Assembly (NCBI GenBank): GCA_031268535.1
Contig: JAIRXB010000014.1
Span: forward strand, 8,108-72,107
DNA from: Puniceicoccales bacterium
Lineage (GTDB): Bacteria; Verrucomicrobiota; Verrucomicrobiia; Opitutales; JAIRLM01
Reading direction: 5' to 3'
Length of the DNA: 64,000 nt
The number at the start of each line of letters is the position of its first letter. Within the stretch, counting starts at the first letter, position 1. Shown here in pieces: positions 1 to 64,000 of this stretch. The position numbers and the translations under genes were made by a program. The notes under the pieces were generated by a model. That model searched no databases. It had not been told where the DNA came from and saw only the letters and a program-made list of their open reading frames with translations.

Positions 1-1622
1 AAAAGTTCTGCGCATTCTTCCGCCAACGCCGCCGTTGGTTCGCTCACCGTTGAGTAGTTGTAGCATTCGTCGTAGCCGTTGGCAACCATGTGGGCCGCCG
101 CCGCCAGGGAAAATTTGTGAGCTCCGCCGTCGCGGCGGTCGACGGCATCGAAATTTGGGGCTCCGCCGGCCAATTCGCCGAGCCCGTGGAAGCGGACGAA
201 TTCCTCAACGAGATCAATTGGTTCTCTCACGTCGCGCCTTCGAAATGGCGGCACGGCCACTGACCACCCGCCGTCATTGCGCTGCAACTTGAAATGCAAC
301 CTCTTGAGAGCGCTTTCGATGGCGTCGTCAGATACGGACAACCCAAATTTTTTTCGCACGAAATCGGCGCTTAGGCCTATGGGGAAACTCTTTCGCCCAC
401 TCCATTTTGGGCCCTCAACCGCCTGCGGTCGCGCGCAGGCCCTTCCGCCGCAAATTTCAACGAGCATTTTTACCGCTTTTCTGGCGCAATAGTCCATGGC
501 GTCACCGTCGGTCCCTCTGGCGAAGCGCTGCGACGAATCGCTAACCAGCCCTAACTTTTTCGACGTCATCTGGATCGATGCGCCATCGAAAAGGGCGCAT
601 TCCAGCACAACATTGCGCGTGCTTTCGTCCACTTCTCCGTCAACGCTCCCCATGGTGCCGGCAATGACGAGCGGCCGTTCGCTGTCGCATAAAACTAGCA
701 TGTCGCTTGACAAGACATATTTGCGATGATTTAGGGCGAGAAAGGATTCTCCGTTCACCGCCTGCCCTATGCGCAAAACTTTTCCGCGAATTTTGTCGCT
801 GTCGAAAGCGTGGAGCGGTTGGCCGCAGTCTGCGAGCATCCAATTTGTCACGTCCACCACGTTACTGATGGAGCGCATGCCGATTTTTGCCAGATCGCGC
901 CGCAGCCACTGGGGGCTTGGCCCATTTTGAACGCCGTGAACGCTCCATGCCAACAGCCTGTGGCAGTTGGGGCTTTCTAGCCTTAGGTCGTCCAGCAGGA
1001 AGTTATCTGCGCCGTCCGTCGGAAATTGCACGCCGTCCGGATCGTAGACGTCGTCGCTAAGTGCAAGGGAGAAGTGGGCCGCCAATTCGCGGGCGATGCC
1101 GAGGTGCCCCATGCAGTCGCCACGGTTTGCTCCTACGGACAAATCAAAAATTAAATCACACTCCGGGAAAACTTTGTGCAGTGGAGTGCCAATTGGCCAG
1201 CTCTCTCCAAGCAGCAGAATTCCGTTCCCGCCGCCTTCCAGTTGCAGCTCGTCTCCGCTACAGAGCATTCCCTGGGAAAGTTCTCCCCGCAGCGCGGTGG
1301 CCCCTATGGACGAGCCGTTCGGCAGAGTGCATCCGGGGAGTGCCACCGGCACGCGATCGCCGGCGAAAAAATTATGCGCACCGCAGACGATTTGAAGTGG
1401 CTCATCTTTGCCGACGTCTATGGAGCATATGCGAAGTCGGTCCGCGGAAGGGTGCTGGCGAAATGATATCACTTCGCCGGTCACCAGATTGCTTTGGGGG
1501 AGGCCAAGTCGGCTAACTCCTTCCACTTCAATGCCAAGCGCCGTAAGCGCGTCGCCGATGGCGTCGCCGTCGTCCGGTAGGTGGGGGAGCCAGCGGCGCA
1601 GCCATGCCAGGCTAATTTTCAC
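1..1622 (-). CDS. pheT: Phenylalanine--tRNA ligase beta subunit, N-terminal part; gene continues beyond the left edge
   Basis: Hand translation of the minus strand from a GTG near 1622 gives an uninterrupted reading frame to position 1. It begins VKISLAWLRRWLP... and contains the PheT tRNA-binding domain (VTGEVISFRQHPSADRLRICSIDVGKDEPLQIVCGAHNFFAGDRVPVALPGCTLPNG). It also contains the B3/B4 region (VVDVTNWMLADCGQPLHAFDSDKIRG...NVVLECALFDGASIQ). It is absent from the ORF track, presumably because its stop lies outside the window. Confidence 0.75.
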   Translation of the reverse strand, partial: MKISLAWLRRWLPHLPDDGDAIGDALTALGIEVEGVSRLGLPQSNLVTGEVISFRQHPSADRLRICSIDVGKDEPLQIVCGAHNFFAGDRVPVALPGCTLPNGSSIGATALRGELSQGMLCSGDELQLEGGGNGILLLGESWPIGTPLHKVFPECDLIFDLSVGANRGDCMGHLGIARELAAHFSLALSDDVYDPDGVQFPTDGADNFLLDDLRLESPNCHRLLAWSVHGVQNGPSPQWLRRDLAKIGMRSISNVVDVTNWMLADCGQPLHAFDSDKIRGKVLRIGQAVNGESFLALNHRKYVLSSDMLVLCDSERPLVIAGTMGSVDGEVDESTRNVVLECALFDGASIQMTSKKLGLVSDSSQRFARGTDGDAMDYCARKAVKMLVEICGGRACARPQAVEGPKWSGRKSFPIGLSADFVRKKFGLSVSDDAIESALKRLHFKLQRNDGGWSVAVPPFRRRDVREPIDLVEEFVRFHGLGELAGGAPNFDAVDRRDGGAHKFSLAAAAHMVANGYDECYNYSTVSEPTAALAEECAEL

Positions 1623-3053
1623 GGTGACAATTGGGAAATATTTCCTCAAACGACACAACTAAAATTTATCCATTTACTGCAAGCCGCCAAAATTCATGCT
1701 GCGCCAATGCCTAGGGATTACCTGCAAATTCTTCGCTCCCTTATTGCTATCGGCAGCGTTTCCGCTGACCGGGCGGCCGGTGGCGAATTGGAGAGGGCGG
1801 CCGATTTTTTGGCGGCAGAGCTTTCCGCCATAGGATTTGCGGCGCGCTGCGTGGACGGCTATGGCCCCGCCCCCATTGTTTGGGCCGTCCGCGGTCCGCG
1901 CGCCGCAAAAGTGTCCATCATTATCTACGGCCACTACGACGTGCAGCCGGCGGAACCTCTTGGACTGTGGCAAACGGATCCATTCGCGCTGGAGGAGAGG
2001 GGTGGCCTATTGCTTGGGCGCGGCGCCGCAGACGACAAGGGCCCGCTCGTTGCGGCGCTTGCGGCGCTCTACGACGTTGGGCAACTCGAAAATGTTAAGA
2101 TTACAGTTCTATTTGAAGGGGCCGAGGAAATTGGCAGCGTCGGCTTTGGAGAATTTCTTAGGGATAGCGGCGATCAAATCGATGGCCACGTCGCAGTCGT
2201 CGCCGACGGCGGCTGCCCCGATGAGTCAACGGCTGCGCTCATAACCGGGTTGCGGGGGCTGATTTCGTTTGAGCTGTCCATTCGCACGGCGGAGCGAGAC
2301 ATCCATTCCGGCTACGGCGGCTGCACTCCCAACGCCCTGCATGAGCTAATGAAACTGTGTGGAAAATTTCACGGCGAAGGCGGAGAAGTGGCAATTCCGG
2401 GCTTCTACGATGGAATTCTGGCTCCTGGGCCCGGTGAGATTGAGGCCTTTCGTCTCCTCGATTGCCGCAGGAATTTTCCCGCCGAATTGGGTGTGCGCAG
2501 CCAATTGGAGGTTTTCCGAGATATGCCGCCAAGCGCGGTCCACGGCCTAATGCCGTCTCTGGAGATCAATGGCGCATGGGGCGGCCACTTGGGGTCCGGG
2601 TGCAAAACAATAATTCCGGCGGAAGCGTCCGCTAAATTTACTGTGCGAACCGTTCCCGGACAGAGGCGGGAGCTTTTGGGGGAGTCCGTCGCCGAATTTG
2701 CTAGGGCAAACTGCCCACCCTACGGGTCCGTTGCGCTAAACACCTCCTACGGCGGCAACGCCTACGCCATCGATTGGCCGCACGTTGGGGAAAAATTTTC
2801 TGTGCTCTTCGGCGCCATGGAGCGCTCCATGCGGCTAGAGTTTGGCGGTGAACCGCTGCGGCTGAGGGAGGGAGGCAGCATCGGAGTTGTGGGTGACTTT
2901 AGGGAGCTGCTTGCGGCGGATTCGATTATTTTGGGCATTGTGCCGATTTCGTCGAACATCCACGCCCCGAACGAAAACTGGACGCTTGGAGCCTTTGGGC
3001 GAACGCGCCGCTCACTGGTGAGATTCTTGGAGTTTGCCAACGAATTGCCATAG
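1581..3053 (+). CDS. M20-family metallopeptidase or dipeptidase (ArgE/DapE/Dug1-like)
   Basis: Track ORF of 490 aa. Motifs IIIYGHYDVQPAEPLGLWQTDPF, GRGAADDKGPLVAAL and FEGAEEIGSVGF are typical of M20 peptidases. The true start is probably the internal ATG near 1703 (MPRDYLQILRSL...), because the upstream part overlaps the divergent pheT start. Confidence 0.8.
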   Translation: MGEPAAQPCQANFHGDNWEIFPQTTQLKFIHLLQAAKIHAAPMPRDYLQILRSLIAIGSVSADRAAGGELERAADFLAAELSAIGFAARCVDGYGPAPIVWAVRGPRAAKVSIIIYGHYDVQPAEPLGLWQTDPFALEERGGLLLGRGAADDKGPLVAALAALYDVGQLENVKITVLFEGAEEIGSVGFGEFLRDSGDQIDGHVAVVADGGCPDESTAALITGLRGLISFELSIRTAERDIHSGYGGCTPNALHELMKLCGKFHGEGGEVAIPGFYDGILAPGPGEIEAFRLLDCRRNFPAELGVRSQLEVFRDMPPSAVHGLMPSLEINGAWGGHLGSGCKTIIPAEASAKFTVRTVPGQRRELLGESVAEFARANCPPYGSVALNTSYGGNAYAIDWPHVGEKFSVLFGAMERSMRLEFGGEPLRLREGGSIGVVGDFRELLAADSIILGIVPISSNIHAPNENWTLGAFGRTRRSLVRFLEFANELP

Positions 3054-3070
3054 GCCTTGGGCGCTGCTCC

Positions 3071-3325
3071 CTACTTTTTGTCGTGCGCTGCCGTTGCGCC
3101 GTACGGGTTGTTCCACGTTTGCGCAGGCACATATCTGTTGCCGTACGTGGGTGTGGTGGTGGAGGCGACGCCTGCGCCTATGCTTGCCGATAGGGCTTTC
3201 TTGCGCGTCAGCTCTCTCAGCGCTTGATACGTTGGCGATCCATCATAATTTGGCGGCACATTGGAGTCGCCGTTTGCCGGGCGATTTCCGACTTGGTTGC
3301 CGCTTGCGCTGGAAAGTGCATTCAT
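3071..3325 (-). CDS. Hypothetical small protein (84 aa, Gly/Pro/Tyr/Asn-rich)
   Basis: Track ORF with an AAGGAA motif upstream of the ATG. No recognisable domain. Confidence 0.3.
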   Translation of the reverse strand: MNALSSASGNQVGNRPANGDSNVPPNYDGSPTYQALRELTRKKALSASIGAGVASTTTPTYGNRYVPAQTWNNPYGATAAHDKK

Positions 3326-3372
3326 GATTTTCCTTTTTTTTGCCGAATTGGCGCGACTGGCGAGCTAGTCAC

Positions 3373-3642
3373 CTAGCGGTTTTCGGGCAAGTGAATGCGC
3401 GCAACATATGCAGCTTCGTTCCCATTGGCCAGATTTGTTGCGCCAACCTGGACAGTGACAGCATCAAAAATCTGATGCGCTCTGAACCGCACTGCAAAGT
3501 GGTCACCGATATTGAGTCCGCCTGCGAAAAGCGTTTGCACGTCATTTACAAAACGCATAGTCGCAGGAACCATTCCTCCTCCGTTGCCTGCTTGCTGCTG
3601 GGGAGCTTCGGCTGCCCGTTGGTTTGGTGCTATCGGAATCAT
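3373..3642 (-). CDS. Hypothetical small protein (89 aa)
   Basis: Track ORF downstream of prfA on the same strand, with an AGGA-like motif about 8 nt upstream of the ATG. No recognisable domain. Confidence 0.35.
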   Translation of the reverse strand: MIPIAPNQRAAEAPQQQAGNGGGMVPATMRFVNDVQTLFAGGLNIGDHFAVRFRAHQIFDAVTVQVGATNLANGNEAAYVARIHLPENR

Positions 3643-3789
3643 AAGTTATCCTTTTCTGCAAACTGGCGTCACTGGCTTCATCCAGCGGCGCAACCATTCG
3701 CCATTTGGGTGCCTAGCAAGCCGGCGCCCATCGGTCAAGGGGATAAGTTGTGTAGCACCAACGAATTACGTAACGAATGGGCCAATTGC

Positions 3790-4878
3790 CTAGGGGGATG
3801 GTTTTCCAATTTCCGCCATGCGCGCTTCCATTTCGGCGCGCCGTAGAGCCTCCAAAAGATTGGCCAACTGCCCATCCATTATTTGTGGTAAATTGTGCAG
3901 CGTTAGGCCAATGCGGTGGTCAGTCAGACGATTTTGCGGAAAATTGTAGGTGCGTATGCGCTCCGAACGGTCGCCGCTGCCGATTTGGCTGCGCCTATTG
4001 CTGTCGTACTTTTCCCTTTCTTCGCTGCGGCGCCTTTCCAGCAGCCTCGCGCGGAGCACTTTCGTCGCCTTCACCTTGTTTTTCTGCTGAGATCTTTCGT
4101 CGGCGCATATGACGATCATGCCGGTGGGCTTGTGGAGAATCTGCACGGCAGAATCGGTTGTATTTACTCCCTGTCCGCCTGGGCCGCTGGCTTTGCACAC
4201 CGTAATTTCCAGTTCCTCTGGAGCAATTTGCACGTCAACCTCTTCCGCTTCCGGAAGCACCGCCACCGTCGCAGTGGATGTGTGTATGCGGCCGTTAGCT
4301 TCCGTCACCGGAACGCGCTGTACGCGGTGGACTCCGCTCTCCAACCTGAGTGTGCGATAGGCGTTTTCGCCGCCAATGGAGAAAATTATTTCCCTAAAGC
4401 CGCCACTTTCTGCGCCGCTGGCGCTAAGCAATTCAACGGTCCATGCGGAGCACTCCGCAAGGCGCACGTACATGCGGTAGAGATCCCCAGCAAAAAGTGC
4501 CGCTTCGTCTCCTCCGGTTCCGGCGCGAATTTCAATGACCGTATTGCGCGAATCGTCGGGGTCTTCGGGGGCCATTAGGCCCATCAGGCGAAAGTGTGCA
4601 TCGCCCTCTTCGGCCGAGACGCGTCCAAGCTCTTCCCTGGCGAGAAACTTGATGTCTTCGTCGCAACCTTGGTCCGCCAGGATCGATTCCGCTTCCAGAC
4701 GAGCCTGCTCCAGGGAACGGCAGCGGCCATGGGCCTCCAGAAGCTCTCCAATGCGGCGATGCTCACGCGCCACGGCGGCGGCCCGCCTGCCGTCGCCGTA
4801 GAAAGTTGGCTCAGCCATTTCTTTGGCCAGCTCTCTCTGCCGCTCCACAAAGCGATCAACTGGAGGAATGCTGTCCAT
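3790..4878 (-). CDS. prfA: Peptide chain release factor 1
   Basis: 362 aa. It carries the RF1-specific P-V-T tripeptide (RVQRVPVTEANGRIHTS) and the universal GGQ motif (SGPGGQGVNTTDSAV). Confidence 0.92.
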   Translation of the reverse strand: MDSIPPVDRFVERQRELAKEMAEPTFYGDGRRAAAVAREHRRIGELLEAHGRCRSLEQARLEAESILADQGCDEDIKFLAREELGRVSAEEGDAHFRLMGLMAPEDPDDSRNTVIEIRAGTGGDEAALFAGDLYRMYVRLAECSAWTVELLSASGAESGGFREIIFSIGGENAYRTLRLESGVHRVQRVPVTEANGRIHTSTATVAVLPEAEEVDVQIAPEELEITVCKASGPGGQGVNTTDSAVQILHKPTGMIVICADERSQQKNKVKATKVLRARLLERRRSEEREKYDSNRRSQIGSGDRSERIRTYNFPQNRLTDHRIGLTLHNLPQIMDGQLANLLEALRRAEMEARMAEIGKPSP

Positions 4879-4892
4879 TGGATTGGCGGCGG

Positions 4893-4963
4893 TGCGGATG
4901 GAGGGAGTCGAACCCTCACCTCAAGCTTGGGAAGCTCGCGTATTGCCGCTATACTACACCCGC
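4893..4963 (-). tRNA. tRNA-Gly (anticodon CCC)
   Basis: Reverse complement folds as a cloverleaf. The acceptor stem is GCGGGTG/CATCCGC, the anticodon arm is CGAGC-TTCCCAA-GCTTG, and the T-arm is GGTTCGACTCC. CCA is not encoded. It lies about 15 nt upstream of the prfA start codon on the same strand. Confidence 0.8.
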
Positions 4964-5089
4964 GTCGGCTCTTTCCTGGGGGAGGCGGCGGAGTCGGCAA
5001 GCGCAAAATGGTGCGGATGGCTCAATTTTGCCGAGGCACCGCTGCGCCGATGGCGCAGCTAGAAAAATTTCGAGAGCTAATGTTTTTGC

Positions 5090-6631
5090 GTGCGCCATCT
5101 CAGTTCTCCAGATATACTCCACGCAACCGATATGGCTGATGTGGGATTTAATTTTTTTGGTGGCATCAGATTCAATTTGGTTGATGAGGAATTCTCCAGG
5201 GCGATGCAGTCGCTTAGGGACTCCGTAACGCCGTCCAAAGACATTGCGAGTATTTCCACTGGAAATGTAGCCGACGACGACGAAAGTGTAAATACTTCTG
5301 ATCTCGCCACCTCATTATTTAGAGCTTCAGATGATGTTGGTTGTCTGTTCGTGTGCGATTATGACGCGAAGCTTTCGGCTGGGCAGAAGTTTTTTTACGT
5401 TTTGCTTTTGCTGGTCACATTCGGCTTTTACCAGCGTTCGATCAGGATGGGTACGCAAAGGCTTGTGGAGGCGGTGAAAGCTGGCGGCGCAGCTGATGAT
5501 GTCAGGAGAATTTTGGTCGAAATTTTAGGTGAGAGCAATAGAGGGGCCATTGGCGACATTGTCAAAGATGGCAACATCGAGGCCGTTGTCGAATGCGCCA
5601 ATGTTTCCGGTGCCGTCGCCGTTTTAGGCAACAAGTTCGATTCGCTATTTGTGGCCGCAAACAAAGAAAGTGTAGATGGGACGAAACCAAAATTCAATAG
5701 GGCATTTGAGCTGCTTGCCTTCGCCGCATGCGCAAAGGCCGATAACCTTAGCGAAGCGATTGATGCCGTTGGAGCAGCTGACGACGCGCGGGGAATTGCG
5801 GAAGCGCTAAACAAACTTACGGACGGCGAAGCTCAAGTCTTCAAAGCCAAAGGCGGTGCGGAATGTGATGACCTCGAAGCCCACAAAGCGGAAATAGTTA
5901 ACCTCCTTAAGTTTATCCATGCCGATTTTGAACTCGCAAAAGTAATGGATTGGCGTGCCGCCCGCATTGCAGCGGCCGAAAAGATTTTTAACCTTGCAGA
6001 GTGGAAAAGTTTAGTTGGCAATGCTGGTGCGGATACATATTATGCTGCAGATATCATTCGCAATAGTCGTGGCGCGCATGCGGCCGCGACAGAAATTGCG
6101 GAAAAAATTAAAACTCTCATTGGCGACGGCGGTATTTATGAGGGAAAGTTAGCGTTGAAATCTGCTCCAAATGAAGAATTGGTGGCAGACTCCATTACCG
6201 TAGAGCTGATTATTGAATCCATTGCGGAATATGTGCGTTCGCAATACGAAAAGCTCGCGAAAGAAGATGCCATCCATGATTCTTTCTATTGGAATATCGC
6301 AGGACGTCCCGGCAGTCTTGGAGAGTTTCTTGGTGTGATTGGGCTGACACTAAAGGGTGGAGAGGAAAATGTTCGCACATCCCGTCCCTCGTTGACTGAA
6401 TATATACTTACCTGTGGCGGACCGCTAGTACTTCATGTTTCCAGTTCGTGCGCTAGAGCGATAACTGCAGTGAAAGTAAAAGATGGAAAAACTGCCAAAA
6501 CGCTAATTGATGGTGAAGTGGCCGAAGCGAAAGACAGTGCAAAAAGAGAAGCTGCCGAAGCAATTAAGGCGCTTATGGGGAGGAAGCCTGCAGCCTCTGC
6601 GGAAGCGCCGGAAGAATCTGGAGGTAGCTGA
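5090..6631 (+). CDS. Paralog 1 of an Ala-rich single-pass membrane protein family (about 500 aa); the true start is probably the ATG near 5132 (MADVGFNFFGGIRF...)
   Basis: Track ORF. It shares with the four downstream paralogs the motifs FFGG(I/L)R, SAGQK before a roughly 20-aa hydrophobic helix (FFYVLLLLVTFGFY), AFELLA, LNKL, EYYA, FEGKLAL, ELIxESIAEYVR, LGEFLG and TLGQLIE-like. Confidence 0.8.
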   Translation: MRHLSSPDILHATDMADVGFNFFGGIRFNLVDEEFSRAMQSLRDSVTPSKDIASISTGNVADDDESVNTSDLATSLFRASDDVGCLFVCDYDAKLSAGQKFFYVLLLLVTFGFYQRSIRMGTQRLVEAVKAGGAADDVRRILVEILGESNRGAIGDIVKDGNIEAVVECANVSGAVAVLGNKFDSLFVAANKESVDGTKPKFNRAFELLAFAACAKADNLSEAIDAVGAADDARGIAEALNKLTDGEAQVFKAKGGAECDDLEAHKAEIVNLLKFIHADFELAKVMDWRAARIAAAEKIFNLAEWKSLVGNAGADTYYAADIIRNSRGAHAAATEIAEKIKTLIGDGGIYEGKLALKSAPNEELVADSITVELIIESIAEYVRSQYEKLAKEDAIHDSFYWNIAGRPGSLGEFLGVIGLTLKGGEENVRTSRPSLTEYILTCGGPLVLHVSSSCARAITAVKVKDGKTAKTLIDGEVAEAKDSAKREAAEAIKALMGRKPAASAEAPEESGGS

Positions 6632-6693
6632 TCCTGTTCCGCGGAATGTTCAATCGAAGATTTGCGACGCGCTAGGCCCTAAATGGCGGGCTG

Positions 6694-8325
6694 ATGTTTT
6701 TTCTTCTTGCGTCATCCCGGCTTCATTGTCATACTGCTGCTGAGGAAGTAAAAAATATGAGCATCGGATTAGGATTCATTGGCTCCTTCAGAGCCACTGC
6801 GCTCCAAGCGGAGCTTGGCAAGCTCGTGGGCAAAGTCGAGACAACTGCGACCGGTCTGGGGCACGCTAAAGCAGTGACTACTGGCAGCGCTATAGGTGGT
6901 GGTGCCGAATCCAAAACTGAAAAACTCCTGGATCTTGGCAAAGCGTTGTCTGCGGGCATAGTGGGCGGTGTCGATGACAAATTCGGAAGCGTAAAAACGT
7001 CAGCCGGGCAGAAGCTTTTATTTCTTCTGCTGTCGCTAATTACGTTTGGCGTCCTTCCAATCGTGATTAGGAGCGGTGCGCGCCATGCTGCCGCGGTGAC
7101 GGAAAGAGGCGATGAAACCGCGCTAAAGGATATTTTGGTCAAAGCTTTTGGCGGTGACAATGCCAACAAAATTGCTGACAGTTCATACATCAAGAATGCC
7201 GTCGCATGCGCAAAAGCCTCCTCGGCCGCCATCGCCATATGCAAATCATTGGATAAAGCGTTCGCCGTTGAAGATGGTGGAGCGAGTGAATCTTCTGCGG
7301 ACGCTGGTGGCACTGCAAAGTCCCAAAAACCACCAATGAAAGCGTCTGCAATGTTTATCAAATATGCCTTTTCGACCGCTGAAGATCTTGATGATTTAGC
7401 CGGCAAGACAGCTGACGCTGCGGACGCAGATGCGCTACTGACTATTTTAAATGAAAAACTCGCGGGGGAAGCAACTCAAAAATTCAAGCTTAATGGCGGT
7501 GACGATCAGTCTGAAGGAGAGGGTCTTGGTAAACTTAAAAGCGAGATAGCTAGTTTCATTAAACTTATCTCGGCCAGTTCAAAACTTGCGGAGGCGCTGA
7601 GCCCAGAGGACATGCGCAAAAAAGCGGCCGCGGAAGTCCTTGGGGGTGCAGCGTGGGCGCAAAAGGCCGGTAAAAAAGATGCAGAAGAGTACTATGCGAC
7701 AGTTGCCTCTCGAGATGGCGGAAAATCGGCAAAACGACTGAATGGTGGCGTCAAAGAGATTGCCGACATAATTAATTCGCTACTTGGTGAAGATGGTGTG
7801 TTCGTAGGCAAAATAGCGTATGCTACAAGCCAAAGTGATGCCATAGTCAAAAGCGACGATTCCACTGATCTTACTAATGCATTCAAATCGGCCATTGCGG
7901 AGTTTGTGCGCACGGCCGTTGAGACACATTTGAGGGGAGGCAAAGAACTCAAGGATTTCCGGGCTATCGCCGCTCCCGCTAAAATAGGGGAGCTTCTTGC
8001 TATGCTGGGGCTGGTGGTGATAGGCGGTGAAGACGGCCTTAGCGGGGACGCTGACCTAAGTAAGACTAGTGGCCTAAAAAGGATTGGTGGAAAAGTTGCA
8101 GTCCTTCTCAGTAGGTATGTGGAAATACTAAAAACGGCTAAGGTGGATGAAGAAAAAACGCTTGGGCAGCTAATTGAGGACAAAATAAGCGCAGCAAAAA
8201 AGGGCGCGGAAGATGCGGCCGGTGTTGCGAGGGGGACCTTTATTGAAGCTACTGCTGTCCAGGAGGCTGAGGTGTCACGGGAAGAACCCCAAGAAAAAGA
8301 GCAAGCAGGTCAAGATGATGATTGA
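6694..8325 (+). CDS. Paralog 2 of the Ala-rich membrane protein family; the true start is probably the ATG near 6756 (MSIGLGFIGS...) after a GAGGAAG Shine-Dalgarno sequence
   Basis: Track ORF. Transmembrane segment KTSAGQKLLFLLLSLITFGVLPIVI, plus AWAQKAGKKDAEEYYATVA and TLGQLIED. The upstream in-frame ATG at 6694 lies inside the conserved promoter module and is not in frame in the other copies. Confidence 0.8.
   Translation: MFFLLASSRLHCHTAAEEVKNMSIGLGFIGSFRATALQAELGKLVGKVETTATGLGHAKAVTTGSAIGGGAESKTEKLLDLGKALSAGIVGGVDDKFGSVKTSAGQKLLFLLLSLITFGVLPIVIRSGARHAAAVTERGDETALKDILVKAFGGDNANKIADSSYIKNAVACAKASSAAIAICKSLDKAFAVEDGGASESSADAGGTAKSQKPPMKASAMFIKYAFSTAEDLDDLAGKTADAADADALLTILNEKLAGEATQKFKLNGGDDQSEGEGLGKLKSEIASFIKLISASSKLAEALSPEDMRKKAAAEVLGGAAWAQKAGKKDAEEYYATVASRDGGKSAKRLNGGVKEIADIINSLLGEDGVFVGKIAYATSQSDAIVKSDDSTDLTNAFKSAIAEFVRTAVETHLRGGKELKDFRAIAAPAKIGELLAMLGLVVIGGEDGLSGDADLSKTSGLKRIGGKVAVLLSRYVEILKTAKVDEEKTLGQLIEDKISAAKKGAEDAAGVARGTFIEATAVQEAEVSREEPQEKEQAGQDDD
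6702..6740 (+). promoter_or_regulatory. Conserved promoter-like module upstream of paralog 2 (TTGCGT, 17-nt spacer, TGtCATACT extended -10)
   Basis: The sequence ttcttgcgtcatcccggcttcattgtcatact recurs nearly identically upstream of paralogs 3 and 4. A diverged version (tttgcgtgcgccatctc...atatact) lies upstream of paralog 1. Confidence 0.5.
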
Positions 8326-8415
8326 ACATGATTCCGCTGAAGATTTGCTGCGGCGCTACTAAGCCCTAGGCTATGGACTTGCGGCTGCGCGTAGGCGAAC
8401 TGCGAAGATGCGCTA

Positions 8416-8442
8416 GGCGGGCGACTCCATTGGGCGCCCGCC
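8416..8442 (+). terminator. GC-rich hairpin in the conserved 3' flank of paralog 2, a candidate intrinsic terminator
   Basis: The hairpin ggcgggcg-actccattgg-gcgcccgcc has an 8-9 bp perfect GC stem and is followed by a T-containing tract (gttaaattttcgttttcg). The homologous flank after paralog 3 (about 10540-10570) is more degenerate. Confidence 0.4.
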
Positions 8443-8549
8443 GCGAGTGTTCCTGCCGTTAAATTTTCGTTTTCGCTGCGAATTTTCGTGGAAGCCATTC
8501 GCGCGTGGCTCTGGAAGCCGCCGATTTTTTTGGGAAAGTTCATATAAAT

Positions 8550-8826
8550 ATGGGCGACGGAAGGAAGATTGCGCGTGCCATCGGCAGGAAAATTTTCGAC
8601 CCCATAGGGAATCCAGCCGTCGAGGTTGATGTCGTCCTGCTGGACGAATCTGGAGGTCGCGCCGCCGTCATGTCCGGCGAGCTGGCGTTGTGCGACTAAT
8701 GAGTGCGCGGCGATGGCCAGCAATTTGCCCCAGTGCGCTAGGGCGGCAAAGGTGTGCTTGCCGCCGCGCACATTATAAATGCCGGCGCTGGATATCGCAG
8801 GCCAGGAGCTGGGAGAAAGATTTTTC
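8550..8826 (+). pseudogene. Degenerate 5' fragment of enolase (eno') with its upstream region, copied along with paralog 2
   Basis: It encodes [40 protein letters not shown]..., which is homologous to the start of the real eno at 14405. It carries internal deletions and a premature stop. It ends at the junction ...gaccaggagctg|ggagaaag, where eno would continue with attgatggc. Confidence 0.75.
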
Positions 8827-8840
8827 CGATTTTTGATGTT

Positions 8841-8880
8841 TTTTCTTGCGTCATCCCGGCCTCATTGTCATACTATTCTT
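8841..8880 (+). promoter_or_regulatory. Conserved promoter-like module upstream of paralog 3
   Basis: The sequence ttttcttgcgtcatcccggcctcattgtcatactattcttgaggaattaaaaatATG matches the module upstream of paralog 2 with 17-nt spacing. Confidence 0.5.
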
Positions 8881-8894
8881 GAGGAATTAAAAAT

Positions 8895-10445
8895 ATGAGT
8901 GACCCACTTAAGCTTGGAGTGTTCGGATCCATAAAGTCCGCTTCCATTGAAGCCCAGATTGCTAAGCTTGAAAGCAATCTTAGTAAGTCTGTAACCGAAC
9001 TGGGCGGCACCGCAAATGTGTCTACTGAAGCTAGTGCAGGTGGCGCAAAGCCAGAAGTCGTAGGCATTGCCGGTGCGCTATTGAGCGCCATAAAAGCTGA
9101 TGCTAGTTCGCCTGGAGTCGCAAAACCAACAGCTGCGCAAAAGCTTATATTTTATGTGCTGGTGGCAATTACATTTGGCATTCTTGCGCTCATGGTTAAC
9201 AGAGCTGTGGGTGGCGTTGTCGCGGCGGTGCAAGGTGGCGATTTGGAAAAGGTTAAAACTGCTTTGAAAGATGCTTTCGGAGATACGGATGGCGAAAAAA
9301 TTGCTCAAAGCCCATACATCACGAATGCCGCCGCAAACGCAAGAGCCGTTTCGGCCGCCGCTTCCGCGTGTGACGCGATAAATGTCGCGTTCGACATTGA
9401 GGCCGCCAAAAGCCAGAAGACGGGCGCTGACGAAGACAAGAAGGCGCCAGTACCCACTAAGGCTTCGGAGCTGCTTGTCGGACTTTTGTGCGGAAAAGCG
9501 GACAAGCTTAGCGCATTAGCTGAAGCTATTGATAAAGCCAACGACGCTAACGCACTAGTGAAAGCGTTAAATGATAACCTCGCGACTAACGAAACTCAAA
9601 CTTTCAAAATTAAAGCCGGTGGTTCTGCTCCGAGTGGAGATGGCTTTACCAAACTTAAAAACACGACACTTAGTCTCGCTAAGCTTATCGGCGCCAGTTC
9701 CGCATTTGCTGTGGCACTGGATCTAACGGCGTCCCGCAAAGCAGCTGCCGTGAAAGTTCTTGCGAATGAGGCGTGGAGGGACAAGACGGGCAAAAAATCG
9801 GCAAATGAGTATTACGCGACAGTTGCGCTTACTGATGATGCCACCCTGAAAGGAACTGTGGACACTGCTGCCGCAGAGGTCGCCGCGGCGCTTAAAGCAC
9901 TAGTTAATAAAACTGGCAGTGACGGCACGAACAAACTCAAGGGCAAAATAGCGGTTGTGGCAGATTCATCCGCAGCCGTAGACGAAGACGGCATTGTTGG
10001 TGATAAGCTTGCAGAAGGCGTTGGGGAGTTTGTGTGCAAAGCCGCTGAAAAACATTTAAGTGAAGGCGGGAAGCTCGAAGATCTTTCAGTTGCCGTTCCC
10101 ACTAAAGCATTGGAACTTCTTCCGGTGCTTGGGCTGGCGAAGCTAGATAGTAATGTCGACATTACTGATGCTACGACCGCGGAATCGGTTGGCCTCGGAG
10201 GCGAGGTGACAGGAAAGATTAAGGTCCTTGCTGACAAATATGTGGCAATGCTAAAAGCGGCAAATGTAGGCGAAACAAACAAAACGCTTGGGCAGCTAAT
10301 TGAAGAAGAAGTAACCAAAGCGAAAACGAATGCTGAAGCGACGGCTACTGCTGCAAGAGCTGCATTTATTGGTGCTGTTACTCCTGCGAAGATTCCACCT
10401 TCAGATCCGAAAGCGCCGAAAAAACCTGCTGAAGATACTAAATGA
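8895..10445 (+). CDS. Paralog 3 of the Ala-rich membrane protein family
   Basis: Track ORF of 516 aa. Transmembrane segment AAQKLIFYVLVAITFGILALMV, plus ALKDAFGDTDGEKIA, AWRDKTGKKSANEYYATVA and TLGQLIEEE. It is preceded by the GAGGAAT Shine-Dalgarno sequence and the conserved promoter module. Confidence 0.85.
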   Translation: MSDPLKLGVFGSIKSASIEAQIAKLESNLSKSVTELGGTANVSTEASAGGAKPEVVGIAGALLSAIKADASSPGVAKPTAAQKLIFYVLVAITFGILALMVNRAVGGVVAAVQGGDLEKVKTALKDAFGDTDGEKIAQSPYITNAAANARAVSAAASACDAINVAFDIEAAKSQKTGADEDKKAPVPTKASELLVGLLCGKADKLSALAEAIDKANDANALVKALNDNLATNETQTFKIKAGGSAPSGDGFTKLKNTTLSLAKLIGASSAFAVALDLTASRKAAAVKVLANEAWRDKTGKKSANEYYATVALTDDATLKGTVDTAAAEVAAALKALVNKTGSDGTNKLKGKIAVVADSSAAVDEDGIVGDKLAEGVGEFVCKAAEKHLSEGGKLEDLSVAVPTKALELLPVLGLAKLDSNVDITDATTAESVGLGGEVTGKIKVLADKYVAMLKAANVGETNKTLGQLIEEEVTKAKTNAEATATAARAAFIGAVTPAKIPPSDPKAPKKPAEDTK

Positions 10446-10656
10446 AAGCCGTAAATGATCTGCCGACGATTTGCGGCGACGTCTAAGCCCTAGACGATGG
10501 ACTGACGGTGGCGCGTAGGCGAACTGCGAAGGCGCGCTTGGCGGGCGACCTCATTGGGCGTACGCCGCGAGTGCTTCCGCCGTTAAATTTTCATTTTCGC
10601 TGCGAACTTTCGCGCGGAAATCATTTATAGGTGGCTCTGGCAGGCGAATAACCAAA

Positions 10657-10996
10657 TATTGGTGACGGAAGGAAGATTGCGCGCGTCATCGGCATGGAAA
10701 TTTTCGACCCGATAGGGAATTCAGCCGTTGAGGTTGATATCGTCCTGCGGGACGGATCCGTAGGACGCGCCGCCGTCTCGTCCGGCGCCAGCACCGGCGA
10801 GAGGGAGGCGCTGGAGTTACGCGACTGCGATGCGCCCAATGAGTACCTCGGTGATGACCCGCAATTTGCCCCCGTGCGCTACGGCGGCAAAGGTGTGCTT
10901 GCTGCGGTGCACAACATAAATGCGGCGATGGGGCCCGGAATCGTCGCGCTGGACGCCGCAGACCAGGGGCTGGGGAAAAGTTTTTCCGCTCTTTAA
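10657..10996 (+). pseudogene. Second, younger 5' fragment of enolase (eno'), about 100 codons and near-identical to eno, with the start codon mutated (ATG to ATT)
   Basis: Track ORF 10694..10996 ([58 protein letters not shown]...ALDAADQG) matches eno residues 1-100 almost exactly. It ends at the same junction (gaccaggggctg|gggaaaag) followed by the promoter module of paralog 4. Confidence 0.8.
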
Positions 10997-11000
10997 CGTT

Positions 11001-11040
11001 TTTTCTTGCGTCATCCCTGCTCCATCGCCATACTAATTTT
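11001..11040 (+). promoter_or_regulatory. Conserved promoter-like module upstream of paralog 4
   Basis: The sequence ttttcttgcgtcatccctgctccatcgccatactaattttagggaattaaagatATG matches the other copies. Confidence 0.45.
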
Positions 11041-11054
11041 AGGGAATTAAAGAT

Positions 11055-12554
11055 ATGGCTGCACCTGTGAACACTCCTACCTTCTTTGGTGGCCTTAGGG
11101 TCTCCGTTGCTGAACGCGAATTTCACAGTGCCATTAGCGCGCTCAAGGAATCCGTAACCAAGCTGAATGTTGGTGCTGATGTGAGGACTGGAGGTGCTGG
11201 TTCTGAATCCGCCCAAAAGACAGAACGTCTGGGTCTCGCCGAAGCGTTGTTTGGCGCCGCAGAATCGAATCAAGGCCTGTTTGCGGTCTCGGGTGTGAAA
11301 CTTTCGGTTGCGCAAAAAATTGTTTACATTATTCTCGTCTTGGTTACGCTTGGTTGCTATGGATGCACGATCGAGGGCAGCGTGCGAGCTGTTGTTGGGC
11401 AGCTAAAGGAGGGCAAAGACGCTGCTGAAGTCGGGGCGGCTTTGAAGAAAATTGTAGGCGGCAGACAAGCGGATGTTGCGTTGTTTGTCGGCGACGGCAA
11501 ACACCTTGGGCCCCTTGGCAAACATGTTGCCGCCGCATCGGCCGTCGACAACCTAGCTAATCAATTCAACGCGCTGTTTAGCGTCAAAGACAAGAGCGGC
11601 AGCACTGCTAGCGATGTCACCAAATTCGATAAAGCGTTCGAGCTGCTTGCCTCTGCGTCATTCGCAAGTGCGGACAAACTTAGCGACGCAATTGATGAAG
11701 TCAATAAAAGTTCCGCTGCTGACGCCGTGGTGGTTGCTTTAAATAAACTTAATACTGGCGCAGCTCAAGAATTTAAGCTTACAGATGGTGCATCACCTGA
11801 TAAGTTTGGTGACACCAAAGTGGGGATTGCTAAGTTCTTAGCGCTTCTCTCCGCAAATCTTAATTTTGCAAATGCACTGCCCGCGAAGGACGCCCGCGTT
11901 GCGGTTGCTGGGACAATTCTTGCAGGCGAATCTTGGGCAAAGAAAGTCGCGGAAAAAAGTGCTAGCGAATACTACCTTGCAGTTGCGACCGCAAGTGAAT
12001 CCGAAGGGAAAGCGACATTCGACGCAAAAGCGGCGGCGGTTGTCAGTGCATTTAAAACACTAGTTGGTTCTGACCAAGCTTTTGAAGGCAAATTGGCGCT
12101 TGCGGCAACCCTAGGCGATAAAGTTGAAGGCGGTGGCATTACTGCTGAGTTGATTTCCGAATCAATTGCGGAACATGTGCGCGGTAAGTACGAGGCACAT
12201 TTAAATGCAGGCGGAACAAGCGACACTTTTAGCGTAGGAAGGCCCGCTAATCTTGGAGAGCTTCTTGGAGCCGTAGGGCTTGGGATAAAAAGTGGCGAAG
12301 TTGGAATCAAAGCCACTGATGCTGCGGTAGCAGACAACAAAGTCACCGAAGATGCTGTGGCGGCATTTATGGCCGCTGTTGAGCAGTGTATTGTGTGGAT
12401 AAAAGCGGCGAAAGTGACAGGTGACAAAACCATCGAAACGTTAATTACGGATGCGGTTGAAAGTAAGAAACGAGTCGCAGAAAATGCCGTTAGCGACGCG
12501 CGGGACGCATTATCTGCTACTGCTAAGTCGGTGCCACCTGCATCCGCATCATAG
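11055..12554 (+). CDS. Paralog 4 of the Ala-rich membrane protein family
   Basis: Track ORF of 499 aa. FFGGLRVSVAEREF, transmembrane segment SVAQKIVYIILVLVTLGCYG, plus AFELLASASFASADKLSDAID, EYYLAVA, FEGKLALAATLGD, ELISESIAEHVRGKYE and LGELLGAVGL. Confidence 0.85.
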   Translation: MAAPVNTPTFFGGLRVSVAEREFHSAISALKESVTKLNVGADVRTGGAGSESAQKTERLGLAEALFGAAESNQGLFAVSGVKLSVAQKIVYIILVLVTLGCYGCTIEGSVRAVVGQLKEGKDAAEVGAALKKIVGGRQADVALFVGDGKHLGPLGKHVAAASAVDNLANQFNALFSVKDKSGSTASDVTKFDKAFELLASASFASADKLSDAIDEVNKSSAADAVVVALNKLNTGAAQEFKLTDGASPDKFGDTKVGIAKFLALLSANLNFANALPAKDARVAVAGTILAGESWAKKVAEKSASEYYLAVATASESEGKATFDAKAAAVVSAFKTLVGSDQAFEGKLALAATLGDKVEGGGITAELISESIAEHVRGKYEAHLNAGGTSDTFSVGRPANLGELLGAVGLGIKSGEVGIKATDAAVADNKVTEDAVAAFMAAVEQCIVWIKAAKVTGDKTIETLITDAVESKKRVAENAVSDARDALSATAKSVPPASAS

Positions 12555-12623
12555 GTGCGTCCCAAACGATGGAACGGCGGTGGCCCAATTCGCCAGGGCC
12601 ACCAATTTGGCCGCTGAAGGCGT

Positions 12624-14276
12624 GTGGATTCATTTTTTCCAATAAATCCACACGTCTTTCCGCATTCGCAATTTCGCAAAAGGCCTGCGAAAGGAGTTTT
12701 GCCTGTGAGTATTTCGTTCACCCAATCTATCGTGGCTCACTCGGCTTTGAACAGGCTTGCCGACGATGTGGCCAAGCGCGCTTCATCGGCAACGACCGAC
12801 ATTGGTGCCGCCGCAAAAGTGGCAACGAAGGCTAATGTTGTTGCCGCTGGCGGTGTGGCTGCGGCGACGGATTGCGCAGTCGCCAAAGCGCTAGTTTGCG
12901 CGGTGAAGATTGACGACGACAAAACCCTTGGCTGCGTTGCACAACTTTCTTTCGGGGTAAGACTTGCATGGTTTGCGCTCACATTGTTTAGTTTTGGCCT
13001 ATGGCATTTCCTGGTGGTTAATCGCCAATCGCGGGATGTATCCGACAAGTTGATTGGAGCGGGCGGCGACTCCATTGACGCCGATGGACTGAAAAGAATC
13101 TTAGGTGAAGAGTTGGGCGAAAAATTAGCCAATTCTTCATACGTTAGGAGCTGCACGGTCGCCACAAGCCTCTCCGGGGCGGTTGACGATTTTGCGGGCA
13201 AATTTAACGCAGCATTCACAGTAGCTAAATCCACTGAGGCAGAGGTAGAAAAGCAAACAACATTCCAGAAGCCGATTGAGCTGCTTGCCTACGCTACGCA
13301 CCTGGCCCAAAATGCAAGTTATCATTATCTAATGGCGTTTGCTGGCGCCATGAGCGGGACTAGTGATGTCTATGAATTGATGGATGTGCTGAATCGTTAT
13401 GTCATAGATGGCGGGCAAGCATTTTTGATCGCGGAAAGTGCGCCTGCTGAACTAGCAACCTTTGAAGATTTAAGGGCGGCCCTAGTGGCGTTCGTCCGCC
13501 TTACCGCCGCCGCCATGGGCATAGCGGAAACGTTGGATCCGAAGGCATTGCGCCAGGAAGCTGCCAAAAATGTGTTTTACGATAGCAGTGCGTGGAGGGA
13601 GTTTGAGAGTGCTGCCGAAAGAGCAAACGATGAATGTGACGCCAATGCGGCCGTTAAAGCGGCAATTGATGGTCAAAATGTTTTTGGAGAGGAAAAAGGC
13701 GATGAAGCAACGGCGTTCAATGCATGCTTTGGGAAGCTGGTAGCCGCTCTCGGGCGCGGCGGGCCCATTGAAGGCGCCATTGCGAGTGCCGATGGCAGCG
13801 CAATTGCCGATGGAGACGCGCTAAGGGATGCGATCAAGAGCGAAATCGACCATAAGATTTTCTGGAGAGCATTAGTCGTATCCGTAGTCTACTACTATAA
13901 GATGTTCCTCATTGGCGATCCCTACAAAAAACAAGATTTCGCCGCATCGTTGGCCGAAGAAGATGGCGGTTGCCTTGTGAGATTGCTCGGTCTACGGTTT
14001 TTTGGCGCCGCATCATCGGATGGAATGGAAAGGGATGCTGCCAGCAGGGCGATTGCAGACGCCATCCGGCCCCTCATTGTCGAACTTGCCGACGTCATTG
14101 CTGCGGCTAAGTTCAGTGTAGACGGTGCGGATGTGACCGTAGAAGATCTAATTGCGAAGGAAGAAACTGCGCTAAAGACTAAAGCTGAGACAGCAATTTT
14201 AAATGCGCGAGACGTTTTTATCGCTGCCGCTAGGGAGGTCGCCACTTCTAGCGCCAGCGCTGAAGACGCTGAGTAG
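12624..14276 (+). CDS. Paralog 5 of the Ala-rich membrane protein family, the most divergent copy; it probably starts at the GTG near 12705 after AGGAG
   Basis: Track ORF of 550 aa. It has the same architecture: an N-terminal region, a hydrophobic helix (LSFGVRLAWFALTLFSFGLWHFLVV), then a long Ala/Asp/Glu/Lys-rich region containing IELLAYATHLAQNAS and an Ala-rich C-terminus. It lacks the conserved upstream promoter module and follows paralog 4 after about 70-150 bp. Confidence 0.75.
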   Translation: MDSFFPINPHVFPHSQFRKRPAKGVLPVSISFTQSIVAHSALNRLADDVAKRASSATTDIGAAAKVATKANVVAAGGVAAATDCAVAKALVCAVKIDDDKTLGCVAQLSFGVRLAWFALTLFSFGLWHFLVVNRQSRDVSDKLIGAGGDSIDADGLKRILGEELGEKLANSSYVRSCTVATSLSGAVDDFAGKFNAAFTVAKSTEAEVEKQTTFQKPIELLAYATHLAQNASYHYLMAFAGAMSGTSDVYELMDVLNRYVIDGGQAFLIAESAPAELATFEDLRAALVAFVRLTAAAMGIAETLDPKALRQEAAKNVFYDSSAWREFESAAERANDECDANAAVKAAIDGQNVFGEEKGDEATAFNACFGKLVAALGRGGPIEGAIASADGSAIADGDALRDAIKSEIDHKIFWRALVVSVVYYYKMFLIGDPYKKQDFAASLAEEDGGCLVRLLGLRFFGAASSDGMERDAASRAIADAIRPLIVELADVIAAAKFSVDGADVTVEDLIAKEETALKTKAETAILNARDVFIAAAREVATSSASAEDAE

Positions 14277-14389
14277 GTGGATCGTGGGAGGCGTTTTGCG
14301 CCAAGAGGTCCGTTGGTGGAAAGTCCTTTGGCGCTAGGTTTTTGATTTCCGCCTAAAATTTTCTGTGGGATTTTCGCGAATGGCTTTGA

Positions 14390-15739
<1,350 letters not shown>

Positions 15740-15743
15740 GGCA

Positions 15744-16481
15744 ATGGCCATCAAGCTGGATCTCGTTCGCGGTGAATTGGTGGCGCGGCCGAATCGCTTC
15801 GTGTTTACGGCGAAAGTGAATGGCGAAACGGTGCGACTCCACTGTCCCGTGACGGGCAGCATTGGCGGCATATGCGACTTTAGTTCAATGCCGTGCCTGC
15901 TGAGTCCCGCTGGCGCTGGAGGGCGATCAACTGCCGGCACGGTGGAGGGCATTTCGCTCGATAGGGGCAAATCCTGGATCGGCATAAACCAAAATCACGT
16001 GAACCGGTGGATGGAGCAGTTTCTCCAGGAAAATGCGCTGGATGAGATGGTTCCGTGCGCCGGGGCAACCGTTAGTCGTGAGGTGCGGGTCGGCAATTCG
16101 CGGCTAGATCTTTGCGTGATGGCCGGCGAAAGGCGCACCTACATCGAAGTAAAAACACCAATGCGGGACCTGCTCCTCGGCGACAATGTGGAATTTCATC
16201 GGCCGTCCTCTTCCGACTATTTTGCTCGCGGCATCAAGCACTTTGAGGAACTTGCCAAATTGGCGGTGGCGGGCAACCGTACGGTTGTGGCCCTATGCTG
16301 TATGTATGACGCATCGCCATTTAGGCCGCCGCAAACGGAATGGGGAAGGCACATCCAGGAGGCCGTAAATCGCGCAAGGCACTGCGGCGTAGAAATGTGG
16401 CAGGTAAATTTAAAGTTGAGCCCGAAACGCATTTCCGTGGCGTCCATCAGGAATATGCCGCCATTTTTTGCGGGGCCATAG
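15744..16481 (+). CDS. sfsA: SfsA-like protein (sugar fermentation stimulation protein homolog)
   Basis: 245 aa. The N-terminus LVRGELVARPNRFVFTAKVNGETVRLHCPVTGSIGG matches the SfsA pattern (R-x-NRF ... HCPNTG). It starts 5 nt after eno. Confidence 0.6.
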   Translation: MAIKLDLVRGELVARPNRFVFTAKVNGETVRLHCPVTGSIGGICDFSSMPCLLSPAGAGGRSTAGTVEGISLDRGKSWIGINQNHVNRWMEQFLQENALDEMVPCAGATVSREVRVGNSRLDLCVMAGERRTYIEVKTPMRDLLLGDNVEFHRPSSSDYFARGIKHFEELAKLAVAGNRTVVALCCMYDASPFRPPQTEWGRHIQEAVNRARHCGVEMWQVNLKLSPKRISVASIRNMPPFFAGP

Positions 16482-16494
16482 TGCGGTTTCAGCG

Positions 16495-16790
16495 GTCGAT
16501 TTCTTCGGCTTCGGCGCCGCGAAGAATGTGTATGTCTCTGGTGGCGTTATCCTGCAGCACATCTATGATGTCGTCCTTGGTGACTATGCCTATCAGTCTG
16601 CCCATGTGGTCGACGATGGGGGGCGCTCTGCCTGTTAGATTCAGCCATCACCTGCACCACGAGAGCGGTGGAATCGTCGGCGTGGCACGCGCTGTGGCGA
16701 TCGCAGTCCAATATTTTGCCTATGCGCCGTTTGCCGTCCGCTTTGATTAGCGTGTGCAACGACACGCTGCCGGCGAGACGCCGCGATTAG
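16495..16790 (-). pseudogene. Displaced internal fragment of mgtE (CBS-domain region), a duplicate of about 17498-17790
   Basis: Direct nucleotide comparison shows about 85-90% identity over roughly 290 bp. For example, tggtggcgttatcctgcagcacatctatgatgtcgtccttggtgactatgcctatcagtctgcccatgtggtcgacgatgg is shared, as is the downstream stretch ...gcagtccaatattttgcctatgcgc. Confidence 0.75.
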
Positions 16791-16799
16791 GCGTTTTGG

Positions 16800-16965
16800 G
16801 GAACGGCGTAGCGCTACACCGCGGCGCCTATCTCCAAGTGTCGCCATTCCGTCCGCTAAATGTGGACCTGCTCGCGCGCGACTTGCTCTTCGACGACGAT
16901 GCGAAATTTCATCGGCTCTACCAATCCGGCTATTTTGCTCGACGCATCGAGCGATTCCGTCCGCT
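16800..16965 (+). repeat. Degenerate duplicate of the sfsA 3' region (about 16110-16250)
   Basis: The stretch gacctgctc...cgacgacgatgcgaaatttcatcgg...ccggctattttgctcgacgcatcgagc aligns with gacctgctcctcggcgacaatgtggaatttcatcggcc...ccgactattttgctcgcggcatcaagc in sfsA. Confidence 0.55.
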
Positions 16966-16968
16966 AAA

Positions 16969-18366
16969 TTAGAGCAGCAGCGAACAGCCGATGCGGAGGA
17001 AGAAAAACATTCCCATGGTGTCCGTTATCATGGTGAGAAATATGTAGGCGCTTTGGGCGGGATCGAATTTCAATTTGTGAAGCGTGAACGGGATTACCGC
17101 GCCCGATAGTCCGCAGAGGGAAAGATTGGCGGTCATGGCAAGAAAAATTGCGGCGCCGACTCGCACGTTGCGCGTGAGCAGTGCGCTGGCTGCGCCCGCC
17201 ACAACTCCAATGGTGAGGCCGTTGCATAGGCCCTTGAGCGTTTCTCGCACGCATATGCCGACGGTGTCGCCGCGGCGCCACTGGTCCATGGCGATGCTGC
17301 GGATGGCGACCGCCAGCGTCTGTCCGCCGGAATTTCCGCCAAGGCTGGTCACCAGCGTCATGAACACCGCCAGGAGTGGAAGTTGTTCTATCTGCGGCTG
17401 AAAAAATGACACCACAAGGGAGCCCAATGCGGCGGTGAAAAGATTGAAAACTAGCCACGGGTTGCGCCTGAAGACGCTGCAGTGCACCGGATCGTGTATG
17501 GTTTCTTCGGCTCCGGCGCCGTGGAGGATGTGTATGTCCCTGGTGGCGTTGTCCTGCAGCACATCTATGATGTCGTCGTTGGTGACTATGCCTATCAGTC
17601 TGCCCATGTGGTCGACGATGGGGACGCTCTGCCTGTTGGATTCCGCCATCACCTGCGCCACGAGAGCGGTGGAATCGTCGGCGTGGCACGCGCTGTGGCG
17701 ATCGCAGTCCAATATTTTGCCTATGCGCTGCTTGCCGTCCGCTTTGATTAGCGTGTGCAATGACACGCTGCCGGCGAGGCGCCCGTTTGAGTCGACGGCG
17801 TAGATGACATCCAAATTTTCGTTGTCCACTACGCCGGAGCGCAGTTTCTGCAGCATCTCGTCGACCGACCATTCTGTGTGGGCCTTGTTCACGAGCGGAG
17901 TCATGACGCCGCCGGCCGAATCTTTGTCGTAGGAGAGAAGGTTGTAAATTGTCTCCGACGATTCGACTGGCAATTTGCCAAGGAGCCTGTCCCTGTCCTC
18001 CTCGTCGAGGCGACGCACGATGTAGGCGGCGTCGTCGGGCTCCAGCAGCGAAAGAATGCGCAGGGCGCGCATACCTTTCAGTTGCGCCAAAACTCCAGCG
18101 GAGTCTTCGGATGGCAAAGTTGAGAGCACTTCGCCGGCGAGGCTGTCAGACAGTTTCTTTAGAAATTCTGACTGGTCGGCCGGCTCTAGCCGCAGGAGCA
18201 CTTGGCCGAGTTTGCGCGGCGAAGTGCGGGAAAGTTTCCGGCGATCGAGGCCGCGAAAGTCCTTTCCGTAGAGCTCCATGAGCTCGTCGAAGCCATATTC
18301 GTCGCAGCTCGAAGCGCCGTCGCCCTCCGGGATCCAACCTCCGCCAATGCTGCCGTCGTCCGCCAT
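16969..18366 (-). CDS. mgtE: Magnesium transporter MgtE
   Basis: 465 aa. It contains the MgtE N-domain, tandem CBS domains (VDSNGRLAGSVSLHTLIKA...VDHMGRLIGIVTNDDIIDVL) and the C-terminal transmembrane domain with GGNSGGQ. Confidence 0.9.
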   Translation of the reverse strand: MADDGSIGGGWIPEGDGASSCDEYGFDELMELYGKDFRGLDRRKLSRTSPRKLGQVLLRLEPADQSEFLKKLSDSLAGEVLSTLPSEDSAGVLAQLKGMRALRILSLLEPDDAAYIVRRLDEEDRDRLLGKLPVESSETIYNLLSYDKDSAGGVMTPLVNKAHTEWSVDEMLQKLRSGVVDNENLDVIYAVDSNGRLAGSVSLHTLIKADGKQRIGKILDCDRHSACHADDSTALVAQVMAESNRQSVPIVDHMGRLIGIVTNDDIIDVLQDNATRDIHILHGAGAEETIHDPVHCSVFRRNPWLVFNLFTAALGSLVVSFFQPQIEQLPLLAVFMTLVTSLGGNSGGQTLAVAIRSIAMDQWRRGDTVGICVRETLKGLCNGLTIGVVAGAASALLTRNVRVGAAIFLAMTANLSLCGLSGAVIPFTLHKLKFDPAQSAYIFLTMITDTMGMFFFLRIGCSLLL

Positions 18367-18383
18367 GGCACCACTAAAAATTT

Positions 18384-19832
18384 TTAAATTTCATAGGTTT
18401 CCTGCGGCTCCGGATTAAATATCCTCGCAGCGGGGAGTGCCATGGTGAGGGCTCCCTCGAACCATTTCCGCGCGTTACCGTCGCCGTGGGAAAGCACTAT
18501 TGAAGATGGATTCATCACCTTTGCCAAATGAAGCAGGTCCTCTCTGTCGGCGTGGCCGCTGAGGTCGTAGTGCTCCACCCTGGCCCGTATGGGCGTTTCA
18601 AACTCAAGAGTTTCAAAGCGAAAGATGTCCCCTGGAGCCTGGCCGAGCAGCTTTCCGCCGGGAGTGTCAATGTCGCAGTAGCCGGTAAAGGCTATGAGGT
18701 TATGGCTGAACGGCATCAATGACGCTGCGACCTGATAGGCGGGAGTGTTTTCAACCAACATGCCGCTACTCATCACAAATAGGCTCGATCGGCGAATGTC
18801 TATGCCGGCCTTTACGCGACTGCGTGGAAGCGGCCTGACGTTTAGGGCGTTGAGGGAGCGTTTCCTGAATACCATTTCACCCTCCGGCGCAAGGCGATGT
18901 CCAAGATTTTGAAGGACTGGCGGAGAGATGCGGTCCGGCGCAGTGTAGTTGAGCCCATATTTTTTGCCATTTCTGCCTATTTTTTCAAATACATCTACCA
19001 CGGCCAAGCCGAGTCCGGAGCAGTAGACGGGAAAATTTCGCGGTAAAATTCCGCGGTGCCGGGCCTCGCATATGAGCGTAACAACTTCCTGCATGCGGCC
19101 AAGGGCGAAGACTGGAAGAAGGCACGAGCCACCCTCGCGGAGCGCCTTGGCCACCGACTCGAGGAGTCGATCCGCTTCGTCCTCGTAGGTGAAATTCGCC
19201 GAGTGTTCCGCAAGACCCCTGGTGGTTTCCGTTACCAGCGTATCAACCTGCATGGTTGGTATTTGGGCGCCGTTGAGAGTGTGCTGGCGCCGGAACAGTA
19301 TGTCGCCGGTAAAAAAATGTTTCTTGCCGCCATGTTCGAGCAATACTGCAGCCGCCCCCATGACGTGTCCGGCCGGATAGAATGTAATCCGCAGGTGCTC
19401 TCCGTTTTTTACGAACTCGCGCGTTCTGCCAAAGTGCATCGCAAAAACGTCGAGGTCGATGGCGTCGGCCTCGCTGCGGGAAAAGAGCGGATATTCTTCG
19501 ACCTCTTTCTCGTCGCGCTGCTTAAGCATTACCGTATAGGAATTTTGCAGCATAACCGGCAAAATTTCTCGCGATGCCGGCGTCATGAGAACGCGGGCAG
19601 ACGGCTGACTCCTGTGAATGCAGGGCAGCGATCCGATATGGTCTAAGTGGCAATGAGTTAGGATAATGAGATCGACCGAATCGGGCGCGATGCGCGTATA
19701 GTCCGGCAGGCACGCGAGACCAACATCTTTCGGGCTCATGCCTCCATCAATGAGGAGGCGGAACTCACCAACATCAACCAATAGGCTATGGGCGCCAATT
19801 TCCCTTTTGGGATTCAAATCTGTAAACTTCAT
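18384..19832 (-). CDS. MBL-fold metallo-hydrolase, beta-CASP subfamily (RNA-metabolising nuclease-like)
   Basis: 482 aa. HxHxDH motif (ILTHCHLDHIGSLP), with a later YPAGHVMGAAAV and a C-terminal beta-CASP-like region. Confidence 0.7.
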   Translation of the reverse strand: MKFTDLNPKREIGAHSLLVDVGEFRLLIDGGMSPKDVGLACLPDYTRIAPDSVDLIILTHCHLDHIGSLPCIHRSQPSARVLMTPASREILPVMLQNSYTVMLKQRDEKEVEEYPLFSRSEADAIDLDVFAMHFGRTREFVKNGEHLRITFYPAGHVMGAAAVLLEHGGKKHFFTGDILFRRQHTLNGAQIPTMQVDTLVTETTRGLAEHSANFTYEDEADRLLESVAKALREGGSCLLPVFALGRMQEVVTLICEARHRGILPRNFPVYCSGLGLAVVDVFEKIGRNGKKYGLNYTAPDRISPPVLQNLGHRLAPEGEMVFRKRSLNALNVRPLPRSRVKAGIDIRRSSLFVMSSGMLVENTPAYQVAASLMPFSHNLIAFTGYCDIDTPGGKLLGQAPGDIFRFETLEFETPIRARVEHYDLSGHADREDLLHLAKVMNPSSIVLSHGDGNARKWFEGALTMALPAARIFNPEPQETYEI

Positions 19833-20173
19833 AGCGTCCCGCCATGTTTCCTGCTAATGTAACCCTACTGGAGCAATTGGCGCAAAACGACCACATTGCA
19901 CTACCCATTTTTCGCATTGAGCATCGCCAGATCTTCTCTGTCGAGCTTTTTTTTGCTAAAAAAGCGCCGCAAAATGGCTGCGGCGAAGTTGTGGAATTCA
20001 GCCAAATTTTAGCGCCCGCTAAAAAATCAATTTCTACTGATCAAATTTATCGCCAAAGGAGCGGCAGTTCGCTGCCGGCGGCCGTGGAAACCAAAGTGAC
20101 TTCTGCGGTTGGCGCACTGGCGCAGCCTCGGAAATTTCGTTGCGGCGGTTAGACTTTCGCCAAGAATGGACCC

Positions 20174-20893
20174 ATGTGGGGACTTGCAGTTGCGTCGCTC
20201 TGGGGAGTTCTATTGGACTTTGGGGAGAGGCGGGCGATTCGCAGCGCACTTCGCTTCGGATCACTTCATGGCATTTCCGCTTCCGGCATCTTTCGCGGCC
20301 ATTTCCGTGGGCGTTCCGCCTACCCGCGCTGCGGCCTTAGCGCTGTCCTGCAGCCAATTGTCTTTGCGGCCACATTTTACTATGGGCACGGATTTGGCGC
20401 CGTCGGCACCCTAACCATGCTCTCCATACTTTTCGCAGCCGCCCGCGCCGACATAGCTAGCGGCACAATTCCCATTGGTCTGATCGCCGTGGCCGTTTTT
20501 TCCGGATTAATTTTTGCCGCGGCGGGACCTGGCGACGGAATGCGATTGGATCCAATTTTGGCGATGGAACAATTGCGCGAGGGACTTTTAGCGACGGCTG
20601 CGCTGTTTTGGCTGGCTGTCATTTTCGAAGCGCTTAGCGGGAAAGAAGGCATGGGCTTTGGTGACGTGCAGTTGGCCGGAGCAATGGGCATTTTTATTGG
20701 ATTCAGAGGGGTCGTTTCCTCATTTTTCTGTGCGGCCGTTTTCGCTCTGGTCGTCTGCGTTGTCCAGAGATTTTTCGCAAATTCTAGAAACCGCATCAGA
20801 TTTGGGACGCCTTTCCCGTTCGCCCCCTATATTTTTTTCGGTGCGGCGCTGCACATTGTCTTGGACGCCGCTGCGCCCAATTTGTTGGCCTGA
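20174..20893 (+). CDS. Type IV prepilin peptidase (peptidase A24) family membrane protein
   Basis: 239 aa polytopic membrane protein with the A24 signature GMGFGDVQLAGAMG (GxGxGDVKL-like). Confidence 0.65.
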   Translation: MWGLAVASLWGVLLDFGERRAIRSALRFGSLHGISASGIFRGHFRGRSAYPRCGLSAVLQPIVFAATFYYGHGFGAVGTLTMLSILFAAARADIASGTIPIGLIAVAVFSGLIFAAAGPGDGMRLDPILAMEQLREGLLATAALFWLAVIFEALSGKEGMGFGDVQLAGAMGIFIGFRGVVSSFFCAAVFALVVCVVQRFFANSRNRIRFGTPFPFAPYIFFGAALHIVLDAAAPNLLA

Positions 20894-20941
20894 TAGTTTT
20901 CACTTGCCGGCCATATGCAATGGCCATAGGTAACGGCAATC

Positions 20942-21487
20942 TTGGAGCGGGAATACCTATGTCCGTCCAGCCAGCAGCTGTGGCGCAGCTGGCTCGAGGA
21001 AAACGGTTCCACCAGAAGGGATATTTGGCTGCTTTTCCACCGCAAGGACTCCGGCAATGGCGGCATAAGCTATCTGCAGGCCCTAGAGGAGTCCCTCTGC
21101 TTTGGATGGATAGACGGCATGGTGAAGCGCTACGGGCCGACGACGATGAGCCAGCGCTTTAGCCCGCGCGCCGCAAACAGTTCGTGGAGTGAAGTAAACA
21201 AGCAGCATGCACGGCTACTGATAGAATGCGGCAAAATGGCGCCGGCCGGCATGGCCGTGTTGCCAGATTTGGATCCGACATCCTACATTTGCGCTGAGGA
21301 TATCCTTGTGGAGTTGCGCAAAGACGGAAGAGTTTGGGAGAATTTTTGCGCATTCCCCACGTACTATAAGAACATCCGCGTTGACGCCATACATCGATTG
21401 CGCGCCAATGGCGAAAAATTTAACCGTGCACTCAACACCTTCATGGCGCGCACCAAAGAGAACAGGCGCTATGGCCGTTTCCGCTAG
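20942..21487 (+). CDS. YdeI/OmpD-associated (OmdA) family protein
   Basis: 181 aa. WRSWLEENGSTRRDIWLLFHRKDSGNGGISYLQALEESLCFGWIDG matches the family N-terminal signature (W..WL..H......W......G...........L..A.CFGWID). Confidence 0.6.
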   Translation: MEREYLCPSSQQLWRSWLEENGSTRRDIWLLFHRKDSGNGGISYLQALEESLCFGWIDGMVKRYGPTTMSQRFSPRAANSSWSEVNKQHARLLIECGKMAPAGMAVLPDLDPTSYICAEDILVELRKDGRVWENFCAFPTYYKNIRVDAIHRLRANGEKFNRALNTFMARTKENRRYGRFR

Positions 21488-22150
21488 GAGCCAGCTGGCC
21501 AGAGGCTGGCGGCGGTTCCATTTCGCCAAACATTTTTAGACGATCATTTCCACTTTTGCCGGCAGTGAGCATCCCGCTAAAATCTTCCAGCGCTTCTGAG
21601 CTTACGCTTCCAAGGAGGGTTGCGCCGTTCTGGTTAGCGGTTGCGCCCGCACTTGCCGATTTGAGGCGTTGCGCCATGTGGATGGCGGCAGTGAGTGCAG
21701 CTTCACTTTTTAGCGCCCTGCTGTGTACTTTGTTGTAGAAGTCGTTTGCGACAGCAAGTTTTCGAAGATCGTCGCCATGACTCGCCGCAAGCTCATTCAA
21801 TTGAGTTTCATCACAGCATTGCACTGCAGCCGCCAATTTGATGGTGTTTTTGGCTAGAGGCAAAAGCTTCCGGCTTCTGGCCAGTCTGGGTGCCAGCGTT
21901 GGCGGCGGCGCAGGCTTGTACGTTTTCTTGGTCGAATGTCGGGCGCGTATGTGATGCAAGTTCTCCTTTCACGAAAGGCGGAATGATTTTGTCTATCTTT
22001 CTAATGGCGTTGTATGCGGCAACTAGCTCAGACAGCCGTTGTCCCGGGCGGTCTTTGCTTTGCTTCGCAGTTTCGAAGGAAACGCCAATTGCAGCTTCAG
22101 CTAGGGGCCAGCTTGCGAGAGGTTGGCGGCGGCTCCATTTGGCGATTGGC
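21480..22150 (-). pseudogene. Degenerate, frame-broken extra copies of the 3'-terminal repeat units of the giant gene
   Basis: Track ORFs 21441..21959 (KLAAAVQCCDETQLNELAASHGDDL...AAIHMAQRLKS...KMFGEMEPP) and 21811..22197 (LSELVAAYNAIRKIDKIIPPFVKGELASH...NVQACAAANA) are homologous to the last about 250 aa of the giant protein (KLAAAVRCCDGTQLNEFAASHGGDL...AAIHMAQCLKT...KMFGEIG; LLELANTYEGIRKTNKAIPPFTEGKLACL...HIQACAAAAP). Shared nucleotide blocks confirm this, for example atgactcgccgcaa(a/g)ctcattcaattgagtt...gcactgcagccgccaatttg at 21777-21840 versus 22775-22845. Confidence 0.75.
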
Positions 22151-25100
22151 CTAGGCTGGTGTGCCTGTACTCTGTTTTGCCCTCCGCCTGGAAGCAAAAC
22201 CTGTCGTCGGCGCGGGTGCGGCGGCAGCGCAAGCTTGTATGTGGTCTGGGTCGCGTTTTGCGATCATCAAGCAGGCAAGTTTTCCTTCCGTGAAAGGCGG
22301 AATGGCTTTGTTTGTCTTTCTAATGCCCTCGTATGTATTGGCTAGCTCAAGTAGCTGTTGTTGCGAACCGCCGCCGATCTGGCTTTCAGTTTGGTAGGCG
22401 ACGCCAATTGCCGCAGCTGCGGCCGGGAGTAGAGTTGAATCAAGTGTCTTAAGGTCGGCAATTGATTTAACGTTGAATATGACTAGCGTATCGGCTACGC
22501 CGATTTCGCCAAACATTTTTAGTCGATCATTTTTAGTGTGGTTGGCAGCTAGTGTCCCACTAAAATCTTTCAGCGCTTCTGATCTTATGCTTTTAAAGAG
22601 GGCAGTACGGTTTTTGGCAGCGTTTTGGTCAGCGATTGCCGTTTTAAGGCATTGCGCCATGTGAATGGCGGCAATGAATGCAACTTCGCTTTTTAGCGTC
22701 CTATCGTGTTTTTTGTCGAAGAAGTCGCTTGCGATCGCAAGTTTGCCTTCTTTGGCAAGGCCTAGAAGATCGCCGCCATGACTCGCCGCAAACTCATTCA
22801 ATTGAGTTCCGTCACAGCATCGCACTGCAGCCGCCAATTTGTCTGGGTCCACAGCTCCTCCTATCGTTATCACGGCGTCGCAGCCCAAAAGTCTAGCAAA
22901 TGGCGTGCTTGCGCAGGCTTGGATTTGGGCGACGGTAATTTCTTCCTGATGACTGTTGGTGCTAAGACTGGCGCGCAGCAGCTCAAGGGAATCTTCGCTG
23001 GCCATTAGCGTTTCCAGTTGCTCACCGACTAAATTGTCCTTGATTCGAGCAAGAATATCGGCAGGGGCGCAATTTTTCAAAACGGCGGCAATGCAATGTA
23101 GAAACACAAATTTCGCGTTTGCCATTTCGGTTTGTTTTCGGCTGCAAGATAAGATGGCGCTTTTGCTGTTTGGGGATCGTTTTTTTAGTGCTTCGGCTTT
23201 TTCGTGTTCCCCGGATGCATCTTTGAAGTTTCTGGCGACAGCTATGAAAAATTGCGGATTCGCCACCGGTATGCTTTTGACTATTGGCGAGCTGCCGCTG
23301 TTTTGCTGCTCGCTTTCAAACCCTTTTCGGATGGCGTCCATCGATTGTGACTTCTGCAATTCAACGTCGCCGCCGACCAAAATGGCGGCAATGATAGACT
23401 GCGGATTCGACAAGTTTTCAAGGTTGCCGTAGTTTTTGGTGAGAAGATGATTTTGTGGATCGCATATGTATAGCGTCACCGGGCTTGTTTCGCTAAGTCC
23501 TTCCAGCACCTTTTTTTCGCCATAGGCAACTATGGCCGCGGCCCTATGTTTGATATCTTCGGTTGTTGCGTTCGGCAAAGTGGATCCGAATGCTGCAACC
23601 GGTAAAAGTTTCAGCATCGATTTTGCGTCTTCATCTTCCGCAACTGTCTTAAACCACGCACCGGGAACGTGCATCCATTGCGATCCGTTCATGAGTGGCC
23701 CCATGAGTAGAATAATGTGGTATGGTATCTGTTTGGCGAAATGCTCGAAAAATCTTGCGACGGAAGCTTGCAAAACTGGACCATCGTAGTTATTGATGAA
23801 TCTGGATTGGGATAAAATATTTCTTTTTGCCACTGCGTCCAAGCACTTCAAAAGCCGCTTTTCCACATCCGGGTCGCCGCTGATCGTTGAGGCCCTAAGC
23901 ATGAGCGATATTATGAGTTTGTTGGTGGTGTTCGAAAGGTTGCCTTCAAGTCTAGTCAACTTCGCCAATGCCGCGTCTCTTTCGCTTCCGGAAGCGGCTT
24001 CGGTGAGTCTTTTGAAACTGACGGCCAATTGCTGTGCCAACTTTTCCGTAACGTCTTCGTTCCATGCTGTGTGGTCGAGGCGATTTAGCTGATCGATGGC
24101 TCCGTTGCGAATCACAGCGTCAGCGAGTTGGACGGCGGTTTCTGCAGCGACACAACTCTGTTCATCTCTGCCGGCCCCAGATGAGGCTGCTTTGGCCGTA
24201 TTGTTTACCTCTTCGACGGGCAGGGCGGTCGTTAAAGCTTGATCTTCCGATACACATTCAATCAAGTATGGTCCGCAGTTACCCAAGAAATCAGCCTCGG
24301 TGGCGTATGCTACGAGTTTCTGCGTTTGGAGTGAACTTTCGTGTTCTTCGCCGGCCGACTGGTCCAGTACGCCCAATTGCTGCCGTATCAATTGCGCCTC
24401 AAGCATGATTTTGGCATAATTTGCTTCTGAATCTGAAGTGTTGATTTCGCGGGCAATTCCGGCCATCCTGTCGCGCATGTCTTTCGTTTTTTTCGATTTC
24501 TTTTCCGCGGATGCCGCAAAAAGATTGGCGATCATCGCTTCCGTTGAAGCGACGATTTGTCCTTTGCAAAAATCTGTGGACATAGCTTCCAGCACGTCAG
24601 CTTTGCTGATGTTTGAAATGGCGCCATTGCCGCAGACCAGCAGCATGGCGACAAGGTCATTGTAGAGAACAGAATCCGACTCTTTTATCTTAGCCAGCAT
24701 GTCGCGGTTCCAGACATCCGGAAATGCTATGGCGCCAGTGGATTGTGAATTTGCCATTTCCACGAAAATATCCGTTGGAACCGTGTGGGGGAATCTGGTG
24801 CTGGCGAATGTGGAAACTAGGTCGTTTCTGAGATGCAATATGGCGCCTGCGAAGAATGCTCCGCTCGTGCGCGATTCAGCGCCAATTGTCAGGCCGCGCC
24901 CTCTGGCATCTAGGTCAATGAGCGTTCTGGCATTATCTCTTATGCGTGTTAGCGCCGCCAGGCTTGGGACAGTGTAAAAAACACTGCGAAGAGCCTCGTC
25001 GCCATCCGCCTCTGCGCCAGCGAGCTGCGCGAGTTGAGAATGGCGGCCTATCCCTAAATTGCGACCTGTCCTGCCACGGCCATTGGCGCGGAGCATACCG

Positions 25101-28100
25101 TTAAGATTGATGGCGCCATCGAGATAGGCTTTCTTTATTTCGGCCGCCATAGCAACGTCGTCACCATGATTAGGGGTGATAAACGTACATTCCATAATGG
25201 CAAGGCTTGATTCGGCTTTGCACTTTCTCACAAGGTCGGTAACAAGGTCGTTAAAACGATCTGTAATGGGACTGGTATTTTTTTCTATCTCACTTCTGAC
25301 TTCGAGGCTTTTTTCCGACAGATTAAACCATTGCGTGCCAGCGGCGGCAAGTATCTTTCTTCTGTCTGTGGTGTCGACTTTTCCGCCGCGCGAAGCGTCC
25401 AGCAAGCTCTTCCGTGCGATATTGGCGTCGGAGGCAGTATTGCCACATACGGTGTCGGCCAAATGCTGAATTTGATCTATGGCGTAAACCGAATCGTGCG
25501 TAGCCGATTCGATCTCGTCGACCGCTCGCTTGATGACTAATCTGGCTGCACCTGTTGCTTGTTTGGCATTAGATGCATCTACTGCAGTAAGTGAGCCAAC
25601 GATTGCTTTTGCGACGGCTGTCATGGTAGGCAACGCCTTTGCAAAAACGTCATTTTCGAGATTGCCGACACAGCATTCCGTAAGCTCCACTAGAAGGACT
25701 TGTTCAATGAGTTTTAGTTCCGGCGGCCACGTAGTAGCGCCCGTATCGCGCATAGATTTTCGCACCGGAGAGTTTTGATCATCAAAATCAAATGCAGCGA
25801 TCCATCGTACAACGTGAGGCTTGGCAGCGTCATCGACGATTTTCGCGACTCCGAATAGCTTCGCAACGTTGCTATTCTCACTACTCAGCAGAACTCTTGC
25901 ATTATCAATTATCCCTTTAGGACGAATATCACCAACTTTTGCTTTTGCTGCGGCGATCGAATCACTAATTGCCTTTCTCCTTTTCTCCAATGTTTTCCCG
26001 GGAATCATTAGGGCGAATAGGCGAAATGCATCCAATTGTCCGTAGGTGTCGAGTTGGTGCCAATCTTTGTCGGCCAAAAGATTGGTAAGCAAATCTTTGC
26101 TATTGGTGCCCTTTGCAACTAATTTGTCGATGAGGCCTTGAAGTTTAGCGTTGCCACCAACGCCAGCTATGGTGCGCGCGATCACGGCCATGCGAGTGCG
26201 CAGCTCGCTGCAGTCCTGCTTGGCTCCGCGGCCACGTTCAACCAAGCTAGCTATTTCAGCTTTTAATTTTTCAAAAATTGGAGTAACACATTCTTCGTCT
26301 TTGCGCTCGACATTCCTGTCGCGCCACGCACCAATGCCAACTGACAAGAGCTGCGAAACGGTCATGGACGCAACCTGCTGCGTTGATCCGTGGCGCACAA
26401 TTTCTTCCAAAATGCTGGCTTCCGGCTTTATCTGCGCCAAGGTTTCCAGATCGATTTTTTGGATTAGGTTCTGCGCGCCAGCCGTAAGCATGAAGCCTCT
26501 GAGATGCGTTTCGTTGAGAGCGGATATGGCATCGCAGCTTCCGAGGCGAATAATTTGAGCTACGTCTGCTCCCTTGAGAGACTTGCTAATGCTTTCAATA
26601 TCCCTTTCCCGAAGGCGAGCTAGAGCTCGCGGCATGCGTTGTGATAGCAGCAAAAAGTCTGCATAAGTAAGCACGAAAGCGGCATCGGACTCCATGCATG
26701 CGAGCCAGCCGGCGGCCGACGGCGTGCCGCTTGTTTTTGCGGTCTTTGCCGCGTTAAGGGCGCCTGTAAAACTTGTCCCTTTTGCATTAGCGGCATACGC
26801 ATGAGCAACTTGCGTAAGTGCAGCATCCCATACCGCCTGCCATAACTTTGATGTGGAGAAACCGCTATCGGAAAATTTATCCGTGTCCGGCCCATAGCCG
26901 AATGTTTTATGCATATTGGCGAGAACTGCAACGCATGCGATATCGGCGCTGTCGCCAAACTTGTCGTCTATGGCAATCACGAATGCCAAATTGGCAGCAA
27001 GGTGTTCGGCCAAAAATGATTCCCCGTCTTTTTCCGACACTACTCCCTCGGCGCCTCGAAGGCAGGCAGAAAGAGCGGACGATCTGGATTTGATGCGAGC
27101 GATTACCGCATTGCTAAGAGTAGCGCTGCCAATTTCATCGAGTGCCTGTGCCATTTCGGCTTTTCCGGGGGATTTGCGCACCATGTCCCTAGACAAAATC
27201 GCCGCCTGCTTTTGCCCTATGGCTGCATTATTTTTTGCGTTAGCGAGCAGGGCGTAGACCGTACTTACGCATTCATCCGACGAGATTCTCGCTATGCGCT
27301 CTTTCGAGAGCCTTGTGGACAGCATGACGTGAAGCGGACTTCCGTCGGCTATAAATTCCGCCGGCTTCGCCGCAACTTTTTCGCCCCCGCCATCTACGGC
27401 TTCGGATGGCATGCGAGGTTGTGGAATGACATCGTCGCAATCGACATCGCATTTGCGCACATCAACCGCCAAACTGTGGCGCATTAGCAATTCAATTTGT
27501 TTATCCGTGATGTCATCGACCGTTATGGCTGGCGCCCCATCGCCCCTGACTATCGCCATTAGGAGCTTGACGAAGCCCTGCTCAATGCGCCCGCCGTCTT
27601 TGCACGATTTTTCGAGATCGATCAGTTCGTCGAAATCTTGCAGGCGGCCCGGCAAAAGTATTTCGCTAAGAGCTGTTCCAGTTGTTTCGTGGATGCGTAT
27701 GATTTGCCACGGGCAGAGCAGGCGCCTCAGTTCTACGGGAAATGCCTCAACCGTGGCCCATTTTAGACGTTCAACGTCAGACTCCGTTAGGAGTGGTGTG
27801 AATTCGTCCGTAAGTCGACCCACTACATCTGGCGCGCCCTTGAAGGCGGCTATGAACTCGGGAAATCGAAACATGTGCCTGATGAGTTGGTTGTTTGAGA
27901 TTCTTTGTAGTCTCTCGGACGACACCGATTTGGCGATAGCGGCGATCCATGGGCTGTTTGGCACACAAAAGGAAAGTATGTCGACTAGTGCCGCTTCGCT
28001 TTCTTGATTTGGGACGCCATTAGCGTCGCACTCAAGAAGTTTGGCGGCGACTTCATCCAACATGGATTCGCCGTCGGATTCTCCCGGTCGAGCCCTCAGG

Positions 28101-31100
28101 CGTGCTGAGGCCTTTGATTCACATAGCTGTCTGCCGCTCATTTTTGCCAGTAGCTCTACGCTGCCAATAGAAATGAGCCGCTCGAAGAGAGGATTGAGTT
28201 TGGACACTTTCTTAACTTGCTCGGCCTCCAATAGCGAAACTCCATCTGTCGTTGCAAATATTTGACTGAGGGCCTGCTCACCGAATCCCAATGCGCAAAA
28301 TGCCGATGGCGAATACGTGTTAAATAAGCCGCATCTTTTGCCCAAATCGTTTGATTCTGCAGCTGCCGATTCGTAGTACGCATCACCATACTCTCCGCCC
28401 ATTAGGGCGAGGCGAAACAGCTGACTGTCTCCAGTGTCGATTTTAGACTTTGTGCTAGCCACTGACCTTACGCTTTCGAGGATGTATTGCGCGCCAGCTT
28501 GGTCAGATTGCCCGAGAAGTCTGCGTGTCGTGTCCGTCGACCCGGAAAGTGTTGCACACAGAAGAATTTGATAGACAAGATACGATGAGTAGGCGTGCCT
28601 TGTTCTATCTGCGGCTAAAAATTTGTCCAGCTGTAGCGCAGACAGTTTCGCAATGTCTTTAACTGGCACTTCTCCTGGACGAATGCGCTCAAGGGATCCT
28701 ATGGGAATGTGTATGGATTTTGCATCTTCGATTAGGTCGCGCGATATGTCTATGCCAACTTGAAGCAGGATGTCGGACTCAATGGTGCGAAGCGCAGAGA
28801 GTCGCAGCTGAGGGCTTTTTTGCCCGACGACCACCATGCTGTTGTCGAGGCGAGATTCCGGAATGGCGTATATGCATATGCGCAAGAACCTATTCAGCGT
28901 CGGAAGGTCTCCGCCGCAACTCTCAACCAAGGCTGCGAAGGCTGATCGTTGTGACGTTACGGCATTGGCGTCGCCGTCCATCATGGCGCGCAGAAGGCGA
29001 AGGTGGCTCACCGCCGCATCGTAGCGCTTAATGTCCCCTTTAATGTACGGATCAAAGCCACGAGACCGCTCTATGCAGGATCCAGTCGAGGCATCCACGA
29101 TGGCAAGCCCGGCAATTTTGTTTGCATCGGCCTTGATGGCCGCAACCAATGCGGCGGCCTCTTCTTCCGTCGCCAAAACGATCGTGAAATCATCTCCGGT
29201 TTGGTTTTTATAGATAAATGCGTAGCGCGGTTTAGGCTGGCTGTCGTGGACTATTGGAATTGCATTCGCGAATGAGGCGCCAAAGTTAATTGAAACGCGA
29301 ACATTTGGGCCAAAAATATTTTCGTAAGTTAGATATCGATCTGCGCACGCTAGGCCATCCGCTTTCCATGGTATTTCGCCGGCCGATTTGCGCATGAATT
29401 GTGCCGCAGGCAAGCTGGACTGCACCATAGTTTGGGGGCAATTTTTGGCGCCACCAAAAATTGCAAGCTGCGTTCTCCCGCCGTGGCCGCGCGTCGGATT
29501 AGTGTATTTATTCTCAAATACAGTATATGCCCGAACGCCACTATCGCACGTGCTCCAATAATTGCAGAGGGGGAGTTTTCTGCCGGGGCTCATGGCGTTG
29601 CACTCGTTGTACTCCTGCTGTTCTTCGGCCTGCGCTTGGTGCTCCTTTTCCGTCTCAACTTCCACTTCTACCGTATTATTTTCCGCTGCCTCTTCTGCGC
29701 CAGATGACGATTGCTTGCTGCTGATTACTATTTGCCCAAGCGGTTCCTTTTGAATGTCGCCATCTTCGCAATTGACTTTCATCGGATGCCCGTCTGGATC
29801 GGTTCCGATTTTCACGCCCTCTGCTGAGGCGCAAATATCTAGAAGTCCTCTGCATTCCCTGTCGAAAAATTCCATTACTTCAAGTCCGAGCGGTGTTTCA
29901 TTTTGCTGTGCTTCGCGTAGGGCGGCTAAAACTTGCGCTCTCATCGAGCTGGCCGTTGCGAGGGCGGCATCCGTTAGCGATATTTCCACTTTGCTTCCGA
30001 GGTAGACTTGCTCCGGGATGAAATCATTTGAGTTGCTCAGAAATTTAGACAGCGCGCAAACTACTGGCCGCAGCGATTCCATTGCACTGCTAACCTGTTC
30101 TCCTGACGCGCCAGAGCATCTGGCGAATGCATCGACTGTTTTGCCGACAACCCAATTGCCGACGCACCTGCCAATTTCAGATAGAGCTGCCATCATGGTT
30201 TGCTTTTTGGCCACTTCCACGTCATTATGCTGCAGCGTAGCAAGCAGCACTTCGCCGTTGGCGAACTCTTCGTCCATTATGGAATATCGGGCTGATTGTG
30301 ATGATGCGGCGGAGTACCGGCTGAGGACGCTGTCAGGTATGCCGCGTTCATTTCTGCCTGACCAAACTGCACGCTGAAGCAGCGTATCTGGCATGGCGAC
30401 AATTGTGTATTGCGACAGAGGTGCGTCCGTTGGAGCCATGAGTGCTCGTGCGCGCATGGCTGTTTGGAAGAAAATATCTTCTGTTGTCCCGGCAAGATGC
30501 GGGATGTTGACCAGTATGCCTTTGTGCGGCATCGGCACGTCTAGGCCGGTGCACATGGCTTGGCTTGTTGCCCAAATTGTGTTTGATGGCTTAATGCCAA
30601 ATCGTTCAAGCACCGCCATGCCGCTGCCTTCAAATACTATGCCGTCCGTGGCGCCAGGCGTCAGCATGCGGCGATTCCCGTCGCGATCTTCGTAGGCAAC
30701 GCTTACCTGGCGGCCATTATTTGAGAACCACTCCTGCGTGTAGCGTGCAGCCCAATATCCTGGGTCGGGTTCGAGATTGCCGGCGATTCGCGCGTTGTTT
30801 GCCGCCATCTGATAGAAAACTCCACCGGGGTCGCATATGGCGCATATCCTGTCGATGGCGTCACGGTTGGAGACATGCGTTTGGTTGGGCCTGGCATTCG
30901 TTACGGAATCGAGAAAGGCTCCTATGTCATGTTGGCAGTCGACGCAGCGTATGGCGAGAAGTTTTTTCCCAATTTGTTTGCCGCCGCTGCCAGTTACGTC
31001 ACTCTCTCCTCTAGATATGGAGCGCAAGTCGTGAATGTGTTTGGGGATATCTGGGAATTTTCTGCTGAATTGCTGAGGCCACTTATGGGCTACTCCAGGG

Positions 31101-34100
31101 GTGCCGGTGAAGGCGGTTATTTCCCTGAAGAACCTAAGGGCGGCCGTTGAGCGCGTTTCCCTCATGACCGTTGGGGGCCTCACTTCATTGTCGATGAAGT
31201 TGCGCATGAGCTTAATCGCTTTGCCAGGGTTCGCCCTAAAGTACCTGCAGCAATTTACGAAGAGAAGATCCGGCTGTGTTTTGGCCATGTGCAGATATTT
31301 GGGCAGCATTGTGCGGCCGTCTTCTGCATCTGCATTTCCGCCAGAAAATGCTTCGGCGAATAATAGACCCGCTGGCGTTTTGTCGATGGACACGATTGAG
31401 CTATCTCTGGCCATTTGCAGCGCGGCACTGCGAAGCGTGCCATCAATGTACTTATTCCAAACGGCTCGCGGCATGCCGGCATTTGCCACAAACTGAAAGT
31501 GCAGCGGAATTGACGTGCCAAGGTGTGCAAATTGGGCATTAGTGGGAGTTCCCTCCTTGTAAACGCGCAGCGCAGCCCCGCTGCTTCCGTCGCCATAGGC
31601 GACGCCAGCCGTTTTTTCCAGGCAGCGCGGCAGCTCCGTTGACAGCAATCCGCGCACCAGCGCTAACTCTTTAAATAGCGGCACGAGACTGGTGCCTCCA
31701 GAAAGGGCGCGATCGAACACCCGGTCGAGGATGAGACTTCTTGCAGCCGCGGTACCGTCGTAAAGGCGCTGCGCAGCTTCGAAGAAGCCTGCTTCGTCCG
31801 CTGCGCCATTCAATTCAGCGGCGACGCCTTCATCCGAGGCGTAACTTGGCTTTGTGAGGTACCCTACAAGATCTTTAACGCAGAATTGCAGATTACAACC
31901 TTCCTTGCCAAATGCGAATTCAAATTGCAAATCACCTACATCGGCAGTTGGATTGCCATCAACATATCTTACGCCGCAGCCAATTGTGCTGAATGTTTGC
32001 GTGCTAAAAAGATAGGCAATTATGTGTCGCGCAACTGCTGGGGCGACATCGCTATCGTATTCGGACGCGCTCATTGCCGCCTGGCCATTAGTCGATAGCC
32101 GTGCGGCAGTCCTGGCCGCAGCCAGGCCGCTGGCTCCAGATGCCCAGGTTAGCGGCGGTTGTCTGGTGTCCTTTGCCCATTTGCTGTCATGGCCGCGGGT
32201 GTACTTTTGGAGGCTGACCTCCTGTTTGACTTGGGTGTCATCTTCTTCAACCAGTGCGTAATAGGTCTGCTCGACAACGTCGAAAATTCTGTCGTCGACG
32301 TGTTTGTCGGCGTTGCTTTGGTCCGTTGTGATTAGCGAGCGCATTGGGTCAAAGACCTTGTGGGCCTCGTCCACGAGGAGTCGGCTACGTTCCTTAAACG
32401 TAGACAAAATGCGCGACAAAAGGTGAAGTCTCTCCATCATGTCACTGGGTGAGCCGTCATCCATCGTCGATGACTGTAGCCCTTCCGCGCCAGTAAAAAC
32501 TTGCTCCGAGAGAATGGTGGTCTCCATAACCATTCGGTTCATCATGCAGTCATCGATGACAATAACCTTGCCGCCATCGGCGCCGGCCACCCTAATTTCT
32601 TCCCAAATTCTCCTTAATGCGTCAATGTCTTTGGTGAATGTTGAAAGCCAGTCGGCTTTGGTGGTGCTGCCGGCGACAGCCCCAAGGTAGACCACTGACA
32701 TAGACTGTCCGAAAGTTCCCATTAGGTCTGCCGCCATTGAGGCGGCCATGCTCGAAGGCGCTATGCAGACAGGTATATAGCCTTGAGCGTCAAACACCAT
32801 GCAGCCGATTGGCATCATGACTTTTGTTTTGCCACCACCCATAACCGTTGGCACGATACTTCCTTCTGCGGCGCCGCCGAGCCTAGCTCTTTCAGTAGAG
32901 CTAGTGACGCTGGTGATGGAGTTTACGAATCGCAGCAATTGCTCTCGCCGCAAAACGATGCCCTCCATGGCCTCCCAGGCCAGCGCAACGATATGGAGTG
33001 TCGCTTGGCCGGGATCCCAGAATTCGGCTTCATCGGCTTCCTCGATTGGCGGTTTTGCGCCGCTTGCCGCGGTCTTCAAAAAGTTATATCTGCACAGAAG
33101 GCTCGCATATTTTACCGTCAGATCGAAAATCGTTTCAGCATCGGGGGGGTTGGTGAGTTCCGAATTAAGAGCGCGCAGTCGAGTCATGAAGCGCGCTACG
33201 TTGCATTTGTCTGCGTCATCTTTTTTCTGCCCAACCAGAAGGAGCAACGGTACGGCGTCGCTCGCCTTGAGGCCTCTGTTAGCTATTCTGCCGTTAAGCG
33301 CTTTTTCGAGTCCATCCTTTGCTTGAGTGAGGTCTCTAGTTGTCTGATGCAAATGCGCCTTCGCAAGTGCTGCTGAGTTTGCGTTTCGCAGCACATCCAG
33401 CTGAAATTGTCTGTGAACCTTCAGCATTGCGCCGATATCTTGCGCTCTTCTTCCGATGGAAGAGGTTACTGATGCAGGTTCCTGCACAGGTTCTTCGGCT
33501 TTGGCAATTTTGACGGCGGATGTGGCAACTGAAGTCAGCGCAGTCTTCCATCTGGCGGCGGCGGCTTTCATGGATTTGTCGCTCTCCTTTTGGAGCCAGG
33601 CTTTAGTTTTGATCGGAATGGCGTCAGTGAAAAGTTGCATGTAGCGAGTCATTTCGCCGGCGGACAGAACTAGCCTATAGTCCCTATGGGGCCGTGCGGC
33701 ACCGGTACGCGCAGTCTCTTCAGACGTCGCATATTTCGCAAGATAGTTAAGCTCGCTGTTAAATTCTTCGCTGCCCATGGATGCTATATAGTCTGCGCCG
33801 CGGTCACAGTAGCTGCGGAGCTTACACAGCATGCGCAAGTGCGGCTTAGCGCCGCAGTCGGGCAGATTATCGATCGTGCTGATCAGTTCGCCATAGAGCT
33901 CCACTTCGATTTGCGAAAGCGCCGCGCCGGAGTTGGTGCGCGCCTTCCGTATCAGTTCAGCGGCGACGGTTTCTTTTGGTGGAATGTTGCGCAGGGCAAG
34001 CGTGGCCAACGCCAAGTAGCCTGCAGGATTTTCGCTGAAGTAGGTGTCGCCTATGGAGGAGTGGTCTCGCGGGCGGTAGGTTGTCTTGATGACGCTTCCG

Positions 34101-37100
34101 GCAAATTGCTTGCCGATTGGCGGACTCGTGTGCACAAACAGATCGTTTGTGCGCACAAGAAGCTCGTAGCGGCTGCCGTGCGAATCTATGTCCTCCAGCA
34201 CTATGCCTTTTGCGAAAGAAAAGAGCGGGTTTACCGCTTCGGCGACGCCGGTTGCCGGGTTGGTGCGCGCTATGAGTCTAGGGACTACGTGCAGTGACGC
34301 ATGGCGCGTCAGCATTAGCCTTTCAGTGCCGTTGTGCTGTGTCGATTCGAAGTGCAGCGGGGTTTCGTGGTCGTAGCGTAATCCGCTGATTTCGACGGTT
34401 GCAATGCTTTGCGTTTGACCTGACGCCACTAGGTCGGAAACGATATTACGGGCGGAGGCGTCTCTGTTCGCGCGTGTTGCAAAGTTCTCCGAATTGCTGT
34501 TGGTCGCCGTAGTAGTTCCCGTAACTAGGATTGCGTTTGGATCGCCGCCCGTAAATGAGCTGAAATATTCCAATCCAGAGGCTTCGGCCCCAGACGCCCC
34601 AATTGGGCGTGAATTCGCGTAGAGCACGCGCCTTTCATTTGCTCCCCTGCCCTTTCGCAGGTCAAAGATTGCTGCAGCCTCATTGCTGTGAGTTTGCAGT
34701 TCAAAGTCGATGGTTGGGCCTTTGCGGACAGATGCATCACGCCTTGCGAAAAAAACCTTATTCATATGAGCCGACATTATCGATTCGTCCGTTTTTGTCA
34801 CAAACCACATGTCGTATTCGTCGCCCATGAGTGCTTCGGGGACAATTCCGCCGAGGCCACATGCTATGGCTTCTTCGCGATTTCTGATCAACCTTGCCGC
34901 TTTCACGCCGGAGTTGTCAAAAAATAAGTTGCCGCTATTGCCGCACGTTTCGATGTCGATGCTCCACGGTTCGGTGCCGCGGTCAACGCTTACCGTAATG
35001 CCGTCGGATGAATAGCGATCACTCGGGAATCTTACCGCTTGGCCGACGTTCCCGAGGGGCGCAGATTCCCGTCCGAATCGCTCGTAGTAGGCGGCGTCTC
35101 CACCCTTCAGAACCCCAAAGCCGGCCGTCATAAGTTGGTTGCCGCTAAGGAATAATCCAGTTGGCCCAAAGCCTCCGATGTCTTTGAAGCACCTGCGCAG
35201 TCCTCCGCGACTAGGATCGGTTGCGCTGTCAGCCTTTTTTGCGAAGTGTGGGGTATCCCATGGAGATGCTTCCGGGTGGTCCTCCATTTGCGCCTCTCCG
35301 CCTGGGGACGTGTTACTCACAAAGCAGTATCCTCTGCAAACTGCAGTCGCCTTGGTGGCACCTAAATAATCGGCAGTGCCGGCTTCTGACCAGAACAGCT
35401 GCGGATAGCCGGGGTACCTTTGCGGCATTGCGTTTTTTGCGGCAATTGCCATGACGGCTCCAATGGAGGCTCTCGGTTGGCATGATTTACAACATGACGC
35501 AGTCATCTGCATGAGTTTTTCGCCCATGTTAGCCAGCGCAATGGACATTGATGGGCTGACGCGGCGTGGATCTTGCATTCCAAGATAGAAAATGGAAATG
35601 AAAGCATGCTCAAGGGTGCTGACCCAGTAGCCGCCGGTAGTACCGCCTGTGCAACTCCCACATTGGCGAGAGCCCATATCGTGGCCGCTGAAAACTTCCG
35701 GATCAATTACATCTCCTCCCGAATACGTGCAAGGGCAATAAGTTCCATCGCTGTCGCGCATGAAACAAGTATGGTTAAAGCGATAGCCATTACCAAGCGT
35801 GCAACTTTCGCATTTGGCTGCAGCCAACATTATTTTGGGAATTTCGACCGATAGAACTTGGAGCTGCATGCGATACATCGCCAATTGCTGATCAAATGTC
35901 ATCCTAAAGGTTTGGTGCATTGCCTGTGTCGTTCCTGAATCGCTATTGGTGGGCTTCGAGTAAGGTCTGAAGACAATTGTGCTGTCGTCGTGAGTGCCAA
36001 GAATGCCCTGTGACAACATCCTTGGTTCGCCGCTAAAATCTACGTTGGAGCGAAACTTTATGACGTGTCTCCTTCGCATTAGAAAGCTTGTGTTGCACCC
36101 GAGTTCTGCGAGGACTTTCGCAACTTTAACGTTCCAATCCCGATCGTCATAATTGAGCTCCGTTCCGGATTCTTTCGAAGTATAATATACTAGCCCAGGG
36201 AGATTATCTAGGTATGGCGCCTCTATGATGCTGAGCAATTCCGATAGATTGGCCAGCGCCTCATAGTCCGGGCCGCTTTCGCGAATTCTGGGTGGTTTGA
36301 GGTTGCCTTGGAGGATTCCATCAAAAGAAACATCTTGGTATTCGAAGCCAAACTCCCTACATCCGGCGTTCCATAGGCATCTCACAGCCGCCGACATGCC
36401 CTCTAGGTTGTTGTCCCATTCTTCCTTCAGTTTGTTCTTTGCGACCTTTCCGTCGGCGCCAATAATGGTTTCTGAAACTTTCGCTATCGCGGCGTTGAAT
36501 TTGGACGATGTTCGACCTTCGGAATTGAGTGCAAATGCCGACAAATCTTTTTGCATGTCCTGCATTATGCTTATTGCCCCGAGTGTGCGCTTTTGGAAGT
36601 AGCGTGACGGTGGCGAGCAGTTGCTTTCGGCGTAGGATGTTATAAATGGCGTAGGGTATGGGACAGCTCCATTGAAGCGCATCTCCGGAAGCCGCACTAT
36701 CCAGTCGTCGCTGCTGCTCGAAGCAAGGTCAACAAATGTTGCCGATGAAACTGACGGCGACAAAATGGATAGCCGAACAAGTGCTTTGTCGAGTTCGTTA
36801 CTGTTGTCGAAGGAGGTGGACGTATGCAACGGCACAAGGCCTGAGGCTATTATTTCAGCCAACCATTGTGTTTTTTCCGCTTCGCTCCAAGTTGCGGACG
36901 GTATGCCGACGCGCATTTTTCTCGCCAAAGTCGGTTTGGACGCGAACACTTCTAGAATATGTCCGTGCGCTCTCAACATCAATCCGTCGAGCGTCACACC
37001 TCTACCTCTTCCTGCCGGTGGGAGTGTGATTGACGCCTTTCCATTCCTGCTGCGGGTTATTGCGAATCCTGATGCAGCAGTGGTAGCGGTTTTTTCCTCG

Positions 37101-38500
37101 CATGCATTAACTTGATCTGTTAGCTTCTCAACTAGTTTTGTGAATTGAATATCGGAGACGCCCAAATTTCTGCCCGGGCCGAGATGGGCCCGATAGTCTG
37201 AGAAGTCCGGAACAAAATCATCGAAGATGTTTGCGGCCAGCAATTGAAATTTCGTTTTAAACACAGCCGCCTCCTGGGCCGACAGATATTGCTCGACGTA
37301 GCGAAATCCGAAAGATAGGGCCGGCAGTTTGGCTCGCAGAGTATTCATTTTGGAGACTGCTCTTCCACCTGCGTCTATAACTGTGTCAAATTTATTGTAC
37401 GGATCATAGTGTGTGTCAATGGCTTCGGAACAGCCGAAAAGAGCCTGCTTTAGGTATCGCACAAATTCCATTTGCCGTTCTTCTAGCGTAGATTCGTTGG
37501 CGCTGGCCAATTCGTCGCTGCAAAAGTCTGCCAGCACCTCAATCGCTCTTGCGGCATTGGTTTCATCGCCATCAAGCGTGGACCAGAATGGGGGGTCTTT
37601 AGGCTTTAAAACCAAACGGCTGAATTCCCATCCGTTCCCTTGCCAATAATATTTGTGCTGGACGTAACCCGGCGCACAAACCTTGCGGCCGTCTGCTATG
37701 CTGGTGGCGCAGCTGAATGATGTGGCGTCTGCGATTGTTTTTTGTTCGGCCGCGTAGTAGGTCGCAAGTCTCTTGGCGAAAGCGCTTCCCGGCGCGCTTC
37801 CGAGCAGTGCGTTCGCCGCATTCATCACATTTCGGCACTTCGGCGAATCCAAATGTTGGCCCATTCGCCATTTTAGCGCATCGATTTCGCGCAGCAGCAG
37901 TGAAATCGTGTCTCTTCCGACGCGATGATCCCACCCAAGCGTGTTGCAATCCGCAATATTCTTTTCTACGGCGACAGCCAATAGGTCTGTCCACGCCTGA
38001 TTTAGAGTCTGTTTGTGTTGCGCTTTAGTTGCTGTTCCGCCGCGTTGTGCGACGACAACGCCTGCGATAGCATCGAAAAGATCGCCGTCCAATGGGATCT
38101 TGGTGTAATTAAGTCTTACCAAGCAGGCACGATGGATGTGCGATGCGTTTGATAAATCATTTTTCAGCCACACCTCACAGTCTGCGCCGGTATGACGCAC
38201 CATAAGGAAATAGTCACTAATATAAGAATGATCACCCGCGCCGAGGTTAAGATGGTCTAATCTCTCAACATTGCTTACCATGGCGAGCAGTTTGCCAACT
38301 ATTGCGACCGGGTCTTTTGCGTCTGTAGACGGCGGCAGCCGCCGATGCAATTCTTCAATTTCGCCAATCAAACTTTCGACTCCAGACGGACGCGCGCCTA
38401 CTGCGCCGCCGGCATTGACGGCCCTCGAAAGTTCTCCGAGGACGTTTGGCAGCGCGTTCGGATTGGCCAAATAATCTTGCGGCTTGGCGCCGATGTTCAT
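22151..38500 (-). CDS. Giant multidomain protein (5449 aa) of unknown function, with a P-loop NTPase-like module (GGGKT Walker A ... VIVIDD ... LLVDEAH), a Cys-rich module and a C-terminal repeat array
   Basis: Single uninterrupted 16.35-kb ORF in the track. There is no N-terminal signal peptide or transmembrane segment (MNIGAKPQDYLANPNALPN...). Motifs visible are IVPTVMGGGKTKVMMPIGCMVF, GKVIVIDDCMMN and ERSRLLVDEAHKVFD. The Cys cluster is CESCTLGNGYRFNHTCF...CPCTYSGG...CGSCTGG...CCKSCQP. C-terminal repeats of about 110-130 aa show KLAAAVRCCDGTQLNEF, FIAAIHMAQCLK and KMFGEIG. Confidence 0.9.
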   Translation of the reverse strand: MNIGAKPQDYLANPNALPNVLGELSRAVNAGGAVGARPSGVESLIGEIEELHRRLPPSTDAKDPVAIVGKLLAMVSNVERLDHLNLGAGDHSYISDYFLMVRHTGADCEVWLKNDLSNASHIHRACLVRLNYTKIPLDGDLFDAIAGVVVAQRGGTATKAQHKQTLNQAWTDLLAVAVEKNIADCNTLGWDHRVGRDTISLLLREIDALKWRMGQHLDSPKCRNVMNAANALLGSAPGSAFAKRLATYYAAEQKTIADATSFSCATSIADGRKVCAPGYVQHKYYWQGNGWEFSRLVLKPKDPPFWSTLDGDETNAARAIEVLADFCSDELASANESTLEERQMEFVRYLKQALFGCSEAIDTHYDPYNKFDTVIDAGGRAVSKMNTLRAKLPALSFGFRYVEQYLSAQEAAVFKTKFQLLAANIFDDFVPDFSDYRAHLGPGRNLGVSDIQFTKLVEKLTDQVNACEEKTATTAASGFAITRSRNGKASITLPPAGRGRGVTLDGLMLRAHGHILEVFASKPTLARKMRVGIPSATWSEAEKTQWLAEIIASGLVPLHTSTSFDNSNELDKALVRLSILSPSVSSATFVDLASSSSDDWIVRLPEMRFNGAVPYPTPFITSYAESNCSPPSRYFQKRTLGAISIMQDMQKDLSAFALNSEGRTSSKFNAAIAKVSETIIGADGKVAKNKLKEEWDNNLEGMSAAVRCLWNAGCREFGFEYQDVSFDGILQGNLKPPRIRESGPDYEALANLSELLSIIEAPYLDNLPGLVYYTSKESGTELNYDDRDWNVKVAKVLAELGCNTSFLMRRRHVIKFRSNVDFSGEPRMLSQGILGTHDDSTIVFRPYSKPTNSDSGTTQAMHQTFRMTFDQQLAMYRMQLQVLSVEIPKIMLAAAKCESCTLGNGYRFNHTCFMRDSDGTYCPCTYSGGDVIDPEVFSGHDMGSRQCGSCTGGTTGGYWVSTLEHAFISIFYLGMQDPRRVSPSMSIALANMGEKLMQMTASCCKSCQPRASIGAVMAIAAKNAMPQRYPGYPQLFWSEAGTADYLGATKATAVCRGYCFVSNTSPGGEAQMEDHPEASPWDTPHFAKKADSATDPSRGGLRRCFKDIGGFGPTGLFLSGNQLMTAGFGVLKGGDAAYYERFGRESAPLGNVGQAVRFPSDRYSSDGITVSVDRGTEPWSIDIETCGNSGNLFFDNSGVKAARLIRNREEAIACGLGGIVPEALMGDEYDMWFVTKTDESIMSAHMNKVFFARRDASVRKGPTIDFELQTHSNEAAAIFDLRKGRGANERRVLYANSRPIGASGAEASGLEYFSSFTGGDPNAILVTGTTTATNSNSENFATRANRDASARNIVSDLVASGQTQSIATVEISGLRYDHETPLHFESTQHNGTERLMLTRHASLHVVPRLIARTNPATGVAEAVNPLFSFAKGIVLEDIDSHGSRYELLVRTNDLFVHTSPPIGKQFAGSVIKTTYRPRDHSSIGDTYFSENPAGYLALATLALRNIPPKETVAAELIRKARTNSGAALSQIEVELYGELISTIDNLPDCGAKPHLRMLCKLRSYCDRGADYIASMGSEEFNSELNYLAKYATSEETARTGAARPHRDYRLVLSAGEMTRYMQLFTDAIPIKTKAWLQKESDKSMKAAAARWKTALTSVATSAVKIAKAEEPVQEPASVTSSIGRRAQDIGAMLKVHRQFQLDVLRNANSAALAKAHLHQTTRDLTQAKDGLEKALNGRIANRGLKASDAVPLLLLVGQKKDDADKCNVARFMTRLRALNSELTNPPDAETIFDLTVKYASLLCRYNFLKTAASGAKPPIEEADEAEFWDPGQATLHIVALAWEAMEGIVLRREQLLRFVNSITSVTSSTERARLGGAAEGSIVPTVMGGGKTKVMMPIGCMVFDAQGYIPVCIAPSSMAASMAADLMGTFGQSMSVVYLGAVAGSTTKADWLSTFTKDIDALRRIWEEIRVAGADGGKVIVIDDCMMNRMVMETTILSEQVFTGAEGLQSSTMDDGSPSDMMERLHLLSRILSTFKERSRLLVDEAHKVFDPMRSLITTDQSNADKHVDDRIFDVVEQTYYALVEEDDTQVKQEVSLQKYTRGHDSKWAKDTRQPPLTWASGASGLAAARTAARLSTNGQAAMSASEYDSDVAPAVARHIIAYLFSTQTFSTIGCGVRYVDGNPTADVGDLQFEFAFGKEGCNLQFCVKDLVGYLTKPSYASDEGVAAELNGAADEAGFFEAAQRLYDGTAAARSLILDRVFDRALSGGTSLVPLFKELALVRGLLSTELPRCLEKTAGVAYGDGSSGAALRVYKEGTPTNAQFAHLGTSIPLHFQFVANAGMPRAVWNKYIDGTLRSAALQMARDSSIVSIDKTPAGLLFAEAFSGGNADAEDGRTMLPKYLHMAKTQPDLLFVNCCRYFRANPGKAIKLMRNFIDNEVRPPTVMRETRSTAALRFFREITAFTGTPGVAHKWPQQFSRKFPDIPKHIHDLRSISRGESDVTGSGGKQIGKKLLAIRCVDCQHDIGAFLDSVTNARPNQTHVSNRDAIDRICAICDPGGVFYQMAANNARIAGNLEPDPGYWAARYTQEWFSNNGRQVSVAYEDRDGNRRMLTPGATDGIVFEGSGMAVLERFGIKPSNTIWATSQAMCTGLDVPMPHKGILVNIPHLAGTTEDIFFQTAMRARALMAPTDAPLSQYTIVAMPDTLLQRAVWSGRNERGIPDSVLSRYSAASSQSARYSIMDEEFANGEVLLATLQHNDVEVAKKQTMMAALSEIGRCVGNWVVGKTVDAFARCSGASGEQVSSAMESLRPVVCALSKFLSNSNDFIPEQVYLGSKVEISLTDAALATASSMRAQVLAALREAQQNETPLGLEVMEFFDRECRGLLDICASAEGVKIGTDPDGHPMKVNCEDGDIQKEPLGQIVISSKQSSSGAEEAAENNTVEVEVETEKEHQAQAEEQQEYNECNAMSPGRKLPLCNYWSTCDSGVRAYTVFENKYTNPTRGHGGRTQLAIFGGAKNCPQTMVQSSLPAAQFMRKSAGEIPWKADGLACADRYLTYENIFGPNVRVSINFGASFANAIPIVHDSQPKPRYAFIYKNQTGDDFTIVLATEEEAAALVAAIKADANKIAGLAIVDASTGSCIERSRGFDPYIKGDIKRYDAAVSHLRLLRAMMDGDANAVTSQRSAFAALVESCGGDLPTLNRFLRICIYAIPESRLDNSMVVVGQKSPQLRLSALRTIESDILLQVGIDISRDLIEDAKSIHIPIGSLERIRPGEVPVKDIAKLSALQLDKFLAADRTRHAYSSYLVYQILLCATLSGSTDTTRRLLGQSDQAGAQYILESVRSVASTKSKIDTGDSQLFRLALMGGEYGDAYYESAAAESNDLGKRCGLFNTYSPSAFCALGFGEQALSQIFATTDGVSLLEAEQVKKVSKLNPLFERLISIGSVELLAKMSGRQLCESKASARLRARPGESDGESMLDEVAAKLLECDANGVPNQESEAALVDILSFCVPNSPWIAAIAKSVSSERLQRISNNQLIRHMFRFPEFIAAFKGAPDVVGRLTDEFTPLLTESDVERLKWATVEAFPVELRRLLCPWQIIRIHETTGTALSEILLPGRLQDFDELIDLEKSCKDGGRIEQGFVKLLMAIVRGDGAPAITVDDITDKQIELLMRHSLAVDVRKCDVDCDDVIPQPRMPSEAVDGGGEKVAAKPAEFIADGSPLHVMLSTRLSKERIARISSDECVSTVYALLANAKNNAAIGQKQAAILSRDMVRKSPGKAEMAQALDEIGSATLSNAVIARIKSRSSALSACLRGAEGVVSEKDGESFLAEHLAANLAFVIAIDDKFGDSADIACVAVLANMHKTFGYGPDTDKFSDSGFSTSKLWQAVWDAALTQVAHAYAANAKGTSFTGALNAAKTAKTSGTPSAAGWLACMESDAAFVLTYADFLLLSQRMPRALARLRERDIESISKSLKGADVAQIIRLGSCDAISALNETHLRGFMLTAGAQNLIQKIDLETLAQIKPEASILEEIVRHGSTQQVASMTVSQLLSVGIGAWRDRNVERKDEECVTPIFEKLKAEIASLVERGRGAKQDCSELRTRMAVIARTIAGVGGNAKLQGLIDKLVAKGTNSKDLLTNLLADKDWHQLDTYGQLDAFRLFALMIPGKTLEKRRKAISDSIAAAKAKVGDIRPKGIIDNARVLLSSENSNVAKLFGVAKIVDDAAKPHVVRWIAAFDFDDQNSPVRKSMRDTGATTWPPELKLIEQVLLVELTECCVGNLENDVFAKALPTMTAVAKAIVGSLTAVDASNAKQATGAARLVIKRAVDEIESATHDSVYAIDQIQHLADTVCGNTASDANIARKSLLDASRGGKVDTTDRRKILAAAGTQWFNLSEKSLEVRSEIEKNTSPITDRFNDLVTDLVRKCKAESSLAIMECTFITPNHGDDVAMAAEIKKAYLDGAINLNGMLRANGRGRTGRNLGIGRHSQLAQLAGAEADGDEALRSVFYTVPSLAALTRIRDNARTLIDLDARGRGLTIGAESRTSGAFFAGAILHLRNDLVSTFASTRFPHTVPTDIFVEMANSQSTGAIAFPDVWNRDMLAKIKESDSVLYNDLVAMLLVCGNGAISNISKADVLEAMSTDFCKGQIVASTEAMIANLFAASAEKKSKKTKDMRDRMAGIAREINTSDSEANYAKIMLEAQLIRQQLGVLDQSAGEEHESSLQTQKLVAYATEADFLGNCGPYLIECVSEDQALTTALPVEEVNNTAKAASSGAGRDEQSCVAAETAVQLADAVIRNGAIDQLNRLDHTAWNEDVTEKLAQQLAVSFKRLTEAASGSERDAALAKLTRLEGNLSNTTNKLIISLMLRASTISGDPDVEKRLLKCLDAVAKRNILSQSRFINNYDGPVLQASVARFFEHFAKQIPYHIILLMGPLMNGSQWMHVPGAWFKTVAEDEDAKSMLKLLPVAAFGSTLPNATTEDIKHRAAAIVAYGEKKVLEGLSETSPVTLYICDPQNHLLTKNYGNLENLSNPQSIIAAILVGGDVELQKSQSMDAIRKGFESEQQNSGSSPIVKSIPVANPQFFIAVARNFKDASGEHEKAEALKKRSPNSKSAILSCSRKQTEMANAKFVFLHCIAAVLKNCAPADILARIKDNLVGEQLETLMASEDSLELLRASLSTNSHQEEITVAQIQACASTPFARLLGCDAVITIGGAVDPDKLAAAVRCCDGTQLNEFAASHGGDLLGLAKEGKLAIASDFFDKKHDRTLKSEVAFIAAIHMAQCLKTAIADQNAAKNRTALFKSIRSEALKDFSGTLAANHTKNDRLKMFGEIGVADTLVIFNVKSIADLKTLDSTLLPAAAAAIGVAYQTESQIGGGSQQQLLELANTYEGIRKTNKAIPPFTEGKLACLMIAKRDPDHIQACAAAAPAPTTGFASRRRAKQSTGTPA

Positions 38501-38705
38501 GGGGCCAAATGTATGCCATTAATTTCGCAACAAGTCAAGAAACCGGATGCAGGAATATGGATTTTTGTTTGGCGGTCCGGCGCTAAATATTTGGCTCCCA
38601 TTGAAAAATTGCTCCGCCAAAGCTTGATGTTTCAAACACCGACTCCATTCCGTCGTTCGCCAAGCATTTGATATTAAATCATTTACGCCATTCCGGCTTC
38701 CACCA

Positions 38706-40034
38706 ATGAAAATGAAAAAATCGTGGACAGGTGCATCGCCGACAACTATGACGGCGAGCTGCGTGAATGTTTGGATCATACAGATGGGTGAGCCGATTTC
38801 CTTTCTCGATGGCGACAGTAGGCCATTTCGCACGGAAATGCTCGTCAACCGTCTCGTCGAACGCGGCCACAGCGTCCTCCACTGGACATCAACATTCGAC
38901 CGAGTGCGCAAGCGATTTCGCTTTCGCGGCGCTAGGGAAATGGCGCTGGGATCGCGGTTGCGCTATCGATTTCTTAACGGACCAACGCCCTACGGAAGGA
39001 ACGTATCTTTGGGCCATTCCCAGCACGACCGTGAACTTGCCGAAGCTTTTGTGAATTCCGCAGGCGAAGAGCCCCGTCCAGACTTGATAGTTTGCTCCAT
39101 ACCGCCGCTGCGCCTAGCCAGGAGGGCCAGCGAGTACGCCCACGGCCATTCCGTGCCGCTCATAGTGGATGTGCGCGAGCGCTGGCCGGACTCGTTTTTC
39201 GACAGTTTGCACTTCCCAATTCGCAATCTTTTTCGCTTCATATTTCGCAGCGACAGACGCCGCACAAAGCAGGTGCTGCACAGCGCTTCGGCGGTTGTGG
39301 CCATTTCCGACAGCTGCCTTCGCTGGGCGCTCCAAAAAGCCGATCGGCAGAGGGGTGCCTGGGACCGCGTTTTCCCGTTAGCCTACGAAGAACCGCCAAA
39401 AATTCTTTTTTCCGAAGATGGCCAAAGAGTTGCCTACGGGCGGCGCTTTTCCATCGGAGCTGACGACACCGTCCTTACGTGCCTTGGGCGCGTCGGCTCA
39501 TCCGTTGATTTCGACGCCTTTACGGCGCTTGCGGAGCGGATGGCGGACGTGGGCCGCAGCGACATAAAATTTGTGTTGGCCGGCGAAAAACCTTCGAAGG
39601 GCCTGGGTCGCGCCGCAAAATTGCCGAACCTAATTATTACGGGCTGGTTGGACCGCATCGATTTGCAGCGCCTTCTCTCCATGACGACGGTTGGGCTATT
39701 GCCGTACGCCAACGACGTGCAGGGCCCAACGATCCGCAATAAGGTGATGGATTTTTTGGCCATGGGGGTGCCAGTGATTTCATCTCTCGGCGGTGAGTTT
39801 GGGCGGCTCATGGACCGCTACGGGTTCGGGTTGCAGTTCAGGGCCGGCGACATGGACCAACTGGTCGAATGCGTGGAGCGTCTGCTGCGGTCAAAAGCGC
39901 TTAGAGAAAAAATGGCCCTTGGAGCCGCTAACGCTTTCCGGGAGCATTTTACGGCAAATCGCGTCTACGGAGAGTTTGCCGAATATCTGGAGAAATTTGC
40001 CGAAAATGGCATCGGCGTGGATGGCTTTTGCTGA
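38706..40034 (+). CDS. Glycosyltransferase, GT4 family (group 1)
   Basis: 442 aa. The C-terminal half (GWLDRIDLQRLLSMTTVGLLPYANDVQGPTIRNKVMDFLAMGVPVISSLGGEFGRLM) is typical of GT-B group 1 transferases. The true start may be the ATG near 38787 (MGEPISFLDGD). Confidence 0.7.
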   Translation: MKMKKSWTGASPTTMTASCVNVWIIQMGEPISFLDGDSRPFRTEMLVNRLVERGHSVLHWTSTFDRVRKRFRFRGAREMALGSRLRYRFLNGPTPYGRNVSLGHSQHDRELAEAFVNSAGEEPRPDLIVCSIPPLRLARRASEYAHGHSVPLIVDVRERWPDSFFDSLHFPIRNLFRFIFRSDRRRTKQVLHSASAVVAISDSCLRWALQKADRQRGAWDRVFPLAYEEPPKILFSEDGQRVAYGRRFSIGADDTVLTCLGRVGSSVDFDAFTALAERMADVGRSDIKFVLAGEKPSKGLGRAAKLPNLIITGWLDRIDLQRLLSMTTVGLLPYANDVQGPTIRNKVMDFLAMGVPVISSLGGEFGRLMDRYGFGLQFRAGDMDQLVECVERLLRSKALREKMALGAANAFREHFTANRVYGEFAEYLEKFAENGIGVDGFC

Positions 40035-40043
40035 AGCGCATTT

Positions 40044-41822
40044 TCAGTCGCCGAGAACACCATGGATTTGGCAATTGCCAAAATTTGCGAGGCGCCGTGC
40101 CACCTCGCCCCTGGAGATTTCAAAGTAAAGGTGCGGAGGGGCGTCGCCGTCGCTCAGCAGGGCGTCGAGCAAGTTTAGCACTTCCGATTCTCCCCACGGC
40201 GACAGCTGCGTCTCGCCGCCAACGGCCGCTTTGGCCACTTCCGCGTCGCACGGGTGTCCGCTTCCGTTGCCGCTGAGCCAGCGCCAGATGAACATTTCGC
40301 AGCGTCTGCCGTCTAGCCATTGTGGTATTTCTGCGACAGAAATGGACTCTTCCCCTGCTTTTGCGGCGGAAAATCCCATTTCTCCCAATTCCCTAATTTT
40401 GCCGTCCAGCTTTTCGCTGCCGCCTCCCGCCGCTGACAAATCAATCGCTATGGGGGCCAAAAGTCTTTGGCGGTTTCCGGCGGCGGAAATTTCTTTCCGT
40501 AATTTTTTGTCGGCTAGGTGGGCCGCAGCCGCTCCGACGTCGAAAAAGACGATACCGTTCCCACTGGAAAGCAGTGCGCAGCGGCGATCGAACATGGCGA
40601 CGTAGCGCCAACCCATTGCCTTGGGGCCCCTAGAAGACGTCTTGACGCCCTGCGGGGCCGGCTGCCCCCAATTCACGTCCATAGCGCCGCCGTTTTTGGA
40701 AAATTCTTCTGGGCAGCCAAATTCTTCGCTGCTGCCGCAAAAATTTTTGGAGTGCAAGTCCGTTTCCGCTGGCGGCGCACTCCAAATGGATTTTCCCAGC
40801 GAGGCGAAGTGCTCGCCGAATGCGTGGAGCAGCAATTCCCGAAGGGCGGCGCGGCGCGAGAAGCGCACTTCCATTTTCGCCGGGTGAACGTTGATGTCTA
40901 TCTGCGATTGTGGGATGATTAGAAATAGGAAGCAGTGAAGCGGGCGTTTTTTGGTGAAAAATTTCGCAAATGCTTCGCCCATCCAGGAGCTCAGATCATT
41001 GGAGCGTACGCAGCGGCCGTTGACAAAAAAAATCATTTGTGAGCGCGTAAGCTCCGCCGGCATGTGCTGTCCGGACGTGAATGCTTCTCCGCGAATTTCG
41101 TCTCCAGCGAACGAAAATTGCTGGAGCGTGTCGCCGATGCAACTCCCCCACAGCTGCCGAATGCGGCCAAGGCGTTCGCCGGCAGCCGCAGAAAAGACGT
41201 CGCGTCCGTCGCGGCGCATGCGAAATGCAACGTCTGGCCGTGCCAGTGCGAAGAGGCGCGCAACTTCCACCATGTGGTTCGATTCCGTCTGGTCCGTTTT
41301 GAGAAATTTCCGCCGTGCCGGCACCGATTGGAACAGGTGCTCTACGCGCACGGTAGTTCCGCTTGCCATTGCGCAGGGACGCTTTCCCTTTGGGATTCCA
41401 TCGTCCACGACCAGCTCCGTTCCGAGTTCATCGGCGGCGCGGCGCGTGCGTATTGTGAGTCGCGAAACGCTGCCAATGGACGGGAGCGCCTCTCCGCGGA
41501 AGCCGAATGTGCCTATGCGGTCAAGGTCTTCAAAACACTCTATTTTGCTGGTGGCGTGGCGTTCTACGGCCATTGGCACATCTTCCGGCCCCATGCCGCT
41601 TCCGTTATCGCTCACCGCAATCGAATCTTTCCCGGCGCGGCGGAAGCTCATGTGTATTTCCGTTCCACCGGCGTCCAGTGCATTTTCCACCAATTCCTTA
41701 AGGACGGACGACGGGCGCTCAACGACTTCTCCGGCCGCCACACGCCCTATCACCACCTCCGGCAGACGGCGGATTGGACGATCCATGGCCCATGGGCTAG
41801 TGCACATTTTGACGGCAGTCAA
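40044..41822 (-). CDS. mutL: DNA mismatch repair protein MutL
   Basis: 592 aa. It has the GHKL ATPase N-terminus (IRRLPEVVIGRVAAGEVVERPSSVLKELVENALDAGGTEIHM...VSDNGSGM) and a C-terminal dimerisation domain. Confidence 0.9.
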   Translation of the reverse strand: MTAVKMCTSPWAMDRPIRRLPEVVIGRVAAGEVVERPSSVLKELVENALDAGGTEIHMSFRRAGKDSIAVSDNGSGMGPEDVPMAVERHATSKIECFEDLDRIGTFGFRGEALPSIGSVSRLTIRTRRAADELGTELVVDDGIPKGKRPCAMASGTTVRVEHLFQSVPARRKFLKTDQTESNHMVEVARLFALARPDVAFRMRRDGRDVFSAAAGERLGRIRQLWGSCIGDTLQQFSFAGDEIRGEAFTSGQHMPAELTRSQMIFFVNGRCVRSNDLSSWMGEAFAKFFTKKRPLHCFLFLIIPQSQIDINVHPAKMEVRFSRRAALRELLLHAFGEHFASLGKSIWSAPPAETDLHSKNFCGSSEEFGCPEEFSKNGGAMDVNWGQPAPQGVKTSSRGPKAMGWRYVAMFDRRCALLSSGNGIVFFDVGAAAAHLADKKLRKEISAAGNRQRLLAPIAIDLSAAGGGSEKLDGKIRELGEMGFSAAKAGEESISVAEIPQWLDGRRCEMFIWRWLSGNGSGHPCDAEVAKAAVGGETQLSPWGESEVLNLLDALLSDGDAPPHLYFEISRGEVARRLANFGNCQIHGVLGD

Positions 41823-41878
41823 TGGTGAGAAGAGGAAAAGCCTTGACGGGGCGCTTTATTGCGCTACTTCGCTAAACC

Positions 41879-42193
41879 ATGGATGACGGCAAATGCTCAG
41901 CCTCACAGGTCGAGGATCTGCTTAGGGCGCTGCTGGCCATGGGGAATGTGGAAACGGCGAAAAAATTCATGGAGGATCTTTGCGCGCCGGCGGAACTGGA
42001 TGCCATGGTGGAGCGCTGGCGCGTCTGCCGCATTCTGTGGAGCGGGAAGCCATATCGCGAAATCTCCGCAGAAACTGGCGCAAGCAGCGCCACCATAGCG
42101 CGCGTGGCTCGCTGTCTCAGGAGCAAGAGCGGTGGCGGCTACAGGGAGGTGCTGGAAAATTTAAGGAAAAATGAATGCGATGAAACTTCATAA
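41879..42193 (+). CDS. TrpR/YerC/YecD-like DNA-binding protein
   Basis: 104 aa. LCAPAELDAMVERWRVCRILWSGKPYREISAETGASSATIARVARCL resembles the Trp-repressor-like YerC/YecD family. Confidence 0.55.
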   Translation: MDDGKCSASQVEDLLRALLAMGNVETAKKFMEDLCAPAELDAMVERWRVCRILWSGKPYREISAETGASSATIARVARCLRSKSGGGYREVLENLRKNECDETS

Positions 42194-43118
42194 AAAATTA
42201 CTATGTTTCGCTGTCTTGCTGTTTTGTGCGCCATGCGCCTGGGCGAGGGAGCAGGTTGTGCCCGTGGTGAAGATCGTTGACCACGTCGCGCTCAATGCAA
42301 CCGCCGAAGGCATTGGGGAAGTGCTGGCCGCCTCGTCGGTTGGGTCGCGCATTGAATCGGCGCAGGGCAATGGGGCGATGGCACTGCAAATTGCCCAGAA
42401 AATAGTTTCAGGGAATCGACCCGTCGCCGTTGCCATAGGCACCGTTGCTGCCCAAAGCTTGGCCAAGTGCGCAAGCCGGTCTCCAAAGCCAATGGCAGTC
42501 GTCTACAGCTCCGTTACGGATCCAGTTGGTGCTGGATTAGCGACACTGGAAAATGTAACCGGTGTGTCAAATTTTGTGCCGCTAAGGCCGCAAATCGAAC
42601 TGTTCAAAAAACTGCAGCCGCATTTGGCCACCATAGGAGTGCCGCATAATCCAGGCGAAGCCAATTCCGTAGCCATCATCCAGGCCCTTGGGCCCATCTG
42701 CGAAGAAATGGGCATAGGACTCGTAGTGCGGCCCGCTACGCGCACGGCGGAAATGCCGCAGGCGGCAGCCGAACTTGCCCGCCGCGTGGATGCGATTTTT
42801 GTAAGCAATGACAATACGGCACTCGCAGCGCTTGCCGCCATAGTGGGGGCGGCTGAGTTGCAGGGAATTCCAGTATATGTCAGCGACACGGACGCGCTTT
42901 GCTGCGGGGCTCTTGCGGCGCTCGGCCCGAACCAGCGCGAAATCGGGAGGCAAACGGGCCGCATGGTGCTGCGAATTTTAAATGGTGAACCGCCATCTTC
43001 TGTTCCGCCGGAGGGAGTAGAGTCAATGGAGCTCGCCATAAATCTTTCCGTTGCCGAACGGTTAGGCATAGTGGTTGACGACGATTTGATCGCCGCAGCC
43101 GCGAAGGTGCGGCGATGA
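42171..43118 (+). CDS. ABC transporter substrate-binding protein (PF04392, uncharacterised ABC-type system)
   Basis: 315 aa with a signal peptide (MNAMKLHKKLLCFAVLLFCAPCAWA) and a periplasmic binding fold. It forms an operon with the permease and ATPase that follow. Confidence 0.65.
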   Translation: MNAMKLHKKLLCFAVLLFCAPCAWAREQVVPVVKIVDHVALNATAEGIGEVLAASSVGSRIESAQGNGAMALQIAQKIVSGNRPVAVAIGTVAAQSLAKCASRSPKPMAVVYSSVTDPVGAGLATLENVTGVSNFVPLRPQIELFKKLQPHLATIGVPHNPGEANSVAIIQALGPICEEMGIGLVVRPATRTAEMPQAAAELARRVDAIFVSNDNTALAALAAIVGAAELQGIPVYVSDTDALCCGALAALGPNQREIGRQTGRMVLRILNGEPPSSVPPEGVESMELAINLSVAERLGIVVDDDLIAAAAKVRR

Positions 43119-43939
43119 ATTCCTGCTGCATGGTGCTCCAACTTGGCGTGGTCTACGGCTTTGTGGCGCTGGGAATTTTTTTTACGTTCCGCGCCCTAAA
43201 TTTTGCCGACATGACGGTCGATGGCAGCTTTGCCATTGGCGGTTGCGTTGCCAGTGTCCTCCTCCGGAGCGGCATTCCCCAGTGGCTCGCCATAGCGGTG
43301 GCCTGCTCCGGATCTGCCGCCGCAGGTTGCGCCACGGCATTTCTCCACGTTAAATTCCGCATTGCGGAAATTTTGTCCGGCATAGTTGTGGCGTCGGCCT
43401 GCTACTCCGTCTGCTTGCGCATCATGGGTGGATCGCCAAACATTATGGTGGATGCACCAAACTTTAGCCCGGCGCTGATTTTTACCATCTGCGCCGCCAC
43501 TGTACCAATTGTGGGCTATTTGCTGCGCACTGATTTTGGACTGGCCTTTCGCTGCGCAGGGCTCAACCGCACGCTGGCGCGCAGCCATGGAATATGTCCG
43601 TCGTCCATGCTCTATTTTGGCCTAGCCGTCGGCAACGGTTTTGCCGGAGTTGGAGGGGCATTTTTTTGCCTTAGCCAAGGGTTTTGCGATGTCGGTTCCG
43701 GATCAGGCACGCTCATCGCTGGGCTGGCGTCATTGGTTGTCGGAGAAGCCATTTTCCCGCTGAGGTCCGCCTACGGGAAAGTTTTTGCCTGCTTCGTCGG
43801 CTCCGTGGCCTATCGAGCCGCCATCGCCATGGCGCTCCATTCGGAGTTGCCGTTTTTGCGTGTCGGCGACTTTAATTTGATTACCGGTGGCATCATAGTC
43901 CTATTCCTCGCGGCAAAGTGGAGGAGGAAGCCGTGCTGA
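43115..43939 (+). CDS. ABC transporter permease
   Basis: 274 aa polytopic membrane protein whose start overlaps the stop of the substrate-binding protein gene. Confidence 0.65.
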   Translation: MNSCCMVLQLGVVYGFVALGIFFTFRALNFADMTVDGSFAIGGCVASVLLRSGIPQWLAIAVACSGSAAAGCATAFLHVKFRIAEILSGIVVASACYSVCLRIMGGSPNIMVDAPNFSPALIFTICAATVPIVGYLLRTDFGLAFRCAGLNRTLARSHGICPSSMLYFGLAVGNGFAGVGGAFFCLSQGFCDVGSGSGTLIAGLASLVVGEAIFPLRSAYGKVFACFVGSVAYRAAIAMALHSELPFLRVGDFNLITGGIIVLFLAAKWRRKPC

Positions 43940-44682
43940 AGTTGCAAGATTTGGCTGTCTCCTACGGAGACGGCAAGGATGTGATCAGCTCCATAACTTT
44001 GTCTGTGGCGGTTGGCGAATTTGCCATTGTGGTGGGCCCAAATGGCGGTGGGAAATCAACTCTCCTTGGCGCCATAGCGGGCACCCTAAGGGCCCATCGC
44101 GGCCGCATAGCTATCGGCGGAGTGGAAAATAATTTTCATCGAGTTTGCTGCGTTTTCCAGAACCCAACAGTCGGAACGGTTGGGAATTTCACTGTTTTTG
44201 AAAACATGGCTCTCGCTTGGCGGCGCCACCGCTGGCGGTTGCCGCTGCCGGCTTTGACGGCGAGGCGCAAAAAGATTTTCTGCGATCGGTTGGCTGCGTT
44301 GTCCATGGGATTGGAAGATCGCGGCGATGACCCCGCTAGAGTTTTGTCTGGCGGGCAGCGTCAGGCGCTAAGCTTGGCAATGGCAACGCTTAGGGACTGT
44401 GACGTTTTGCTTTTGGACGAAATAACGGCGGCCTTAGATCCGCTGGCCTCTGCGCGCGTTATGGATTTGGCGGAGAGCATTGTGCGGCAAAATTCATGCG
44501 CCTGCTTGGCCGTCACCCACAGTCTGCAGCAGGCCATATCTTACGGCGATAGCGTCATAGCCATCGGCGGAGGTGCAATGGTTGCAAAATTTTCAGCAGT
44601 TGAAAAATCCACCATGTCGGTGGCTGACCTTCTTGCGCACTTTGAATTTCCCTTTGCAAATGGGCAATCGGCTCCACAGTGA
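43918..44682 (+). CDS. ABC transporter ATP-binding protein
   Basis: Walker A VGPNGGGKSTLLGAIAG, signature LSGGQRQALSLAMA, Walker B LLLDEITAALD and an H-loop VTHS. Confidence 0.85.
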   Translation: MEEEAVLKLQDLAVSYGDGKDVISSITLSVAVGEFAIVVGPNGGGKSTLLGAIAGTLRAHRGRIAIGGVENNFHRVCCVFQNPTVGTVGNFTVFENMALAWRRHRWRLPLPALTARRKKIFCDRLAALSMGLEDRGDDPARVLSGGQRQALSLAMATLRDCDVLLLDEITAALDPLASARVMDLAESIVRQNSCACLAVTHSLQQAISYGDSVIAIGGGAMVAKFSAVEKSTMSVADLLAHFEFPFANGQSAPQ

Positions 44683-44689
44683 CTGAGCT

Positions 44690-45787
44690 GTGCGAGTTCT
44701 AATTGCGTGCGGTGGCACAGGAGGTCACGTCGCTCCGGGAATAGCGCTGGCTCAGCGGCTAATGGAGATGGGCCACGATTCCGTAGTGGCCGTCAGCGAA
44801 AAGCCCATCGACGGAAGGCTGGCCTCGGCATATGGAAATATCAATTTTCACCCAATTCCTGGCAGCGGATTCGCTCTGGAGCCGGTTGCACTGGTGAAGT
44901 TCCTAGTGGCTACGGCCCGTGGATTTTTTGCGGCCATCAGGTTGATGCGGAAGGAAAAATGCCAGGTGGCCGTGGCTTTTGGCGGGTTCTCGTCGGTTGG
45001 CGTTGGTCTGGCTGCTGCCATTCTCCGCAGGCCCCTCTACCTGCACGAATCCAATTTTAAATTGGGGAAGGCGACGCGCTTTCTGGCGCCATTTGCGAAG
45101 GCCGTATTCATTCCACCGCCACTAAAAAAACGGCATCCATACGGAAATAGGAAAAAATTTTTCCCAATGGCTTACCCGCTGCGCCGAGATTTTAAAATTA
45201 TGGAGATGGGGGAAGCCAGAGCGTTCCTTGGCGTCGAGCGATGGGGAAAGCTGCTTGCCGTCACGGGCGGTAGCCAAGGCGCCAACGTTTTGCGGCGGTG
45301 GGTGCTGGACAATGAGCGCAACCTGGCGGAGCTTGGATTTCATTGCATTTGCCTTGTGGGGCTTGGCTGCGAACGGGAAAGCAGGCAAATTGAAAACTCC
45401 AAGGGAGAGCGCTATGCCATGGAGTACGTTCCGTTCTGCGACTCCATGCACGCCCTATACTGCGCCGCCGACATTGCCGTTTGCCGAGCTGGAGCTGGCA
45501 CCATCGCCGAACTCATCGCCGCATCGCTAGTGAATGTGCTGATTCCGCTTCCGAAGTCGGCCGCTAATCACCAAATGGCCAACGCAGAGGCAATGGAGAT
45601 GGAGGGGGCAACTAGAATTGTGGAGCAAAGGCACATGGATAGGTTGCTTTGCGCCATTGGAGAGCTGTCCGATGGGGCGAGCTGTGAAAAAATGCGGATG
45701 AATTTACGGCGCTTGCGCTCCATGGGGGAGGATGGCGGAGAACTGCTCGCCAAAGCTGCCGTTAGCTGCCATTGGCCATTGCTATGA
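44690..45787 (+). CDS. murG: MurG, UDP-GlcNAc:lipid I N-acetylglucosaminyltransferase
   Basis: 365 aa. N-terminus MRVLIACGGTGGHVAPGIALA, plus VTGGSQGA and GAGTIAEL...PLPKSAANHQMANAEAM. Confidence 0.9.
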   Translation: MRVLIACGGTGGHVAPGIALAQRLMEMGHDSVVAVSEKPIDGRLASAYGNINFHPIPGSGFALEPVALVKFLVATARGFFAAIRLMRKEKCQVAVAFGGFSSVGVGLAAAILRRPLYLHESNFKLGKATRFLAPFAKAVFIPPPLKKRHPYGNRKKFFPMAYPLRRDFKIMEMGEARAFLGVERWGKLLAVTGGSQGANVLRRWVLDNERNLAELGFHCICLVGLGCERESRQIENSKGERYAMEYVPFCDSMHALYCAADIAVCRAGAGTIAELIAASLVNVLIPLPKSAANHQMANAEAMEMEGATRIVEQRHMDRLLCAIGELSDGASCEKMRMNLRRLRSMGEDGGELLAKAAVSCHWPLL

Positions 45788-47943
45788 TATTTTTGGCTGG
45801 CATCGGCGGCATGGGCATGGCTGCTCTTGCCATCTACTTGCGGCAGATGGGAAAGCGCGTAACTGGCTTCGACGACTGCATTGACAGGGAGACGGAATTT
45901 CTACTGGCCCGCTGCGCCATAGAGGTCGTTCCACGCCCGGAAAGGCTGCCAAATTGCGAAGCATTTGTGCATACGTCCGCCATTCGGGATGGAGATAAAT
46001 TACTTCGGCTGGCGAAGGAAAGTGGCTCCGTTGCCGTCTATTCGCGAGGTGAATATGTGGCTAAAATGTTAAAGGGCAATAGGGTGCTGGCGATTGTAGG
46101 CAGCCACGGGAAAACCACAACGGCGGCCTACGCCATAGGGGAGCTGCGGGCGCGACGGTTCCAATTTAATTACCTCATGGGGGGCCGTTTCGTCGGAAAG
46201 GATCTGCCTGCCCATTTTTGCGGCGCCCTCTGGACAGTTGCCGAAATTGATGAGAGCGAATCGTCCATTGACCTCTTCTCTCCCCACGTTACCCTTCTGC
46301 TAAATCTTTCCATGGATCATGATGCCCATTACGGCTCCATTGATTCCCTGCGCGGCACCGTTGCCGCCCTGTGTGAGCGTACCGAGAAGACCGTCCTCAT
46401 CGGCAGAGGGGAAAAGTCGCTTAGGCCATTCCACCGGTGCCGAAAAATTAAATTTTTTTCCACGCCAAGCCGTCCAGACCATTGTTCCGTTGAGCAATTC
46501 AATTGGCGCAATTGCGCCGCAGCTTTGGCGGCTGCGGATTCGCTTTGTCGCCGCCGCAGCCGCGGCAGAGATGTCCCCGCCTTTGAGACTGTGGCGGTTC
46601 GGAGGAGGCAAACTGTGCTTCATCGATCGGCGTCGGTGGAGGTCATTGCCGATTACGCACACCATCCAGTGGAAGTGCTGGCATTTCTGAAGCACTACTG
46701 GAATGGCAATAGCGCCATCGTTTTTCAGCCCCATCGCTTTTCCAGAACGGCGAGCCACTGCGATGAATTTGTCGGCATTTTGAAGAGCCATGGACCGGCC
46801 GTACTCATGCCCACATATGGAGCTTTCGAGTCTTTCGATCCTCTCGGCACCGGCGAGCATCTGTCAAAAATGCTTGCGGATATGGGGGTTGCCGTCCCAT
46901 GCCTTTGCGGCGAAGGGCTGGTGGAGCACCTTGATTTTCTCCGCAAAAATCTTAGTGTGAGCCGCTTTCTGTTTGTGGGGGCAGGATCTATTTTTTCCGA
47001 GGCGAAGGCGTTTTCGGAGCGACTGAAGGAGGAATCTTTTGGAGCTGCTCGGCAAAAACATTTCCCGCTGTGCCCTTTCCGCGAAAACGTTCCCATGGAA
47101 GGGCAATGCACCATGCGCGTCGGTGGTCCTGCGCGTTTTTTTGCCGAACCGCGCAATTTGGATGAGCTGCGCAGCATATTGCGCTGCGCAGCCGAGTCGG
47201 ACTTGCGCTACTTCGTTGCCGGTGCAGGGAGCAATTTGCTCGTGGATGACGGCGGTTTTTTTGGACTTTTGCTGCGGCTGCGTGGGAGTTTTTGGAAACG
47301 GCACCGCATCGGCAAAGACTTCATTTACTTGCGCTGCGCCATCCCCATGGGGCGTCTGGCGGATCTGTGTAGATCAAACGCAATCGGCGGCTACGAATTT
47401 TGCGGAGGAATCCCCGGCACAGTTGGTGGCGCTGTGGCTATGAATGCCGGAGCGTTTTCTTCGGCAATTGGCGATTTTGTTGAAAAACTCACAGTTTTTC
47501 GCGGCGGTCGAGTTCTATCAATCTGCGGCGGCACATTTTCATACCGCAAATCGCCGCTGCTGGAGGGTGATTTGCTTTTGTCCGTAAAACTTAGGAGAAC
47601 GCCGCACAGCGACGGAGAGGCAATTGATGAAACGGCGCAGCGCATGGCGAAGCGGCGCCGACTTGTGCAGCCATCTGGATCTAGCGCCGGGTCAATATTT
47701 CGCAACACGCCCTCAATTGCGGCCGGTGAACTCATCGAAAAAGCCGGACTGAAGGGGCTGCAAGTGGGAGGTGTGCAAATTTCCCCAAAACATGGCAATT
47801 TTATTGTTAATTGTGCCAATGGGAGCTGCGGAGATGTGCTAGCGCTTATCTTTTTAGTGAAGGCTACTGTCATGGAGCGGTTTAACATTGACTTGTCAAC
47901 GGAAGTGTGCTTTCTGGCGGACTTCTGGGTTGGTCCCCTATGA
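45772..47943 (+). CDS. murC: Bifunctional MurC-MurB fusion (UDP-N-acetylmuramate--L-alanine ligase fused to UDP-N-acetylenolpyruvoylglucosamine reductase)
   Basis: 723 aa. The N-terminal approximately 430 aa is MurC (GIGGMGMAALAIYLRQMGKRVTGFD; VGSHGKTTTAAY). The C-terminal approximately 290 aa is MurB (CTMRVGGPARFFAEPRNLDELRSILRCAAESDLRYFVAGAGSNLLVDDGGF...). The two are joined in one frame with no stop. Confidence 0.85.
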   Translation: MAIAMIFLAGIGGMGMAALAIYLRQMGKRVTGFDDCIDRETEFLLARCAIEVVPRPERLPNCEAFVHTSAIRDGDKLLRLAKESGSVAVYSRGEYVAKMLKGNRVLAIVGSHGKTTTAAYAIGELRARRFQFNYLMGGRFVGKDLPAHFCGALWTVAEIDESESSIDLFSPHVTLLLNLSMDHDAHYGSIDSLRGTVAALCERTEKTVLIGRGEKSLRPFHRCRKIKFFSTPSRPDHCSVEQFNWRNCAAALAAADSLCRRRSRGRDVPAFETVAVRRRQTVLHRSASVEVIADYAHHPVEVLAFLKHYWNGNSAIVFQPHRFSRTASHCDEFVGILKSHGPAVLMPTYGAFESFDPLGTGEHLSKMLADMGVAVPCLCGEGLVEHLDFLRKNLSVSRFLFVGAGSIFSEAKAFSERLKEESFGAARQKHFPLCPFRENVPMEGQCTMRVGGPARFFAEPRNLDELRSILRCAAESDLRYFVAGAGSNLLVDDGGFFGLLLRLRGSFWKRHRIGKDFIYLRCAIPMGRLADLCRSNAIGGYEFCGGIPGTVGGAVAMNAGAFSSAIGDFVEKLTVFRGGRVLSICGGTFSYRKSPLLEGDLLLSVKLRRTPHSDGEAIDETAQRMAKRRRLVQPSGSSAGSIFRNTPSIAAGELIEKAGLKGLQVGGVQISPKHGNFIVNCANGSCGDVLALIFLVKATVMERFNIDLSTEVCFLADFWVGPL

Positions 47944-48878
47944 GGGAAAATTGCGAAGTTGTCATTCTCTGCGGCGCAAATTCTCCAGAACGGTCTGTCT
48001 CCCTCCGTTCCGGACGCAATGTTGCCGCATTGCTTAAGGGGATTATGCCGTTGCGGCTCATAGAGTTGCAGGAGAATATCATGCCGACGGATCTTGATCC
48101 GCGCCGTTCAATAATTTTCCCGCTGGTGCATGGCGATTTTGGCGAAGATGGCAAATTGCAGAAGATGCTAGATGGTGGAAATTTTGTTTACATTGGGAGC
48201 GGAAATGAGAGCATGGAGTTGACAATCGACAAGGCGCGCACGAAGAATTTGCTGGCGTCTTTCGCCATTCCAACGTTGCCCCACCGAACATTTAGGTGGA
48301 ATGGGACTTGCGATGTTTCGCTGGAGAAAATTTTTAATGATATTGGCGGCGGCCTTTTTTTTAAGCCCAATTGCGGCGGGAGCAGCATTGACTGCTTTCG
48401 CTGCGATGAAGTTGGGCGGTGTGCGTCCACATTGGAAAAGATCGGCCGTCGCGTAGAGTGGATTGTGGAACCATTTTGCGGCGAATGCGTAGACATAACG
48501 GTGGCGCTTTTGCACGGAAAGGCATTGGCGGCGATGATGCTGCGCCACAGTGGAGATTTTTTAGACTTCAATGGAAAATATTCTGCCGATGGGGCCAAGC
48601 ACCTGTGCCCGGCGCCCATAGGAGATGCGCTGACCGAACAGCTATTTTCCTGCGCCGAGAGGGCATTTCTGCTGTGCGGTTGCCGCGATTGGGCCCGCGT
48701 TGATTTTCTTCTCGATGGGAGCGGAGATTTTTTTTTCCTGGAGGTGAATGGTGTGCCGGGATTTACTGAGACCAGCTTTTTCCCTGACTGCGCCATTGCG
48801 TCCGATCTTGGGGCCGTGGAATGCCTGAAAAGTCTTTTGGAGCCAGCGCTTAGGCGGCATAGGTCACTCTACCGATGA
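47907..48878 (+). CDS. ddl: D-alanine--D-alanine ligase
   Basis: Probable start near 47940 (MRENCEVVILCGANSPERSVSLRSG), overlapping the murC-murB stop by 4 nt (ATGA). It has an ATP-grasp fold with the C-terminal DFLLDGSGDFFFLEVNGVPGFT. Confidence 0.85.
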   Translation: MLSGGLLGWSPMRENCEVVILCGANSPERSVSLRSGRNVAALLKGIMPLRLIELQENIMPTDLDPRRSIIFPLVHGDFGEDGKLQKMLDGGNFVYIGSGNESMELTIDKARTKNLLASFAIPTLPHRTFRWNGTCDVSLEKIFNDIGGGLFFKPNCGGSSIDCFRCDEVGRCASTLEKIGRRVEWIVEPFCGECVDITVALLHGKALAAMMLRHSGDFLDFNGKYSADGAKHLCPAPIGDALTEQLFSCAERAFLLCGCRDWARVDFLLDGSGDFFFLEVNGVPGFTETSFFPDCAIASDLGAVECLKSLLEPALRRHRSLYR

Positions 48879-49747
48879 AAAGCGGCGTCACAATTCGCGG
48901 GAAACGGACAGAAAAGCGTCGCGTTGCCGCTGCAAAGCAGCCGACCAAAGCAAGAAAAGCTGGCGGTAGGCGGCGGCGCGGTGGCCATTGGGTTACCGTT
49001 GTGTTTTTCGCAATTGGCTGTCTGCTGGCGCTTTTTGCCGTCAGAAAGGTGGTCGGATTTGTATGCGAAAGGCTAGCCGATGGGCGCCACCTTGAGCGCA
49101 TTGAGGTGTCTACGACCGGTTCGCTTCCAAGGGGAGAGGTGCTTCGCCTGTTGAAAATTCCGCGTGACGTTAGCCTTGGCGCCATAGACATAGGGCGCTG
49201 CAGAACTAATTTGCTGCAGTGTCGGCAAGTTCGCGATGCTCACGTCGAGCGCGCCTATCCCCATACGCTGCGCATAAAAATCTTGGAGCGCACGCCGACC
49301 TTTAAGCTTTTTTCCCAAAAGGAAAAGGCATGGCTATTCGTAGCGGACGACGGGTTCGTTTTCCCCTGTGCCGGACTAGACCCCCAGGCGTCGTCCATTG
49401 TGCAGTTGAATGCTGCCGCTGAAAGCGGCACGACGCTGTTTTTCGTGCCGGAGCTGTGGCGCCTTATGGAAGAGGCCAGCTCCATCAACGGACAATTCGT
49501 GGATACTTGGGAATCCATTGCCGTCGATGAGGGCGCCTACGGCCGAAACGCTAGGATTGAAGAGTTTGAAGTGCGCTGCAATTCCATATTGCGCTTGCGT
49601 TTGCGCGCTAGCGATTTAGCCAGGCAATTTGCCGAATTGGAATACATCCTGCAGGACGCCAGGGAGCGGCGCATGCTTCCGCTAGAGCGCGTGGACCTTT
49701 CCATTCGTGGGCGCGCCTACGTTAGGCCGATGTCGCGCAATAAATAG
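48875..49747 (+). CDS. ftsQ: Cell division protein FtsQ/DivIB
   Basis: 290 aa. It has a basic N-terminus, one transmembrane segment (WVTVVFFAIGCLLALFAV) and a POTRA-like region (RIEVSTTGSLPRGEVLRLLKIP...AHVERAYPHTLRIKILERTP). Its start overlaps the ddl stop (ATGA). Confidence 0.75.
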   Translation: MKSGVTIRGKRTEKRRVAAAKQPTKARKAGGRRRRGGHWVTVVFFAIGCLLALFAVRKVVGFVCERLADGRHLERIEVSTTGSLPRGEVLRLLKIPRDVSLGAIDIGRCRTNLLQCRQVRDAHVERAYPHTLRIKILERTPTFKLFSQKEKAWLFVADDGFVFPCAGLDPQASSIVQLNAAAESGTTLFFVPELWRLMEEASSINGQFVDTWESIAVDEGAYGRNARIEEFEVRCNSILRLRLRASDLARQFAELEYILQDARERRMLPLERVDLSIRGRAYVRPMSRNK

Positions 49748-49760
49748 TTTTTGGCAACTG

Positions 49761-50183
49761 TCAGCTAACGGTCTTAATTTTTCGCAGCATTGCGGCGTTT
49801 GGGAGGTTTCCAATGCGCTCCAGAATTCTTGACGACAGCAAATTGATTTCCTGGGCCACCGAGCAGTTTGGCGTTTTAATGGTCAGCGTCTTTCCGGCGA
49901 TGCCATAGGGCTGGCAGAGGGATGCAAGCTGGCTGCCAACAATCTGCGGCCACAGTTCGACGAGCATTTGCAGCAAATTAGATCGGCCGAGGGCGGACGC
50001 CACAATGCTCGCCACTACGGTTTGCAGTTGCTTGGCTGAGTCGTTCCGCGGGCATCTTTCCGGCGCCGGGAAACCGCAAAAATTGCTTATCAATGCCAGG
50101 TGTTTTCCGCGGATGTGCGTACGCCGGCGGCAGTCCGGTGGGTCCATTAGCTGCACTATCATTGATTGAGACGGCGGAGGCAA
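49761..50183 (-). CDS. DUF721 / DciA-like protein
   Basis: 140 aa. The stretch LWPQIVGSQLASLCQPYGIAGKTLTIKTPNCSVAQEINLLSSRILERI resembles the DUF721 core (W..IVG..LA..S.P..G.L.I.V.S..WA.EL). It is convergent with ftsQ. Confidence 0.45.
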   Translation of the reverse strand: MPPPSQSMIVQLMDPPDCRRRTHIRGKHLALISNFCGFPAPERCPRNDSAKQLQTVVASIVASALGRSNLLQMLVELWPQIVGSQLASLCQPYGIAGKTLTIKTPNCSVAQEINLLSSRILERIGNLPNAAMLRKIKTVS

Positions 50184-50303
50184 TTAATCTTTGCGGAAAT
50201 TGCCAGTTTGCTGGCGCAATCCTCCTGCCGGAGAAATTCCCTTGTGCATTTGGATGACATGGCTTAGGGTAACCGTGAGCTGGCGCTCGAGGAGGAATGG
50301 CAA

Positions 50304-51338
50304 ATGGCAAAGAGAATACGCGTTGGAATTAACGGTTTCGGCCGCATAGGCCGCTTGGTGTTTCGAGCGATCGAGGAAAAGGGCCTCCGTGACCACGGCA
50401 TAGACGTTGTTGCCGTAAATGATCTCGTTCCGGCGGACAACCTTGCCTATCTTGTGAAGTACGATTCGACGCAGGGTCGCTTCGGCGGATCCGTCGATGC
50501 GCCCGACGGAGAAACTCTACGCGTTAACGGCCACGAAATAAAATGCTTAGCATGTAAGGATGGCCCGTCTTCTTTGCCGTGGAAAAGTTTAGCGGTCGAT
50601 GTGGTTATTGAGTCTACGGGTCTTTTCACTCAGGCCGATACTGCCGGCGGCCACATTTCATCCGGAGCTAAGAAGGTGATAATTTCTGCGCCGGCGAAGG
50701 GTGACGGCGTCAAAACAATCGTTCGCGGAGTCAATTGCCAGACCCTCAGAGAGGAAGACCACATTGTTTCAAACGCTTCTTGCACAACGAACTGTCTCGC
50801 GCCGGTCGCCAAAATTATTTTGGAAAATTTCGGGCTTGAGGAGGGTTTGATGACGACAATCCACAGCTACACCGCAACGCAGAAGACCGTCGACGGGCCA
50901 TCGAAAAAAGATTGGAAAGGTGGGCGCACAGCCGCCTGCAACATTATTCCGTCCACGACAGGTGCGGCGAAGGCAGTTGGGCTTGTGCTGCCGCAGCTGC
51001 AGGGAAAGTTGACCGGCATGTCGTTTCGTGTGCCAACGCCGACGGTTTCGGTCGTCGATCTGACCTTTAGGACGGAAAAGAAAACTTCCTACGAAGCCAT
51101 ATGCGGGGCCATGAAGAACGCAAGCGACGCCGGATCGCTGAGGGGCATTCTCGCCTATACCGAGGATGAAGTTGTGTCGTCTGACTTTATCCATAGTCCC
51201 TATTCGTCAATCTTTGACGCGGGGTCCGGCATGCAGCTAAATGATAAATTTTTCAAGGTCGTTTCCTGGTACGACAACGAGTGGGGCTACAGCTGCCGCT
51301 GCGCAGAACTTCTGCAGCAGGTTGGAGCGTTCGTCTAG
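50304..51338 (+). CDS. gap: Glyceraldehyde-3-phosphate dehydrogenase
   Basis: 344 aa. [12 protein letters not shown], the active-site motif [12 protein letters not shown] and WYDNEWGYS. Confidence 0.95.
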
Positions 51339-51353
51339 TGGGAACTCGGCGCT

Positions 51354-53204
51354 GTGTGCGGCATTATGGGCTACTTGGGGCGCCGCCAGGCAAAAGGCAT
51401 TCTGCTCGAAGGACTCAGGCACCTTGAGTACCGCGGCTACGACTCGACCGGCATTGCCACCTGGGAAGGAACTGATTTTTCCGTCGTTAGGGCTGTGGGC
51501 CACCTTGATGCGCTCATCGAAAAAATCGGAGATCTCGAGATTTGCGGTACGGCCGGCATTGGTCACACCCGTTGGGCTACCCACGGCGCAATTACGGAAG
51601 GGAACGCCCATCCCCATCGCAGCTGCGATGGCAAGGTCGTCATTGTGCACAATGGGGTTGTGGAAAATTTCTTACAAATTGGCACCTTTTTGGGGGCGCA
51701 AAATTATAGGTCTTCGTCGGAGACCGACAGCGAAGTTTTGGCAAATCTAATTGCCTACCACTGCGCCAAGGAGGATGGAGCTGGCGGACATAGTGCATTC
51801 CTTGAAGGAGTTAGGAGAGCCCTGCTGCACGTGCGCGGCGCCTACGGCATAGTGGCAATGCACGTTGACTTTCCAGGCGAAATGGTCGGCGCCCGCAACA
51901 GTTCGCCGCTAATTCTTGGCATTGGCGATGGAGAGTTTTTCTTTTCGAGCGATACGGCCGGATTCGCTTCCCACGCTAAGGATGCAATTTTCCTCAACGA
52001 CGGCGAGATGGCCCACCTAGTGGGCGGAGACTTTTCCATTTGCACGCTCAGCAGAGAGCGCGTTGAGGCCGCCAGACGGGCAGTGGAGTGGCGCGAAGCT
52101 CTGGTGGAAAAAAATGGCTATGCCCATTTCATGCTGAAGGAAATATATGAGCAGCCAACGACCTTGCGCAATGCCATGCGCGGCCGCTTTTCGCCTGACG
52201 GAAGCGGCACCCACTTTGGTGGATTGCAAATGTCCACCAGGGAGCTACTTCAGATTGACCGCATCGTATTTTGCGCCTGTGGGTCTGCCCGATTCGCCTG
52301 CGCCATTGGTGAGTATCTCATTGAGCGCATAGCGCGCATTCCCGTCGAAGTTGAATATGCATCTGAATTTCGATACAGAAATGCGCCCCTCGACAAAAAT
52401 ACGCTCGTCGTCGCCGTTAGCCAAAGCGGAGAGACCATAGATACGCTTTCGGCACTGCTGGAGGCAAAGCGGAAGGGTTTTAGGGTAATGGCCATTACGA
52501 ATGGCGTAGGGTCAAGCATCGCCAGGGAAGCTGACGGCGGCATATATCAGCACGCCGGGCCGGAAATTGGCGTAGCGGCCACAAAAACTTTCACCTCCCA
52601 AGTTTGCTTGATGGCCATGTTGGCCATCCACCTTGGCCGACTAAGGGATCTTTCCTGCGAGGATGGCACAGAGATGGTCGATGCGCTGCAGCGTTTGCCG
52701 TCACTGGTCGAAGAGGCGCTTGAGCTGGACGACGCCGTAAGGTCAGTGGCGGAAAAATATGCCCACTGCGACCATATGTTTTTTCTTGGCCGCCAAAGCA
52801 TGTTCCCCGTCGCCATGGAGGGTGCCCTAAAGCTCAAGGAAGTGGCCTATGTGCACGCAGACGGCTACGCGGCTGCCGAAATGAAGCACGGACCAATTGC
52901 CCTCATCGGCAAAGATTGCCCAGCGTTTTTTTTGGCCTGCGATGGGCGGATGCTGGAAAAAATTCAATCGAACGTGCAGGAGGTGCGGGCCCGCGGTGCG
53001 CGCATTGTGGTTGCCGTTTGCGGCGACGATCGTGGCGTGTCATCCGTTGCCGATGATGTGCTCATACTTCCTCGCAGTCACGACATAACGCAGGCGCTCA
53101 TTTCCACCATAGCGGTGCAGCTTTTCGCCTACCACATGGGGGTGCTGCGCGGCTGCAACGTTGACTGTCCCCGCAATCTTGCTAAGTCGGTGACGGTTGA
53201 GTGA
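51354..53204 (+). CDS. glmS: Glutamine--fructose-6-phosphate aminotransferase (isomerising)
   Basis: 616 aa. The GTG start gives an N-terminal Cys (MCGIMGY). It has a glutaminase domain, tandem SIS domains and the C-terminal motif KSVTVE. Confidence 0.95.
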   Translation: MCGIMGYLGRRQAKGILLEGLRHLEYRGYDSTGIATWEGTDFSVVRAVGHLDALIEKIGDLEICGTAGIGHTRWATHGAITEGNAHPHRSCDGKVVIVHNGVVENFLQIGTFLGAQNYRSSSETDSEVLANLIAYHCAKEDGAGGHSAFLEGVRRALLHVRGAYGIVAMHVDFPGEMVGARNSSPLILGIGDGEFFFSSDTAGFASHAKDAIFLNDGEMAHLVGGDFSICTLSRERVEAARRAVEWREALVEKNGYAHFMLKEIYEQPTTLRNAMRGRFSPDGSGTHFGGLQMSTRELLQIDRIVFCACGSARFACAIGEYLIERIARIPVEVEYASEFRYRNAPLDKNTLVVAVSQSGETIDTLSALLEAKRKGFRVMAITNGVGSSIAREADGGIYQHAGPEIGVAATKTFTSQVCLMAMLAIHLGRLRDLSCEDGTEMVDALQRLPSLVEEALELDDAVRSVAEKYAHCDHMFFLGRQSMFPVAMEGALKLKEVAYVHADGYAAAEMKHGPIALIGKDCPAFFLACDGRMLEKIQSNVQEVRARGARIVVAVCGDDRGVSSVADDVLILPRSHDITQALISTIAVQLFAYHMGVLRGCNVDCPRNLAKSVTVE

Positions 53205-53252
53205 GATGTCATTTATTTGGCTTCTGTTTGGCGGCGTCCGCAAAGACGCTAT

Positions 53253-54110
53253 CTATTTGCCGTTACCAAGTCGCAAAAGCAATGGCAGCTCGCCGGAGCT
53301 GAAATACTTTGGCAATTTGCCATTCCATTTTTTTGCAGCCTCATAGACTATGAGCGATGGATTTTCCTGTAGCGCTTTTGCTCGGATGGACATGGATTCC
53401 GCTTCCGCTTGCGCCGAAAGCACTAATTGCCGAGCTTCCTCTTCGATTTGGGCGGTTCTGTTTTTGGCTTTGAGGGCTTCCTGTTCTGCAGTTACTTTAC
53501 TCTCTATGGCCTTTTCGAAGGCGGCCGAATAGGCCATGGCGACGATTTGAAATCCAGACACCACGATGTATTTCCCGCCCAAATTGTCCCGCAGCTTTTC
53601 CAGGATTTCTTGCGTCGCCACCTCGCGATTGGCCACGAGATCTTGTGCGTTCCACTTGCCTATGACGTCCTTTGCTGCCCCTTCGATTGCCGGCACTATG
53701 ATTTTGTCCTGGTAGTTTGTCCCAATTTCTTGGTACATGCGGAAGGCGTCCATTGGATCCAGGTTGTAGTTCACGGCGTAGGCGATGCGCGCATGCTGTA
53801 TGTCTCTGGTGTAGACCTGCGTTTCCGCCGTGATGCGCTGAGTGCGCACATCCATGGTGCGCATGTGCGATACGAATGGCGTTATGAGGTGCACCCCCTC
53901 TCCGTAGCTGTGGCGCGCCACCTTGCCGAGAGTTACCTTTACGCCGCGTTCTCCGGCGCCCACCATGGCAATTGGATTTAGAAGGAAAAGTGTCGCGGCC
54001 GAAACGGCGACAAATAGGATGCAACCAATCAGAATTCGCAATTGCTTTGGGGTCAATGGCCCCTGCCCATGCCGATGAAATCCGCCACCACCAAAACCAT
54101 TCCCGTCCAT
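53253..54110 (-). CDS. SPFH/band-7 (prohibitin/HflC-like) membrane protein
   Basis: The track ORF is 53253..54401, but the likely start is MDGNGFGGGGFHRHG... near 54110. It has one N-terminal transmembrane segment, an SPFH domain (GERGVKVTLGKV...) and a C-terminal coiled region (EQEALKAKNRTAQIEEEARQ). Confidence 0.75.
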   Translation of the reverse strand: MDGNGFGGGGFHRHGQGPLTPKQLRILIGCILFVAVSAATLFLLNPIAMVGAGERGVKVTLGKVARHSYGEGVHLITPFVSHMRTMDVRTQRITAETQVYTRDIQHARIAYAVNYNLDPMDAFRMYQEIGTNYQDKIIVPAIEGAAKDVIGKWNAQDLVANREVATQEILEKLRDNLGGKYIVVSGFQIVAMAYSAAFEKAIESKVTAEQEALKAKNRTAQIEEEARQLVLSAQAEAESMSIRAKALQENPSLIVYEAAKKWNGKLPKYFSSGELPLLLRLGNGK

Positions 54111-54121
54111 GGGGAGGATAA

Positions 54122-54349
54122 TTACTCTAGCGCCAGCAAAGCCAATAGCAAATAAATGGCGATGGCTGAACCGAGCAGAACTGAAAATGCGGCCAGCAAT
54201 TTTCTTCCGTGGATGGCGTAAAGATTTTTGCCGACGGCGACGCAAAGGCTTATTAGTAATGCATTTATGGCGAGAATGACTGCGGCAAAAAGTGCAATTA
54301 GTCGCAGTGCCATCCGCCGGAATATTCTTTTGTGTGCCGCAAAAGTCAA
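54122..54349 (-). CDS. Small two-transmembrane membrane protein (75 aa) upstream of the SPFH gene, possibly an NfeD-like partner
   Basis: Track ORF. It has two hydrophobic helices and ends 12 nt before the SPFH start. The NfeD assignment is only an inference from operon context. Confidence 0.35.
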   Translation of the reverse strand: MTFAAHKRIFRRMALRLIALFAAVILAINALLISLCVAVGKNLYAIHGRKLLAAFSVLLGSAIAIYLLLALLALE

Positions 54350-54412
54350 CGGGAAGAGTGCATGGGCGCCAAAAAGCTCGATGGCGATGGCAATTGCCCA
54401 TAGACAGCCGCT

Positions 54413-55210
54413 GTGAAAAATTACCTATCCCTACTCGCCGACGTCATGGAGCGCGGGGAGAAATGCGAAGACCGTACGGCCGTAGGGACTCGCTGCATCT
54501 TCGGCGCGCAGTTGCGCTTCGACCTTTCCGCAGGATTCCCAATCGTCACGACTAAGCGCGTGCACTTCAAATCCATTGTCCACGAGCTGCTTTGGTTTTT
54601 GATGGGATCAACCAATGTGGCCTATTTGCGGGAAAACGGCGTGCGCATCTGGAACGAATGGGCAGACGAGAACGGCGAACTTGGACCGATATACGGAAAA
54701 CAGTGGCGACGATGGGAGAGGGTTGGCGGCGGCCACGTTGACCAGATTGCCAAGCTGATTGACGAAATCAGACGAAACCCATACAGCAGGAGGCACATAG
54801 TCTCCGCATGGAATGTCGGTGATTTGGATGGCATGGCTCTGCCTCCATGCCACTGCTTCTTTCAGTTCCACGTGACTGCCGGCCGCGAATTGCGCTGCCA
54901 ACTTTACCAGAGGAGTGCGGACTTATTTCTGGGCGTTCCATTTAATATCGCCAGCTACTCGCTGCTTACGCACATGGTGGCCATGGTTTGCGGCCTCAGG
55001 GCGAGGGAGTTTATCCTCAGCATGGGCGATTGCCACATCTACGACAATCACGTGGAGCAGGTTTGCGAGCAGCTCGGCAGGCAGCCGCGATCGCTTCCGC
55101 AGTTGCGCATTGTGCGAGACGTAATCGACATCGACGACTTTCGATTCGAAGATTTTGAACTTATCGGCTACTGTCCCCACGGACCGATTTCGGCGCCCGT
55201 GGCCGTCTAG
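54413..55210 (+). CDS. thyA: Thymidylate synthase
   Basis: 265 aa. The stretch [43 protein letters not shown], the catalytic motif [13 protein letters not shown] and the C-terminal motif DCHIYDNH are all present. Confidence 0.95.
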
Positions 55211-56517
55211 GCAATGCCGTTCGACCGCATGTGGCGGTAGAGTGTGCTGCGGCCAACGCTAAGAATTTTTGCCGCTTTAGCCCTATTGCCACCGGCCTCT
55301 TCGAGGGCTCGAATAATTTGCGATCGGTCACAGTTGGCGACGGGCGCTATGGCTATCGGCTTTCCCGATGCGCTTTCCTCATTTGCAAAAAATCTTCCGT
55401 CCAAATCCTTTGGGGAAATTATGGACCCGCTCCGCAGAACGGCCATCGCTTCGCAAAAATTGCGCAATTCGCGCACGTTCCCTGGCCACCGGTACTTTTT
55501 TAAAATTGCTAGTGCGCCACTATCCACCGATGGCCGATTGCGCCATTGTCCCCAAAAATGCTCCAGCAGCGGGGGAATGTCTTCTGGGCGATCGCGGAGA
55601 GGTGGAATTGCCAATGGGATAACGCAGAGCCTGTAGTAGAGGTCGCTGCGGAATTGCCCAGATCTAACTCGTTCCTCCAGCGGGACATTTGTCGCCGCTA
55701 TGAGCCGCAGGGAAACGGGAATTGGCTGCTGTCCGCCGAGCCGCTCGAAGCTCCGCGTTTCCAGTACGCGCAGCAGCTTCACCTGCGTTTCCGGCGGAAG
55801 TTCGCTTACTTCGTCCAGGAGAAGGGTGCCCCCGCCGGCCCTTTCGAAATAGCCTCTGTGCAGTCGACTTGCGTCCGTAAATGCGCCGCGCTCGTGGCCA
55901 AAAAGTGCGCTTTCCACCATATCATGCGGAATGGCAGCTCCGTTAATGGCGAGAAATGGCTCTTCGCTTCTCTGGCTTAGCCGATGTATCTCTCGCGCAA
56001 TCATTTCCTTGCCAACGCCCGTTTCTCCCACCAGCAGCGCCGTAGAGTCTGTGGCGGCGACCAGGCGAACCGTCTCCATGAGCTTGTCCATTGCGGCGGA
56101 TTTCCCAATGACCATACCGCCGCTATCCATCAATTTTTCCCTTTGGATTGAAGGGAAGCGCTCCTCGGCGGCGCGGCGCAGCGCCCCTTCGACGGCGTCA
56201 AGGTCAAGCGGCTTTGGAAGAAAATCCGCCGCTCCCTGCTTCATCGCTCGCACGGCAGTTCCTATGTCGCCGTATGCTGTCATGAGGATGCAGGACGGTG
56301 ACGGCGATAGGCCGCGGCAAAACGCAACCACATCCAACCCAGTTTTCCCGGCCATGCGCAAATCGGCCAGCACTAGATCTATGGGCGGGACTGCAGCGGT
56401 TAGCAGTCCAATGGCCTCGGCGCCACTGGCCGCCACAGTGACGGCATAGCTGCCGCTGAGCGCCGCGGAGAGGCCATCGCGGGCATTTTTTTCGTCGTCA
56501 ACTATCAGGAGCCGCAT
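55207..56517 (-). CDS. Sigma-54-dependent response regulator (NtrC family)
   Basis: Likely start [15 protein letters not shown] at 56517 (the track ORF extends to 56664). It has a receiver domain, an AAA+ sigma-54 interaction domain ([15 protein letters not shown]; [15 protein letters not shown]) and a C-terminal helix-turn-helix ([16 protein letters not shown]). Confidence 0.9.
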
Positions 56518-58111
56518 TGTTTTTCCCGATTTCGGCCGCAGCGCCAATAAAATCTCTAAATAGTGGATGGGGTCGCAGCGGTTTCGATTGGAATTCTGGG
56601 TGATATTGCACCGCGACGAACCATGGATGGTCGGCAATTTCAAGGGCCTCGACGAGCCCGCCATCGCACACTGCCGAAAGAATCATGCCACTTTTTTCGA
56701 ATTGGCCGCCATAGGCGCCATTGAACTCATAGCGATGCCTGTGTCGTTCGCGGAATGATTTCGCACCGTAGGCCCTATGCAATTTTGTTCCCTCAAAGGC
56801 GCTACAGCCGTAGGCGCCGAGGCGCATTGTTCCGCCACATGTCGCTATGTCCCTTTGGTCATCCATCATCGACACAACGGGATGCGGGGTGTGTGGGTCG
56901 AATTCCGTTGAATTTGCGCCGGCCAACCCGATTACATTTCTGGCAAAATCGATGGCGGCCAGCTGCATCCCCAAGCATATGCCGAAAAAGGGGATGCGCT
57001 TTTTGCGGCTATGGGCGATGGCGGCCAACTTCCCTTCGATTCCGCGGCAGCCAAAACCGCCAGGGATGAGAATTCCGCCAAAACCGGAAAAAATGTCGTC
57101 TAAATTGCCGTCCAGTATGGAGTCGGCATCGATGCGCCCTATGTGGAGGTGGCAGCCATTGGCAATGGCGGAGTGTTCAAGGGCTTCGTAAACAGATTTG
57201 TAGGCGTCTTTCAGGTCTACGTATTTGCCCACTATGGCAATGGAGACGTGTCTGTCCCTGCGCTGCGCCATGGCGGAGATTTCCTCCCACAGGGAAAGGT
57301 CGCAGCGGCGGCCTGAGCCAATGGAAAAATGATTAACGATGAAGCTGTCTACGCCTTCCCTGTGCAGCATGGCGGGAACTTCGTAGATTGATTGCACGTC
57401 TAGCTCTTGGATGACTCCCTCCGGTGGCACGTTGCAGAACAGGCACAACTTTTTGCGAATGTCTTCCCCAATGGGCTTTTCGGTGCGACAAAAGAGCATG
57501 TGCGGCTGAATTCCCATTCCGCGAAGAAGCGCAACGCTCTGCTGCGCAGGCTTTGTTTTTATTTCGTCGGCTACGCGCAAAAATGGCAGCAGAGCTACGT
57601 GTCCGTGGAGCACATTCCCGTGACCGCGCTCCAAAATAAATTGCCTAATTGCCTCCAAATACGGCATGCCCTCGATGTCGCCGACTGTGCCGCCAAGCTC
57701 CACTATGGTGACGTCGCCGGAATCTTCATCGGACGCCATGTGCTTTTTGATTTCGTCCGTTACGTGCGGTATGACCTGCACCGTTTCCCCCAGATAGTCT
57801 CCGCGCCGTTCTGCCCGGATGATGGCTTCGTAAATTTTCCCGGATGATACGCTGCAGCTGCAATCCAACTTGGCGTCGGTGAAGCGTTCGTAGTGGCCAA
57901 GGTCTAAGTCGGTTTCTGAGCCATCCGGAAGTACGTACACCTCCCCGTGCTGGAAAGGGCTCATGGTGCCCGGATCAACGTTGAGGTATGGGTCAAACTT
58001 TTTGAGCAAAACGCGCAGCCCCCAAGCCTCCAGCAGAGCTCCTATGCACGCCGCCGTGAGCCCCTTCCCAAGGGACGACACAACGCCGCCGCTAATGAAA
58101 ATGTAGCGCAT
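56498..58111 (-). CDS. pyrG: CTP synthase
   Basis: Likely start MRYIFISGGVVSSLGKGL near 58111 (the track ORF extends to 58150). It has a glutamine amidotransferase C-domain (GICLGMQ). Its 3' end overlaps the start of the regulator gene by about 20 nt. Confidence 0.92.
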   Translation of the reverse strand: MRYIFISGGVVSSLGKGLTAACIGALLEAWGLRVLLKKFDPYLNVDPGTMSPFQHGEVYVLPDGSETDLDLGHYERFTDAKLDCSCSVSSGKIYEAIIRAERRGDYLGETVQVIPHVTDEIKKHMASDEDSGDVTIVELGGTVGDIEGMPYLEAIRQFILERGHGNVLHGHVALLPFLRVADEIKTKPAQQSVALLRGMGIQPHMLFCRTEKPIGEDIRKKLCLFCNVPPEGVIQELDVQSIYEVPAMLHREGVDSFIVNHFSIGSGRRCDLSLWEEISAMAQRRDRHVSIAIVGKYVDLKDAYKSVYEALEHSAIANGCHLHIGRIDADSILDGNLDDIFSGFGGILIPGGFGCRGIEGKLAAIAHSRKKRIPFFGICLGMQLAAIDFARNVIGLAGANSTEFDPHTPHPVVSMMDDQRDIATCGGTMRLGAYGCSAFEGTKLHRAYGAKSFRERHRHRYEFNGAYGGQFEKSGMILSAVCDGGLVEALEIADHPWFVAVQYHPEFQSKPLRPHPLFRDFIGAAAEIGKNNAAPDS

Positions 58112-58180
58112 CGGCGGCACCGTTCCCGCAAAATGTTGCCACGCCGTCAACGCATTTTTCGCACGGCAAATGGGATCAAC

Positions 58181-58684
58181 CTAGAAAATTTCCGATGAGT
58201 TGAAGAAAAAGGCAATTTCCGCATCCGCGGCCGCAGCATCCTCCGACGCGTGGATAACATTTCTGCTTTTATCGGAACCAAAATCTCCGCGAATTGTGCC
58301 CTTCGGGGCGATGGACGAATCCGTCGGACCGATCATTTCGCGCACGTGCGCCACGGCGTCGTCGCCCTCCACGGCAAGCACCATGACCGGCGTCGACGTC
58401 ATATAGCTCACAATGTCACCGAAAAAAGGTTTCCCCACCAGATGCGCGTAGTGTTTCCTGAGCGTGCTTTCGTCAAGCTGCACCATTTTTGCGGCCACAG
58501 GAGACAAACCTTCCCCCTCGAGGCGCGCCAGGATAAGGCCCGCAAGCCTCTGCTCCATGGCATCCGGCTTAATGATAACAAGTGTTCGCTGGCTGGCCCT
58601 TTCCATTGTCTGTGGCACAGCAGCTATGGCTTTAGAGCCAAATGTCAAGGCCGCTAGGGCCAAAATGCACCTGTAATGCTTCAC
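58181..58684 (-). CDS. ndk: Nucleoside diphosphate kinase; the track ORF carries a 26-aa N-terminal extension that resembles a signal peptide
   Basis: The core ERTLVIIKPDAMEQR...NVIHASED..AEIAFFF is canonical Ndk. Starting at MERASQ (near 58606) gives a standard cytoplasmic Ndk. The upstream GTG at 58684 would prepend MKHYRCILALAALTFGSKAIA|AVPQT. Confidence 0.9.
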   Translation of the reverse strand: MKHYRCILALAALTFGSKAIAAVPQTMERASQRTLVIIKPDAMEQRLAGLILARLEGEGLSPVAAKMVQLDESTLRKHYAHLVGKPFFGDIVSYMTSTPVMVLAVEGDDAVAHVREMIGPTDSSIAPKGTIRGDFGSDKSRNVIHASEDAAAADAEIAFFFNSSEIF

Positions 58685-58771
58685 CGATCCCGTCTAGCTG
58701 CCGTTTGGGATCCAAGGCAAAGGCTTTTGCGATTTGCGAGAATTTATTTACGAATCCGTCTCGCAATGCGG

Positions 58772-58845
58772 TGGGCGGCACAGGATTCGAACCTGCGACC
58801 TACCGGATGTAAACCGGGCGCTCTAACCGGCTGAGCTAGCCGCCC
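58772..58845 (-). tRNA. tRNA-Val (anticodon TAC)
   Basis: The reverse complement is GGGCGGCTAGCTCAGCCGGTTAGAGCGCCCGGTTTACATCCGGTAGGTCGCAGGTTCGAATCCTGTGCCGCCCA. It has a 7-bp acceptor stem, a D-arm, the anticodon loop TTTACAT and a T-arm GGTTCGAATCC. Confidence 0.85.
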
Positions 58846-58889
58846 ACGGGCAAGATCTGGGCTTCCCACTTCCAATGTCAACCGTTTCC

Positions 58890-60071
58890 TCAGCTATCCG
58901 CCACTCCACTCGTCAAAGTTTGCGCCCCCTGGCCAATGGCGCTAGACTTGCAGCCGCAGTCGCTAAGCATTTCGCCGTAGTCGTAGTGGCCGTAGCTCCC
59001 TTCGTCCTTTGAAATGCGCAAGATTCTACCGATGTGCTGCCTGTATATGGCCGATTCTGCTGGATCCGAAGTGGCGTCTCCGGCTGCAACCAGCGACAGA
59101 AACCCTCCATGTTCTTTTGCCCACTCCATGTCGCTGTCGCCGATGAAGTCGCGCGCAAGTCCCTCGCCGATGCCTAAGCCGTTGAGACCGATAAAGCTGC
59201 AATGTGCTTTTGCGGCTATGGCGGAGCCGATCATTTCCCCCATGGAGTGGCCGACAATTATGGGGACCAATTTTACGGCATTCCTGCCGTCGCCATTGTG
59301 AGCCGCGATTGCGTCCATGCGCTCTTTTGCGAAAGCATAGCTTTCCTCCACGATGGGCGGCACGGCGCCGCACAGATTCATGGCGCACTGCCAAATGTTT
59401 CCAGACGAGCGCGTTCCATCGAACCAAATTATGACGGGGCGCACCATTTGCTCATTTCCGCCTTCGAAAGTTTCATGAGCTATTCCCATTTCATCCAATT
59501 CGCCAACGGTCATTTCCGATGGAGCCATGCGGCAGTCGGCGCCGTCACATGTGGCGCACACTCCGTCGCCGGCAATGGGGCTTTCCATGCCTTCGCATTT
59601 GAGGTCGGAATCTTCCTCGTCGTAGCGCCTTTGGGCGCCGTAGCTGTGGCCGATCCATCCGAGAAGGTCCATAAACTTCTTGCCGCGGCCGAGAGTTGCT
59701 GCAAAATCTTCCGCCGTCACATCGTCAACTTTTGCGGCCTCGTAATGCTTTTTCGATTTGGCGAAAGCGCCGAAGCATGTGAAGCATAGGGCTATGCTGC
59801 GGTAGTAGGTGCGCCATTGGGATTTAATCATTACGCCGTTGCCGCTGGCGAGGAGGGCCAAGCTGATGACGCCGTTGGCTACGACGCCAAAAATAACTAC
59901 GCATGGAACGGCCACCCAGCCGATTGGCGAGCAGGCGACGGCGGCCAATGCGAATGATTTTGTTGCATAGTCGGCCTTTTCCTCGGCCAGATCTGGAGAG
60001 TCATTGGCGCAAATGTATGATGGCAGCGAAAATAATCTGGCCGGTCGGGATGAATTCACGTCCACGGCCAA
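58890..60071 (-). CDS. Membrane-anchored alpha/beta-hydrolase, lipase-like (GHSMG nucleophile elbow), paralog A
   Basis: 393 aa. It has an N-terminal hydrophobic hairpin (SPIGWVAVPCVVIFGVVANGVISLALLASGNG), a conserved motif WRTYYRSIALCFTC, and a C-terminal region with PVIIWFDG and VGHSMGEMIGSAIAAKAH (GxSxG). Confidence 0.7.
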   Translation of the reverse strand: MAVDVNSSRPARLFSLPSYICANDSPDLAEEKADYATKSFALAAVACSPIGWVAVPCVVIFGVVANGVISLALLASGNGVMIKSQWRTYYRSIALCFTCFGAFAKSKKHYEAAKVDDVTAEDFAATLGRGKKFMDLLGWIGHSYGAQRRYDEEDSDLKCEGMESPIAGDGVCATCDGADCRMAPSEMTVGELDEMGIAHETFEGGNEQMVRPVIIWFDGTRSSGNIWQCAMNLCGAVPPIVEESYAFAKERMDAIAAHNGDGRNAVKLVPIIVGHSMGEMIGSAIAAKAHCSFIGLNGLGIGEGLARDFIGDSDMEWAKEHGGFLSLVAAGDATSDPAESAIYRQHIGRILRISKDEGSYGHYDYGEMLSDCGCKSSAIGQGAQTLTSGVADS

Positions 60072-60158
60072 GTTTGCAAAGTTTGGCGGTGAAGGTCAAT
60101 GGGAATGGCGCCCAAGGCGGCAGTTTTCTGGATGCGCTCTGCGCCAGTGTGGTTCCCC

Positions 60159-61277
60159 CTAAAGAAAATCATTAAGCATTTCGTCGTAGCCGTAGTGGCC
60201 GTATTGTGATCCGCTGCGACTGAAGCGGTACGTTGTGCCGATTCGCCTTCTGTAGGTATTTGAGTTGGATGGATCTCCCGCTTCGTCATCTTTTGAAACA
60301 AGTGATAGAAACATCCCATTTTCTTCGGCTCGCTCCATGTCGTCTTTCCCGATGAAGCGCCTTACTATGCCATCGCCAAGGCCAACTCCGTTAAAGCCGA
60401 TGGAGGCGCAATGAAGTTTGGCGGCGGCGGCGAAAGCGACCATCGCGCCGAGGGAATGGCCTGCAGTAAACGGCACCAGCTTTATCTTGTTTTCTGAGTT
60501 TCTGTTGTAGTCGGCAATTGCCTCGAGGCAGCTCTTGGCGAAATCATAGCCGTCCTGCACGATTGGCGGCACCAGTCCCGCCAAATTTATGGCTCCTTGC
60601 CAAATTTCGCCAAATGACTGTGCTCCGTCGAACCAAATTATGACGGGGCGCACCTCCGCGTCGGCGCCGCCAAGATTTGAATCATGCGGAACACCAATTT
60701 CATCTAAATCTTTTACCGTAAGTGTAGTATTTGCCATGCGGCAATCCATTCCGTGCGTTTCTCGATGGATCGTGTCGCCGTCAATTGGTGCATCCATTTT
60801 ACCGCCGTCATAGCGCTTTGCTTTTGCGTGGCTATTGCCTATGTCCCTTAGGAGGCCACTAAATCCAGAGTTGGAAAATGGTGCTCCACTTGCAATGTTT
60901 TCGCGCTTCACGTCCACCATGTTAATTCTACCGTAGTGGGATTTCGACCTAGAAAAGGCCCAATGGCAGGTGAAGCATACGGCAATGCTTCGGTAGTAAG
61001 TTTGCCACAGCGATCGCACCATTCGGCCGTTGCCGGAGACCAGGAGGGCCGCGCTGATGATGCCATTAATGGCAACGCCAACGATCGCGACAATTGGAAC
61101 TAGAACCCATCCGATTGGTGAACAGGAAATGGCAGTCATCGCGCGAGCGGCCGTTGCGCAAAACGCTGGCTTCGCCGGCACGTTGACGGCGGCAGATCGG
61201 TGAATTTGATGTGCTGCACGCTCTGCGCCTGTCGCCATGACAAACTGAATTATTCCGCAAAACTGAGTGTCGGTCAA
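60159..61277 (-). CDS. Membrane-anchored alpha/beta-hydrolase, lipase-like (GHSLG), paralog B
   Basis: 372 aa. It is collinear with paralog A at roughly 45-50% identity: SPIGWVLVPIVAIVGVAINGIISAALLVSGNG, WQTYYRSIAVCFTC, PVIIWFDG and AGHSLGAMVAFAAAAKLH. Confidence 0.7.
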   Translation of the reverse strand: MTDTQFCGIIQFVMATGAERAAHQIHRSAAVNVPAKPAFCATAARAMTAISCSPIGWVLVPIVAIVGVAINGIISAALLVSGNGRMVRSLWQTYYRSIAVCFTCHWAFSRSKSHYGRINMVDVKRENIASGAPFSNSGFSGLLRDIGNSHAKAKRYDGGKMDAPIDGDTIHRETHGMDCRMANTTLTVKDLDEIGVPHDSNLGGADAEVRPVIIWFDGAQSFGEIWQGAINLAGLVPPIVQDGYDFAKSCLEAIADYNRNSENKIKLVPFTAGHSLGAMVAFAAAAKLHCASIGFNGVGLGDGIVRRFIGKDDMERAEENGMFLSLVSKDDEAGDPSNSNTYRRRIGTTYRFSRSGSQYGHYGYDEMLNDFL

Positions 61278-61286
61278 GTGGAATAT

Positions 61287-62657
61287 CTACGCTTTCCTAC
61301 CTTTTATGCTAAGCAGAAACTTCTTGGCATTTCTAATGGCATCCTCCTCCGGGATGATGTCGGTAGTTGGTTGGACTTGGCCGGCTGCGTTTTGTTTTGC
61401 CGTCCTGAAAGCATTAAGTGCGTCTTGATGTCCGGCAAAGGCGGATTCATTCAATAGTGCACCAACGACAGTTTGGCGAAATTTATTGAGTTCGTCGACT
61501 ATTTCGTTCACAACGGATACGTCAAGGCCTACGCTGCCTATGGTTGGTATTTTGGCGGACGGACATTCCAGTTCACTAGTCCCTCCCACGTCGCCTGTAT
61601 GCTCAGCGTGGTTGATGTCTTTGTGATCTACGGCGAGTCTACAACAAATGAGGTCGGTCAGATCGGTGTCGCTTGATGCTTTCGGGATAGCGACGACTGC
61701 TTTTAGATCGTTTATTGCCATATGGCTTAGCTGTGTGATTGTCGAACACGCATTTGCATCTAAGATTGCCGGAATAAATTCGCGAAAGGCAATGTCGCGC
61801 AAAATTGGGAATCCGGAGCTATCAAAAGTTCGAATGCGAAATACGTCGGCGAGACTTTTCGTGCCGAAGCCTTTATCTTTAAACAGCTCAACGAGGTGGT
61901 GCGTGTCGTAGGCTGCGACTATGTCTCCATATATGCATTGATTGCTATTCGCGTAGAGAGCAAAGTGAAAATTGCTGATCGCTTCTGCGGCAGCCCGAAT
62001 GCCGCGCATTTCCGCCGTCAGATCCCATTGGCTGTTCTGTGAAGTTTTATGCAAAATCGATGCTGCAGCAAATAGATCTCCCATGCGCGACGCGGCTGCG
62101 TCAAAATTGCCGCTCTTCGGCTTCAGAGGAGGATGTGAAGGCAAGCTATCGGAAATAACTTTACAGAGACCAGCGGCGCCGTCTGCTGGCGCCGAAGAGC
62201 GCAATGAGACATTGAGTGTGGGGAATTTTTCTCTGTCGCGAACAGCGCCAATGAATTCGCTCCGCACGTCATCATTTACGCCGTCAACCATTAGTTCCAC
62301 TAGGGACAGTGCTTCGTTCGCCACAATGCCTAGACAGCCCTCTCTGCTGTTCAGTTTTCCTTTAAGTTCCGACGACAGCCTTGCATCTACGGAATCTGGC
62401 TTCGACGCTGACACCTTCACCGCTATGAATGTGACGGCGATTGGAATGGCGATGAGGACGATTGCAAACACCCACAGCAAAATCTTTTTCGCCGTTGAAA
62501 TACATATCTTCGCAAGGGACTCCGCTGTGGCGCCAAAGGCTCCCCGTCTTGCTATTTCGAGGATGGTTTCGGTTGTGACGCGAAGCATCATGCCGGTGCC
62601 TTTCAAGAGGCTGCCGCAAGCGGAAGGCACCGGCCCGCCAAAATAAACTGTTCGCAA
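61287..62657 (-). CDS. Hypothetical membrane protein (456 aa)
   Basis: Track ORF with one N-terminal transmembrane helix (ILLWVFAIVLIAIPIAVTFIAVKV) followed by a large extracytoplasmic or cytoplasmic domain of unknown function. It lies directly upstream of lipase paralog B and is co-oriented with it. Confidence 0.6.
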   Translation of the reverse strand: MRTVYFGGPVPSACGSLLKGTGMMLRVTTETILEIARRGAFGATAESLAKICISTAKKILLWVFAIVLIAIPIAVTFIAVKVSASKPDSVDARLSSELKGKLNSREGCLGIVANEALSLVELMVDGVNDDVRSEFIGAVRDREKFPTLNVSLRSSAPADGAAGLCKVISDSLPSHPPLKPKSGNFDAAASRMGDLFAAASILHKTSQNSQWDLTAEMRGIRAAAEAISNFHFALYANSNQCIYGDIVAAYDTHHLVELFKDKGFGTKSLADVFRIRTFDSSGFPILRDIAFREFIPAILDANACSTITQLSHMAINDLKAVVAIPKASSDTDLTDLICCRLAVDHKDINHAEHTGDVGGTSELECPSAKIPTIGSVGLDVSVVNEIVDELNKFRQTVVGALLNESAFAGHQDALNAFRTAKQNAAGQVQPTTDIIPEEDAIRNAKKFLLSIKGRKA

Positions 62658-62731
62658 AGTATCGATGATTCCAATGAAATCTTACGACAATAAAATGTCA
62701 ATGAAATAATAGCACCGCTTCGGTGAACGAA

Positions 62732-62808
<77 letters not shown>

Positions 62809-62860
62809 ATGGCGAGCCCATTGGTTTTCCTTTGGGCCGTCAAGTTTTTTTTTGAGATTT

Positions 62861-63568
62861 TTAACCCTTCTGGCCGTTCCCCATGGATACGGTGCGGGAG
62901 CATAGGCGATCAACCATTTCCATGTCGTGCCCTATGAGGAGAATGGCGAGTTCGTTTTTTTCGCACAGGGAAGCCAGCAGTTCGATGATTCCGTCGCGGG
63001 CGTCGTAGTCCAGGGCGCTAACAACTTCGTCGCAGATGAGAAATTTGGGCTCCACGGCAAGAGATCGCGCCACAGCTACCCGCTGCCGCTGTCCTCCGCT
63101 GAGTTGGGACGGCTTCCGCCAAAGCAGTGACTCGTCAAGGCGAACTGCCCCCATCAGTTTGCCTATGGTTTTGCGCCGACTGGCTGCATTCATGAACTTG
63201 AAGTGAATTTTGAGCGGCTCATCGATGGCCGAATGGACCGTTTGCCGTGGATCCAGAGAGTCGTAGGGGGATTGAAAAATCATCTGAACGGCTCCGTGGC
63301 ACTTGAGCGGTGAAATTTTCCAAACCGATTCGCCGCTAAGTAGTACATCTCCGCAGCTAAGTTTTTGCAGACGAGCCAAGCAGCGGCCAACGGTGCTTTT
63401 GCCGCATCCGCTTGGGCCGACGAGTCCAACACACTCGCCGTGGCCGATTGCGATGGAGAAATTTGCAAATGCGACGTTTGCTTTAGTTTTGCCCCAAAAG
63501 CATCCTTTGGATCCGTAGGTGACCGTTCCGCGCTCCATGGCGAGGGTGTCTGTCTTTCCTCCATTCAC
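62861..63568 (-). CDS. ABC transporter ATP-binding domain protein, second cassette of a tandem pair
   Basis: 235 aa. Walker A GLVGPSGCGKST, signature LSGGQRQRVAVARSL and Walker B FLICDEVVSALD. Confidence 0.8.
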   Translation of the reverse strand: MNGGKTDTLAMERGTVTYGSKGCFWGKTKANVAFANFSIAIGHGECVGLVGPSGCGKSTVGRCLARLQKLSCGDVLLSGESVWKISPLKCHGAVQMIFQSPYDSLDPRQTVHSAIDEPLKIHFKFMNAASRRKTIGKLMGAVRLDESLLWRKPSQLSGGQRQRVAVARSLAVEPKFLICDEVVSALDYDARDGIIELLASLCEKNELAILLIGHDMEMVDRLCSRTVSMGNGQKG

Positions 63569-63580
63569 CGTCGACCATCC

Positions 63581-64000
63581 CTATGTGTTGGATACAATTT
63601 TTCCGTCCTCCATGGACGCCGTGCAGTGGGCGATACTTTCTCCAAGCTTCCTGTCGTGCGTTATGAAAAGTACGGCAAAATTTAGCTGCCGCTGCAGTCG
63701 CAGCAGCTGGCCGATGGCGGCGCGACACGATTCGTCGTCTAGCGCACTAGTCGGCTCGTCTGCGATGAGGAGACGAGGACCGTTGATGAGCGCCATTGCC
63801 AGCATGGCGCGCTGCAGCATTCCGCCGCTAAGTTCATGGCAATAGCTTCCATAGGCGCGTTCCGGATCTTGGACCTGCAGGTCGCGAAACCAGCGCAGCA
63901 CAATTTCTTTCATGGATTTTTTCCCGCAACCGCCGTGAATTTGCAGGCATTCCAGCAGCTGCCTTCCGACGGCAATTGATGGGTTGAAGCAGGCCATTGG
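63581..64000 (-). CDS. ABC transporter ATP-binding domain, first cassette, truncated at the right window edge
   Basis: Signature LSGGMLQRAMLAMAL, Walker B LLIADEPTSALD and H-loop FITHD. It is separated from the downstream cassette by a single in-frame TAG. Confidence 0.75.
   Translation of the reverse strand, partial: PMACFNPSIAVGRQLLECLQIHGGCGKKSMKEIVLRWFRDLQVQDPERAYGSYCHELSGGMLQRAMLAMALINGPRLLIADEPTSALDDESCRAAIGQLLRLQRQLNFAVLFITHDRKLGESIAHCTASMEDGKIVSNT

What the first reader, a model, noticed from the sequence alone, without database searches (positions are those of the whole stretch)
22151..38500. 16.35-kb single ORF encoding a 5449-aa cytoplasmic-type giant protein with a P-loop NTPase-like core and a Cys-rich module
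This is one uninterrupted reading frame covering a quarter of the window. It has no signal peptide, transmembrane segment or lipobox at the N-terminus, so it is not an obvious adhesin or RTX-type giant. Residues about 2040-2200 carry a Walker-A-like GGGKT (IVPTVMGGGKTKVMMPIGCMVF). They also carry an aspartate-rich VIVIDD segment and a DExH-like box (RLLVDEAHKVFD), but no recognisable helicase motifs III-VI. This pattern is reminiscent of the DUF3638-type NTPase found in giant eukaryotic and some bacterial proteins. That resemblance is my recollection and is not a search result. A Cys cluster precedes it (C-x2-C ... CPC ... CGSC ... CCKSC) and could bind metal. The C-terminal approximately 400 aa is a tandem array of repeats of about 110-130 aa. 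Divergent transcription from the GT4 gene leaves an intergenic region of about 200-280 bp, and there is no Shine-Dalgarno sequence before the ATG.
Basis: partly seen in the sequence, partly recalled or inferred. Interest (0 to 1): 0.8.

Follow-up and report, generated by a model that had tools for sequence, protein, structure and literature searches.

The report
Giant DUF3638-type motor ATPase gene
The 16-kb reading frame is a real gene of a termite-gut verrucomicrobial bacterium, and it encodes a 5,449-residue soluble protein built around a helicase-like ATP motor of a little-studied family otherwise seen in eukaryotes and in bacteria that live inside protists; what the motor acts on is unknown.

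Summary
The ORF (22151-38500, minus strand, 5449 aa) is real. It is deposited as a hypothetical protein of a Puniceicoccales MAG. A second 5518-aa copy in the same MAG is collinear with it, and partial orthologues occur in other termite-gut MAGs.

The family is very rare: 12 hits among 1.84 billion representative proteins.

Residues ~1840-3136 form a divergent DUF3638-type module. It is a complete SF2-like two-RecA motor with five invariant motifs:
- Walker A (K1891)
- DEAH (2044-2047)
- TGTP (T2467)
- TGxD (G2652)
- QxxxRxR (2679-2685)

The protein scores below Pfam's DUF3638 threshold (16 bits, cut-off 31). A profile-profile comparison nevertheless links it (probability 99.9 %, E 7e-38) to 3000-4000-aa proteins of Legionella, Coxiellaceae, Francisellaceae and Chlamydiae. 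Those proteins pass the threshold (60-114 bits).

Three of its other points are not:
- Motifs III-VI are present, not absent.
- The Cys cluster is mostly unconserved.
- There is no C-terminal repeat array.

A degenerate copy of the gene's own 3' end lies just past the stop codon.

Function is inferred, not shown. My best guess is an ATP-driven remodelling motor with solenoid arms, used in symbiont-host interaction.

The parts
22151..38500 (-). Whole ORF, 5449 codons plus stop. Identical to deposited protein MDR1436040.1 (locus tag LBI39_02435, Puniceicoccales bacterium MAG).
38501..38705 (.). 205-bp divergent intergenic region between the giant gene and the GT4 glycosyltransferase gene (38706-40034, +). 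No SD-like motif before the ATG. A TTGACT hexamer lies about 33 nt upstream (seen by eye, not tested).
35201..38500 (-). N-terminal region, aa 1-1100. No known domain. aa 1-~320 have no counterpart even in the paralogue. aa ~320-1100 are shared only with P0013 and P0005.
35471..35812 (-). Cys-containing segment, aa 897-1010. Only CCxxC (aa 1003-1007) is conserved in relatives.
33101..35203 (-). Pre-motor region, aa 1100-1800. Conserved in P0013, P0005 and P0014, and partly in the most divergent members P0006 and P0009. No known domain.
29093..32983 (-). DUF3638-type SF2-like ATPase module, aa 1840-3136. This is the only part shared with the Legionella, Chlamydiae and Francisellaceae giant proteins.
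32819..32842 (-). Walker A / motif I, MGGGKTKV (aa 1887-1894). G1888, G1890 and K1891 are invariant.
32345..32380 (-). Walker B / motif II, LLVDEAHKVFDP (aa 2041-2052). D2044, E2045, A2046, D2051 and P2052 are invariant.
31151..32323 (-). Insertion of about 400 aa (aa ~2060-2450) between motifs II and III. The model shows mixed beta hairpins and a helical bundle. It contains the conserved LVRGxLSxELPxCLxKTxGVxYG segment.
31094..31114 (-). Motif III equivalent, AFTGTPG (aa 2463-2469). T2467 is invariant.
30527..30553 (-). Motif V equivalent, CTGLDVPMP (aa 2650-2658). G2652 is invariant.
30440..30472 (-). Motif VI equivalent, FFQTAMRARAL (aa 2677-2687). Q2679, R2683 and R2685 are invariant (candidate arginine fingers).
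29609..29674 (-). Conserved acidic segment TVEVEVETEKEHQAQAEEQQEY (aa 2943-2964). Present in all family members and aligned to an acidic stretch of the Legionella/Chlamydiae group. Low model confidence.
29051..29548 (-). [not shown]
22154..29053 (-). [not shown]
21519..22110 (-). Degenerate, permuted copy of the gene's own 3' end, just past the stop codon. 22110->21829 (frame -2) resembles aa 5358-5446 (41 % identity). 21839->21519 (frame -3, inside the mechanical ORF 21441-21959) resembles aa 5221-5333 (61 % identity; 77 % DNA identity over 339 nt).

Best explanation
SHOWN
- The ORF is a genuine, selectively maintained gene of a termite-gut Puniceicoccales (Verrucomicrobiota) bacterium.
- Its product is a soluble 5,449-aa protein. 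The centre (aa ~1840-3136) is a highly divergent member of the DUF3638-type ATPase module.
- That module has RecA-like domain 1 with Walker A (K1891) and a DEAH box (2044-2047). A ~400-aa insertion domain follows, then motif III (TGTP).
- RecA-like domain 2 carries motif V (TGLD) and motif VI (Q2679, R2683, R2685). After it come long helices, a conserved acidic VEVEVE segment and a small alpha/beta domain.
- The motor is flanked by ~1800 N-terminal residues that are specific to this lineage.
- On the C-terminal side are ~2300 residues. The modelled part of these (to aa 3800) is helical and armadillo-like.

INFERRED
- The conserved motif set implies that the protein binds and hydrolyses ATP at the cleft between the two RecA domains. 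It would convert this into movement on a polymeric or macromolecular substrate, as SF2 translocases do. The solenoid arms would serve as binding platforms for partners.
- Bona fide DUF3638 giants turned up only in lineages known for life inside eukaryotic cells: Legionella, Coxiellaceae, Francisellaceae, Parachlamydiaceae and other Chlamydiae. One of them carries ankyrin repeats, and several have C-terminal tail anchors.
- The close relatives for which a host is recorded come from lower termites, whose guts are full of flagellates with verrucomicrobial endosymbionts.
- From this I infer that the protein most likely acts at the symbiont-host interface, as a eukaryote-like remodelling machine, rather than in core bacterial housekeeping. 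The substrate (nucleic acid or protein) and the site of action are not known.
For: REAL GENE
- ORF and composition. No repeats.
- Deposited identical protein, and a paralogue in the same MAG.
- 29 % identity over 5271 aligned positions with the paralogue, plus orthologues on independent contigs.

RARITY
- 12 hits at E<=1e-3 in 1.84 billion representatives.

MOTOR
- Invariant motif I, II, III, V and VI residues in 7 sequences down to 18 % identity.
- AF2 model of aa 1801-2760 has pLDDT 63 overall and 80-90 in RecA1.

DUF3638 LINK
- 7 of 7 cores hit PF12340, best E 1.1e-7.
- The hmmsearch of the family profile hits RecA1, the insertion and RecA2 in the distant bacterial giants.
- hhalign gives probability 99.9 %, E 6.7e-38, with motifs in register.
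- The distant giants score 60-114 bits against a cut-off of 31.

PHYLETIC PATTERN AND ECOLOGY
- The genome scan returned Puniceicoccales termite MAGs, Parachlamydiaceae (4 contigs), Chlamydiae, Chlamydiales, Legionella feeleii, Coxiellaceae and Francisellaceae.
- Ankyrin repeats in the Chlamydiae member.
- C-terminal hydrophobic anchors in 5 relatives.
- The MAG series is from termite guts, with Ct408 and Nm470 from Kalotermitidae (lower termites). That paper describes putatively endosymbiotic Opitutales, including the endonuclear Ca. Nucleococcus.

C-TERMINAL SOLENOID
-.
Against: - No experiment or expression data exist. ATPase activity, substrate and localisation are all inferred.
- The protein itself scores below Pfam's DUF3638 threshold (16 bits), and no DUF3645 hit was found.
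- No secretion signal can be recognised, and a 5,449-aa protein is an improbable cargo for known secretion systems.
- The window protein lacks both the tail anchor and the ankyrin repeats seen in some relatives.
- Its neighbours are ordinary housekeeping genes, and the context is not conserved among homologues.
- The genome scan relied on two exact peptide patterns, so the taxonomic list is incomplete and could be skewed.
- The lifestyle of this particular MAG is unknown.
- Both AF2 models are of moderate confidence (pTM 0.47-0.51) and rest on shallow alignments of 7-8 sequences.
Confidence: 0.6

Rival explanations
1. It is an intracellular conflict or defence sensor. On this view a giant RIG-I- or HamB-like SF2 ATPase works inside the bacterium against phages or mobile elements. 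The fast-evolving C-terminal half would be the recognition part.
For: - There are two diverged paralogues per genome, and several in one Parachlamydiaceae MAG.
- Conservation falls to 14-27 % in the C-terminal 1600 aa.
- A displaced, diverged copy of the 3' end lies downstream, which suggests C-terminal turnover.
Against: - PADLOC gives only a 35-residue DEAH-box match (E 0.01).
- No nuclease or other effector domain was found.
- The gene does not sit in a defence-island-like neighbourhood.
- No relatives were found on phages, plasmids or viral contigs.
- The taxonomic range is restricted to intracellular lineages rather than spread across bacteria.
Confidence: 0.2
2. It is a polypeptide- or membrane-directed motor. 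On this view a SecA-like DEAD motor is built into a giant scaffold that remodels or translocates proteins at a membrane. It would not be a nucleic-acid enzyme.
For: - Five relatives end in tail-anchor-like hydrophobic segments.
- Long ARM-like solenoids are typical protein-binding platforms.
Against: - The SecA scores are barely above those of dozens of nucleic-acid helicases.
- No SecA-specific domain or Pfam hit was found.
- The window protein itself has no hydrophobic anchor.
Confidence: 0.12
3. It is an artefact or a dead gene: a misassembled, chimeric or non-functional reading frame.
For: - The source is a metagenome-assembled genome.
- GC3 (0.545) is somewhat below that of the housekeeping neighbours (0.57-0.74).
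- A broken duplicate of the 3' end lies downstream.
Against: - A 16.3-kb open frame at about 52 % GC cannot arise by chance.
- There are no repeats to collapse.
- The frame is collinear over the full length with a paralogue and with orthologues from other termite species.
- Catalytic motifs are invariant.
- The downstream copy is only 77 % and 69 % identical in its two DNA segments, which is far too diverged for an assembly duplication.
Confidence: 0.03
4. It is a surface adhesin, an RTX-type protein, or an NRPS/PKS megasynthase. These are the usual classes of bacterial proteins above 5000 aa.
For: - Size alone. The literature assigns most bacterial proteins above 5000 aa to NRPS/PKS or surface proteins, with the PVC superphylum enriched (PMC11573180).
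Against: - No signal peptide or transmembrane segment.
- No Ig-like, cadherin, RTX or other repeats.
- No condensation, adenylation, KS or AT domains in Pfam or NCBIfam.
Confidence: 0.02

Closest known systems
Pfam PF12340 (DUF3638) giant proteins: eukaryotic proteins of unknown function, plus the 3000-4000-aa bacterial members found here in Legionella feeleii, Coxiellaceae, Francisellaceae and Chlamydiae
   Same: - The ~1000-1300-aa motor module is homologous (hhalign 99.9 %). It has the same MGGGKTKV, DEAHK, TGTP, TGxD and QxxMRxR motifs, the same large insertion between motifs II and III, and the same acidic stretch and small domain after RecA2.
- In each case the motor sits about 1750-2000 residues from the N-terminus of a giant protein.
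- Several genomes carry multiple paralogues.
   Different: - The window protein and its ~10 relatives fall below the Pfam gathering score (16 bits against 31) and share only about 14 % identity with the other bacterial members.
- The N-terminal 1800 aa and C-terminal 2300 aa have no detectable counterpart outside the Puniceicoccales group.
- It is 1.5-2 kb of protein longer.
- It has no ankyrin repeats and no tail anchor.
- DUF3645 was not detected.
- The literature describes DUF3638 as eukaryotic and of undefined mechanism (PMC12615304).
Superfamily 2 helicases and translocases (RIG-I-like, Hef/FANCM, Rad54/Snf2, UvrB, DinG, Mfd) and the SecA DEAD motor
   Same: - Motifs I, II (DEAH), III, V and VI are conserved, with arginines in motif VI.
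   Different: - No helicase Pfam family is matched. This covers DEAD, Helicase_C, ResIII and SNF2, apart from a ResIII hit at E 0.006 in one relative.
- Foldseek finds nothing significant.
- There is a ~400-aa insertion between motifs II and III.
- Nucleic-acid-contact motifs Ia, Ib and IV cannot be assigned with confidence.
- The motor is embedded in a 5.4-kaa protein.
Known classes of giant bacterial proteins (NRPS/PKS, adhesins/RTX, Omnitrophota giant genes)
   Same: - Size above 5000 aa.
- It occurs in the PVC superphylum, which is enriched for such proteins (PMC11573180).
   Different: - It has no secretion signal, no repeats, and no synthetase or adhesin domains.
- It is built around an ATPase motor.
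Orphan C-terminal cassettes downstream of polymorphic-toxin genes (CdiA/Rhs). This resemblance is recalled from memory, not tested.
   Same: A promoterless, start-less, diverged copy of the 3' end of a very long gene lies immediately downstream on the same strand.
   Different: - The fragment is homologous to the resident C-terminus rather than being an alternative toxin.
- It is permuted and frame-shifted.
- No immunity gene is present.
- No toxin domain or secretion signal was found.

Membership tests
Pfam DUF3638 (PF12340) | Scores at or above the curated gathering threshold (31 bits) | tested here: not met
   16.2 bits, E 0.007, covering only profile positions 41-96. The best family member reaches E 1.1e-7.
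Pfam DUF3638 (PF12340) | Demonstrable homology to proteins that do pass the threshold | tested here: met
   hhalign of the Puniceicoccales profile against the Legionella/Chlamydiae/Francisellaceae group gives probability 99.9 %, E 6.7e-38, over 946 columns. All six of those proteins tested score 60-114 bits.
Pfam DUF3638 (PF12340) | P-loop GxGK[TS] followed by a DE-type Walker B within one RecA-like domain | tested here: met
   G1888, G1890, K1891 and D2044, E2045, A2046 are invariant. RecA1 is modelled with pLDDT 80-90.
Pfam DUF3638 (PF12340) | Accompanied by DUF3645 (PF12359). This association is recalled from the Pfam description. | tested here: not met
   No DUF3645 hit at E<=1 in the window protein, nor at the E limits used (0.01-1) in any relative scanned.
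Superfamily 2 helicase/translocase | Two tandem RecA-like domains | tested here: met
   [not shown]
Superfamily 2 helicase/translocase | Conserved motifs I, II, III, V and VI | tested here: met
   K1891, DEAH 2044-2047, T2467, G2652 and Q2679/R2683/R2685 are invariant in 7 sequences. They align to the same motifs in the Legionella group.
Superfamily 2 helicase/translocase | Nucleic-acid-binding motifs Ia, Ib and IV, and nucleic-acid-stimulated ATPase activity | tested here: inconclusive
   A VPxSQ-like segment after strand 2 and the VIVIDD strand sit where motifs Ia and Ib would be, but they are not invariant. Biochemistry is not testable here.
Superfamily 2 helicase/translocase | Match to a curated helicase family model (DEAD, Helicase_C, ResIII, SNF2_N and similar) | tested here: not met
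   None for the window protein. ResIII at E 0.006 in one relative only. No PDB sequence match.
Known anti-phage defence helicases (PADLOC: Hachiman HamB, Zorya ZorD, etc.) | Match to a defence-system protein model, with partner genes nearby | tested here: not met
   Only a 35-residue DEAH-box match to HamB, E 0.011. The neighbours are housekeeping genes.
Giant surface adhesins / RTX proteins | Signal peptide or secretion signal, with tandem Ig-like, cadherin or RTX repeats | tested here: not met
   No hydrophobic N-terminus. No DNA or protein repeats. No such Pfam domains.
NRPS/PKS megasynthases | Condensation, adenylation, carrier, KS or AT domains | tested here: not met
   No Pfam or NCBIfam hits.

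The most novel reading that the evidence does not exclude
DUF3638-type giants may be an unrecognised class of helicase-like molecular machines shared by eukaryotes and by bacteria that live inside protists (Legionellales, Francisellaceae, Chlamydiae and, newly, termite-gut Verrucomicrobia). The bacterial versions would be host-directed or membrane-anchored remodelling motors, obtained through exchange between the domains of life. The Puniceicoccales branch would have expanded the protein to about 5,400 aa, duplicated it, and diversified its C-terminal solenoid through cassette-like replacement of the 3' end. The orphan fragment at 21519-22110 would be the footprint of that replacement.
Probability: 0.2. 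Interest if true: 0.8.

Novelty: new variant of a known kind. Interest (0 to 1): 0.6.

Why it matters
- DUF3638 is a widespread eukaryotic domain with no assigned mechanism. [quoted passage not shown]
- This work places a 5,449-aa verrucomicrobial protein, and a set of 3000-4000-aa proteins from Legionella, Coxiellaceae, Francisellaceae and Chlamydiae, in the same superfamily.
- It also shows that the module is a complete SF2-type motor rather than a bare P-loop. That gives the family a testable biochemical hypothesis, and it offers bacterial versions to work with, including one in a cultured species (Legionella feeleii strain WO-44C).
- For symbiosis biology, it flags a candidate host-interaction machine in termite-gut Verrucomicrobia. 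The endosymbionts of that group, including intranuclear ones, have almost no characterised effectors.
- It also adds a third kind of bacterial protein above 5000 aa, beside megasynthases and adhesins.

Tried and rejected
- The search for homologous proteins was used three times: on the core, on the core alignment, and on the core of a bona fide DUF3638 relative. Each time 8000 word-sharing candidates were collected and none scored, even though the protein itself is in that collection. The tool was uninformative here.
- The exact-sequence look-up of the neighbouring GT4 gene found nothing.
- NCBIfam gave nothing.
- PDB sequence searches with single sequences and with the core profile gave nothing significant.
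- Foldseek against the PDB gave no hit at E<=0.001. The AFDB library was not available, so eukaryotic DUF3638 models could not be compared.
- Plasmid, phage and viral-contig searches found no relatives. The metagenome scan added one distant locus only.
- I recalled that DUF3638 giants were linked to the VTD deubiquitinase family. The paper ties VTD domains to Helitron transposons and never mentions DUF3638, so I dropped this. A second recollection, that eukaryotic members carry an OTU-like domain, could not be tested and is not used.
- The metal-binding Cys module was rejected on conservation.
- C-terminal tandem repeats were rejected.
- The downstream 172-aa ORF as a conserved partner gene was rejected. 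It is a fragment of the giant gene itself, and nothing similar follows three homologues.
- Synteny: the flanking genes are not shared with the homologous loci examined.
Full report
**1. The observation**

The window holds a single open frame at 22151..38500 on the minus strand: ATG start, 5449 codons. No 19-residue window reaches a Kyte-Doolittle mean of 1.6 (maximum 1.48). There is therefore neither a signal-peptide-like N-terminus nor a membrane segment. GC by codon position is coding-like in every 500-codon block, and relative codon usage correlates 0.79 with the housekeeping neighbours. GC3 (0.545) is a little lower than theirs.

Tandem Repeats Finder and the repeat finder report only trivial matches of 30 nt or less inside the gene. 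Repeat collapse is therefore not an issue.

MGGGKTKV is at aa 1887-1894, VIVIDD at 1979-1984 and the DEAH box at 2044-2047.

The gap to the divergent GT4 gene is 205 bp. No Shine-Dalgarno-like motif precedes the ATG, but none precedes 12 of the 16 genes checked in the window either. That point says nothing about this gene in particular.

**2. Source and relatives**

An exhaustive HMMER search with aa 1701-2900 against 1.84 billion representative proteins returned only 12 proteins at E<=1e-3. The first is the protein itself. It is deposited as MDR1436040.1, a hypothetical protein with locus tag LBI39_02435, from a 'Puniceicoccales bacterium' MAG.

The same MAG has a second copy on another contig (LBI39_01410, 5518 aa). 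It aligns collinearly over 5271 positions at 29 % identity. The other relatives are fragments or full genes of 1300-7000 aa. Most come from other Puniceicoccales MAGs with neighbouring locus-tag prefixes. The rest are from a JGI metagenome and a Logan assembly.

One relative lies on contig JAITBQ010000118. Two others are from isolates Ct408_bin89 and Nm470_bin13. These belong to the termite-gut MAG series of Mies et al. 2024 (accessions JAIRJQ-JAITXW, PRJNA732531). Ct408 is Calcaritermes temnocephalus and Nm470 is Neotermes meruensis, both lower termites of the family Kalotermitidae. That paper also notes putatively endosymbiotic Opitutales in termite guts, including the endonuclear Ca. Nucleococcus of a flagellate.

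The window itself is ordinary bacterial chromosome. It carries an M20 peptidase, enolase, SfsA, MgtE, an RNase J-like enzyme and a prepilin peptidase. It also carries GT4, MutL, an ABC transporter, MurG, a MurC-MurB fusion, Ddl and FtsQ. The remaining genes are GAPDH, GlmS, a Band 7 protein, an NtrC-type regulator, CTP synthase and three tRNAs. Homologues sit in unrelated housekeeping contexts. The gene is therefore a stand-alone unit.

**3. The core is a complete SF2-type motor**

Seven cores, down to 18 % identity, were aligned. The invariant residues are:
- G1888, G1890 and K1891 (Walker A)
- D2044, E2045 and A2046, plus D2051 and P2052 (DEAHKxFDP)
- T2467 (FTGTPG, motif III)
- G2652 (TGxD, motif V)
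- Q2679, R2683 and R2685 (QxxMRxR, motif VI)

VIVIDD lies on the strand where SF2 motif Ib usually sits, and it is not conserved in divergent members.

An AlphaFold2 model of aa 1801-2760, built from this 7-sequence alignment, has mean pLDDT 63 (80-90 in RecA1) and pTM 0.51. Foldseek against the PDB found nothing significant. Its best hits were DinG and the reverse-gyrase helicase domain.

- UvrB, DinG, HamB and ZorD

Between motifs II and III lies an insertion of about 400 aa containing a strongly conserved LVRGxLSxELPxCLxKTxGVxYG segment.

**4. The DUF3638 link**

In 900-aa tiles, Pfam gives only one hit for the window protein: DUF3638 at 16 bits (E 0.007, gathering score 31), over the Walker A region. 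All seven family cores hit the same model, the best at E 1.1e-7.

A pattern-plus-tblastn scan of one genome per GTDB species recovered two Puniceicoccales termite MAGs and twelve distant loci. The distant loci are:
- four contigs of one Parachlamydiaceae MAG
- a Chlamydiae MAG and a Chlamydiales MAG
- Legionella feeleii WO-44C
- a Coxiellaceae MAG
- a Francisellaceae MAG
- a Gammaproteobacteria MAG
- two unclassified bins

In each, the match lies in a giant frame of 3000 to more than 4150 aa. Six of these were scanned, and all score far above the DUF3638 threshold: 82, 65, 100, 95, 114 and 60 bits. The Chlamydiae protein also has N-terminal ankyrin repeats.

A profile of the Puniceicoccales family hits RecA1, the insertion and RecA2 in these proteins. 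Profile-profile alignment gives probability 99.9 %, E 6.7e-38, over 946 columns spanning aa 1840-3136. Every motif is in register, and so are an acidic stretch and a small domain after RecA2. Nothing outside that span is shared.

The window protein is thus a very divergent member of the DUF3638 superfamily. It fails the Pfam cut-off but passes a transitive homology test. DUF3645 was never detected.

**5. The flanks**

N-terminal side:
- aa 1-320 are unique, and aa 320-1100 are shared only with the closest relatives.
- aa 1100-1800 are well conserved, and part of this stretch is recognisable even in the most divergent members.
- No Pfam, NCBIfam or PDB sequence match exists.
The CESC, CPC and CGSC positions are substituted or deleted in the paralogue and in P0005.

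C-terminal side:
- A model of aa 2740-3800 (8 sequences, pLDDT 71.5) shows long helices and a low-confidence acidic VEVEVETEKE segment that is conserved in all members.
- It also shows a confident alpha/beta domain (aa ~2985-3150, motif IPIxH...RYA), followed by helical repeats.
- Identity to relatives falls to 14-27 % beyond aa 3800.
- Fragment BLASTP and profile self-comparison find no significant internal repeats. The best signal has P 0.002 and probability 13 %, and there is nothing in the last 550 aa.

**6. An unexpected feature just outside the ORF**

On the same strand, 40 nt after the stop codon, lies a diverged copy of the gene's own 3' end. Positions 22110->21829 (frame -2) encode a 41 %-identical copy of aa 5358-5446. 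Positions 21839->21519 (frame -3) encode a 61 %-identical copy of aa 5221-5333, with 77 % DNA identity over 339 nt.

The two pieces are in the opposite order to the gene and in different frames. The second piece accounts for the mechanical 172-aa ORF at 21441-21959. This is too diverged to be an assembly artefact. It looks like a remnant of a 3'-end duplication or replacement. Nothing comparable follows three homologues.

**7. How it most likely works**

Shown: a conserved, complete set of ATP-binding and hydrolysis motifs in an SF2 fold, with large helical arms.

Inferred: ATP hydrolysis at the cleft between the RecA domains drives translocation or remodelling of a bound macromolecule, and the solenoid and N-terminal regions hold partners.

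The substrate is open. Nucleic acid is the default for SF2 proteins. The marginally best structural match is SecA, and five relatives carry C-terminal tail-anchor-like hydrophobic segments. These are P0006, P0007, P0009, the Chlamydiales protein and one unclassified bin. A protein- or membrane-directed role therefore stays possible. The window protein has no such anchor.

The biological role is inferred from distribution. Every classified carrier outside the termite MAGs belongs to a lineage known for intracellular life in protists or animals. The recorded hosts of the termite MAGs are flagellate-bearing lower termites.

I therefore favour a host-interface role (about 0.35-0.4). An intrabacterial defence or conflict role comes next (about 0.2), then a SecA-like protein or membrane motor (about 0.1). 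The identity of the module as a real gene and a DUF3638-type SF2 ATPase I hold at about 0.9. The overall confidence of 0.6 blends these.

Caveats:
- The genome scan used two exact peptide patterns, so the taxon list is incomplete.
- No secretion signal can be recognised.
- The lifestyle of this MAG is not documented.

**8. Comparison and novelty**

The protein works like an SF2 translocase. It is a remote member of the DUF3638 superfamily, whose mechanism is undefined in the searchable literature. It is not a member of any curated helicase family, of any PADLOC defence family, or of the usual giant-protein classes.

The protein is in public databases only as 'hypothetical protein'. I rate it a new variant of a known kind, for three reasons:
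- a sub-threshold, lineage-specific branch with unique ~1800-aa and ~2300-aa flanks
- a first link of Verrucomicrobia to a family otherwise seen in eukaryotes and intracellular bacteria
- the recognition that the module is a full two-RecA motor

Interest is 0.6. The find is unusual and rare, and it gives a DUF a testable mechanism, but its function here remains inferential.

Noticed in passing
window 21519-22110 (- strand), overlapping mechanical ORF 21441-21959: A diverged, permuted and frame-shifted copy of the giant gene's last ~230 codons lies 40 nt past its stop codon. The copy of aa 5358-5446 is 41 % identical, and the copy of aa 5221-5333 is 61 % identical (77 % DNA identity). It looks like a remnant of 3'-end duplication or replacement.
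   Followed up: partly
window 5090-14276 (+ strand): Five tandem paralogous ORFs of 499-550 aa share 24-36 % pairwise identity. They have no Pfam domain. The four for which GC3 was computed have clearly lower values (0.43-0.51) than the housekeeping neighbours (0.57-0.74). This is a lineage-specific expanded gene family of unknown function next to enolase.
   Followed up: partly
window 45772-47943 (+ strand): A single 723-aa ORF combines an N-terminal Mur ligase (MurC-like) domain with C-terminal MurB domains (FAD_binding_4 and MurB_C). It sits within a MurG / MurC-MurB / Ddl / FtsQ cluster. As far as I recall, such a fusion has been described in Verrucomicrobia.
   Followed up: no
P0006 aa 4049-4098 of 4182; P0007 aa 2668-2693 of 2737; P0009 aa 6939-6991 of 7021; L015 ORF aa 2341-2369 of 2385; L017 ORF aa 3485-3507 of 3548: Five divergent relatives of the giant protein end in strongly hydrophobic, tail-anchor-like segments. 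Two of these are long or multi-helix. The window protein and its closest relatives lack them.
   Followed up: partly
P0009 (7021 aa, JGI metagenome), C-terminal ~2500 aa: This relative carries several tandem repeats of about 400 aa (recurring ...LPLLSxEQLHxLTxxQVxNL...FLNEGxVDEIAKL... units) before its membrane anchor. This is a different C-terminal elaboration of the same motor family.
   Followed up: no
L006, L009, L010, L011 (four contigs of Parachlamydiaceae MAG bog_1457): One Parachlamydiaceae genome carries at least four separate DUF3638-type cores. Multi-copy expansion therefore occurs outside Puniceicoccales as well.
   Followed up: no
window 58890-62657 (- strand): Three consecutive ORFs (393, 372 and 456 aa) have no Pfam match at E<=1e-4. 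They lie between tRNA-Val and tRNA-Met.
   Followed up: no
tool behaviour: The word-indexed protein search returned no hits for three queries, although the query protein itself is a cluster representative in that collection. Negative results from that tool should not be read as absence for this family.
   Followed up: yes
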